DNA from: a virus
IMG/VR virus record: IMGVR_UViG_3300045988_088148
Length of the DNA stretch: 38,478 nt
Direction: 5' to 3' (one strand)
A program made the position numbers and the translations under genes. This document shows positions 1 through 38,478 of the stretch, one piece after another. Below the pieces are notes generated by a model. It was not told the DNA's origin. It saw only the letters and a program-made list of their open reading frames with translations, and ran no database searches. Each line of letters starts with the position of its first letter. The first letter of the stretch is position 1.

Positions 1-55
1 TGGCAGGTCGCGGTCACGGCAAACAGCGGCGTGGTCACGACGTCCGACTGGGTGA
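1..55. repeat. 55-bp terminal overlap, identical to 38424..38478 (circular-contig closure)
   Basis: Read directly: tggcaggtcgcggtcacggcaaacagcggcgtggtcacgacgtccgactgggtga occurs at both ends. Confidence 0.95.
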
Positions 56-1239
56 CGCTCTCAACCGCCGATGCAACGCCGACCGCCGCGCCTCTGAGCC
101 CGGTCGACACGGTGATTGACGGCTCAAAGGACGTACTGTTCCAGTGGCAGCACACGATCTCGACCGGAACGGCGCAGAGCAAGGCAGACCTGCAAAAGAG
201 CGCAGACGGCAGCACATGGACGACGCTTGCAACCGTCACCGGCGCTGCGCGGCAGTGGACGTGTCCTGCCGGGACGCTAACTTCCAGCGTCAAATACTGG
301 CGCGTGCGCACCTACAACGCCGACGGCATTGCGGGCGCATGGAGCGAGGCGGCGCAGATCGTCGTGATCGCCGCACCGTCGGCCCCGAGCATCCAGATCA
401 AGAGCACGGGCCCGCGCCCATCCATCAGCTGGCAGACCTCCGAGCAGGAGGCGTACCAGGTGGAGCTGGACGGCGTTTTATCCGGCGGCACGCACTACGG
501 CACGGAAAAGACATGGACGAGCCCCGCGTATCTTTCGGACGGCAGCCACACGGTGCGCGTGCGCGTGCAGAATCAGTACGGCATGTGGTCCGACTGGGGC
601 GCGGCGGCTTTGCCTGTCACCAACACGCCGGGCGCGAGTATCACGCTGACCGTGCAGGCATCGAGCGTCGCGGATCTCAGTTGGCAGACCTCCGGCAGCT
701 ACGATTTTTACCTTGTGTACCGGAATGGCAAGCCCATCGCGAAGCTCGCCCAGACGCAGTACACCGACGAGCTGTCCTCCGGCAGCACGACGTACCAGGT
801 GCGCGGCTGCTACAACGATTCAAGCAACTACGGCCTGTCCACGGCGGTCACAGTCGATGTCCGCGCGGAGGTGCATCAGGTGTCAGACTTGGACACCGGC
901 CAGACCTTGAGACTCCCATACTCGGACAGCCAGCACCGGCAGACGACGCGGACACTTTCCCGGCAGGTCGAGCTTTTGCAGCTCTCCGGCGCGTATTACC
1001 CCGTCGCGGTCGAGGTCGACTCCGGCACGGACTCGCTCAGCATCACGGCGGCGCTGCTCGATGAGAGCGAGATCAGGCAGCTCATGGGACTTGTGGGCAA
1101 TCTTGTCTGCGCAAAGACGCCGCAGGGCGACATGGTTATCGGCTACATCACGAGCCTGCCGAAGCAGCACGACGGCTTTTTGAACGTCTTTAATTTCACG
1201 GTCGAGCAAATCGACTATGACGACGAGGTGACGCTATGA
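1..1239 (+). CDS. Tail distal / host-interaction protein with FN3/Ig-like repeats, 3' part (5' part is 37689..38478; gene split by linearisation of a circular contig)
   Basis: Frame 1 is open from base 1. Bases 1-55 are identical to 38424-38478 and the frame is continuous across the junction (...IQWQVAVTANSGVVTTSDWVTLS...). Repeated beta-rich ~90-aa modules (e.g. YWRVRTYNADGIAGAWSE, WQTSGSYDFYLVYRNG). C-terminal ~120 aa resemble siphovirus distal tail proteins. Lies directly after the tape measure gene. Confidence 0.75.
   Translation, partial: WQVAVTANSGVVTTSDWVTLSTADATPTAAPLSPVDTVIDGSKDVLFQWQHTISTGTAQSKADLQKSADGSTWTTLATVTGAARQWTCPAGTLTSSVKYWRVRTYNADGIAGAWSEAAQIVVIAAPSAPSIQIKSTGPRPSISWQTSEQEAYQVELDGVLSGGTHYGTEKTWTSPAYLSDGSHTVRVRVQNQYGMWSDWGAAALPVTNTPGASITLTVQASSVADLSWQTSGSYDFYLVYRNGKPIAKLAQTQYTDELSSGSTTYQVRGCYNDSSNYGLSTAVTVDVRAEVHQVSDLDTGQTLRLPYSDSQHRQTTRTLSRQVELLQLSGAYYPVAVEVDSGTDSLSITAALLDESEIRQLMGLVGNLVCAKTPQGDMVIGYITSLPKQHDGFLNVFNFTVEQIDYDDEVTL
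880..896 (+). repeat. Dispersed motif copy (exact GTGTCAGACTTGGACAC, then CGG)
   Basis: Inside the tail gene, read as GTG TCA GAC TTG GAC ACC (VSDLDT). Confidence 0.9.
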
Positions 1240-2279
1240 CGCACAAGGTATCTTACCGCGTGGACGTGCTGCGGCGCGGCGCGAAGTTCTCGGAGCTGCG
1301 CTGGCTCAAGGACTCCGCGCCCGACGTGCTCGTCGACGCGTCCGGAGACATCATGGGAAGCCTCGGTGGAACATTTATGCACAACCCAGATATCGAGTAT
1401 CTTTCCGACGAGCTCCAGCCTGTGCTGGAGCTTGACGGGCAAGAGTACCCCTTGGGCGTGTACCGGATCACGACGTACTCGGACACCGTCAGCGCGCAAG
1501 GGCACTTCCTCCGGCTCGACGCGTACGACCGCAGTTGGATGATCCAGACGATCAAGACGGAAGGCATCCTGCATCTGGCCGCCGGCACGAACTATCTGAC
1601 GGCGGTGCAGCAGCTGATGACGCAGGCCGGCATCGGCCTCGTGATCGCCACCCCCACGAGCGAGACCTTGCAGACCGACCGCGAAGACTGGCAGGAAGGA
1701 ACCGATTATCTCACGATCTGCAATCAGCTGCTGGGCGAGATCAACTACAAGCCAGTATGGTTTGACGGCAGCGGCATCGGGCACCTGGAGCCAAAGGCAA
1801 CACCAAATGCGGCAAATATCCGCTGGCGCTACTCGAGCACGGATATCCGGCTGCTGGCTCCCGTCTCGCGCGATATGTCGCAGGAGCAGGACATCTTCGA
1901 CGCGCCGAATGTCTTTGTCGCCATTTGCAGCAATCCGGATTTGGCAACGCCGCTTGTGGCACGTGCAGAAAACAACAGCCCGTCCAGCTCCATCTCCATT
2001 TTCAAGCGCGGGCAGCGCATCACACAGGTGGTCAAAGTGGACAATATCGCCTCGCAGGAGGCGCTGCAAGCCTACGTGGACGATCTTTGTTTCCAGTCCC
2101 AGCTCGGTACCCGGACGATCACGTTCTACGGCCTGCCGGAGGGTGGGCACGGCGTGGGCGACGTTCTGAGCATCGACGCGTCGGAATTCGGCGGCATCTA
2201 CGAGGAGACCGGCTGGCAGCTGAGATTAAGCCCCGGCGAGCTCATGACCCATACCGCGAAAAGGACGGTGATCGCATGA
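1236..2279 (+). CDS. Tail-associated / baseplate hub protein (Tal N-terminal-domain-like)
   Basis: ATG overlaps the upstream stop (ATGA). 347 aa. Synteny TMP-Dit-Tal in siphoviruses. No sharp motif recognised. Confidence 0.5.
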   Translation: MTHKVSYRVDVLRRGAKFSELRWLKDSAPDVLVDASGDIMGSLGGTFMHNPDIEYLSDELQPVLELDGQEYPLGVYRITTYSDTVSAQGHFLRLDAYDRSWMIQTIKTEGILHLAAGTNYLTAVQQLMTQAGIGLVIATPTSETLQTDREDWQEGTDYLTICNQLLGEINYKPVWFDGSGIGHLEPKATPNAANIRWRYSSTDIRLLAPVSRDMSQEQDIFDAPNVFVAICSNPDLATPLVARAENNSPSSSISIFKRGQRITQVVKVDNIASQEALQAYVDDLCFQSQLGTRTITFYGLPEGGHGVGDVLSIDASEFGGIYEETGWQLRLSPGELMTHTAKRTVIA

Positions 2280-2497
2280 CGGGATTGCAGACCACGGAGC
2301 CGACCGCGGCGGAGCTTGCCACCGTCGGCGCAAAATACGCAGACGGCTTGAGCCTGATCTTCGACGGCCAGACGCAGCCTTCTGCCAAGCACTACAAGTG
2401 CAACACCGATATTACGTTTCAGGCGGGCGACCGCGTGAAGATCTGCCGCATCAGCGGCACCTACGTCGTCGAGTACGTCGTAGGCAATCCAAAGTGA
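2276..2497 (+). CDS. Small tail-module protein, unknown function
   Basis: ORF-track entry 1925..2497 trimmed to the ATG at 2276, which overlaps the upstream stop. 73 aa. Confidence 0.5.
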   Translation: MTGLQTTEPTAAELATVGAKYADGLSLIFDGQTQPSAKHYKCNTDITFQAGDRVKICRISGTYVVEYVVGNPK

Positions 2498-2506
2498 GGT
2501 GATACC

Positions 2507-2803
2507 ATGCGCGAAAAAATTCAAAATGCGCTTTCGGTGGAAGTGACGGGCGCGGATCTGACGAAGGCGACGAGGCTTCAGTTCTGGCTCAAGCAGGGCG
2601 AGCTGTTTTTTGAGTACGCGCCGCAGATCGTAGACCAGACGCATTTGCTTGTCATCATCCCCTTTGCCGACGCGATGCAGCTCGACCCCGGCAAGAGCGC
2701 ACGGCTCCAGCTGGCGCTGACGGACGCGGACGGCAACCCGCAGGCGGCGGATATTGTCTCGACGCCGGTTAAGGACCTACTCAAGGAGGCGGGATATGCT
2801 TAA
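2507..2803 (+). CDS. Tail-module protein, unknown function
   Basis: RBS gaggtga 5 nt before the ATG. 98 aa. Co-oriented and tightly packed. Confidence 0.55.
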   Translation: MREKIQNALSVEVTGADLTKATRLQFWLKQGELFFEYAPQIVDQTHLLVIIPFADAMQLDPGKSARLQLALTDADGNPQAADIVSTPVKDLLKEAGYA

Positions 2804-3026
2804 AATGGTGCTTTCCCAGCCGGAGATTCGGATGCGGATTGAGCCCGCAAAGGTGGTTTATCAGGGCGGCGAGGCGTATGAAGGGGACTATGAGATCACC
2901 CCGTCGGAGAAATTGCAGACGCTTCCCACGGCGAACCGGATGCTGGCCAGAAATATTGTCGTCGCGCCCATCCCGCAGAACTACGGGCGGATCACCTACA
3001 ACGGCGGCGGAATCATAATAACGTAA
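2796..3026 (+). CDS. Tail-module protein, unknown function
   Basis: ATG at 2796 preceded by aaggaggcggg. In frame with ORF-track 2754..3026. 76 aa. Confidence 0.5.
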   Translation: MLKMVLSQPEIRMRIEPAKVVYQGGEAYEGDYEITPSEKLQTLPTANRMLARNIVVAPIPQNYGRITYNGGGIIIT

Positions 3027-3036
3027 GGAGTGCACT

Positions 3037-3699
3037 ATGGCGAAAAATGTAAAAATCAGAGACGTAACGTATGAGAGCGTCCCGAATGTGGAAATCCCCC
3101 TTGCAGACGGCTCGGGCACGGCAAAATTCGTGGACACGGGAAGCGGCGACGCGGCGGCCAGCGACATCCGAGCCGGGAAAAAGGCATGGGCAGACGGCAG
3201 CGAGGTCACGGGCTCCGTCATGGAGAAGGGCGCGGGCGACGTAAGCGTCAACGGTAAAAACGTCATCATTCCGGCGGGCATCTACGACGACCCGGTGACC
3301 AAGAGCGTCGGCGACGGCACAGTCACCCCCGGCGCGGCGGTTGCGGGTACGGTGCTCGGCGACACGCAGACGGACTATGAGATTACGGTCACGCCATCGG
3401 CGGCGGTCTCCGCCGGATATGTCTCCGGCGACAAAAACGGTGCGGAGATCAAGAAGTACGTGCAGGTGGAAGAGAAGCAGGCTACGCCGTCCACGGCTGC
3501 GCAGGACGTGACCCCCTCCAGCGGGAAGCTGCTTAAAAAGGTGCGTGTGGCCGCCGTGGACGTGTCCGCAACCGCGACGGAGGACAATGTACCGACCGGC
3601 ATCACCTTTTTCTCCAACAGTCTGATCCGGAAGACCGGGCGGGCAAAATTTCCATCGATCACACAGGACGAGCTGACCAAAGTGCTGACGATCCAGTAA
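3037..3699 (+). CDS. Tail fibre / receptor-binding protein, paralogue 1
   Basis: RBS taaggag. N-terminal ~60 aa align with the next gene (M..NV.I....Y..VP...IP...G.GTA.FVDT). Confidence 0.6.
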   Translation: MAKNVKIRDVTYESVPNVEIPLADGSGTAKFVDTGSGDAAASDIRAGKKAWADGSEVTGSVMEKGAGDVSVNGKNVIIPAGIYDDPVTKSVGDGTVTPGAAVAGTVLGDTQTDYEITVTPSAAVSAGYVSGDKNGAEIKKYVQVEEKQATPSTAAQDVTPSSGKLLKKVRVAAVDVSATATEDNVPTGITFFSNSLIRKTGRAKFPSITQDELTKVLTIQ

Positions 3700-3709
3700 G
3701 GAGGGCGCG

Positions 3710-5083
3710 ATGGGACAGAACGTAACAATCGCGGGCGCGTCGTACCCGGATGTCCCGGCGCTGGACATCCCGAAGACGGGCGGCGGCACGGCGCGCTTTG
3801 TGGATACGGCGGACGATACCGTCACCCCCGAGACGCTCAAATCCGGAGTGACGGCGCACGACGCTTCGGGCGCGAAGATCACCGGCACGTTAGATACCGC
3901 GCCGCCCAAGGAGTCGGACATCAATTTCTGGGACTACGACGGGACGCTTTTGTATGCGTGGACATTCGCCGAGCTGGCCACAAAGACCGAGCTGCCGCCC
4001 CTTCCGAGCCATGACGGCCTCATTTGTCAGGGCTGGAACTGGACGCTCCAAGACATCAAGGACGCAGGGCGTGAGCTCGATATCGGCGCGCTGTACATTA
4101 CCAATGACGGCAAGACGCGCCTTTATGTAGATGTGGACACCGAGACGTGGGACGATTTTGTTCTCAATTACTGGCAGAGCACGAGAAACGCCACGACCGT
4201 AGACTGGGGCGACGGCACAACCCCGGAAACAAAAAACGCAGATTCTTGGATCGAGCATCGGCATGTGTACGCCTCCAGCGGCTCATACGTGATCACGATG
4301 AGTGTCAAAGAGGGTACGACAATGCGGCTTGGGAACGGCTCAAACGGTCGAAGGCTGATTGCAAACGACGAAACCGATAGTGGCCGCTGCGCGATGCTGC
4401 GGAGAGTTGAGGTTGGCGCAAGGGTAACAACCATAACTGATCGAACATTTCAGTCCTGTCGTCGACTTGAAAGTATCTCTATTCCACAGAATGTGGAAGT
4501 TATAGGATATATAACATTTAATCAGGCAACGCAGTTGCGTGTGATCGTTATCCAAAGCATTACAAACGTGTTTAGGACATTTTACAACTGCACCAACTTA
4601 CGCGCCATCGCTGGGCCTGGTACGATGGACTATACAGACGAGTACACCCTAAGTAATACGGCTTTGCGGCAATTAAATGCTGCTGTAACGACCGCTTACG
4701 CGACGTATGCGCTCGAGCGCGTCCACATCAAGGCTGTCAACGGTCAAGTTGGAGATTTTTCTTCCTGCGTGTCTCTGCTGGAAGTCACCATCCCAGCGGA
4801 CGCTACAACCTTTGTCACTGCCGCATTTCAGGGCGACAATGCGCTGCGCAGGGTGACGTGCCTCGGGGATATCGCGAGCATCCCAGCGCAGGTGTTCCAA
4901 CGATGTTATCCGCTGCGGTTTGTGGACTTTACCCACTGTACGGCTGTGCCCACACTGGCCAACGTCAACGCGTTCGATGCAACACATCCGCAGCTGGAAA
5001 TCAGAGTTCCCGCGTCTCTGGCGGACGCGTGGAAAGCGGCAACAAACTGGAGTTCGCTGGCAGACCATATTGTGGGGGTGTGA
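3710..5083 (+). CDS. Tail fibre / receptor-binding protein, paralogue 2, with BspA-type leucine-rich repeats
   Basis: Shares its N-terminus with 3037..3699. C-terminal half has ~23-aa LRR_5-like units (ITDRTFQSCRRLESISIPQNVEVIGYITFNQATQL..., FSSCVSLLEVTIPADATTF..., AFQGDNALRRVTC...). AT-richer patch around 4380-4720. Confidence 0.65.
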   Translation: MGQNVTIAGASYPDVPALDIPKTGGGTARFVDTADDTVTPETLKSGVTAHDASGAKITGTLDTAPPKESDINFWDYDGTLLYAWTFAELATKTELPPLPSHDGLICQGWNWTLQDIKDAGRELDIGALYITNDGKTRLYVDVDTETWDDFVLNYWQSTRNATTVDWGDGTTPETKNADSWIEHRHVYASSGSYVITMSVKEGTTMRLGNGSNGRRLIANDETDSGRCAMLRRVEVGARVTTITDRTFQSCRRLESISIPQNVEVIGYITFNQATQLRVIVIQSITNVFRTFYNCTNLRAIAGPGTMDYTDEYTLSNTALRQLNAAVTTAYATYALERVHIKAVNGQVGDFSSCVSLLEVTIPADATTFVTAAFQGDNALRRVTCLGDIASIPAQVFQRCYPLRFVDFTHCTAVPTLANVNAFDATHPQLEIRVPASLADAWKAATNWSSLADHIVGV

Positions 5084-5085
5084 GC

Positions 5086-5358
5086 ATGATCGTAAGAGAG
5101 CACTACAAAACGCGCACGGACGGTGTAGAGCTGTACAAAACATACTCTAATGCGGGCTATCTCATCCGGCAAGCGGAGACGGGCGCAGAGTACGATGAGG
5201 CCATCGACGTTGACGGTACGTCGCACACCTACACGGAGACGGATAAGCTTGTCACAGACAATTTTGACATCGAGACGGCAAGCCCGGAGCAGCTGCGTGA
5301 GAGGCTTCTCGACACCGAGACGGCGGCGAAGATCTTACTGGGGGAGGAAGCGCCATGA
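5086..5358 (+). CDS. Hypothetical protein (tail fibre-associated position)
   Basis: ATG at 5086, in frame with ORF-track 4858..5358, directly after the fibre stop. 90 aa. Confidence 0.5.
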   Translation: MIVREHYKTRTDGVELYKTYSNAGYLIRQAETGAEYDEAIDVDGTSHTYTETDKLVTDNFDIETASPEQLRERLLDTETAAKILLGEEAP

Positions 5359-5756
5359 CGTACACGGAGAGGGCACGAAAAATGCGCCCGTACATCGAAC
5401 AGGCGGCAAGCGCTTTGGACGACAAGACTGTCAGCCTCGCGCCGGAGCTGCTGGGGACGCTGACCGACGACGGCAGCCTCGTCAAGGCGGGCACGCGCAT
5501 CAACTGGCACGGCAAGATCAAAAAAGCCGCCGTCGACCTCTGGGACACCGAACAGAACACGCCCGACGAAGCGCCTACGCTCTGGGAGGACGTGCAGTAC
5601 CGGGACGGATACAGGATCATCCCCGAGACCATCACCGCCACGCTGGCCTTTTCAAAGGGCGAGAAAGGCTGGTGGGGAGACAACCTGTATGAGTCGCTCA
5701 TGGACGGGAATGTGTTTACCCCGACGGTCGCCCCGACGGTCTGGAAGAAAGTATAG
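5355..5756 (+). CDS. Hypothetical protein; Trp/Tyr-rich ends vaguely like small carbohydrate-binding modules
   Basis: ATGA overlap with the upstream gene. 133 aa. W...G.......W and WWGDNLY....G..F motifs. Weak call. Confidence 0.5.
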   Translation: MTYTERARKMRPYIEQAASALDDKTVSLAPELLGTLTDDGSLVKAGTRINWHGKIKKAAVDLWDTEQNTPDEAPTLWEDVQYRDGYRIIPETITATLAFSKGEKGWWGDNLYESLMDGNVFTPTVAPTVWKKV

Positions 5757-5786
5757 CGCCGCCTCCGGGCGAGAAAGGAGACAGAT

Positions 5787-6086
5787 ATGGACGACGGAAT
5801 TCAGGCGCAGGTCGCATCGATCGACGCGCGCTGCAAATCCAACCAGCACCGCATCGACGAGCTCGAGGCGGACAACAAGGCGCTTCACCAGATGGCTACC
5901 TCCGTGGAGGTGCTGGCGACGAAGCAGGAGACGATCGAGTCGAACGTGAACGAGATCAAGACCGACGTGAAAGCCCTCAAGGCGCTCCCCGGCAGCCGCT
6001 GGGAGGGGCTTATCAAGGCAGCCGTGACAGCGATCGTCGCGGCGCTGGTCGGCTACGCACTGGCTCTGGCGGGGCTGGGAGGCTAG
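5787..6086 (+). CDS. xhlA: XhlA-like lysis-associated membrane protein
   Basis: Coiled-coil N-terminus plus a single C-terminal TM (LIKAAVTAIVAALVGYALALAGL). Sits directly before holin-like genes and the endolysin. Confidence 0.7.
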   Translation: MDDGIQAQVASIDARCKSNQHRIDELEADNKALHQMATSVEVLATKQETIESNVNEIKTDVKALKALPGSRWEGLIKAAVTAIVAALVGYALALAGLGG

Positions 6087-6087
6087 T

Positions 6088-6342
6088 ATGGCAGACGGGC
6101 AGAAAAAGCCGCAGCGGAAGACGAAGGGGCGCATGGCGCGGGAGCTGGTCTACTACTGCATTTACGCCCTGACGCTTACGCTCGCGTGGGCAGTGGTCGT
6201 CAAGACGGTCGCGGTCATCCTTGACCGCCCGTCCGACCTCTCCGACGTGCTGATCTTCGCGGCGGCGGCGTTCGGCGGGGAGCTGCTGCTCCTGCTGTGT
6301 AAGAGAGTATTTGCAAAACCAAATGACGATGGAGGTACATAA
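6088..6342 (+). CDS. Small two-TM membrane protein (holin-like)
   Basis: 84 aa, basic N-terminus, two hydrophobic helices. In the lysis cassette. Confidence 0.55.
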   Translation: MADGQKKPQRKTKGRMARELVYYCIYALTLTLAWAVVVKTVAVILDRPSDLSDVLIFAAAAFGGELLLLLCKRVFAKPNDDGGT

Positions 6343-6551
6343 TGGATAATATCAAAAAGCGGCTGGGCAATTTGCTCAGCGTCAAATCTCTGGTCACGCT
6401 GGTGCTGACCGGCGTGTTTGCCTATATGTCCGTTGCGGGCAAAATCTCGCAGGACTTTATGACGATCTACGCCGTAATCATCGCGTTTTATTTTGGCACG
6501 CAGAGCCAGAAGACGCAGGATGTGCTGGACGGCACAACGGAGGGCAAGTGA
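6342..6551 (+). CDS. Putative holin
   Basis: 69 aa, two TM helices (SLVTLVLTGVFAYMSV, MTIYAVIIAFYFG), polar C-terminus. Immediately upstream of the endolysin with overlapping stop/start. Confidence 0.6.
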   Translation: MDNIKKRLGNLLSVKSLVTLVLTGVFAYMSVAGKISQDFMTIYAVIIAFYFGTQSQKTQDVLDGTTEGK

Positions 6552-7255
6552 TGGCGGTAACGATTGGGCAGGCCTCCATTGATGAGCGTGGCCAGATCAC
6601 CGGCGGCCAGGCCGGGAACCAGTCCGGCAGGGAGCTCAACACACGCCCGTGGTACGCCAACGGCTGGACGCTGGTCCTGCGCCCGAAGAGCCGGACGGTC
6701 GCGCTAAAGATGGTCGCGGCATGCACGGCGGGCGTAAAAAATAAGCACATCGGCTACGATCAGAGCCAGCGGAACACACTCCGGGCGTTCGCCAAAATCG
6801 CGCGCTGGAACCTCGGCCAGATCGCGGCGGACTGCGAGACGGACTGCTCGGCGTTTATGGCCGTCTGCGCGGAGGCTGCCGGGGTCAACATAGAGCCCGC
6901 CTACACGGCAGGCAACGCCCCGGCAACGTTCCAGATGCGCCAGCAGTGGGGCAAGACGGGTGCTTTTGAGCTGCTTACAGATCGTAAGTATCTGGATTCG
7001 CCCGATTATCTGATTGCGGGCGACGTGCTGGTAAATGAGAGCCGCCACACCTGCATGGCGCTGACGGACGGACGATTTGCAGAGGAGGAAAAAGAAATGG
7101 TTGAAAAGAGCAAGATCATCGTAGACGGCAAGGAAGTCGCCGTGGAGCGCATCCTGAAGGGCGGCACGAACTACGTAAAAGTGCGTGATCTCGCTGCCGC
7201 CCTCGGGCTCGAGGTGAGCAATCAGGGCAATATCGCCGTGCTGACGCATAAGTAA
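6551..7255 (+). CDS. Endolysin: Cys/His peptidase-like N-terminal domain plus Cu-amine-oxidase-N-like wall-binding C-terminal domain
   Basis: ATG overlaps the holin TGA. Catalytic-type Cys context ETDCSAFM and later SRHTCM. C-terminal KIIVDGKEVAVERILKGGTNYVKVRDLAAALGLEV is typical of the Cu_amine_oxidN1-like stalk domain of clostridial lysins. Confidence 0.7.
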   Translation: MAVTIGQASIDERGQITGGQAGNQSGRELNTRPWYANGWTLVLRPKSRTVALKMVAACTAGVKNKHIGYDQSQRNTLRAFAKIARWNLGQIAADCETDCSAFMAVCAEAAGVNIEPAYTAGNAPATFQMRQQWGKTGAFELLTDRKYLDSPDYLIAGDVLVNESRHTCMALTDGRFAEEEKEMVEKSKIIVDGKEVAVERILKGGTNYVKVRDLAAALGLEVSNQGNIAVLTHK

Positions 7256-7290
7256 GCTGTCTGCCGCGCCCTTCCGGAAGGAGGGACGCC

Positions 7291-7539
7291 ATGGCAAGCG
7301 CAAGAGTCCATATCCCAGACGACTTATCCGGTTTGCTGCAAAGCGAGTGGGAGCGCGTCATACGCGAGGCCGGATACAGCAGGCAGGACGCCGAGATCGT
7401 GCGCCGCTACATCGTGGGCAAAGCGCCACAGATCGACGTGGCCGTCGAGTTGTGCATGGAGCGGAGCACGCTGTCAAGACGCCTGCCCGGGATTTATACG
7501 AGGGCGCGGCAGACAGCAAAGAGGCTCAACATGATATAG
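7291..7539 (+). CDS. Sigma-70 region-4-like HTH DNA-binding protein
   Basis: RBS ggaggga. 82 aa. Pattern SRQDAEIVRRYIVGKAPQIDVAVELCMERSTLSRRL. Confidence 0.5.
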   Translation: MASARVHIPDDLSGLLQSEWERVIREAGYSRQDAEIVRRYIVGKAPQIDVAVELCMERSTLSRRLPGIYTRARQTAKRLNMI

Positions 7540-7544
7540 CAAAC

Positions 7545-7578
7545 CCCGGTGTCCAAGTTGGACACCGGGTGTTTTTAT
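7545..7578. terminator. Bidirectional intrinsic terminator built on a perfect 25-bp palindrome (contains a dispersed-motif variant)
   Basis: CCCGGTGTCCAA-G-TTGGACACCGGG (7545-7569) followed by TGTTTTTATT. Lies between convergent genes 7291..7539 (+) and 7575..8054 (-). Confidence 0.65.
7549..7565. repeat. Dispersed motif variant GTGTCCAAGTTGGACAC (symmetrised form)
   Basis: Both arms are the conserved half-site TTGGACACCG. Confidence 0.8.
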
Positions 7579-8054
7579 TGCATCGCCCTGAAAAAAGCGA
7601 GGCTCCAAACGCCTTGCTGCTCGAGCGTGAGGCATTTGTCAAAGTTGGCCGTAAACGTATCGATGTCGATTTTTCCGTACTGCTCGGCAATCGCGCGGTC
7701 GATCTCTTCGGTGGCTTTGCCCATCGCGTGGAGCTTGCGGACCATAATGGTCGCCCATTTGATGGGGTAACGTTGCGCGTTGTCAATGTCGCTCTGGCTC
7801 CGTGTATTTGTTGCCTTGCGGCAGATCGCAAAGATCGTCGCCAGCGCCTGGATCTGCTCGGTTGTCATAGTCGTCACCTCCCTGCTCATGTAGTCCCCGA
7901 TCCAGCCGCGCAAGAGCTCGTTGGGGTTTGTTCCGTCTTCCTGCGCGGCGGCTTTAAACGCTTCCGCGTCTTCTCGCCGCATCTTGCACCCAATTACGGT
8001 GCGGTTCCCCGCGTCCCACTTGTTCCGGGCGCGTTTTTGTGCCTCAGTTGGCAT
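7575..8054 (-). CDS. Ribbon-helix-helix-like N-terminus fused to an unknown C-terminal domain
   Basis: Start moved to the ATG at 8054 (RBS gaggga). N-terminus is MPTEAQKRARNKWDAGNRTVIGCKMRREDAEAFKAAAQEDGTNPNELLRGWI (Arc/CopG-like pattern). An in-frame internal ATG (around 7869) has a strong RBS gggaggtg. Confidence 0.5.
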   Translation of the reverse strand: MPTEAQKRARNKWDAGNRTVIGCKMRREDAEAFKAAAQEDGTNPNELLRGWIGDYMSREVTTMTTEQIQALATIFAICRKATNTRSQSDIDNAQRYPIKWATIMVRKLHAMGKATEEIDRAIAEQYGKIDIDTFTANFDKCLTLEQQGVWSLAFFRAMQ

Positions 8055-8074
8055 TTGGATTCCCTCGCTTTGGC

Positions 8075-8344
8075 TTAGGCACGAGCGAGCCGCTCGTATC
8101 TGGTGGTGTATCCCGGGACCATGATGCAGGGCTGTTCGTCGCCGCACAGGACATCCTGCAAGCGATAATTGTAACCGTCCAGCGTGACGACGATTTCGCC
8201 AGCAGCGTTTTTCGCCGGGGCGAACTTCTCGGGGATGACGACGTCAAGCGGCTCGGAGACGGTGGCGTCGGTTTCGGCCGTGGTGTAGATGCAGCGCTTT
8301 TCAGCTGCAAGCATTCCGTAGTTTGCATAAATAGTAGCTTTCAT
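8075..8344 (-). CDS. Hypothetical 89-aa protein (first gene of the minus-strand moron cassette)
   Basis: RBS aggagg 7 nt before the ATG. Stops 20 nt before the next gene. Confidence 0.55.
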   Translation of the reverse strand: MKATIYANYGMLAAEKRCIYTTAETDATVSEPLDVVIPEKFAPAKNAAGEIVVTLDGYNYRLQDVLCGDEQPCIMVPGYTTRYERLARA

Positions 8345-8400
8345 TTTCGTTTCCTCCTGCCCCGTGTTGGGGTTTGTTTTTTGTTTATCTCTATGGTTTT

Positions 8401-8429
8401 ATTATATACGGTTTACCCGTATATGTCAA
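8401..8429 (-). promoter_or_regulatory. Consensus sigma-70 promoter TTGACA-17-TATAAT with an inverted-repeat operator in the spacer
   Basis: Minus strand reads TTGACAtatacgggtaaaccgtaTATAAT. Spacer contains ATATACGG-N5-CCGTATAT (8404-8424). About 50 nt upstream of the 8344 start. Confidence 0.7.
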
Positions 8430-8533
8430 GCATTATTTTAAAAAAATCAAATTATTTTGCACATAAAATCACACTCGCGCCACCCTTGGGAAATGGACAT
8501 CCTGTACAATGGTCTCAAAAGGAGGGACACAGG

Positions 8534-9004
8534 ATGGCATACAACCCATACACCGGGCGCTGGGAGATGGACGGTGCGCAGCAGGTGCAGATGCAGCCCA
8601 TGCCGCGAGCGCAGGTGCCGCAAATGCCCCAGCAGCCGCCGAAGCTTGGCGTGCTGACTGTGGCCAGCGAGGCCAGTATCAATAATTTGCAGATGCAGCC
8701 GAACGACAACGCGCTTGCACTGCACGAAACCGAGAACCTGCTCTACTACATCCGCACGGACAGCATGGCGGCAAAGACCATTGCGCGGTTCCGGATCTTC
8801 CCGGAGCCAACGGAAGAGGAAAAGGCAGCGACCCAGCTGCAAGAGCAGCTGAAGCAGATCACGGACGGCCTACAGAGCATGGCCGGAAAAATCGAGGAAT
8901 TGGAGGGAAAACTAAATGCAAAATCCGATCATGGCACTGATGGGCGGCGGCAGCGGAAACAAACTGCTGAACGGCCTGATGCAGACGGCAATGACGACGC
9001 TTAA
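8534..9004 (+). CDS. Hypothetical Gln/Pro-rich protein with C-terminal coiled coil
   Basis: ORF-track 8039..9004 trimmed to the ATG at 8534 (RBS aaaggaggg). The 3' end overlaps the next ORF by 89 nt. Confidence 0.5.
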   Translation: MAYNPYTGRWEMDGAQQVQMQPMPRAQVPQMPQQPPKLGVLTVASEASINNLQMQPNDNALALHETENLLYYIRTDSMAAKTIARFRIFPEPTEEEKAATQLQEQLKQITDGLQSMAGKIEELEGKLNAKSDHGTDGRRQRKQTAERPDADGNDDA

Positions 9005-9122
9005 AGGCCAGAGTCCCCAGATGGTGCTTAGCTTCCTCGCCTCCCAGCCTGGGTTTAATGACTGGTTTGAGGCAAACAAAGACAAAACGGTCGGCGAGCT
9101 CGTCGGCCAGATCAGCAAGTGA
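8916..9122 (+). CDS. Hypothetical 68-aa protein
   Basis: RBS ggaggga 7 nt upstream of the ATG. Confidence 0.45.
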   Translation: MQNPIMALMGGGSGNKLLNGLMQTAMTTLKGQSPQMVLSFLASQPGFNDWFEANKDKTVGELVGQISK

Positions 9123-9173
9123 TACCGCGCAAAAGCGCCTATCAATAATCTCAATTCGAAAGGAGGGACCACA

Positions 9174-9737
9174 ATGGATAAGGACTATGGATTCGGCGGA
9201 TGGGGTATCGTGATCCTGATCGCGCTGTTCTTCCTGCTCTTCGCGGGCAGAGGATTCGGCGGCAACAGCGGCGAGAGCGCCCCGGCCACGCAGGCCGACG
9301 TGCAGCGCGCGACGGACTTCGCGGCGCTGGAGCGCCAGAACAACGAGGGCGTGGCCGCAACGCGTCAGGGCGCGTACGACGTCACAAGCGCCGTCAAGGA
9401 CAACGCCTACAACATCCTCGGCGAGCTGCGCGATTTGCAGTCCGTCACGGAGCGCGGCATCTCTGCGCAGGAGAAGTGCTGCTGCGACATCCTCCGCGCG
9501 ATCGACGGAGTTAACTACAACGCCAGCATCAACGCTTGCGAGATCAAGACGGCTATCCACGCCGAGGGCGAGGCGACCAGAACGCTCCTGCAGCAGCAGG
9601 AGAACCAGCGCCTGCGCGACGAACTCGCACAGAGCCGCGCCGCGAACAACGACTATATGCAGTCGCAGTACATCCTCGGCCAGCTGGGCCGGTACTACCA
9701 GAACCCGCCCTGCAATCCGTGCGGCTGCGGCGGCTGA
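9174..9737 (+). CDS. Membrane-anchored coiled-coil protein with Cys clusters (YjcZ-like N-terminus)
   Basis: RBS aaaggaggg. N-terminal GFGGWGIVILIALFFLLFAGRGFGGN resembles YjcZ-type sporulation peptides. Has a CCC triplet and C-terminal PPCNPCGCGG. Confidence 0.55.
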   Translation: MDKDYGFGGWGIVILIALFFLLFAGRGFGGNSGESAPATQADVQRATDFAALERQNNEGVAATRQGAYDVTSAVKDNAYNILGELRDLQSVTERGISAQEKCCCDILRAIDGVNYNASINACEIKTAIHAEGEATRTLLQQQENQRLRDELAQSRAANNDYMQSQYILGQLGRYYQNPPCNPCGCGG

Positions 9738-9765
9738 CGGACGGACCAAACCTGATATAACTATC

Positions 9766-9786
9766 CGGGGCGATTGCCCCGTTTTC
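9766..9786 (+). terminator. Weak intrinsic terminator
   Basis: CGGGGC-GATT-GCCCCG followed by TTTTCC. Confidence 0.4.
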
Positions 9787-9811
9787 CATAATTTTGAAAG
9801 GAGACGAGTAA

Positions 9812-10264
9812 ATGTCTTGTAGCGGAAACAGCAAGCCCTATCAAAAATCCTGCGTCCGGTATTTTAATAACAGCCCGCAGGCGCTCGCGGCAAACGCTGC
9901 GACAGTGCTCACGCTTGCGGGCGCGAAGGTTGTCAACTCCGGCGAGTCCATTCAGGTCGAGCCTCAGAGCTACGACACCGTAAAAATTGGGCTCTATCAC
10001 CTAGTAGCCGATGCGGTCATCACGTCGTCCGCGGCTGGCGTGCTCACCTTGCAGTGGTACATGGACGGCGTCGCGCTGCCCTGCACGCTGCGCAAGGTAA
10101 CGCTTCCGGCAACCGGAAACACCGAGATCCACACGGAAACGGAACTGGCGCTGTCCGGGTGCTGCTGCTGCGTGAACCACACCTTTACTCTCATTGCGAC
10201 GACCGACTCGACGGCAGCGGGCAATGTGGTCGAGCTCTGCACGGGCCTCCTCAAGCTCGCGTAG
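9812..10264 (+). CDS. Cys-rich protein with C1q/TNF-like (BclA-C / ExsF-like) beta-jelly-roll pattern
   Basis: RBS gaaaggag. Pattern ...TVLTLAGAKVVNSGESIQV....YDTVKIGLYHLVADAVITSSAAGVLTLQWYMDGVALP... resembles exosporium BclA-C/ExsF domains. CCCC run. The domain call is by eye only. Confidence 0.5.
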   Translation: MSCSGNSKPYQKSCVRYFNNSPQALAANAATVLTLAGAKVVNSGESIQVEPQSYDTVKIGLYHLVADAVITSSAAGVLTLQWYMDGVALPCTLRKVTLPATGNTEIHTETELALSGCCCCVNHTFTLIATTDSTAAGNVVELCTGLLKLA

Positions 10265-10267
10265 CCT

Positions 10268-10747
10268 ATGACGGACAAGATCAAAGCCTATAAGGCGAAG
10301 CTCTGCGAGGCGCTTGAGGCGTGTATGGCGGAGCCCGTGAGCTCCCGAAGCGTGGGCAGCTGCACCATGCTCATGGACGCGCTGTGCAAGGCGGATAAGA
10401 TCACGATGGAGCCCGAAGCCTCCACGTTTACCGAGGACGACGCGCGGCGCTGGACGGAGCACATGGAAAATGACGACGGCTCAATGGGCGCGCACTGGAC
10501 GCTCGAGCAGACCACTGCTGTGGCCAACAGCATCGGCGTGCACGTCGACCCGTGGGTGTGGTTCGCGGCACTTAACATGGAGTATTCCGACAATTTCGAA
10601 GTCGCGCAGAAGTACGGCCTCGACCGGCCGGAATACTACGCAGACCTCGCGAAGGCGTTTCTCTTCGACAAGGACGGCGGCGGCCCCGAGGCGAAGATCG
10701 CCGGGTATTATCACGGGATCGTAGAGCCAAGGCTCGAAAGAGATTGA
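10268..10747 (+). CDS. Hypothetical protein (conserved phage family with ...DGS.GAHWT.EQT... motif)
   Basis: 159 aa. Last gene before attP. Confidence 0.6.
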   Translation: MTDKIKAYKAKLCEALEACMAEPVSSRSVGSCTMLMDALCKADKITMEPEASTFTEDDARRWTEHMENDDGSMGAHWTLEQTTAVANSIGVHVDPWVWFAALNMEYSDNFEVAQKYGLDRPEYYADLAKAFLFDKDGGGPEAKIAGYYHGIVEPRLERD

Positions 10748-10804
10748 ACACAGTATAAACACAGCAATCTGATTTTACATTGGTATTGCTTTGGATTTAT
10801 ATGC

Positions 10805-10827
10805 TTCGAATCCCTCCCACTCCGCCA
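10805..10827 (+). other. attP core candidate: 3' end of a tRNA gene (T-loop, T-stem 3' strand, acceptor 3' strand, discriminator G, CCA)
   Basis: TTCGAAT-CCCTC-CCACTCC-G-CCA. The 5' T-stem strand (would be GAGGG) and the rest of a tRNA are absent upstream, so it is a fragment. The integrase is adjacent. Confidence 0.55.
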
Positions 10828-10835
10828 AGATGAAA

Positions 10836-10870
10836 GCACCCGAGAAATTGATTCTCGGGTGCTTTTGTTT
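10836..10870 (+). terminator. Intrinsic terminator just after the tRNA fragment
   Basis: GCACCCGAGAA-ATTGA-TTCTCGGGTGC followed by TTTTGTTTG. Confidence 0.7.
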
Positions 10871-11016
10871 GCATATTTTCTGATTTTATCAGCCGAACAC
10901 GGAACTTTATATCAAAAATGTTTTGTTTTCGGGCTTACACCAGCATGGCAAAGCCTAGCATATCCTAGCGCCAAAATACACGCCTGCAAACACAGAATGA
11001 ACACAGTAAATCAGGG

Positions 11017-12039
11017 TCAAAAGGACTTGCCCATTTTTGCGGCTGCATCGTCGATGGTATTATCCAAAATATCCGTGTAAATGTCCATCGTGGTCGAGAG
11101 CTGGGCGTGGCCAAGCAGCTGCTGGGCAGTTTTATAATCCACGCCCGCCTCGTGCAGGGCGGTCGCGTAGCCGTGCCGGATCTCATGCGGCGTGACGGTG
11201 ACGCCGGTGCGCTTCTGGTAGTCCTCGTACTGCCGGGTGATCTTCCAGTCCGGCGTCGGGGTTTTGCCGTCGTCGTCAGAAAATATAAAACCGCGTTTTT
11301 TATCTGGCAGGGCAGCGGCCAGCGCGTCCAGCAGCGGCACGGATCGGATACCGGCCTCGGTCTTTGGCTCCTTGATCTCCGGTTTGGTGCTGACGTTGTA
11401 GACGCTGCGCTGGATACGGATGCGCTTTGCCTTGCGGTCGATGTCCTCGTACTTGAGCCCCTCCACCTCGCCGCGGCGACACCCAGTATAGTAGATCAAA
11501 AAGGCAAAGAGCCCAAAGTCGTCCGAAAGGCCGGCTTTTATTTTTTTTATTTGATCAGGGCTTGGCGCGCGGCGCTTTTTCTGCGGCAGGTTTTTGGGGA
11601 GCAGGACGGCCTCCGCCGGATTGTAGGCGATATAACCCTCGCGCTGGGCTTTGTTTAAGATCTGGCGGATGATCTGCCGCTGCGTGACGACGGTCTTTTT
11701 GGCGTAGGTCTTCGCAAACTGGTTGATATAGCGCTCAATATCTCTGGCTGTGATCGAGGCCACGTCCATTTCCCCGAACTCGGCCACGGCGCGCTCATAG
11801 GCCGGGTTGTAGCCCCGGTGCGTATTTGCGGCCAGCGTCGGCTCGATCTCGTTCCACCAGGCGTGCGCTACGTTCTCAAAGGTCTCGGTCTTCCCAGCGG
11901 CCACGTCGGCGCGGTAGCTTTTGACCTTCTGCCATACCTCGCGGTCGGTCTTGCCGCGGAAGGCTTTGCGCTTGCCGTTTATTTTGATGATCGTCTCATG
12001 CAGCCCATCCGGGCGCACGTAGTACTTGGGGATCGCCAT
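11017..12039 (-). CDS. int: Tyrosine integrase
   Basis: Start at the ATG at 12039 (RBS gggagg). Catalytic pattern is R (YYTGCRRGE), HxxR (TPHEIRHGYAT), H (LLGHAQLSTT) and Y (DIYTD). Confidence 0.9.
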   Translation of the reverse strand: MAIPKYYVRPDGLHETIIKINGKRKAFRGKTDREVWQKVKSYRADVAAGKTETFENVAHAWWNEIEPTLAANTHRGYNPAYERAVAEFGEMDVASITARDIERYINQFAKTYAKKTVVTQRQIIRQILNKAQREGYIAYNPAEAVLLPKNLPQKKRRAPSPDQIKKIKAGLSDDFGLFAFLIYYTGCRRGEVEGLKYEDIDRKAKRIRIQRSVYNVSTKPEIKEPKTEAGIRSVPLLDALAAALPDKKRGFIFSDDDGKTPTPDWKITRQYEDYQKRTGVTVTPHEIRHGYATALHEAGVDYKTAQQLLGHAQLSTTMDIYTDILDNTIDDAAAKMGKSF

Positions 12040-12050
12040 ACAAACCTCCC

Positions 12051-12067
12051 GTGTCAGACTTGGACAC
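12051..12067 (+). repeat. Dispersed motif copy (exact GTGTCAGACTTGGACAC)
   Basis: Spans the stop codon of 12054..12509 and abuts the integrase RBS. Confidence 0.9.
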
Positions 12068-12509
12068 AACCGCGCAGCGCGACGCGCACCCAGCCGACGT
12101 TTGGGTTACGCAGATCGATGATCAGCGCAACCAGAGCCAGTGTCAAAACGGCGCACAAAACAAAAATAATCCCGGTTCGCACGCGCACCCCGCGCGCATA
12201 GATCCGCAGCAGATGCTTTGTGTGCGCAAGCTCCTGCTGAAGCTCATCCGGCTGCTCCGGCTGCCCCTGGCATTTGATCCCGTATACGGCGTCAATGGAC
12301 ACATGCAATGCCTTACAGATTGGAGCCGCTGTCTGGATGTACGTATTTTTTGTCTCGCCGCGCAGAAACTGTGCGACGGCGTTGACCGATATGCCTGACT
12401 CATCGGCTACATCCTGGTATGTTTTGCGTGGATGCAGGTTTTGCCACTGTTCACGGCATATTTCCCACAACTGCTTGTCCAAAACCCTTCCCCCTATGCG
12501 AAAAACCAT
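12054..12509 (-). CDS. Membrane-anchored XRE-type HTH regulator
   Basis: HTH TYQDVADESGISVNAVAQFLRGE, a coiled linker, and C-terminal TM IIFVLCAVLTLALVALII. Start is uncertain (ATG 12509, or TTG about 30 nt downstream). Confidence 0.65.
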   Translation of the reverse strand: MVFRIGGRVLDKQLWEICREQWQNLHPRKTYQDVADESGISVNAVAQFLRGETKNTYIQTAAPICKALHVSIDAVYGIKCQGQPEQPDELQQELAHTKHLLRIYARGVRVRTGIIFVLCAVLTLALVALIIDLRNPNVGWVRVALRGCVQV

Positions 12510-12602
12510 CTGAAATAGGCCGCAAAGCCCATCTCAACGGCTGGTAATCCCATCCAAAAGCTGATAGCATAGTCTCATAAGCAGCTCCCACACTGCTTGC
12601 AG

Positions 12603-12642
12603 CAAACCAAAAGCCCCGCCGTCAGTGGCACGACGGCGGGGC
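12603..12642 (-). terminator. Intrinsic terminator T2 (minus strand)
   Basis: GCCCCGCCGTC-8 nt-GACGGCGGGGC followed by TTTTGGTTTG on the minus strand. Confidence 0.7.
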
Positions 12643-12680
12643 GAACAAAACGGAACGAAGATACCCCCATCCGTGACGCG

Positions 12681-12697
12681 GTGTCCAAATCGGACGT
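12681..12697 (-). repeat. Degenerate dispersed-motif copy (half-site TTGGACACCG intact)
   Basis: Minus strand reads ACGTCCGATTTGGACACCG, between terminators T1 and T2. Confidence 0.5.
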
Positions 12698-12836
12698 AAA
12701 AAAAGCGGAGACGCACAAGGCATCTCCACTTTGTTGGACATCGGCAGGGCGGCGTATCCTGCATCTCAGGTTCCCTTTCGGGAGTGTCGGGAGCCATTTC
12801 CGACCTCAACGTCCTAGAACAGTATATGTTCTGATG
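12698..12836 (-). ncRNA. Candidate ~135-nt small RNA or attenuator leader (promoter to terminator T1)
   Basis: Near-consensus promoter at 12842-12870. T1 is a 10-bp stem GTGGAGATGC/GCGTCTCCGC plus T7 (12698-12729). Internal hairpins AGAACA-TATAC-TGTTCT and TCCC-GAAA-GGGA. The only ORF here (12534..12809) looks non-coding. Confidence 0.4.
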
Positions 12837-12841
12837 CCTAA

Positions 12842-12870
12842 ATTAAACCACAAATATTTCCTGATGTCAA
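12842..12870 (-). promoter_or_regulatory. Sigma-70-type promoter TTGACA-17-TTTAAT
   Basis: Minus strand reads TTGACAtcaggaaatatttgtggTTTAAT, starting 13 nt after the stop of 12883..13254. Confidence 0.6.
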
Positions 12871-12882
12871 TATTCTGCTTTG

Positions 12883-13254
12883 TTACTTTTCTTTGAATTT
12901 TTTCAGTCGGCCGCTGTTGAGCCGGTTCGTCAGCTTGCCAGAGCTGATCTCGTAGACGCTGGCGACATAGTGATATCCGTTTTTCGCGTCCAGCTTCACG
13001 CAGACCATCACGTTTGCGTCAAGCGCCTTGACAAGCTCGACGCTTCCCGGCTCCTTCGGGTTGTGCCCGACGTAGTCCGGCTCCGCGATGATGGACGGAA
13101 CCAGCGCGACGTTCCCGGTTTCATCCGGATGATGCTTCTGGACGTGCACGGCCAGACCGGCTGACTGCATGATCTCGCCGCAGGGAAGTTCCTGCCCCGT
13201 GAGCGCATTGAACTCGTCTATGTAGTCGCCCACGTGAAACAGTTTCTCGCCCAC
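12883..13254 (-). CDS. PBECR-like (phage Barnase-EndoU-ColicinE5/D-RelE-like) nuclease-fold protein
   Basis: GTG start with RBS agggagg. Pattern HVQKHHPDE...IIAEPDYVGHNPKEPGSVELVK...VCVKLD...SGRLKKF matches my memory of this family. By eye only. Confidence 0.6.
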   Translation of the reverse strand: MGEKLFHVGDYIDEFNALTGQELPCGEIMQSAGLAVHVQKHHPDETGNVALVPSIIAEPDYVGHNPKEPGSVELVKALDANVMVCVKLDAKNGYHYVASVYEISSGKLTNRLNSGRLKKFKEK

Positions 13255-13266
13255 GGTTGGCCTCCC

Positions 13267-13881
13267 TTAAAACAGTAGTCTGTAAATCATGCAGAACGCA
13301 TAGAAAACGGCACATACGACCAAGGCGCCCAGAAGTATATTCCGCCTGATTTTACGATGCTTATCAACGTAAGCCCGTCCTGCATCCACAGCTGTTTGTC
13401 TCGCGCTCTGCGCGGTGCTTCGCTTAGGCGGTGCACTCGTTTCAACCTCCGGGTCTTGATACAGATTCCCCTCGTCGTCAACCCACATATGCCTCGCTTC
13501 GCGCTCAGCGGGGCTCGCGAGTTTTACCGTCATATGTACACCGTAACTGCGATCTTCGTAGTCTTCGTCTTCGTACGCTGGACCGCCATGAATCCCCGCC
13601 TTTACCGGAAGCACCCAAAAGTCATCGTCTTCTTTTGCAGCAAACGCAGCCGCGACATTTCTTGGTACGTTGCCGACGACCTTGGAGTTTATATAGACGT
13701 AGTACGCGGGCTCCCCATTGTATGTATACCGCTCTATCCGGACGTTGTATTCGCAGCCGACGTGAAGCCGCTCAATGATTTCCTGCCGCTCTTCTCCGTC
13801 TTTGTTGCGGAACGTAACGCCTGCGACGTTGAAGCTCCAGAGCTCTGAGCCGTATTTCTCTATCGTCTTTGTATAATTCAT
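13267..13881 (-). CDS. HIRAN-domain protein with C-terminal transmembrane anchor
   Basis: ORF-track 13267..14022 trimmed to the ATG at 13881. Has FNVAGVTFRNKDGEERQEIIERL...VGNVPRNVAAAF (HIRAN-like), an acidic linker, and TM ILLGALVVCAVFYAFCMIY. Confidence 0.6.
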   Translation of the reverse strand: MNYTKTIEKYGSELWSFNVAGVTFRNKDGEERQEIIERLHVGCEYNVRIERYTYNGEPAYYVYINSKVVGNVPRNVAAAFAAKEDDDFWVLPVKAGIHGGPAYEDEDYEDRSYGVHMTVKLASPAEREARHMWVDDEGNLYQDPEVETSAPPKRSTAQSARQTAVDAGRAYVDKHRKIRRNILLGALVVCAVFYAFCMIYRLLF

Positions 13882-14055
13882 CGTCGCTTGTCTCTTTTCT
13901 ATAGACTTGTAGAAAAGTGTTGCATTGCGCTTCGCTAGAAAATACTGTAAAATTAGATAGCAACTAAGAATGAAAGGGTGTCGCCGGGGTGGAAAACGAA
14001 AGAGAAGAGTTAAAACAGGCAATCGCGGCTATGACCGACGAGCAGTTCCGATGGT

Positions 14056-14367
14056 TTATAGAGCAAGCGCAGCTTTTGCTATCTGAAGGAGCTTGCTAAC
14101 CTGCTCGTCTGAAAGCTGGTCGACCAATTTAATCATTTCCCGTTTCGCCTCGCTGAGATTTTCGGCGGGGCTCTTCTTTTCGTCCGAAAGCCCGAGCAGA
14201 TAATCGACGCTTACGCCGAAATATGCCGCAAGTTTGCGAAGTATTTCATCGTCTATGCCATTCGCACCGGTTTCCCATTGCGATACGGTGTTTTGCGCAT
14301 AGCCAATTTCTTTTGCGAATTGTGCCTGTGTTAACTTGGCCTCTTTGCGTAATTCCCGCAGTCGCAT
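14056..14367 (-). CDS. CI-like repressor (XRE HTH)
   Basis: ATG at 14367 with RBS aggtga. Has LTQAQFAKEIGYAQNTVSQWETG...VSVDYLLGLSD. Divergent from the cro-like gene. Confidence 0.75.
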   Translation of the reverse strand: MRLRELRKEAKLTQAQFAKEIGYAQNTVSQWETGANGIDDEILRKLAAYFGVSVDYLLGLSDEKKSPAENLSEAKREMIKLVDQLSDEQVSKLLQIAKAALAL

Positions 14368-14376
14368 AGCTATCAC

Positions 14377-14503
14377 CTGCTAATATTATCCCCCACGGAG
14401 ATAATAAAGTAAATCATTTTTTGAAAAATATCTTAAATTAGGATTGACAAATAATGCATCACGTGATAATATCACCATACAAGATATTTCAAGGGAGGTG
14501 TTC
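14377..14503. promoter_or_regulatory. Divergent immunity switch region with GATAATA-type operator repeats and a rightward promoter
   Basis: Rightward TTGACA(14444-14449)-17-TAATAT(14467-14472). Palindrome GTGATAATATCAC (14463-14475) overlaps the -10. Related GATAATA(T/A) copies at 14381-14390 (minus) and 14400-14407. Possible leftward TTTACT-17-GATAAT. Confidence 0.6.
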
Positions 14504-14707
14504 ATGACGAACGGGTTAAAGAAAAAACGTTTAGAGGCTGGGCTTACGCAAACGGAGCTTGCAACCGCTCTTGGAACCGTTCAATCTGCGATTTCGGCGT
14601 GGGAGTCCGGCGAGAAAATGCCGCGGGCGGCGCAGCTGCCGGAGCTGGCGGCGGCGCTGCACTGCACGATCGACGAGCTCTATCAGCCGCCGGAAGAATC
14701 TGCTTAG
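14504..14707 (+). CDS. Cro-like XRE HTH regulator
   Basis: ATG at 14504 with RBS agggagg. Has LTQTELATALGTVQSAISAWESG. Confidence 0.75.
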   Translation: MTNGLKKKRLEAGLTQTELATALGTVQSAISAWESGEKMPRAAQLPELAAALHCTIDELYQPPEESA

Positions 14708-14720
14708 GGGGCAAGCCAAG

Positions 14721-15149
14721 ATGGATGACATTTTTACAAAACGCCTTGCGCAGATGATGCATCAAACGCAAATGACACAAGGTGCTCTTGCGCGAGAGAT
14801 CGGCGTGCAGCGGCAGACTGTGTCGCTATATATGCTGGGGCGAAGCCGCCCGGACACTGACCGCCTGATCTTGATTGCAAAAGCGCTCAGCACAACGCCA
14901 AATTATCTGCTTGGTTTTACAGACAACCCAAGCCCGGAGGGAGTGCCCAGAGTGATTAAACTTGAGGTTCGGCCATACTGCGAGCGCTGCCCGGAGTTTA
15001 CGCCGGAGAAGCTCACAGATCCATGCAGCCGGTATTACCAAGACAGTTGCCTGACCGACGTCGACACGCTTATTGTTTGTGCGCATCGCCAGCGCTGCGC
15101 CGCGATTGCAAATTGGTTTAGAGCAAGGGAGGGAGAGCGTAATGCGTGA
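14721..15149 (+). CDS. XRE HTH regulator with Cys-rich C-terminal domain
   Basis: ATG at 14721. Has MTQGALAREIGVQRQTVSLYMLG...PNYLLGFTD. C-terminus has CERC...C...C. Confidence 0.65.
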   Translation: MDDIFTKRLAQMMHQTQMTQGALAREIGVQRQTVSLYMLGRSRPDTDRLILIAKALSTTPNYLLGFTDNPSPEGVPRVIKLEVRPYCERCPEFTPEKLTDPCSRYYQDSCLTDVDTLIVCAHRQRCAAIANWFRAREGERNA

Positions 15150-15354
15150 GACGGAAGGCTACCGGCCGCAGCTGGAGCTTTTGACGGACATGTTTCCGGC
15201 GCGGGCGGCGATCACGGTCACGGAGTGTCAGGCGGCGCTCGGGCTCGACCGGCGGACGCTTCTGGCCGACCGGGAGTTTCCCGCGCGGAAGATCGGCAAC
15301 AAGTACGCCGTGCCGCTGACGGAGCTGGCTCGCTGGCTGACGCGGAAATCATAG
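15142..15354 (+). CDS. Small DNA-binding protein (excisionase/MerR-like HTH)
   Basis: ATG at 15142. Has ITVTECQAALGLDRRTLL...KIGNKYAVPLTELARWL. Confidence 0.5.
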   Translation: MRETEGYRPQLELLTDMFPARAAITVTECQAALGLDRRTLLADREFPARKIGNKYAVPLTELARWLTRKS

Positions 15355-15437
15355 CAAAGTTTACCCCGCAAATCCACGCGAAATACCTGCCGGAGGGCAA
15401 AGGCGGCTTGCAGACTTGCTGCCGGATTGGAGGACAT

Positions 15438-15872
15438 ATGCCAAATATCTACGGAGCCGCCCGCATTGCCAAGGGCATCACGCAGGAGCGCGCAGCCGAC
15501 GCGATTCCGTGCTCGGTGCGGAGCCTTGCCGACTACGAAAGCGGCGCACGCATCCCACCGTCGGAGACGGTTGTGCGGATGGCGGAAATTTACGACGCGC
15601 AGTATCTGTGCTACCAGCACCTGCGCCAGACGAGCGAGATCGCCCAGCGGTTAATTCCCGACGTGCGGGAGTGCGATCTGCCCGAGGCCGTCTTGCGGCT
15701 CATTGACCAAATTTATGACTTTGCCGACGCGCGCGAAGACCGCCGCCTGATTACGATTGCAAAAGACGGCGTGATCGACGAGACGGAGCGGCCGGAGTTT
15801 GACCGGATCGTCTCCAAGCTCGACGAGATCGTCCAAAGCGCGCTGGCCGTCGCTTACAACAAAGGAGGATAA
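15438..15872 (+). CDS. XRE HTH regulator
   Basis: ATG at 15438 (RBS ggagga). Has ITQERAADAIPCSVRSLADYESG. Confidence 0.65.
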   Translation: MPNIYGAARIAKGITQERAADAIPCSVRSLADYESGARIPPSETVVRMAEIYDAQYLCYQHLRQTSEIAQRLIPDVRECDLPEAVLRLIDQIYDFADAREDRRLITIAKDGVIDETERPEFDRIVSKLDEIVQSALAVAYNKGG

Positions 15873-15874
15873 CT

Positions 15875-15976
15875 ATGCGCAACTTTTACAAACTGGCCGA
15901 GAAGCTCATGTGGAGCTCGATTGTCGTCGCCTTCGTGGCCTTCCCGTGGCTTGCCGCGAATTACAGCATGATTTGA
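15875..15976 (+). CDS. Possible 33-aa hydrophobic peptide (below the ORF-track cut-off)
   Basis: Strong RBS aaaggagg 6 nt before the ATG. Sequence MRNFYKLAEKLMWSSIVVAFVAFPWLAANYSMI. Confidence 0.35.
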   Translation: MRNFYKLAEKLMWSSIVVAFVAFPWLAANYSMI

Positions 15977-16120
15977 GGTGTGCGGCATGAAAAAGAGCGT
16001 AAAAAAATCCCGCACAGCCGCTGCGAACGACTGCACGGGACTGGTGTTTTGCAACACCATGAAGGCATCTTTAGTTTATCACGGTTTGCTGCCAAATGCA
16101 AGTGTGGGGGAGGTGAAATT

Positions 16121-16864
16121 TTGGAGAATCCACAAGAATTCCGGGCTTTCTGGTCTGTCATCCCCGCAACCGTCTTAGACGATATGCAGCTGCCTGCCAA
16201 CGCGAAGATCCTGTACGGCTTTTTGTCCTCGCTTATGCAAAGAGAGGGCTACTGCTGGCCGTCAAACGCTCAGCTGGCCGAGGCAATGCACTGCTCTGAG
16301 GACGTCATCACGCGCTGGATCGCAGCGCTTGGCAAGGCCGGGCATATCAAGATCACGGTCGAACCGAACCGCAAGACCGGCGGCAAGATACGACGCATCT
16401 TCCCGTCACTCCCCGAGCCTGTTTTGCAGGAGAATGCAGGTGGGTACTCGGATAAATATCCTAGTACGTACTCGGATAAAAATCCGAGGGTAGTCGGACA
16501 AAAATCCGAGTCATTATATATAGATGGAAAGAAAAAAGAAAAGAAAAAAAGAAATATAAAAGAAATGGCCGTCGGCGCTTCGCTTCTGGAACGGTGCGAA
16601 CCGCTTGGCTTTGAGGTAGTGCAGGCGATGCAGTCTTTTCTCATGATGCGCGCTGAGCTCAAGAAACCCATCCAGTCCGAGCGGTCGGCCACCATGCTCT
16701 GGAACAAGCTGCAAAGCCTGTCTGCCGGAGATGCGGCGTGCATGGCGCGGATGCTCAACAATTCGACCGAGCATCAGTGGCTGAGCGTGTACCGGCTCAA
16801 GGACGACGAGTATCCGCAGCCGCCGAAGCGCGAGGTTGACACGGGAGGGGTGAGGTTCCTGTGA
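16121..16864 (+). CDS. Replication initiator (winged-helix, DnaD/phage O-like) containing the origin iterons
   Basis: Likely TTG start at 16121 (RBS gggggaggtg); an alternative ATG lies about 60 nt downstream. N-terminus FWSVIPATVLDDMQLPANAKILYGFLSSLMQREGYCWPSNAQLAEAMHCSEDVITRWIAALGKAGHI is typical of phage replication-initiation wHTH proteins. Precedes DnaB. Confidence 0.65.
   Translation: MENPQEFRAFWSVIPATVLDDMQLPANAKILYGFLSSLMQREGYCWPSNAQLAEAMHCSEDVITRWIAALGKAGHIKITVEPNRKTGGKIRRIFPSLPEPVLQENAGGYSDKYPSTYSDKNPRVVGQKSESLYIDGKKKEKKKRNIKEMAVGASLLERCEPLGFEVVQAMQSFLMMRAELKKPIQSERSATMLWNKLQSLSAGDAACMARMLNNSTEHQWLSVYRLKDDEYPQPPKREVDTGGVRFL
16445..16568. repeat. Origin-like element: three tandem 22-24-bp palindromic iterons plus an A/T-rich tract
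   Basis: Iterons GTACTCGGATAAATATCCTAGTAC, GTACTCGGATAAAAATCCGAGGGTA and GTAGTCGGACAAAAATCCGAGTCA (16445-16514). Then ttatatatagatggaaagaaaaaagaaaagaaaaaaagaaatataaaagaaatgg. Confidence 0.7.
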
Positions 16865-18183
16865 CGGACGAAAAAAAGCTGTTGGAAGCCCAGCAGGCCG
16901 TCCTCGGCGCGATGCTCATTGACGAGAAAACCGTCGGCCTTGTGCTTCAGGAGATCGTCCCGGATGACTTCACGACCGGCGCTTACCGGCAAGTCTTCCT
17001 TGCCTTCCGGGCGCAGTTTTCGAGCGGCGAGCCCTGCGACGCGGTGACGATCAACGCGCGGCTCGGCGGCAAGTACGACAAACTCCTCATGGAGCTGATT
17101 CAGGTCACGCCGACGGCGGCCAACGTCAAGAGCTACATGCAGCTTTTAAAGCAGCAGGCCAGAGTCAGCCGTCTGCAAGGTATTGCCCAGCGGATGCAGG
17201 ACACGGACGACGAGAACGACCTCCGGGGGCTGGTCAATGAGGCAAACGCCCAGCTGGTCGAGCGGCCGGGGCTGCGCGTGGTGGACATGTCCGCCGCACT
17301 GACGCAGTTTTACCAGCGGCACGACCCGGACGCAAAGCCCGTGTACTTGGACTTTGGGCTCGAGGACATCAACGAAAACGTCTATGCCTCCCGGGGCGAT
17401 ATGGTCGTCCTCGGTGGCTACCCGTCAGACGGCAAGACGAGCCTCGCTCTGACGCTGGCCGTGCGGATGGCGAAGACGATGCGCGTCGGCTTTTACAGCT
17501 ACGAGACCGACTGCGACAAGCTCTTCGACCGCATCATCGCCATGACCGCACAAATTGGCCTGCCGAAGCTCAAGCTCAACGCCATGAACGCGACCGACTG
17601 GGAAACCGTCGCAGTGCTCTCCGAGCGGCTGGGCGGATTGAAACTTGACCTCATCGAGGCCAGCGGCATGACCGTACAGGATATCCGGGCGCACAGCCTG
17701 TCCAAGCGCTACGACGTGATCTTCATCGATTACCTGCAAAAGATCAAGTCGGACATCACAGGCCGCGCGAGCGCCGACCCGTTTCAGGTCGTCTCGAAAA
17801 TTTCGAGCGATTTGCAGCAGTTCGGCAGGCAGACCGGCACGCCCGTCATCGCGCTCTCGCAGCTCTCCCGCCCCGAGAAGACAAAAGGCGGCAAGATTCC
17901 GCCCCCGACGCTGGCCTCACTCCGATCATCCGGCCAGATCGAGCAGGACGCAGACGTGGTCATGCTGCTCTACCGCGAAGAGCCGGACAACAGCCGCAGC
18001 CGCCGCATCCTCAACATTGCGAAGAACAAAGAGGGCGAGGCGAATATCGCGCTCATGCTGGCCTTTGACGGTCAGACGCAGACATTCAAAAAATCCGCTT
18101 CCCAGGCGCCGCGGCCAGAGCCGGACAAGCGCTGGAAGCAAGTATACGACGATGTGCCCGAGCAGTTCAAACTGCCGGACTAA
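16861..18183 (+). CDS. dnaB: Replicative DNA helicase DnaB
   Basis: N-terminal EAQQAVLGAMLID. Walker A GGYPSDGKTSLAL. Also IFIDYLQKI and SQLSR motifs. Confidence 0.9.
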   Translation: MTDEKKLLEAQQAVLGAMLIDEKTVGLVLQEIVPDDFTTGAYRQVFLAFRAQFSSGEPCDAVTINARLGGKYDKLLMELIQVTPTAANVKSYMQLLKQQARVSRLQGIAQRMQDTDDENDLRGLVNEANAQLVERPGLRVVDMSAALTQFYQRHDPDAKPVYLDFGLEDINENVYASRGDMVVLGGYPSDGKTSLALTLAVRMAKTMRVGFYSYETDCDKLFDRIIAMTAQIGLPKLKLNAMNATDWETVAVLSERLGGLKLDLIEASGMTVQDIRAHSLSKRYDVIFIDYLQKIKSDITGRASADPFQVVSKISSDLQQFGRQTGTPVIALSQLSRPEKTKGGKIPPPTLASLRSSGQIEQDADVVMLLYREEPDNSRSRRILNIAKNKEGEANIALMLAFDGQTQTFKKSASQAPRPEPDKRWKQVYDDVPEQFKLPD

Positions 18184-18196
18184 AGGAGGACAACCC

Positions 18197-18547
18197 ATGA
18201 AATGGTATGAAGCAGAAACGCTCCGTAAGCGCCATGGCCTATCTCAAGCGGCGCTTGCTGAGAAAATCGGGATATCCCAATCGGCGCTCGGGAACTACGA
18301 ACGAGGCACACGTGCCCCCGACAAAGACGTCATCGTGGCGCTGGCGAGATTTTTTGACGTCTCGTGCGATGCTCTTCTCGGATGCCCCGCCCATCCGGCA
18401 GCGCCGTTATGGGTGCCCCCCGCCGTCGCCGAATTTTTTCATACGCTCCCCCCTGACGAGCGACACGCAATAGCCGCCCTCGCCATGCAAAAGCCGGACG
18501 CGCTTCGCAAATTATTAATGGCTGCGGTCAATTTGCAAAAAAGATAA
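18197..18547 (+). CDS. XRE HTH regulator
   Basis: ATG at 18197 (RBS aaaggagg). Has LSQAALAEKIGISQSALGNYERG. Confidence 0.7.
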   Translation: MKWYEAETLRKRHGLSQAALAEKIGISQSALGNYERGTRAPDKDVIVALARFFDVSCDALLGCPAHPAAPLWVPPAVAEFFHTLPPDERHAIAALAMQKPDALRKLLMAAVNLQKR

Positions 18548-18565
18548 ACAGTGAAAGGAAACACC

Positions 18566-19363
18566 ATGAAGGCAATATCGATTTTAAACCTGAAAGGCGG
18601 CGTCGGAAAGACCGTGACCGCCGTAAACATGGCCTATATCTTGGCCGCCGACCACAACCAGCGCGTGCTGCTCGCCGACTGCGACAGCCAGTGCAACGCC
18701 ACCGAATTTTACGGTCTTGCCGGGCAGCAGCTTCCGGGCGTGGCTGACTATCTGCTGGGGACGGCAGAGCCGTATTATCCCGAAAATATCTCCGGGACGC
18801 CGTACAACGTGGACGTGCTGCCCGCGTCTGACGCGCTGATGGACTTAGACCTCTCGGCCATCGGAAGCCGCGTTAAGGGCAGCTGCCTGAAAGACCTGTG
18901 CGATGTGCTTCGCGAGGACGATGCGTATGACTACGTGGTCTTTGACTGCCCGCCGGCTTTTAATGCGGCCTCTGCTGCTGCGCTGCTGGCCTCCGACGAG
19001 GTCATCATCCCGATCAAGCTCGACGCGTTCAGCCTGCGCGGCCTCGCGAACGTCTCCCGCCAGATCGACAACATGCACAAAATCAACCCGGCGCTCAAGA
19101 TTGCAGGCGCTTTAATTACCATGTGGCGCAATACGCCGGTCGTGATTGAGGCGGAAGCGAGCCTTCGAAGCTGCGGCATTCTGCCGGTCTTCGAGCAGAC
19201 GATCCGCCGCACCGACAAGGTCGACGAGATGACCTTTGAGCGCAAGCCCATCACGGTCTACTCGCCGCGTTCGGCGGCAGGCTACGACTACCGGGCATTT
19301 GTGCAGGAGTACATCCAGCCGCCCGTGACGATGGATGAAGTTCTGAGGGGGGGGCTTTGGTGA
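18566..19363 (+). CDS. parA: ParA/Soj-type partition ATPase
   Basis: Deviant Walker A LKGGVGKT, plus DCDSQCN and VFDCPP motifs. ATG at 18566. Confidence 0.85.
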   Translation: MKAISILNLKGGVGKTVTAVNMAYILAADHNQRVLLADCDSQCNATEFYGLAGQQLPGVADYLLGTAEPYYPENISGTPYNVDVLPASDALMDLDLSAIGSRVKGSCLKDLCDVLREDDAYDYVVFDCPPAFNAASAAALLASDEVIIPIKLDAFSLRGLANVSRQIDNMHKINPALKIAGALITMWRNTPVVIEAEASLRSCGILPVFEQTIRRTDKVDEMTFERKPITVYSPRSAAGYDYRAFVQEYIQPPVTMDEVLRGGLW

Positions 19364-20871
19364 TGGCATTTGACGTTTCAAGCATTTTTGCCAAGCAGGT
19401 GCAGGCGGTGTCCAAGTCTGACACCGAGCGCGAACTCGTGCAGGCCGACATTGACGATCTGGTCAGCAACGACGCGAACTTTTACGCAGTCGATGAGGCC
19501 AAGCTCGAAGAACTCAAAAATTCCATCGCGCTCTCCGGCATTATGGACCCGCCGACGGTCACGCGCACGGAGGACGGCAAGTACCGCCTCATCTCCGGCC
19601 ACCGGCGCACGGCTGCGGTTCGGGCTTTGGTCGCAGAAGGGCGCGAGGATCTTCGCAAAGTGCCAGTCTTCGTCCGTAGCCCCAGGAGCGCGGCGATGGA
19701 AGAGCTGGAGCTGATCATGGCAAACTCCACCGCACGCGTGCTGACAAGCGCGGAGATCAGCCAGGCGGCGCAGCGCGTCGAGCGGCTTCTCTACGACCTC
19801 AAGGAGCAGGGCGTGGAGTTTCCTGGCAGGATGCGCGACCATGTCGCGGAAGCCTGCAACGTCAGCAAGACAAAACTCGCGAACCTCCACATGATTGAAG
19901 AAAACCTGATTCAGGATTTCAAGGCACAGTGGGCAGCAGGCAAACTCCCGGACGCGACAGCGTTGGAGCTTGCGCGGTGCGAGATCGCCTTGCAGATGCG
20001 CCTTCGTGACGCGTTTGCCCGGACAAAGGAGTTCCCAACGTCCGCTGGTATCGCGAAGGTGCGCGAACTGGCAGCAGCCGGCGCGCAGTGGCGGCCGAGC
20101 GCGTGCCTGCACTGCCCCGACCGCAAACTCTGCCCGAGTTCCCGCGACGACGCGGCGCTTCGGCATGACGCGCTTTGCCCATCGTGGGGCGGCTATTGCC
20201 GCGGCACGAAATGCTGTATGGATTGCCCATCCGGCGCAAACGCGCAGAGTTGGAACGCCTGCGACCAGATGTGCTCCAAGGCCAAGCAGTACCGCGCCGA
20301 CAAAAACGCTGACGAGAAGCAGAAAGAAGAAGACGCGAAGGAGAAAACGCAGCGCGTCTACCGAGCAGGTGTCCAGCGCAAGGCAGCACGGCTTGTGAGA
20401 GCCATAGACGCGGCCGGCCTGCCGGACGATACGAAGCTCACTTTTGCAAATTACTCCGCGTACAAGACCGTCGGAAAAATCCGCGCATACGCAAACGGGG
20501 ACTTCGGCGACGATTATTTTTACGGCACGGACGTCCTCGACCCGGACGCGAAGCACGTGCCCGAGCTCTGCGAAAAGCTCAAGTGCTCGGCGGACTATCT
20601 GCTTGGGCTGACGGACGAGCTTCAGCCGGTGTCCAAGTCTGACACGGCGGCGCTGCCGGAAGGCGCTTTTCGGATGGCCTGGCGCACAGACCGCGATTTC
20701 CCGGACGGGCCGGTCCTGTTGCTGCTTGAAACCGAGGGCATGCGGATCTATGACGTTGATACCGCGCACTGCGGGGAGCTGGAGCTATATAGCGCGGAAC
20801 TTTTGACGGACAACGGCCCGAATATCCTGCGCTGGCTGCCGCTGCCGCCGGAAGAGGAGGGCACGATATGA
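19363..20871 (+). CDS. parB: ParB-like protein (N-terminal ParB/Srx domain with GHRR box, HTH, Cys-rich middle region, extended C-terminus)
   Basis: ATG overlaps the parA TGA. Has GIMDPPTVTRTEDGKYRLISGHRRTAAVRAL and HTH MRDHVAEACNVSKTKLANLHMIE. The central ~70 aa carry 12 Cys. Contains two dispersed-motif copies. Confidence 0.8.
   Translation: MAFDVSSIFAKQVQAVSKSDTERELVQADIDDLVSNDANFYAVDEAKLEELKNSIALSGIMDPPTVTRTEDGKYRLISGHRRTAAVRALVAEGREDLRKVPVFVRSPRSAAMEELELIMANSTARVLTSAEISQAAQRVERLLYDLKEQGVEFPGRMRDHVAEACNVSKTKLANLHMIEENLIQDFKAQWAAGKLPDATALELARCEIALQMRLRDAFARTKEFPTSAGIAKVRELAAAGAQWRPSACLHCPDRKLCPSSRDDAALRHDALCPSWGGYCRGTKCCMDCPSGANAQSWNACDQMCSKAKQYRADKNADEKQKEEDAKEKTQRVYRAGVQRKAARLVRAIDAAGLPDDTKLTFANYSAYKTVGKIRAYANGDFGDDYFYGTDVLDPDAKHVPELCEKLKCSADYLLGLTDELQPVSKSDTAALPEGAFRMAWRTDRDFPDGPVLLLLETEGMRIYDVDTAHCGELELYSAELLTDNGPNILRWLPLPPEEEGTI
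19408..19424 (-). repeat. Dispersed motif copy (exact, reverse orientation GTGTCCAAGTCTGACAC)
   Basis: Inside parB codons 16-21 (VSKSDT). Confidence 0.9.
20629..20645 (-). repeat. Dispersed motif copy (exact, reverse orientation)
   Basis: Inside the parB 3' region, again encoding VSKSDT. Flank is CCG on the conserved side. Confidence 0.9.
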
Positions 20872-21206
20872 GCAGGCAGCTGTTCCGGCAATGTCCCGGC
20901 TGCGGCAATCTGTTCGCAACGTACAAGGGCAATCAGGTCTACTGCTGCCGGGCGTGCTACCTGCGGGCGAAAAACGAAAATTACGTCCCGGCGCAGTACC
21001 GCAAGAAGGAGGCCGTCCCGGTCCGCATCCGCGTACCGAAGCCGCTGCCGGTCTTCCCGGAATTCCAGCTCAAGCCCGGGAAGGTCTACAAAGCACAAAA
21101 GCGCCAGTGCTGCGACGGCATCCGCGCGACCTACATTGTGACGCTTGATGAAAAGCACCGGACGATCGTCCGGCAGGAGGAATGCGAGGAGGTAGCTGAT
21201 GAGTAA
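20868..21206 (+). CDS. Zinc-ribbon protein
   Basis: CPGCGN...YCCRAC. ATGA overlap with parB. Confidence 0.55.
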   Translation: MSRQLFRQCPGCGNLFATYKGNQVYCCRACYLRAKNENYVPAQYRKKEAVPVRIRVPKPLPVFPEFQLKPGKVYKAQKRQCCDGIRATYIVTLDEKHRTIVRQEECEEVADE

Positions 21207-21420
21207 AATTGTCGCCCGGCGCGAGGCGGTCTATGGGCTGTACCGATACGGCGATTTTGTCGCCATCGCCCGGAAGACCGGCCTGTCCGCGCCGACCGTC
21301 TCCCGCGCGCTGCGGGGCGAGCCGTGCACCATCAGCACGGCAAGAAAGATCTGTGATCTGTTCGGCGCGAAGTTTTCCGATTTTTTTGAGCTCAAAAAGG
21401 AGGTACGCATCCATGAGTAG
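21199..21420 (+). CDS. Small HTH protein
   Basis: Has IARKTGLSAPTVSRALRGE. RBS gaggagg. Confidence 0.55.
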   Translation: MSKIVARREAVYGLYRYGDFVAIARKTGLSAPTVSRALRGEPCTISTARKICDLFGAKFSDFFELKKEVRIHE

Positions 21421-21712
21421 CAGCACCATTTCCGCTATCGTCATCGCCGTCGAATTTGTCCTCCGCGCGGTGTGCGTGTACGCCATTTTGCGCGTGACGC
21501 TGACGCTGTTCAGTATTCGCAAGGCCGAGAAGCTTGAAAAAGAGCGCGACGCGGCGCTCACGTGGGTCTACCCGTGCTGTCCTAGCTGCCGCCACAGCGT
21601 CAATCGCAGCTACTGCGAGCGCGGCCGCGAAAGAGAGGAGGGCTCCCCGTGCAAGTACTGGGAGTTCTGTGGGAAGACACATCAGGAGGTGTATGGCGAT
21701 GGAGATCGTTGA
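21413..21712 (+). CDS. Membrane-anchored Cys-rich protein
   Basis: ATG at 21413 (RBS aaaaggagg). N-terminal TM, then CCPSC...C...C...C. Confidence 0.45.
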   Translation: MSSSTISAIVIAVEFVLRAVCVYAILRVTLTLFSIRKAEKLEKERDAALTWVYPCCPSCRHSVNRSYCERGREREEGSPCKYWEFCGKTHQEVYGDGDR

Positions 21713-22106
21713 AATTCTTAGCGCTCTGCGGCATTGCACGTCGGATCTGGGCTGCGATACCTGCCCGATGCGTGCGGGTATCGAGCAACGCGCCTTTTGT
21801 GTCGCGACGCTTCTGAAGGAATCCAAGACCGCAATCACAGATCTTTTGGCAGGCATTGACGCCGCCAAAAGGCGGTGTGCACAAGCGCAGGCCGAGAGGG
21901 ACGCGTTGCTTCCTTATGCGAAAGAATATGGCTGCGAGACCTGCAAAAATGAAAAGGCTTGCTTCGTCCAAACGCGTGAGGGCGTAACTGTGTCGTGCGT
22001 GAAGTGCCCGGTTCCAGACACTTGCCCGTGCTCCAAGTGTAAAGATTGCGGAAAATGGGAATGGCGCGGCTTGCCGGAAACGCCGGAGGAGGGAGAAAAG
22101 GCATGA
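21693..22106 (+). CDS. Cys-rich hypothetical protein
   Basis: ATG at 21693 (RBS caggagg). Multiple CxxC motifs. Confidence 0.5.
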   Translation: MAMEIVEILSALRHCTSDLGCDTCPMRAGIEQRAFCVATLLKESKTAITDLLAGIDAAKRRCAQAQAERDALLPYAKEYGCETCKNEKACFVQTREGVTVSCVKCPVPDTCPCSKCKDCGKWEWRGLPETPEEGEKA

Positions 22107-22585
22107 AAGCTGTTTTAATCAGCCTCCGCCCGAAGTGGTGCGAGAAGATCATAAGCGGAGAGAAAACGGTCGAGGTGCGCAAGACGCGCCCGAGGCTGAA
22201 CCTGCCGTTTAAGTGCTACATCTACCAGACGGGGCAGGGCGGGGTTATCGGCGAGTTTGTGTGCGATGACATCTTTGAGCGAATCGTGCAGGTAGGGACG
22301 AGCTGCGAGACGCCGAAGTATTGCCTTTGCGACTGGAACATGGACTGCACACCGCTTGATAGGATTCTTTCGGACGCTTGCTTGACGCTGGACGAGCTGG
22401 AAAAGTATCTGGACGGCGGCGCAGGCTACGGCTGGCACATCTCCAATCTCAAAATTTACGATACGCCGCGCGAACTAAACGAATTTTTCGTCCTGCTGGA
22501 GACAAGATTTGGTGCAGAGCCTGTGCCGATCAAGCGCCCGCCTCAGAGCTGGTGCTATGTGGAGGAACAAATATGGAACGACTAA
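22103..22585 (+). CDS. ASCH/PUA-like domain protein
   Basis: MKAVLISLRPKWCEKIISGEKTVEVRKTRP is the classic ASCH N-terminus. Confidence 0.6.
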   Translation: MKAVLISLRPKWCEKIISGEKTVEVRKTRPRLNLPFKCYIYQTGQGGVIGEFVCDDIFERIVQVGTSCETPKYCLCDWNMDCTPLDRILSDACLTLDELEKYLDGGAGYGWHISNLKIYDTPRELNEFFVLLETRFGAEPVPIKRPPQSWCYVEEQIWND

Positions 22586-23061
22586 CATTTGAAGGAAACT
22601 TTTGTGACCTTGCGCAGTGCCGAGACTCGGCGTGCCGGCAGAGCGGCACCTGCACGATGAAGGAGGTATGGGAGCGGCTCAAGGCTTACGAAGATGCGGG
22701 GTTATCCCCGCAGGCGTGCGCAGAAGCTCGGGAAATCGAGGAAACACTTTCCGGCTGTGATTACTCCATCTCACGAATGGTGGAGCTGATGAAAACCGAC
22801 AAGGACGGGCGGCTGGTGGTGCTGCCGTGCAAGGTGGGCGATACGGTGTGGGCGAATCTTGACGGGATGCGGCACACCCGCAAATGCGTGATGGAATTTG
22901 CAAACATTGGAAGCCACGTTACGACCATTGTATTTTCCACAGTAGATGGATTAAGAGAACAGTACGGGGTCAATCCTAGCTCATTTGGTAAGACCGTATT
23001 TCTCACCCGCGAAGAAGCCGAGAAGGCTTTGCAGGAAATGGAGGGCAAGAAGGATGGCTGA
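22573..23061 (+). CDS. Hypothetical protein
   Basis: ATG at 22573 (RBS ggagga). 162 aa. Confidence 0.55.
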   Translation: MERLTFEGNFCDLAQCRDSACRQSGTCTMKEVWERLKAYEDAGLSPQACAEAREIEETLSGCDYSISRMVELMKTDKDGRLVVLPCKVGDTVWANLDGMRHTRKCVMEFANIGSHVTTIVFSTVDGLREQYGVNPSSFGKTVFLTREEAEKALQEMEGKKDG

Positions 23062-23428
23062 AAAGTATATCAGCAGCACGTGGCTGCTTGAAACGATAGA
23101 AGATTACAAGAACATCAGCTGCTGGAATACCGATGTCTTGGATGCAGAAACGATCACGCGTGTGCTGGAGGTCGTGGAAAACAAAGTAAAAGGCGCTCCG
23201 AGTATCGGACCGCGCAAACTGGGAAACAAAATTCTTGCAGCAAAAAACATCGCGCTGGAGGTGCATCTAAAGATGGTAAAAGACCATATAGAAGATGCAG
23301 AAAGAAGATACAGGCGGCACGAAAGCACCAACAACCTAATGCTGATGAGCTTTTGTAAGGGGTACATAACGGCGATGGGTGAAACAAGGGCGATGCTGGA
23401 AAGGATGGTAACCGATGGGTCAACATAA
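23054..23428 (+). CDS. Hypothetical protein (AT-richer gene)
   Basis: ATG at 23054. 124 aa. Confidence 0.55.
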   Translation: MAEKYISSTWLLETIEDYKNISCWNTDVLDAETITRVLEVVENKVKGAPSIGPRKLGNKILAAKNIALEVHLKMVKDHIEDAERRYRRHESTNNLMLMSFCKGYITAMGETRAMLERMVTDGST

Positions 23429-23609
23429 GCACAACCCGACCGCCATTGCGGCGGCAAAAGGCGAGCTGCCGCCGAAGAAGCGGGAGCGGCGGCTGACCAA
23501 GCGGCAGGCGGAGCGGCTTTTGAAAGCAGAGATACTGAGTAGATGCATGCCGTTTTACGCCCTTCCGCCCGAGTTGCAACAGAATCGGAAGGGAGTATAT
23601 GGCTTATGA
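23415..23609 (+). CDS. Small basic hypothetical protein
   Basis: 64 aa, Lys/Arg-rich. Confidence 0.45.
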   Translation: MGQHKHNPTAIAAAKGELPPKKRERRLTKRQAERLLKAEILSRCMPFYALPPELQQNRKGVYGL

Positions 23610-23809
23610 CTGATTACATCAAGCGCACAGATGCGGTTAAAATCGCCGAAAAGTACGGGCTTGCGAACGGCTCTGTATTGGGGCGGCATACCGGACTGGC
23701 GGATTGCATTGCAAGCGAGATTTCGGGCTTGCCCGCCTCCGACGTTGCACCGGTGGAGGCCATTGTGCAGATGCATAAAGATGACTCTGAGGAGGGACTT
23801 CTTAAATGA
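23606..23809 (+). CDS. Paralogue family member 1 (Y[IL].R...PA[AS]DVAPV)
   Basis: ATG at 23606. Shares the N-terminal pattern with the next two genes. Confidence 0.5.
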   Translation: MTDYIKRTDAVKIAEKYGLANGSVLGRHTGLADCIASEISGLPASDVAPVEAIVQMHKDDSEEGLLK

Positions 23810-24150
23810 CCGCTGAGTATCTTGATAGGAGCAGTTTAGTTGCGCGGATGAAGTATTACGAGAAGCACACCACGGAAGAATCTGGTGAGCATTATGCGTA
23901 TTCAGTTGCACTAAGAGAGATAAGAAACGCTCCCGCCGCCGACGTTGCGGAGGTGGTGTTTGCCCGGTGGGAAGAATCAGACTGGCGCGAATACGATGAC
24001 CAAAGCTGCGAGACGATTCGCTATCCGAAAGCGGCAATCGTTTGCACGAACTGCCGGTGCGCTTTCAAAAAGGACACGCTTTGGAAAAGGAACTATTGCC
24101 CCAGCTGCGGGGCGCGTATGAGCGGACAGAAGGAGGAAACAAATGAGTGA
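23806..24150 (+). CDS. Paralogue family member 2 with C-terminal zinc ribbon
   Basis: Has NAPAADVAEVV...CTNCRC...CPSCG. Confidence 0.55.
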   Translation: MTAEYLDRSSLVARMKYYEKHTTEESGEHYAYSVALREIRNAPAADVAEVVFARWEESDWREYDDQSCETIRYPKAAIVCTNCRCAFKKDTLWKRNYCPSCGARMSGQKEETNE

Positions 24151-24450
24151 TAAATACATCCTACGTTCCGGCGCAATCGATGCGATCAAGCGGAACGCTG
24201 GGACTTTGTATACGAGAGAAGCGGAGTTCTTGCTTCAAAAAGTTATTTTTCTGCTCAAAAATGCTCCCGCAGCTGACGTTGCGCCGGTGGTTCAGTGCAG
24301 GGACTATGAATATGTGCGACCAACTGTCAGTGCTAGTACCGGGAACGGGTCGGGATCTGGTGTGCCCTGCACGACATCCTCAACGTAAGCCCGGACGACT
24401 ATTGCAGCCGCGGGTTGCGGAAAGGAGCGAAATGTAATGTTTCAGATTGA
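24143..24450 (+). pseudogene. Paralogue family member 3, apparently frameshifted (-1 between about 24337 and 24386)
   Basis: The frame from 24143 gives ...NAPAADVAPVVQCRDYEY... and stops at 24388. The family-typical C-terminus WCALHDILNVSPDDYCSRGLRK is in the -1 frame, ending at 24450. Confidence 0.4.
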
Positions 24451-24634
24451 GCTTTTATCCGGCGGCGTGTTCTGGGTATACGCCGTCCACACAGCGACAG
24501 ACGATTTTTTGATTTACAAAGACGGCGCTTGGCAGTGGACGCCAATGGATTGGTGCAAGCCGTATTATCCGCCCGCGGAGTCCTATCTCAACAAACAGTT
24601 CATTTCCCCGTTGGAAACTGGAGGCACAAAATGA
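24437..24634 (+). CDS. Hypothetical protein
   Basis: RBS aaaggag. 65 aa. Confidence 0.5.
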   Translation: MFQIELLSGGVFWVYAVHTATDDFLIYKDGAWQWTPMDWCKPYYPPAESYLNKQFISPLETGGTK

Positions 24635-24813
24635 CACGAAAACGATTTGCAAAGCTCTGCATGGGCGTGCTGGGGATGCCCCGCAACGAGGCAAACCACA
24701 TTGCACAGAATCGGAACTCCTACTTTGGCCGGTGGACTTTGTTCAAGATTGGCATTTATCAGGAGTTGGCCGTGCACGCAAGGAGGGGGAAGACGCGCGT
24801 TGAAATACGTTGA
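24631..24813 (+). CDS. Hypothetical protein
   Basis: ATG at 24631 (RBS ggaggc), ATGA overlap. 60 aa. Confidence 0.45.
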   Translation: MTRKRFAKLCMGVLGMPRNEANHIAQNRNSYFGRWTLFKIGIYQELAVHARRGKTRVEIR

Positions 24814-25135
24814 CCAGCTGGACGCGGTTGGGCGGGCGGCGATGGAGATCGGCGTGGAGGCCGGGATGCAGAAAGTCTCCGCCATGTTTCTCGCAGCGCT
24901 CGCGCAGGAGGGCTTCGGCGAAGAGCGGCTTTACCGGCTGGCGTGCCGCGTGTCCGAGTTGGACACGGAATTTGACGGCGCATACGGCTGCGGACCGGAA
25001 GCCGACTGGCTGCAAGAACGGCTGGACGCGATCTTGCGCAAGGCCTGCGGCGCGCACTTTGTCCCCTTCCGCGAACGAAACCCGCATATCAGAGAGTTTA
25101 ACTACAAGGTATCACCCCGGCGCAAGAAAAAATGA
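24800..25135 (+). CDS. Hypothetical protein
   Basis: TTG at 24800 after RBS aggaggggga. Contains a dispersed-motif variant. Confidence 0.5.
   Translation: MKYVDQLDAVGRAAMEIGVEAGMQKVSAMFLAALAQEGFGEERLYRLACRVSELDTEFDGAYGCGPEADWLQERLDAILRKACGAHFVPFRERNPHIREFNYKVSPRRKKK
24950..24966. repeat. Dispersed motif variant GTGTCCGAGTTGGACAC
   Basis: In frame as GTG TCC GAG TTG GAC ACG (VSELDT). Confidence 0.75.
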
Positions 25136-25199
25136 TCTGGACTTGTGGCGCGGCCTGCTGCCATGACGGGCTGCGCGGGGAACGCCGGGAAGATATAAG

Positions 25200-25219
25200 G
25201 GGCTCGGGCTCCCGAGCCC
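25200..25219. repeat. GC-rich perfect hairpin GGGCTCGGG-CT-CCCGAGCCC upstream of the HUH Rep gene
   Basis: Read directly. No T-tract follows, so it is not a terminator. Confidence 0.6.
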
Positions 25220-25251
25220 AGACGATAACAGAATAAGGAGGCTATAAGCAA

Positions 25252-25968
25252 GTGAGCTATCTTGTATCCATGAAAACATCCGTCTTATGCCGCGAGTGCG
25301 TATTCACAGAGCCGCTGGCCAAACGACGAGGCAGAGCGCCGAAGAGCCTGCCGCAGACAACCATCCGCGAAAAGCTCAACATTCGCCACGCCTACGAACG
25401 GCTCGCGTTTCTGATCGCTGCAAACTTTACGTATTCGGACTGGCTGCTCACGCTCACCTACGACGAGGCGCACAAGCCGCCGAACACATTCGCCGCACAG
25501 AAGCGGGTGAAGCTTTTTAACCGCCAGCTGCGCGAGAGCCGCAAAGCCTTTGGCCGGCCCTACAAATATCTATACACCACCGAAGGCCGGCACGGAGACA
25601 AGCGTCTGCACCACCACATCATACTCAATCACTATCCCGGCGAGACGGAAGTGCTCCGCAAGCTCTGGCTGGATGGAGATATCAACTGGGAGCCCGTCGG
25701 CAAGCTCGGCTTTGTAGGATTGGCAAAGTATTTGACCAAGGAGCCGATGCAGCACGGGCGGGAATATGTGGGCGACCGATTGTGGACGCCATCCCGGAAC
25801 CTTGAAAAGCCACGCATCACTGTCGAAAAAGTCCCGGACAACTACCGGCCTGTGCCACCGAAAGAGGCCTTTGACGTAGAGCCCGAGGCGAAGGAAAACA
25901 AGTTCGGCAGCTATTATTATGTGGATTATAAGCTTCCATGGCGAAACAGGGAAAAGCGAAAGGCGTAA
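25252..25968 (+). CDS. HUH-superfamily rolling-circle replication initiator (Rep)
   Basis: Motif 1 WLLTLTYDE, motif 2 RLHHHIILN (HUH), motif 3 LAKYLTKE (catalytic Tyr). GTG start after aaggagg. Confidence 0.7.
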   Translation: MSYLVSMKTSVLCRECVFTEPLAKRRGRAPKSLPQTTIREKLNIRHAYERLAFLIAANFTYSDWLLTLTYDEAHKPPNTFAAQKRVKLFNRQLRESRKAFGRPYKYLYTTEGRHGDKRLHHHIILNHYPGETEVLRKLWLDGDINWEPVGKLGFVGLAKYLTKEPMQHGREYVGDRLWTPSRNLEKPRITVEKVPDNYRPVPPKEAFDVEPEAKENKFGSYYYVDYKLPWRNREKRKA

Positions 25969-26020
25969 GCCTTTAATAACTTGGGTCTTTACTATATCTT
26001 ACGAGAGGAGCGAACTTTTT

Positions 26021-26248
26021 TTGCAAAAACAGTTGCATACCGGGCAGCCTTGTGCTAAACTTGATTTACAGGGAAACAAGATCGTTTGTCCGAAATGCGG
26101 GCACGCGACGCAGGTCAAGATCTTACCGACGACCGCGCTTGTCGATTTCCCTCTGTACTGCAAGCATTGCAGGCGCGAAACGATCGTGAATATGAGCCAG
26201 AACCAGAGCCAGTGCCGTCAGGCCAGAGCCAGAGTCAGCGCCGATTGA
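26021..26248 (+). CDS. Cysteine-rich KTR-type zinc-ribbon protein
   Basis: Has KIVCPKCGHATQVKILPTTALVDFPLYCKHCRRETIVN. Probable TTG start at 26021. Confidence 0.5.
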   Translation: MQKQLHTGQPCAKLDLQGNKIVCPKCGHATQVKILPTTALVDFPLYCKHCRRETIVNMSQNQSQCRQARARVSAD

Positions 26249-26314
26249 TATCTCACAGTGTGGGAGTCGATCGGCGTTTTTGTTTTACATCCGAGGTGAT
26301 AGCCGGACGGCAAG

Positions 26315-26353
26315 ATGCCGAGTCTCCCATGCTGGGAGGCTCGGCATTTTTTA
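26315..26353 (+). terminator. Strong intrinsic terminator
   Basis: 15-bp stem ATGCCGAGTCTCCCA / TGGGAGGCTCGGCAT with a 3-nt loop, followed by TTTTTTATT. Confidence 0.75.
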
Positions 26354-26359
26354 TTGCCC

Positions 26360-26650
26360 ATGGATTACACAAGCAAACGTTGGAAACACTTACGCACTCG
26401 CGTCCTTCGCGAGCAGCCGCTTTGCCAGGAGGCGCTGCGGTACGGCAGGCGGGAGCCTGCGACGGTCGTACACCACGTCTACCCGGCAGAGGACTTCCCC
26501 GGCTGGCGCTTTTGCCGCTGGAACCTGATCGCAGTCAGCCAAGACGCGCACAACAGCTTTCACGACCGCGCGACCGGAAAGCTCACCGAGCGCGGCCTCG
26601 CGTGGCAGCGAAGAGTATCCCCCCCTCAAAACGCGCCGCCGCCGTTCTGA
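26360..26650 (+). CDS. HNH endonuclease (packaging-associated)
   Basis: ATG at 26360. Has YTSKRWKHLRTRVLREQPLCQE...VVHHVYP...NLIAVSQDAHNSFH. Sits next to the terminase, as in HK97-like cos phages. Confidence 0.8.
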   Translation: MDYTSKRWKHLRTRVLREQPLCQEALRYGRREPATVVHHVYPAEDFPGWRFCRWNLIAVSQDAHNSFHDRATGKLTERGLAWQRRVSPPQNAPPPF

Positions 26651-26942
26651 GGGAAGCACCGGAGTGGGGCCCTCTTTCCGACGGCGGGAAAATCTCGGGA
26701 GGGGGTTCAGCCGAGACCGCCATGCGCGCACAGGCGCGAAAATCTCGAATCGCGCGGCGCGGGCGCAAACGACGCGGGCGCGCAAAGACACGCAGCATCT
26801 GAGGCTCTGCCGGGCGCAGTTCATCTCGGCGGCATTGGGAACCACCGCCGGTGCCCGGAGTCATCTCATCATCCTCCTTTTTTGACTGGACGCGGCGTTC
26901 GCGCGCTGCGTCTGGCAGAGTCTCAGAGAAAGGATTATCCAC
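26651..26942. other. Non-coding gap, candidate cos / terminase-recognition region
   Basis: No credible ORF. Direct repeat GAAAATCTCG at 26687-26696 and 26737-26746. Very GC-rich tracts. Location is HNH | gap | terminase. Confidence 0.35.
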
Positions 26943-29066
26943 ATGGCGCGAGAGGACATGATCCGGCAGGACATGCAGCTTGTCGGCACGTACAACGCAA
27001 TATTTGAGCCGACGATCAAGCAGCTGGCCAAGACGGAGCGTGAGCTCTCCCGCGCCGAGAAAGAGTGGAAGAAGCAGGGCGGGCAGCGCATCTGTACGAT
27101 GGTCAACAAGACCGGCGCGGAGTACACGGCCAAGAGCCCGTACTGGACAGCGGTCGAGGATCTGCGCGCGACGGTGCAGGGCCTGCGCAACCAGCTCGGC
27201 CTCACGCCGACGGGCCTCAACAAGGCAAGAGCCAAGAGCGTCCCGATGGGCGGCACGAGCAAACTTGAGCAGCTGCTCTCCGAGGCCAAGAGTCACGCGG
27301 AAGAGCACGCCGCGCAGTACCAGCGCGAGGTCGACGGCTTTGTCGAGGCGACGCTCTCCGGAGAAAACGGGCTCTGCGAGGACGCGGTGCTTGCCTGTAA
27401 ACGCTACGTGTCAGACTTGGACACCGGCAAATGGGAGTTTCGGACGGAGCCTGCCAACGAGATCATCGCCATCATCGAGACGATGATCTGCCACCAGCAG
27501 GGCGAGTTCCTGGACGCGACGCCCCTGCGCGGCACGCCGTTCCTGCTCCTGCCGTACCACAAGTTCATCGTCTACAACATCATAGGATTTTATATTCCCG
27601 GCACGAAGATCCGGCGCTTCAAGGAAGCCGTGGACTTCATCCCGCGAAAAAACGTCAAGACGACGTTTGCGGCCGCGCTAGCCTTTGCCCTGGCGCTGTA
27701 CGAAAGAGCGTCCGGCTCGAAGGTCTATGAGGTGGGCGGCGCGCTAAAGCAGGCACTCGAGGGCTTTGACTTTTTGAAGTACAACTGCACGCGCTTGGGC
27801 GTGACCGTCAAGGATGAGCCGGAGACGGGCCTGCGGATCATCGACAACAACATGGAGCGGTCGATCTCCGGCGATGTCGGCGACGGCATGATCTCCATCA
27901 ACGCTCTGGCCGCGAACCCCGACAAGCAGGACTCCTTTAACTGCAACATCGTCATCGCCGACGAAGCGCACACCTATAAGAGCCCGCAGCAGTACCAGAT
28001 TCTCAAGGACGCGACAAAAGCCTACACCAATAAGCTCGTCATTATCATCTCGTCCAACGGCCCCAACGCGCGCGGCTTCCTGCTCGGCCATCTGGGGCTC
28101 TGCCGGAAGATTTTGCGCGGCACGGTCACGGGCGACTACGCGGACACGATCTTCTGCTTTTTGTGCTCCGCGCCGACGATGGACAACGGCGACGTTGACC
28201 TGCACGACCCCGCGGTCCTCAAAGCAGCGAGCCCCGGCTGGGGCTACTCCATCCGGCCACAGGACATGATCAACGACGCGGCCATCGCGGCCGAGAACCC
28301 GATGCTCCGGCCGGAATTCCTCAACAAGAGCCTCAACGTCACGACGAACGCCGTCGAGGCGTGGTTCGATATTCAGGAGTTCCGAAAGTCCGACGAAAAG
28401 TATAACTGGACAATCGAAGAGCTCGCGAAGCTTCCCATCCGCTGGTACGGCGGCGCTGACCTGTCCAAAATGCACGACTTAACCGCCTGCTGCCTCTTCG
28501 GGCACTACAAGGGCGTGGACATCATTATCCCGCACTGCTGGTTCCCGCGGCCGGCTGCCGTGGTCAAAGCGACGCAAGACCAGATACCGCTCTTTGGCTG
28601 GCAGGAAGACGGCTGGCTCGACATGACGAATGACAAGGTCACAAACCACTCGGACGTTGTCCGCTGGTTCAAAAAGCGGCGCGCCGAAGGCTTCAAAATC
28701 CGCCGCGTCGGCCACGACCCCAAGTTCTGCCGCGAGTATTTTGTCGAGATGCAGAAAGAGCGCTTCCCGATCAAAGCGCAGATCCAGCGGTTCACCCTCA
28801 AATCTGAGGGATTCCGTTATTTGGAAAAGAGCGCGAAGCAGGGCACGCTCTATTACCTGCACGCCGAGCCCTATGAGTACTGCGTGCAGAACGTCGCGGG
28901 CATTGAAAAGGCCGACGATATGGTGATGTACGAAAAAATCGCTCCAAACCTGCGCATTGACGTCTTTGACTGCTCGGTCTTTGCCGCGTGCGCATATCTG
29001 GAGGATCTGACCGCCAGCGCCAAGGGCGCGGGCTGGTATGAAACCCGGGAGGAGACAAGCCCGTGA
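26943..29066 (+). CDS. Terminase: P27-type small-subunit-like N-terminal domain fused to the large subunit
   Basis: Residues about 1-100 end in the TerS-P27 signature LRNQLGLTPTGLNKARAK. The rest is TerL-like (ACKRYVSDLDTGKWEF..., HQQGEFLDATPLRGTPFLLLPYHKFIVYNIIGF, IPRKNVKTT, nuclease part). 707 aa. No separate terS ORF upstream. Confidence 0.85.
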   Translation: MAREDMIRQDMQLVGTYNAIFEPTIKQLAKTERELSRAEKEWKKQGGQRICTMVNKTGAEYTAKSPYWTAVEDLRATVQGLRNQLGLTPTGLNKARAKSVPMGGTSKLEQLLSEAKSHAEEHAAQYQREVDGFVEATLSGENGLCEDAVLACKRYVSDLDTGKWEFRTEPANEIIAIIETMICHQQGEFLDATPLRGTPFLLLPYHKFIVYNIIGFYIPGTKIRRFKEAVDFIPRKNVKTTFAAALAFALALYERASGSKVYEVGGALKQALEGFDFLKYNCTRLGVTVKDEPETGLRIIDNNMERSISGDVGDGMISINALAANPDKQDSFNCNIVIADEAHTYKSPQQYQILKDATKAYTNKLVIIISSNGPNARGFLLGHLGLCRKILRGTVTGDYADTIFCFLCSAPTMDNGDVDLHDPAVLKAASPGWGYSIRPQDMINDAAIAAENPMLRPEFLNKSLNVTTNAVEAWFDIQEFRKSDEKYNWTIEELAKLPIRWYGGADLSKMHDLTACCLFGHYKGVDIIIPHCWFPRPAAVVKATQDQIPLFGWQEDGWLDMTNDKVTNHSDVVRWFKKRRAEGFKIRRVGHDPKFCREYFVEMQKERFPIKAQIQRFTLKSEGFRYLEKSAKQGTLYYLHAEPYEYCVQNVAGIEKADDMVMYEKIAPNLRIDVFDCSVFAACAYLEDLTASAKGAGWYETREETSP
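27408..27424 (+). repeat. Dispersed motif copy (exact, then CGG)
   Basis: Inside the terminase gene, encoding VSDLDT. Confidence 0.9.
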
Positions 29067-29725
29067 ACGTCGCATACAACATGGACTGCATGGAGTACAT
29101 GCGCACGCTCCCTGACAAGGCGTTTGACCTCGCCGTTGTCGACCCGCCATATGGGATTGGCATGGATGGCGGCATAATCGGCGGCAGCGTACTCGCAAAA
29201 AATGAATCTTACCTTCAGAAAGCATGGGACTCCGCCCCTGCCCCCCCTGAATATTTCGTAGAGCTTAGCCGCATATCCCGCAACCAAATCATATGGGGCG
29301 CGAATCATTTTATCAACAATCTCCCCGTCAAAAACTCCCCGTGCTGGCTTGTGTGGGATAAACAAAATGGGTGCAACAATTTTGCGGATTGTGAGCTTGC
29401 GTGGACATCGTTTTCTGGCGCAATCCGAAAATTTGAATTCCGCTGGCAAGGGATGCTGCAAGGCAATATGAGAAACAAAGAGTACCGCATCCACCCAACG
29501 CAGAAGCCGGTTGCCCTCTATGCTTGGATTTTTGCCAGATACGCAAAGCCGGGCGACAGAATCCTTGATACGCACCTTGGTAGCGGCTCAAGTCGGATTG
29601 CGGCATATGACGCGGGGCTTGATTTCGTGGGGTGCGAGCTGGACGCAGACTATTTTGCCGCGGAAGAAGACCGTTTTGAACGATACACAGCGCAGCTGTC
29701 GCTGTTTGGAGGTGATGCCACTTGA
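29063..29725 (+). CDS. DNA N4/N6 methyltransferase (beta-class, DPPY)
   Basis: Has VVDPPYG near the N-terminus, HPTQKP, and C-terminal LDTHLGSGSS (AdoMet motif). Confidence 0.85.
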   Translation: MNVAYNMDCMEYMRTLPDKAFDLAVVDPPYGIGMDGGIIGGSVLAKNESYLQKAWDSAPAPPEYFVELSRISRNQIIWGANHFINNLPVKNSPCWLVWDKQNGCNNFADCELAWTSFSGAIRKFEFRWQGMLQGNMRNKEYRIHPTQKPVALYAWIFARYAKPGDRILDTHLGSGSSRIAAYDAGLDFVGCELDADYFAAEEDRFERYTAQLSLFGGDAT

Positions 29726-30912
29726 AAGTAAAAGTGCAGCGCAGATCCGCGCAGGACGACGCGCTGCGAAAATTTGTGATCGGCGCGGTCGACCAGGACA
29801 CGCTTGGCGTGCCGGGATATTGCAGGCTCGCTGACAGCCCGGACGTGCTGGCCGCGATCGGCGGGCTGGCCGACATCGTATCGAACGCGACCATTCAGCT
29901 CATGCAGAATACGCCGGACGGCGACGTGCGCGTGCGGAACGCGCTTTCCCGGTTTATGGATATTTCGCCATGGAGCTTCGGCACGCGCAAGGATTTGATT
30001 TCTGCCATCGTCTGGGCGATGCTCACGAGCGCCAGCGGCACAGCCTTCTTCCTGCCGGTCACGCGGGACGGGCTGCTTCGCGACCTTATTCCCATGCCGG
30101 GCGCGCAGGCGATGAGCCCGGACGAAGGTCAGACGGTATACATCAGCTGGCGCGGCCAGCAGTACGACCCCGAGACCGTCCTCCAGTTCCGGCGCTGGGT
30201 CGACCCCGACCACCCGTGGCAGGGGCTCGGGCTCCGGATGAGCCTGCTTGACGTTGTCAACTCGCTCCGGCAGGAGCAGGCGACAAAGAAGGGGTTCATG
30301 AGCGACAAGTGGAAGCCGAGCGTCATCGTGAAGGTTGACGCGCTCGCCGATGAATTTTCCGACCCGGCAGGCCGCCGCCGTCTGATCGACGACTACATCA
30401 CGGGTTCGAGCGCGGGTGAACCGTGGATCGTCCCGGCTGACCTCATGGACGTGCAGCAGGTCAAGCCGCTGAGTCTCTCGGACTTGGCCATCAAAGACGG
30501 TGTGGAGCTCGACAAAAAGGCCGTGGCCGCGCTCGTCGGCGTGACCCCTTTCATGCTGGGCGTGGGCACATACTCGGACAGCGAGTACAACCACATGATC
30601 AAGACGACCGCCACGACGATTGCAAACATCATTTGCCAGGAGTTGACGCGCAAGCTCCTCTACGCGACAGACCTCTATTTTACGATGTCGACGCGCAGGC
30701 TCTACAGCTACAGCACAAAGGAGCTTGCGGACGTAGCATCCAACCTCTACGTGCGCGGCCTCATGACCGGCAACGAGGTGCGCGACTGGGTCGGCCTCAG
30801 CCCGAAGGAAGGGCTGAACGAGCTCGTCATTTTGGAAAACTACATCCCGCGCGACATGATCGCAGACCAGAAAAAACTCACACAAGGAGGTGGAGACGGT
30901 GGAACCGAATAG
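29722..30912 (+). CDS. Portal protein (HK97 family)
   Basis: 396 aa. Position is terL-(MTase)-portal-protease-capsid. The TTG start is uncertain. Confidence 0.85.
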   Translation: MKVKVQRRSAQDDALRKFVIGAVDQDTLGVPGYCRLADSPDVLAAIGGLADIVSNATIQLMQNTPDGDVRVRNALSRFMDISPWSFGTRKDLISAIVWAMLTSASGTAFFLPVTRDGLLRDLIPMPGAQAMSPDEGQTVYISWRGQQYDPETVLQFRRWVDPDHPWQGLGLRMSLLDVVNSLRQEQATKKGFMSDKWKPSVIVKVDALADEFSDPAGRRRLIDDYITGSSAGEPWIVPADLMDVQQVKPLSLSDLAIKDGVELDKKAVAALVGVTPFMLGVGTYSDSEYNHMIKTTATTIANIICQELTRKLLYATDLYFTMSTRRLYSYSTKELADVASNLYVRGLMTGNEVRDWVGLSPKEGLNELVILENYIPRDMIADQKKLTQGGGDGGTE

Positions 30913-31483
30913 ACAGCAGCGCCAGGTGCGCTGCATCCCGCAGGCGTTTCAGACGCGCGAGGCTGGAGATGACCTCTACATCGATGGTTATTTCGCGGTA
31001 TTTAACGAGGAGTATCAGCTATGGGACGACGTGAGCGAGATCATCAAGCCCGGCGCTTTCACAAATTCGATCTCAGGCGACATTCGAGCTCTCATCAACC
31101 ACGACACGAGCTTAGTTCTCGGCCGGACGAAATCCGGCACGCTGACGCTCAAGCAGGATGAGCGCGGGCTCTGGGGCAGCGTCCGTATCAACCGCGACGA
31201 CGTAGACGCGATGAACTTGTACGCTAGAGTCCAGCGCGGAGACGTCGACCAGTGCTCTTTTGGCTTTGCCATCAAGAGTGAGACCTTCCGTGACCTCGGA
31301 AACGGAAAGTACCGTTGGGAGATCGAAGAGGTCGACCCGCTGTACGAGGTCAGCGTCTGCACCTTCCCGGCTTACGAGCAGACCTCGGTCAGCGCCCGGA
31401 AACGGGATTTTGAGGAAATCGAAAAGCGCCGCCTGGAAACGTGGCGCGCAGAAATGAACAAGAAGTTAGGAGGAAACCCGTAA
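30899..31483 (+). CDS. Prohead maturation protease (HK97 family)
   Basis: GTG at 30899, 8 nt after aaggagg (the ORF track starts at 30890). Has YIDGYFAVFN...IKPGAFTNSI...LINHD...VLGR...CSFGF. Confidence 0.85.
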   Translation: MEPNRQQRQVRCIPQAFQTREAGDDLYIDGYFAVFNEEYQLWDDVSEIIKPGAFTNSISGDIRALINHDTSLVLGRTKSGTLTLKQDERGLWGSVRINRDDVDAMNLYARVQRGDVDQCSFGFAIKSETFRDLGNGKYRWEIEEVDPLYEVSVCTFPAYEQTSVSARKRDFEEIEKRRLETWRAEMNKKLGGNP

Positions 31484-33187
31484 ATGGCAGCACTTAGAGT
31501 TTTAGTCCTGAACAGCGAGATCACGGCGCTCCGCGCCCAGCTGACCCCGCTGGAGAAGACCCGAGACGGCTTTGCCGCGAGAGAAGAGCAGCTTCGCCAG
31601 GCGCTCGGCGAAATCACTGAGACGAGCACCGACGAGGAGCGCAACGCTGTATCCTCGGCTGTGGATACCTTCGAGCAGGAGCGCAGCGCGAACGCCGCCG
31701 AGATTGCCCGTATCCAGGGCGAGATTGACACCCGCAGCGCGGAAATTGCCCGGCTGGAAGCCGAGCAGACCCCGCCTCCGGCGAGCAATCCAGCGGTGTC
31801 CAACTCTGACACCAGAAACAACGATCACCACGAAAGGAGCCTTGTACCCATGAACAACACCACCGAGCGCCGTTGGTTCGGCCTCACCTACGCCGAGCGC
31901 GACGCACTCATGCAGTCCGAACAGGTCCGCACCTTCCTCAAGCAAATCCGCGAGGCACGCGCGCAGCAGCGCAGCGTCACCGGCGGCGAGCTGGGTATCC
32001 CGGACGGCTTCCTGCCGATCCTGCGCGACCTCACGTATCAGGAGTCGAAATTCCTGCGCTACTGCTTCACGACGAGTTTCCGCGGCACGACTCGCCAGAA
32101 TGTCGCGGGCGTCGCCCCCGAGGCCATCTGGACGGAAATGAAAGATCGGCTCAACGAGATCGATATCGACTTCTGGCAGCTGACGATGGACGGCTTTATG
32201 GTCGGCGGCTACATGGCCGTCCCGAACTCTGTCCTGATGGACGACAGCGACCTCTCGCTCACGACGACCATCCTTCAGGCGCTGGCCTCGTCGCTTGCAA
32301 AGGCGATCGATAAGTCCATCTGGTTTGGCACCGGCGAGAGCATGCCCGTCGGCATCATCACGCGTCTGGCCGCGCAGACCAAACCCACGTGGTGGGGCTC
32401 GCAGCAGGGCGATTTTACCGATCTGCACACGAGCAACATCCTCAAGCTCGATCTGGCCGCAAAGAACGGCGTGGAATTCTTCCGCCCGCTGGTCGCGGCG
32501 CTCGCTGTGGCGAAGCCGGATTACTCCAACGGTACGGTGATCTGGGTAATGAACCGCAAGACGCACATGGACATCCAGTCCCGCGCGCTGGCCTTTAACG
32601 ACGCAGCGGCTCTCGTCGCAGGCGTCAGCAACTCCATCCCGATCGTCGGCGGCGAGATCGTCGAGTGGGAGGTCATGCCGGACAACGAGATCGCGGGCGG
32701 CTACATGAGCCTGTACCGCTCGGTCGAGCGCGAGGGTACGACGATTGAGTCCAACACCAACGTCCGTTGGCTGGAAAACCAGACGTGCTTCAAGGGCATG
32801 CAGCGCCGCGACGGCAAGCCCGCCATCGGCGAGGCGTTTGTCCTCGTGAACTATGGCAATGTCCAGCCGACCACGACCACGACCTTCGGCAAGGACCGCG
32901 CGAACACCGCCATCGGCACCCTGATCGTGACCACTGCCGCGGGCTCTGCCAACGGCAAGAGCGTTGTGACCGTCGCCGGCAACGGCTCCGGCAAGCTCAA
33001 GTACCAGACCGCCGGTCAGGCGATCGCAGTCGCAAACGGCGAGACGCTTGATAAGCTCTGGACAGACCTGCCCGCGAATAAGACCGTCGACGGCACGACC
33101 GGCCAGACCATTACCGTGGTTGAGGTCGACGGCAACGGCCGCGCGGTTGCGGTCGGCTCCGGCAGCGTGACCGCGAAGGCGGGCTAA
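31484..33187 (+). CDS. Major capsid protein (HK97 fold) with N-terminal coiled-coil delta domain and C-terminal Ig-like domain
   Basis: 567 aa. N-terminal ~110-aa heptad-rich scaffold, HK97-like core, and C-terminal TLIVTTAAGSANGKSVVTVAG...ITVVEVDGNGRAVAVGS. Confidence 0.9.
   Translation: MAALRVLVLNSEITALRAQLTPLEKTRDGFAAREEQLRQALGEITETSTDEERNAVSSAVDTFEQERSANAAEIARIQGEIDTRSAEIARLEAEQTPPPASNPAVSNSDTRNNDHHERSLVPMNNTTERRWFGLTYAERDALMQSEQVRTFLKQIREARAQQRSVTGGELGIPDGFLPILRDLTYQESKFLRYCFTTSFRGTTRQNVAGVAPEAIWTEMKDRLNEIDIDFWQLTMDGFMVGGYMAVPNSVLMDDSDLSLTTTILQALASSLAKAIDKSIWFGTGESMPVGIITRLAAQTKPTWWGSQQGDFTDLHTSNILKLDLAAKNGVEFFRPLVAALAVAKPDYSNGTVIWVMNRKTHMDIQSRALAFNDAAALVAGVSNSIPIVGGEIVEWEVMPDNEIAGGYMSLYRSVEREGTTIESNTNVRWLENQTCFKGMQRRDGKPAIGEAFVLVNYGNVQPTTTTTFGKDRANTAIGTLIVTTAAGSANGKSVVTVAGNGSGKLKYQTAGQAIAVANGETLDKLWTDLPANKTVDGTTGQTITVVEVDGNGRAVAVGSGSVTAKAG
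31796..31812 (-). repeat. Dispersed motif variant GTGTCCAACTCTGACAC (1 mismatch)
   Basis: In the capsid delta-domain/core linker, encoding VSNSDT. Flank is CG on the conserved side. Confidence 0.8.
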
Positions 33188-33203
33188 GGAAAGGAGGCGG
33201 CCT

Positions 33204-33497
33204 ATGTCACTGGACGCCCAGCTGGCCTACATGATGGTGGATCTCGGTATCCTGCGCGCAACCGAGCAGCAGGAGACGTATCTGCGGGGTATCCTGACGC
33301 AGGCCGCTGATTTTATCACGACGCGCGGCGTTGCGCTCCAGCCGGACTGCGACGCGGACGACATGCTGACGGCGATGGTCGGCGGCTGGATGTACAAGGC
33401 GCGGGCAAACGCCGAGGAAAAGCAGCTGCCGACGTATCTGCGCCGGATGCTCAACGACAAGCTCGCGAAGCAGAAGATGGGAGGCGGCACGGGATGA
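33204..33497 (+). CDS. Head-tail connector (gp6-like)
   Basis: 97 aa. Position and pattern fit; RBS aaaggagg. Confidence 0.7.
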   Translation: MSLDAQLAYMMVDLGILRATEQQETYLRGILTQAADFITTRGVALQPDCDADDMLTAMVGGWMYKARANAEEKQLPTYLRRMLNDKLAKQKMGGGTG

Positions 33498-33835
33498 TCT
33501 ACGACAAGGTATGCACCGTCTGTGACCTGCTCCCGGCCTCGTCTCCCCTCCAGCGCCGCCTGCGTATCGCCTCGAGCCACTTTTATTGCGAACGCGAGGT
33601 CTACGCGGCCAGATTTTATGCTGGGAAGCAAGCCGGTGTGCAGCTTACCCGGATGGTCAGCATCCCCCGCGTCTTCGGCGGCGAGGACATCAAAGCAGAG
33701 CAGTACGTGGTTCTTGAGGACGACCACATTTACCGCATCGACCAGGCGCAGCGGGGCTATGACTCCGACGGCCTGCCGATCACGACGCTTTCGCTCGCAG
33801 AGCCGGAGGGCAAGTATGAAATACTCCAAGATTGA
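33494..33835 (+). CDS. Head closure / head-tail adaptor protein
   Basis: 113 aa, ATGA overlap, synteny. Confidence 0.65.
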   Translation: MIYDKVCTVCDLLPASSPLQRRLRIASSHFYCEREVYAARFYAGKQAGVQLTRMVSIPRVFGGEDIKAEQYVVLEDDHIYRIDQAQRGYDSDGLPITTLSLAEPEGKYEILQD

Positions 33836-34151
33836 GCAGGCGCTCGAGACCGTGCTCCCCGGCGCTGTGTATAAGGTGCAAGCGCCGGAGCACGCGCCGG
33901 ACGGCTCGCCGCTCACGCGCTACCTCGTCTGGACGCCGACCGGCACGCGCAGCGTGAACGCAGACGGGATACCCTTTGCAACGGTCGGCCTGTGCGTCGT
34001 GACCGTTGCCACGCAGACGGAAGGCGACACGCTGACCGCAGAGGTGCTGCAAGCGCTCGCAGCGGCGCACATCGCTGTCGGGCAAAGCGAGCAGTCCTTT
34101 GACGAGGAGACCATGACGTATTATTCCGACATCCCTTGCGAGGTGATCTGA
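33816..34151 (+). CDS. Neck / tail-completion protein
   Basis: ORF-track 33522..34151 trimmed to the ATG at 33816. 111 aa. Confidence 0.55.
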   Translation: MKYSKIEQALETVLPGAVYKVQAPEHAPDGSPLTRYLVWTPTGTRSVNADGIPFATVGLCVVTVATQTEGDTLTAEVLQALAAAHIAVGQSEQSFDEETMTYYSDIPCEVI

Positions 34152-34603
34152 TGGCGCAGCTCGATACAAAAATCGCGCTGGACGGCATCCGGGAAGCTAT
34201 CCGGCAGCTGAACCAAGCCAACCTTTTTACCGACGACAACCTTCAGGCGATTTTGTCGGTCGGCGTGGATGAGATGTATAAAAGCGTCCACTCCGCCTTT
34301 ATCGAGGCCGGGCACCAGAATACCAAACCCCGCCGGACCGGCGAGACCTTGCGGCACTTTACAAAGGCGCGCAAGGTCTCACGTGACAAAAAGGGCGTGC
34401 CGTACATGTACGTCACGATCTCCGGCAAGGATTCGCGGCAGCAGAAATACGCCGTCAAGGGCTTTGTCCTCAACTACGGCCGCCGCACGGGCGGCAAAAT
34501 CAAGGCCGACTACTATTGGTCTAACGCGGTCAAATCCACGTGGGACCGCGCGAACAAGGCCATGACCGACAAGGCAGCTGAAATTATCAACAGCAAACGA
34601 TGA
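34151..34603 (+). CDS. HK97 gp10-like head-tail joining protein
   Basis: ATG at 34151 overlaps the upstream TGA. 150 aa. Confidence 0.65.
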   Translation: MAQLDTKIALDGIREAIRQLNQANLFTDDNLQAILSVGVDEMYKSVHSAFIEAGHQNTKPRRTGETLRHFTKARKVSRDKKGVPYMYVTISGKDSRQQKYAVKGFVLNYGRRTGGKIKADYYWSNAVKSTWDRANKAMTDKAAEIINSKR

Positions 34604-34615
34604 AAGGAGGCAATC

Positions 34616-35212
34616 ATGCCTGTATTTGATTTGAGATACCTGCAAGTAGCAGAATACAAAGAAAAACCCGACGGCTCGACCGAATACGGCGACCCCGTCT
34701 CCATGGGCGACGCGATGACCGTCGCGCTGTCCATGCGTTTCGCGGAAGGGCGCGTATACGCCGAGTCCGTCCTCGCCGAGTACCTGAAAAAGGCGACCGG
34801 CGGCACGGCGACCGCGGGCGCGAAGTACATCCCGATCGCGGCGCAGAAGCTTATGTACGGCGCGTACGAAAAGCAGCGCACCGTATCGAGCTCTCCTATC
34901 AAGAGTCTGACCTTCGGCAAGAAGTCGACCGGCAAGTATGTCGGATGGAGCTTCTACATGCCGGACATGATCGACGGCGTCGAGAAATTCATGGCGGTCT
35001 TCGCCCGGAAGGTGCTCTTTGGCCCGCCCGACATCAACGGCCAGACGCTGGGGGAAAACATTACCTTTAACACCCCGACCACGACCGGCGAATTCCTCGC
35101 AGACAAGCCGGGCGAGCTGCTGGAAATTGCCATCGTCGACACGGAGACCTTGGCCAAAGCGTGGTGCGACGCGGTGTTTACGACGCAGGCCACAGACGTG
35201 GCAGGAGGTTAA
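34616..35212 (+). CDS. Major tail protein
   Basis: RBS aaaggagg. 198 aa. Immediately before the chaperone pair and the tape measure. Confidence 0.75.
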   Translation: MPVFDLRYLQVAEYKEKPDGSTEYGDPVSMGDAMTVALSMRFAEGRVYAESVLAEYLKKATGGTATAGAKYIPIAAQKLMYGAYEKQRTVSSSPIKSLTFGKKSTGKYVGWSFYMPDMIDGVEKFMAVFARKVLFGPPDINGQTLGENITFNTPTTTGEFLADKPGELLEIAIVDTETLAKAWCDAVFTTQATDVAGG

Positions 35213-35214
35213 CC

Positions 35215-35628
35215 ATGGAAGATATCAAGCCGCGCGAAGTCGCGTGGCGCTTTGACGGGCGCGACTGGGTACTTCGCTGCAACAACAACGTGCTGGCCGA
35301 GGTGCAGGAGATCAACGGCGGCGACTTTAGCCCCGTCCTCTCCCTTAAGCGGACGCTCAAGTCGGTCTTGCAGCTGCTGGCCGCGATGCTCAACGACTAC
35401 GCCGACGAGCAGAAATGGGTGGACGAAAAGGGCTTCGCTATCCGGTACACCGAAAAGCAGCTCGGAAGACGGCTGTCCCTGGGCACGATCGAGAGGCTTG
35501 CGCCGGACGTGATGCGCATGGCGATCCTCGCTGTCCGGGACGCAGAGGCTGAGAACAGCTCGGCAGACGAAAAAAACGCGGAGACCAGGCAGGAAGAAGC
35601 GGCGGTATCAACTTCGCCTGGTATTTGA
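35215..35628 (+). CDS. Tail assembly chaperone (G-like)
   Basis: ATG at 35215, in frame with ORF-track 35161..35628. Acidic C-terminus. Position fits. Confidence 0.7.
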   Translation: MEDIKPREVAWRFDGRDWVLRCNNNVLAEVQEINGGDFSPVLSLKRTLKSVLQLLAAMLNDYADEQKWVDEKGFAIRYTEKQLGRRLSLGTIERLAPDVMRMAILAVRDAEAENSSADEKNAETRQEEAAVSTSPGI

Positions 35629-35816
35629 ATATCTGGGTAAATGTGCTAAAAAACGACGAGACCGTCTTTTGGCGCAGGATGACACCGGCGCGGTGCATGG
35701 CTATCTACAGAGAGTATTTCTCCTCCATGGCCACGCCGAGCCGGTGTGCGCGTAATGCGCCGGAGCAGCCTGCGCGCTTGTCGCTGGCACAGTACCTGAT
35801 GGGAGGTGGCGGCTGA
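35215..35816 (+). CDS. Tail assembly chaperone, -1 frameshift extension product (GT-like)
   Basis: Slippery A_AAA_AAC at 35571-35577 in the zero frame. The -1 frame is open from there to the stop at 35816 (ORF-track 35625..35816 is its distal part). Confidence 0.55.
35571..35577 (+). promoter_or_regulatory. Programmed -1 ribosomal frameshift slippery heptamer A_AAA_AAC
   Basis: Codons gaA AAA AAC. A 7-bp stem ACCAGGC (35584-35590) / GCCTGGT (35616-35622) begins 6 nt downstream. Confidence 0.6.
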
Positions 35817-37687
35817 TGGCAACGCCCGGCATTAACACAAAAGTCAAAATGGACGGCGAGAAAGAATATCGCGCCGCCCTTGCCCAAATCAACGCAGGAC
35901 TTAAAAACTTAGGCGCGGAGATGCGCGCCACAGAACAGGATTTTGCAGACAACGCCGATAGCGTCGAGGCGCTGACGGCCAAGGGCGACGTCCTCGCCCG
36001 GCAGATGCAGACCCAGCAGGAGAAGGTCGACACGCTGCGCGAAGTGCTCCAGAAAGCCGGTGAATCCTACGGCGAGGCCGACAAGCGTACCATCGACTGG
36101 TCGACAAGCCTCATTGACGCGGAGACCAAACTCAAGCAGATGCAGGAGGCGCTGGAAGAGAACAACGCCGAGCTCGACAAGGCGGGCGCGAGCGGCTCGA
36201 AATTCCAGCAGGCGATGGATAAGGTCAAGGATTCCGTCGCGAAGGCGAAGGAGGAGGGCACGGGCGCAAAGGGCGTTTTTGCCAATCTCAAGGAATCCTT
36301 TGCGGGCAGCAAGGGCGAGACCGTCGGCCTTGGCGACGCGATCGGCGGCGCGGCGGATAAGTTGGGTATCAATCTGCCCGAGGGCGCGACGAAGGCGCTG
36401 AATTCCCTCAACGGCATCAACGCCGGGACAGCTGCGGCAGTCGGTGGTTTTGCTGCCCTGATTGCGGCAGTCGTCAAGGTCGAAAAGCAGCTGATGAGCA
36501 TCACCAAGGAGTCCGCCGAGTACGCGAAAGAGGTCAAGACGCTCGCAAGCGTGACCGGCCAGAGCGTGGAGGAAGTGCAGGAATGGCAGTATGCCTCCGA
36601 CATGCTCGGCGTCACCTACGACCGCGTGAAGGACTCCCTCAAGGAGATCACCAACAAAATGCAGGAGGCGCAGAACGGCTCGGAGGACACGGCAAAGGCG
36701 TTTGAAACGCTCGGCGTCAAGATCGAGGGCACAGATGGCAACCTGCGCAGCGCCGACGCTGTCTTTTATGACGTCATTGACTCGCTCGGGAACATGCAGA
36801 ACCAGGCGCAGCGCGATGCGCTGGCCATGGACTTGATGTCCGAGTCGGCGCAGGAGCTGAATCCCCTGATCGAGGTCGGAAGCGACGGGCTCAAGCAATA
36901 CGCCGACGAGGCGCACGAGCTTGGCTATGTGCTGGACAACGAGGCAATCAAGGCCCTCAACGAGACAGACACGGCGCAGCAGAAGCTCCTCAAGACGCAG
37001 GAAGCCGTCACGAAGCAGATCTCCGCCGAGTACGCGCCGTATATGACCGAGGCGCTGGGCGACACGGCAGATTTTATCCAAAAAATCGGCAAGGCTTTTG
37101 TGGAGTCTGGCGTTGTGGACAAATTCGGCAGCATCCTGAGCTCTGCCACGCAGATCTTGGAGCCGCTGGGCGACCTGACCGTCGCTGTGCTTCCGGCGCT
37201 CGACGCAGCGCTCAAGCCGGTTGCAACGACGATGGCCTTGATCGCGGACACGACAAATCTGCTTGTCGGCCTGCTGACGCTCAACGGCGACAAGATCAAG
37301 ACTGCGCTGGGCCTTAACATGTCTAGCGGCCATCTGAGTAATATGCAGCAGCTGCAATACAAGGGCGCACTGTCCAGCGGCTCGAGCTACGTCTCCGGCA
37401 TGGGCTACACCGGAACGGGCGGCTACATGGGAGCCGACGGCAAGTGGCATCAGAACGCAGCCGGCACGGAAAACTTTATCGGCGGCGTGACTTGGGTCGG
37501 CGAGAATGGGCCGGAGCCTGTCTGGCTGCCGCAGGGCTCGCGCATCGGCACCAATCAGGAAGGGCGCAGCCTCTCCGGCGGCGATACCTACAACTTTATC
37601 GTGCAGGCGAATGAAATCCGCGAGATCGACGATTTCATTCGCCGCATGAAAAACCAGAGACGAGTGGCCAGAATGGGGGTGACGTGA
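35816..37687 (+). CDS. Tail tape measure protein
   Basis: 623 aa, helical Ala/Lys/Glu-rich. ATG overlaps the upstream TGA. Confidence 0.9.
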   Translation: MATPGINTKVKMDGEKEYRAALAQINAGLKNLGAEMRATEQDFADNADSVEALTAKGDVLARQMQTQQEKVDTLREVLQKAGESYGEADKRTIDWSTSLIDAETKLKQMQEALEENNAELDKAGASGSKFQQAMDKVKDSVAKAKEEGTGAKGVFANLKESFAGSKGETVGLGDAIGGAADKLGINLPEGATKALNSLNGINAGTAAAVGGFAALIAAVVKVEKQLMSITKESAEYAKEVKTLASVTGQSVEEVQEWQYASDMLGVTYDRVKDSLKEITNKMQEAQNGSEDTAKAFETLGVKIEGTDGNLRSADAVFYDVIDSLGNMQNQAQRDALAMDLMSESAQELNPLIEVGSDGLKQYADEAHELGYVLDNEAIKALNETDTAQQKLLKTQEAVTKQISAEYAPYMTEALGDTADFIQKIGKAFVESGVVDKFGSILSSATQILEPLGDLTVAVLPALDAALKPVATTMALIADTTNLLVGLLTLNGDKIKTALGLNMSSGHLSNMQQLQYKGALSSGSSYVSGMGYTGTGGYMGADGKWHQNAAGTENFIGGVTWVGENGPEPVWLPQGSRIGTNQEGRSLSGGDTYNFIVQANEIREIDDFIRRMKNQRRVARMGVT

Positions 37688-37688
37688 G

Positions 37689-38478
37689 GTGGCAACCAGT
37701 TTCAACTTATATTGTTCGGCGTTCGCAATCCTCAAGAAGGACGCGCAAAACACAAACGATCACACGACATCCCCTGCCGAGATTAACAAGGGCGACTTGC
37801 TGTACATGCAATTTCAGCCACCGAGCGATGGCACACAGTACAAAAAGCTTGTAGATGATTGGTCGAAAATTACAATCTATCTCACCGCCGCCAGCGACTC
37901 GGGCACTATTCGGACGCGCATTGGCGGTCTTGAGCATAGCTTTGATCCGCTAACAGTCACTTATGCAACGAAGCAAGATCGGCATGTCTCCGACGTCGAC
38001 GTAGAGGTCAGCGATGCTTCTGCCCTTCCGAAAGCCTGCGAATCCGGGTATGGTCTGCCGATTATAGACGCCGCTAGAAATGGACTGTATATGAGTCTGT
38101 CCATAACCACAGAATGGGTTTCAATCGTGACAAAATCAACAAATAGACCGTATATCCCGGTCTCTGTTGACGATACGGTAACTTGTGGTCTCAAAATCTC
38201 AGAAGTGACGCCATCCTCCGGGTCGATCATCAAATCCGAACCAAACACCTTCACATGGGGCGTAGAAGCCGCTCAAAAATGCATTGCAGAACTCAAGCAG
38301 GCATCCGCCATCTTCCGCTGGCGCTCCGGGACGAGCGGCACGATCCACACGATCTCCGTCTCCGGCAGCGCACAAAGCGTCACGGTACCCGCCAACACGT
38401 TCGCAGGCACGACCAGCATCCAGTGGCAGGTCGCGGTCACGGCAAACAGCGGCGTGGTCACGACGTCCGACTGGGTGA
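37689..38478 (+). CDS. Tail distal / host-interaction protein, 5' part (continues at base 56 = 1..1239 after circularisation)
   Basis: Not in the ORF track because it has no stop inside the window. The frame is open from 37683, with GTG at 37689 after gggggtga (alternative ATG at 37806). It reads ...TFTWGVEAAQKCIAELKQASAIFRWRSGTSGT...IQWQVAVTANSGVVTTSDWV into the terminal overlap. AT-richer than its neighbours. Confidence 0.75.
   Translation, partial: MATSFNLYCSAFAILKKDAQNTNDHTTSPAEINKGDLLYMQFQPPSDGTQYKKLVDDWSKITIYLTAASDSGTIRTRIGGLEHSFDPLTVTYATKQDRHVSDVDVEVSDASALPKACESGYGLPIIDAARNGLYMSLSITTEWVSIVTKSTNRPYIPVSVDDTVTCGLKISEVTPSSGSIIKSEPNTFTWGVEAAQKCIAELKQASAIFRWRSGTSGTIHTISVSGSAQSVTVPANTFAGTTSIQWQVAVTANSGVVTTSDWV
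38424..38478. repeat. 55-bp terminal overlap, identical to 1..55
   Basis: Read directly. Confidence 0.95.

Follow-up and report, generated by a model that had tools for sequence, protein, structure and literature searches.

What does a 17-bp motif, GTGTCAGACTTGGACAC, do when it recurs all over a gut phage genome, and which protein would read it? In the window analyzed here (the whole 38,478-nt stretch of DNA), the sequence-only reading had taken the motif for a scattered set of parS sites. Our analysis points the same way, with a probability of roughly 0.72 that the phage's own ParB-family protein (19357-20871) uses the nine copies as parS-type loading sites. That reading is supported by the tracking of ParB homologs, a fixed copy at the parB 5' end, and co-variation with the predicted recognition helix.

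Motif copies in the window

The motif occurs as five exact copies (880, 12051, and 27408 on the + strand; 19408 and 20629 on the - strand), three variants (31796, with 1 mismatch; 24950 and 7549, with 2 mismatches each), and one degenerate copy. All the coordinates and sequences reported earlier were verified.

Site 1: 880..896, + strand; exact GTGTCAGACTTGGACAC; phase 0 in ORF 31-1239; peptide V-S-D-L-D-T
Site 2: 7549..7565, no strand assigned; symmetric variant GTGTCCAAGTTGGACAC; center of a 25-bp palindrome downstream of ORF 7291-7539
Site 3: 12051..12067, + strand; exact; includes the TGA stop of ORF 12054-12509 (- strand)
Site 4: 12679..12697, - strand; degenerate, ACGTCCGATTTGGACACCG on the - strand; noncoding
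Site 5: 19408..19424, - strand; exact; parB codons 16-21 counted from ATG 19363; V-S-K-S-D-T
Site 6: 20629..20645, - strand; exact; towards the parB 3' end; V-S-K-S-D-T
Site 7: 24950..24966, + strand; variant GTGTCCGAGTTGGACAC; phase 0 in ORF 24647-25135
Site 8: 27408..27424, + strand; exact; phase 0 in the terminase ORF 26943-29066; V-S-D-L-D-T
Site 9: 31796..31812, - strand; variant GTGTCAGAGTTGGACAC on the - strand; phase 0 in the capsid ORF 31484-33187; V-S-N-S-D-T

That this repetition is not due to chance, as previously claimed, was borne out by a pattern search allowing up to 3 mismatches, which returned 8 sites; dinucleotide shuffles gave an expectation of 0.05, and none of them equaled the count. 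Site spacing was more even than random, with a widest gap of 7.5 kb (P of ~0.03). The copy at 7549 does form the middle of a 25-bp palindrome without mismatches (7545-7569). As a hairpin with a T-run behind it, this palindrome was scored as terminator-like, and it resembles an intrinsic terminator. The half-site suspected near 12681 was found as TTGGACACCG at 12679-12688 (- strand). Site 4 adjoins, on the 3' side, the skipping-rope RNA and its terminator; this copy is degenerate in the window (ACGTCCGATTTGGACAC), but 9 of 10 relatives have the complete site (GTGTCCGATTTGGACAC) there.

Other details needed correction. All six intragenic copies are indeed in phase 0 (GTG TCN ...), since their ORFs start at 31, 19357, 24647, 26943, and 31484, but as a rule the shared phase does not hold, being family-wide a mere preference (121 of 175 coding sites). 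A CG 3' flank, said to be present in all but one copy, was seen in six of eight and is absent at both 12051 and 24950. The copy at 12051 had been counted among three noncoding ones, which its overlap with a stop codon makes only partly true, although its location at the int ribosome-binding site stands: it lies directly 5' of the GGGAGG ribosome-binding site and the int ATG (12037). Given this likely ATG, the TTG at 12069 is probably not the int start.

Several sites could be followed into relatives. The exact motif of site 1 recurs at the same offset in a homolog of just 58% protein identity in locus L043, a biased sample because this locus was retrieved via the motif itself. Site 8 is at the equivalent place in L009, L028, and L089 (terminase identity, 87%), and site 7, which precedes the HUH rep gene by ca. 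300 bp, is retained in most close relatives among the loci fetched by ParB homology. At the site 3 locus the motif orientation is reversed in one relative, while the site 9 locus has a doubly changed GTGCC...GGCAC form in some relatives.

In the window's lineage, nearly all sites are asymmetric, joining a CAA half to an AGA or CGA half. No AGA/AGA sites were observed, compared with 10.8 expected, and the only symmetric CAA/CAA site of the window is the 7549 copy. This asymmetry is unexpected for a symmetric ParB dimer.

A repeat of the host genome (uptake-sequence or REP-like) or a host-factor binding site, inherited or exploited by the phage, was also considered. Phage phi29, with five parS sites for the host Spo0J (PMC2731898), demonstrates that phages can borrow host systems. 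However, the exact 17-mer had only 14 matches in 596 Gb of GTDB bacterial genomes, about chance level, two of them being related prophage fragments. The motif is also unlike the chromosomal parS consensus quoted in PMC12409273, and between phage lineages the sites shift in step with the phage's own ParB, which makes a host origin extremely improbable.

The parA and parB-like genes

parA: 18551..19363, + strand; 270-aa ParA/Soj-type ATPase without an N-terminal HTH; overlaps the parB start
parB-like gene: 19357..20871, + strand; 502-504 aa; likely ATG at 19363

The parA product matched Pfam AAA_31 (1.9e-38), CbiA (2e-19), and PHROG 164 (ParA-like; 2.4e-57). The ParB-like protein consists of a ParB N-domain with a GHRR box, an HTH, a Cys-rich segment, an XRE-like segment ('CSADYLLG'), and a variable C-terminal domain. 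It matched Pfam ParB_N (1e-8), with Noc, ParB, and Spo0J as PDB profile matches. In Foldseek searches with its model, the best 30 matches were all ParB, Noc, KorB, or Spo0J, covering ca. 220 residues; the best of them, CTP-bound ParB, Noc, and KorB, span the N-domain plus the HTH. Its modeled ParB/Noc/KorB fold, the GHRR box, and the adjacent parA identify the predicted product as a ParB-family protein. In the box, His stands where canonical GERR has its catalytic Glu, and in the alignment the canonical N-terminal ParA-contact motif LG(R/K)GL was absent. The predicted recognition helix is VSKTKLANL (residues 167-175). Both motif copies attributed to parB (19408 and 20629) are there and exact, the latter immediately after the 'DYLLGLTDELQP' segment.

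The motif family follows ParB homologs

As a sample free of motif selection, we used 80 IMG/VR loci retrieved by ParB homology alone. All but one contained at least one site, and in the 62 loci with ParB identities of 43 to 59%, we counted 219 sites in 957 kb versus 3.7 in shuffles, although these co-occurrence figures ignore shared ancestry. Site density in ParB-clade loci was ca. 2.3 per 10 kb, with ca. 80% of the family's sites within ORFs. A site lies 33 to 57 nt into parB in 69 of the 80 loci, and likewise in Cormatin, MT835558, and MT836068, while 29 ParB-selected loci, some from lineages with ca. 45% ParB identity, have a second parB site ca. 1.24 to 1.30 kb in. In whole genomes of distant ParB carriers, the motif took an exact form particular to each: Cormatin has three copies of GTGTCCAACTTGGACAC and one variant within parB, and MT835558 has three copies of CGGTGTCCGAATTGGACACCG. 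The window motif is a single lineage's form of the 17-bp palindrome GTGYCCRA-N-TYGGRCAC. Sought in related phages, the motif followed ParB homologs across otherwise divergent genomes. The pairing of ParB and site is most likely common to a family of gut prophages that is both large and abundant, and in which the two appear to have co-evolved.

At synonymous positions of ParB-selected relatives, conservation was 0.89 inside the motif versus 0.81 in the flanks, a modest excess in this unbiased sample (odds ratio of 2).

Could another HTH protein of the module use these sites as operators, namely, the 15225-15872 regulator (PHROG 6499) or the 15980-16864 HTH_36 initiator? Both genes encode predicted DNA binders and accompany parAB in nearly every ParB-selected locus. 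The myovirus Saumur, sharing with the window only ParA, ParB, and the HUH Rep, speaks against this earlier alternative: neither homolog was detectable there, yet it has three sites versus 0.09 expected, one of them adjoining the parB ribosome-binding site. No site is anchored at either HTH gene, as opposed to the parB 5' end; operators and iterons usually cluster at promoters or origins and seldom occur every few kilobases across ORFs; and the variant bases follow ParB helix residues. We consider this explanation improbable.

Another candidate binder is the HUH Rep (25252-25968). In nearly all loci, a single co-inherited module comprises ParA, ParB, DnaB, the 15225-15872 regulator, and this Rep, and the distinction between ParB and Rep therefore depends on Saumur and on four phages with a Rep only. 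The sites had also been suggested to be single-stranded hairpin substrates (stem GTGTC/GACAC) for Rep, which might recognize or nick them as extra rolling-circle origins or processing sites. Every motif-bearing genome, Saumur included, has a Rep homolog, and the paired changes from GTGTC to GTGCC with GACAC to GGCAC preserve base pairing. Nevertheless, the motif was absent in the four phages with a Rep homolog (29 to 34.5% identity) but without the family's ParB, although these Reps are as close as those of Cormatin or Saumur. The family's sites are palindromes of the double-stranded type in both orientations, which argues against Rep hairpins. One-sided T/C changes occur at the same position on either strand, so that there is no strand-specific wobble, and the hairpin "loop" has a palindromic sequence of its own (CRA-N-TYG), as would be predicted for a dimer on double-stranded DNA. 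Nor is the position relative to rep conserved, with 30 of 74 loci having a site at -700 to +800, at scattered offsets, and eight nick sites over both strands would break up a rolling-circle template. Rep as the binder is thus very unlikely.

Core sites of a tyrosine recombinase, or conserved crossover islands for module exchange, are more doubtful still. The layout, inverted 5- to 8-bp arms flanking a 7-bp center that would serve as spacer, is similar to that of lox, FRT, or sfx; the center is uniform within a genome and different among lineages; and several sites, e.g., that at the parB 3' end, are at similarity breaks between relatives. In most lineages, however, the center is symmetric (CRA-N-TYG) and would therefore give recombination no directionality, while recombination among nine sites lying in both orientations would invert or delete essential genes. 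Neither Saumur nor Cormatin has an annotated or related integrase beside the sites, and a recombinase leaves the parB anchoring and the ParB-helix co-variation unaccounted for.

Co-variation with the predicted ParB recognition helix

A relationship between the motif and the ParB HTH had been anticipated, and half-site variants did track predicted recognition-helix residues. AGA half-sites go with the ..KLANL helix (70 of 208) and are absent with other helices. C at position 4 goes with ..KLSRL (134 of 140), and T at position 4 goes with ..KLARL (..KIARL in one group) after SAP or SAS (104 of 106), all these figures, again, disregarding common descent. In addition, SKS/SRS helices correspond to CGA, SAP/SAS to CAA, and ..KLAKL to GTGTTCGA. 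In the motif scan, loci with a ..KLAEL helix had zero sites. The support for ParB as the putative binder is co-occurrence and co-variation throughout.

Partition or another role for the same ParB

If the sites are parS-like, the HTH of a ParB dimer would read both half-sites, and the N-terminal nucleotide-binding domain of ParB/Noc type (GHRR box) would then shut, letting ParB depart as a clamp or spread. With gaps of no more than 7.5 kb, a ParB coat could extend over the entire 38-kb genome. ParA would work on these complexes so that circular phage genomes are positioned or segregated while unintegrated, i.e., after infection, post-excision, and during replication. The location of parAB in the rightward early/replication operon suggests activity at these unintegrated stages and silence in the repressed prophage. 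Sites would be tolerated within ORFs because the DNA sequence alone matters, and their preferred reading frame may reflect GC3-rich codons without stops (V-S/P-x-S/L-D/G-T).

Why the window phage would need a centromere is not evident, since it has an integrase and since Cormatin, its relative in culture, is a prophage that is integrated and can be induced (PMC10197239). ParB may thus load at the sites genome-wide for regulation or organization instead of plasmid-style partition. Specifically, the same ParB might act as a KorB- or BisD-like clamp in transcription regulation, silencing, or genome compaction, a possible but rather unlikely role. Besides the capacity for integration (int, 11017-12069), three of the nine sites are at regulatory junctions (terminator, int ribosome-binding site, and 3' flank of the skipping-rope RNA). 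ParB-family regulators acting from dispersed or intragenic sites are found on mobile elements, such as KorB (PMC11790492), BisD (PMC12409273), and VirB (PMC10770331), and the additional Cys-rich and XRE-like segments could attract partners. On the other hand, the intragenic majority of sites is distant from promoters, no KorA- or BisC-like partner was identified, and the ParA ATPase gene directly upstream in every lineage is a partition signature, though KorB too has IncC.

Comparison with known systems

The window system resembles chromosomal ParABS and Noc-NBS in the ParB N-domain and HTH fold, the best structural matches being CTP-bound ParB, Noc, and Spo0J, and in having an adjacent parA and several palindromic sites per replicon, one of them within parB. 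The Spo0J/ParB parS is a 16-bp palindrome, also in several dispersed copies, whereas the window site has 17 bp, an odd center, and an unrelated sequence, and is asymmetric in the window's lineage. Chromosomal ParB has GERR plus LG(R/K)GL, in contrast to GHRR without LG(R/K)GL in the window protein, which is ca. 500 aa long with its extra Cys-rich and XRE-like segments. Chromosomal parS sites occupy an origin-proximal zone, while those of the window extend across the whole 38-kb replicon.

In plasmid RK2, twelve OB palindromes of 13 bp, each with an odd center, are scattered over the plasmid. Its KorB has IncC as its ParA partner, and OB sites are positioned relative to promoters. KorB, like the window protein, is a ParB-family protein on a mobile element, and together with KorA it represses transcription (PMC11790492). 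KorB structures 8qa8 and 8qa9 were among the Foldseek matches of the window ParB; however, sites of the window's family are mostly intragenic, with no KorA-like partner known.

Phage N15 (PMC7205306) is likewise temperate, with a ParB-type protein, SopB, and separate inverted-repeat sites (IR1-4) in place of a single array, and these are GC-rich palindromes of comparable size (GTGCGACC..GGTCGCAC). Nevertheless, N15 is a linear plasmid prophage needing partition (PMC7205306), whereas the window encodes an integrase and Cormatin, the cultured relative, is found integrated (PMC10197239). N15 SopB is a member of the Sop partition family of plasmid F, sharing 49% identity with F SopB, while the window ParB is nearest to chromosomal ParB, Noc, and KorB structures, and N15 has four sites compared with nine.

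BisD-bisS of ICEclc (PMC12409273) involves a ParB-like clamp on an integrated mobile element, the CTP dependence being that of BisD. BisD loads at palindromic intragenic sites, similar to those of the window, and spreads over tens of kilobases, and both proteins have a GxxR motif and an additional C-terminal domain. BisD uses two sites 2 kb apart and activates transcription with BisC (PMC12409273), in contrast to nine sites genome-wide. Finally, phi29 also has several parS sites in a phage genome, but it uses the host Spo0J and the host consensus for spore entrapment (PMC2731898), while here both protein and site are phage encoded and phage specific.

Motif copies in the viral genome

The whole 38,478-base window was searched for the 17-base near-palindrome GTGTCAGACTTGGACAC with up to three mismatches allowed, using dinucleotide shuffles as the control. 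The motif was found at 8 places, compared with 0.05 in the shuffles, bearing out the five exact copies and the variants reported by the sequence-only reading.

Motif copies in the window (pattern search)
880, + strand: exact copy
12051, + strand: exact copy
27408, + strand: exact copy
19408, - strand: exact copy
20629, - strand: exact copy
31796: variant, one mismatch
24950: variant, two mismatches
7549: variant, two mismatches
12679-12688, - strand: extra invariant half TTGGACACCG, copy degenerate in the window

Several details of that reading were right: the six intragenic copies share one codon phase (all phase 0, counted from the ORF starts), and a perfect 25-bp palindrome is indeed centred on site 7549, where it scores as a terminator too. 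Others needed correction. The CG flank, thought to be missing from a single copy, is absent from two. The half-site copy placed at 12681-12697 does exist, at 12679-12688; the window has a degenerate form of it, and 9 of 10 relatives have a complete site. Three other copies had been called noncoding, but site 12051 holds the TGA stop of an ORF at 12054-12509 (- strand), and it lies immediately before GGGAGG, the integrase ribosome-binding site, which is followed by the likely integrase ATG (12037).

The ends of the window share a 55-base repeat, indicating a circularly assembled genome of ca. 38.4 kb. The largest gap between sites was 7.5 kb, compared with a simulation mean of 12.1 kb (P of about 0.03), and this spacing, more even than random, suggests coverage of the whole genome.

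Gene context and the ParB protein

The genes used in the arguments below are as follows.

Features of the window
11017-12069, - strand: tyrosine integrase (int)
14056-14376, - strand: repressor-like gene, divergent
15980-16864: replication initiator of the HTH_36 type; a DnaB helicase gene comes next
18551-19363: ParA-type ATPase (parA), matching AAA_31 and CbiA, PHROG 164 ParA-like
19357-20871: protein with a ParB N-domain (parB)
25252-25968: HUH Rep, ORF2/G2P type
26943-29066, + strand: terminase
31484-33187, + strand: capsid protein

From ca. 14.5 kb on, all of the listed genes but int read rightward, away from the repressor-like gene on the - strand, and given this layout, parAB probably belong to an early/replication operon. 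The end of parA overlaps the start of parB by 7 nt, and the pair is kept in all relatives, including Clostridium phage Saumur. There are two replication systems in the window, the HTH_36 initiator with the DnaB helicase (15980-18183) and the HUH Rep, and the ParA-ParB-HUH Rep trio recurs even in Saumur, an otherwise unrelated myovirus.

The 19357-20871 protein is a ParB by profile and by predicted structure. Its N-domain matches Pfam PF02195 (E = 1e-8; 35.6 bits, with a cut-off of 26.3), and profile matches include Noc, ParB, and Spo0J. A Foldseek search with the model returned CTP-bound ParB at an E value of 1.5e-8, with further matches to Noc, Spo0J, and KorB over the N-domain plus helix-turn-helix (HTH); alignments to ParB, Noc, and KorB chains spanned 195 to 237 columns and included the DNA-binding domain. 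The ParB box is an invariant S-G-H-R-R in the alignments, with His replacing the canonical Glu. The HTH helices are predicted at residues 157 to 164 and 169 to 181 (pLDDT of about 80 to 86 in the AlphaFold model), the second of them (VSKTKLANL) being the predicted recognition helix. Neither the N-terminal residues nor the rest of the alignment contained the ParA-interaction motif (L/F/I)G(K/R)G(L/F/I), defined for ParB N termini in PMC12704722; P1 ParB homologues likewise lack it (PMC12704722), so its absence does not exclude a partnership with ParA. The C-terminal domain, predicted to be beta-rich (residues ca. 449 to 493; pLDDT of about 80) and without a Pfam match, is the most variable part of ParB and is mosaic between close relatives. 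Residues ca. 251 to 304 include eight invariant cysteines, within a region (about 240 to 311) modeled at low confidence, and this segment may bind zinc. An XRE-like CSADYLLG (residues 408 to 415) lies just before the second intragenic site. Of all ParB homologues, about 1% are encoded by prophages, and these have received almost no study (PMC12704722).

Some other features of the genome deserve mention. The ORF at 26943-29066 (707 aa) combines a Terminase_4 small-terminase domain (residues 10 to 94) with large-terminase ATPase and nuclease domains and looks like a TerS-TerL fusion. The C-terminal domain of the major capsid protein (residues 486 to 564) matches the S-layer SbsC C-terminal domain, and its role may be to decorate the surface. 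A skipping-rope RNA (Rfam RF02924; 77.8 bits, with a gathering score of 36.7) is located at 12736-12814 on the - strand, between the integrase and repressor-like genes and the ORF 12883-13254, with a promoter-like TTGACA...TTTAAT upstream, a terminator at 12732-12702, and the degenerate motif copy just 3'. Megablast of positions 15000 to 33000 against the phage collection found no near-identical annotated phage, only a 70-nt island (22796-22865) with 91 to 100% identity to the otherwise unrelated human-fecal phage contigs MT837724, MT837589, and MT835513; its RNA fold was not significant (z = 0.55).

Sites follow ParB in related phages

In a collection of 185,579 bacterial and archaeal species genomes (596 Gb), the exact 17-mer occurred in 14 contigs, with one copy each, two of them being related prophage fragments in Clostridiales/Oscillospiraceae MAGs. 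This is the level expected by chance and excludes a host-wide repeat of the DNA uptake sequence or REP type. IMG/VR, in turn, contained the exact 17-mer in 104 stretches, mostly genomes of ca. 36 to 40 kb with 65 to 96% nucleotide identity to the window. In loci fetched in this way, the motif was 100% conserved, compared with 83 to 87% in the flanks, amid variable third codon positions, but these loci had been chosen for an exact copy and the profile is biased. Therefore, relatives were sought through the ParB protein, by tblastn against the annotated phage collection and by a profile-guided ParB scan of IMG/VR.

Annotated phages with a ParB match (tblastn) and their sites
Flavonifractor phage Cormatin (ParB WAK79880.1, 43.5% identity): three copies of GTGTCCAACTTGGACAC and, within parB, one of GTGTCCGAATCGGACAC
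MT835558 (37.6%): three copies of CGGTGTCCGAATTGGACACCG, together with variants
MT836068 (44% over the N-terminal half): the site at the parB position is GTGCCCGAGTCGGGCAC
Saumur (33.5% over N-domain plus HTH; GC 48%): three sites with one mismatch each (0.09 expected), one of which adjoins the ribosome-binding site of parB

The IMG/VR scan provided 80 ParB-selected loci with an N-terminal ParB identity of 43 to 98%. Using the family pattern GTG[TC]CC[GA]A.T[CT]GG[AG]CAC with up to two mismatches, we found 219 sites in 957 kb of the 62 loci with a ParB identity of ≤59%, compared with 3.7 in shuffles. The motif is present in related phages and follows ParB, and the form in the window is one lineage's dialect of a family-wide palindrome, GTGYCCRA-N-TYGGRCAC. 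Only a single locus among the 80 lacked a site, and the density was ca. 2.3 per 10 kb, the same as in the window. A site 33 to 57 nt into parB, equivalent to copy 19408, was found in 69 of the 80 loci, and a second one ca. 1.24 to 1.30 kb into parB, near the 3' end and equivalent to copy 20629, in 29.

Two of these genomes carry other repeats as well. In IMGVR_UViG_3300029305_002364, a second family of dispersed palindromes, CTCCCCCAGAGGGGGAG and CTCTCCCRGAGGGAGAG (positions 1464, 4411, 6479, 11256, and 11870), accompanies the GTGCCCGAGGCGGGCAC sites. Saumur has a separate clustered repeat, TTATACTTCCGTAAGTATAA, with at least eight copies in three clusters (2414-2836, 35422-35493, and 43895), one of them upstream of the parA-containing operon; it looks like an operator set.

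About 80% of the family sites are coding, and 69% of these are in the phase GTG YCC. A function of the encoded peptide is rejected, as the phase is preferred and not obligatory and the peptides differ (VPESGT, VSESGT, VSNSDT, VSKSDT, VSDLDT, and others). For the window motif, the preferred frame gives the highest G/C content at third positions, which in this genome are about 75 to 85% G+C, and one of the other frames has a stop when the motif is reversed. Fit to GC3-rich codons and avoidance of this stop are the best explanation of the shared phase, which would be the simplest solution for running an invariant DNA word through genes. In ParB-selected close relatives, third codon positions were conserved at 0.89 inside the motif and 0.81 in the flanks, a real but modest excess (odds ratio of 2; P of about 1e-4, uncorrected for phylogeny).

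Which protein reads the sites

The motif covaried with the HTH of ParB, with half-sites tracking the predicted recognition helix (uncorrected for ancestry). Halves of the form GTGTCAGA were found only in ..KLANL lineages (70 of 208 half-sites). Position 4 was C in 134 of 140 half-sites of ..KLSRL lineages and T in 104 of 106 of SAP/SAS..ARL lineages, and in two backgrounds of the helix, an Ala-to-Ser difference accompanies the change from T to C. CGA halves go with SKS/SRS helices and CAA halves with SAP/SAS, and the sole ..KLAKL locus had GTGTTCGA. These associations, again uncorrected for ancestry, concentrate where a ParB reads DNA. The sole ..KLAEL locus (IMGVR_UViG_3300031555_001766, 1-18603; ParB identity of 37%) had no family site in its 18.6 kb; in this lineage, specificity may have been lost or switched.

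In the lineages with an Asn-type ParB (the window and comparison loci L123-L146), 96 of 104 sites consist of one CAA half and one half that is AGA or CGA, while the sites of other lineages are mostly symmetric; AGA/AGA was never found (10.8 expected), and CAA/CAA occurred at the terminator site only.

The regulator-initiator-DnaB-ParA-ParB-...-HUH Rep module is inherited together, so co-occurrence alone cannot single out one member. The only members that Saumur has in common with the window are ParA, ParB, and Rep, and it still has sites, so neither the regulator at 15225-15872 nor the initiator nor DnaB is needed for binding. The HUH Rep, an alternative binder in the sequence-only reading, travels with the sites in Cormatin and Saumur, but Rep homologues just as similar to that of the window (29 to 34.5% identity) are encoded by PhiS63, Arawn, phiCs5676-1, and MT835664, which have no ParB of this family and contained neither a single site nor an equivalent dispersed repeat. 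In addition, sites occur in both orientations and their offsets from rep are scattered, with no fixed position. An origin or hairpin substrate of Rep was therefore not borne out.

Other readings of the palindrome fared similarly. At one parB position, some genomes have GTGTCCGAGTCGGGCAC and others GTGCCCGAATCGGACAC (GTGTC...GGCAC versus GTGCC...GACAC), with one-sided T/C changes on either strand; this lack of strand preference argues against a strand-specific single-stranded hairpin, which should tolerate wobble on one strand. In most lineages, the central 7 bases read CRA-N-TYG, and a centre that is itself palindromic rejects a tyrosine-recombinase core site. Such symmetry fits a dimer on double-stranded DNA; it matches neither the loop of a hairpin nor a recombination spacer of the asymmetric kind. 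An RNA hairpin or terminator would account for site 7549, the only one followed by a T-run, but the other sites lie in both orientations to transcription, so there is no common RNA, and tRNA and Rfam scans of the window placed no RNA family over any site. TGTCCAA and TGTCCGA resemble the Spo0A box (TGTCGAA), but the sequences differ.

The dispersed sites are thus supported in silico as cognate cis-sites of this ParB, that is, a scattered set of candidate parS loading sites, by their excess over shuffles, the recurrent site at the start of parB, the covariation with the helix, and their absence from phages with Rep only. The observation of the sequence-only reading was real, and its main interpretation is backed at this level.

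Possible roles

By analogy with the family, ParB dimers would read the 17-mers through the HTH, the N-terminal nucleotide-binding domain would control loading at, or spreading from, the sites, and ParB with ParA would position nonintegrated circular phage genomes. A serious alternative is that the same protein-site pair has a regulatory or organizing role like that of KorB or BisD (PMC11790492, PMC12409273), given that the window encodes an integrase and that Cormatin is an integrated, inducible prophage (PMC10197239). A KorB-type regulator would be expected to have sites at or near promoters and a KorA-like co-repressor. Of the nine window sites, three fall where regulatory elements meet; ca. 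80% of the family sites are intragenic.

A more far-reaching reading, with a probability of roughly one in four, is that a large, abundant group of gut prophages that integrate into Oscillospiraceae (e.g., Flavonifractor) has a distinct ParB-clamp system with loading sites threaded through coding DNA every few kilobases. The entire viral genome would be coated by ParB during infection or induction, as a phage "chromatin" or genome-wide control layer and not a plasmid centromere, and in the lineage of the window, a single Arg-to-Asn replacement in the recognition helix would have led to sites that are obligately asymmetric and possibly directional.

ParB-CTP clamps are now known beyond chromosome segregation (KorB, VirB, and BisD), and what a partition-type system does in integrating phages is the question raised here. 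The predicted ParB-site pair belongs to a very common human-gut prophage family (>1,700 ParB homologues recovered), with a cultured entry point in phage Cormatin of Flavonifractor plautii YL31, from the OMM12 model community. Lineage half-sites matched to helix variants offer a natural series for dissecting the evolution of ParB-parS specificity, and GTGYCCRA-N-TYGGRCAC provides a simple marker by which genomes of this group can be annotated.

Comparison with known systems

The systems most like this one are chromosomal ParABS and Noc, KorB-OB of RK2, N15 with its dispersed IR1-4 centromere sites (PMC7205306), ICEclc with intragenic bisS sites (PMC12409273), and phi29 with five host-type parS sites (PMC2731898). 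The system described here differs from them in its new 17-bp consensus with an odd centre and in sites that are genome-wide, mostly intragenic, and carried by integrating phages. Its ParB has GHRR instead of GERR, lacks LG(R/K)GL (as defined in PMC12704722), and contains additional Cys-rich and XRE-like segments, and the lineage of the window is further set apart by the near-obligate asymmetry of its sites.
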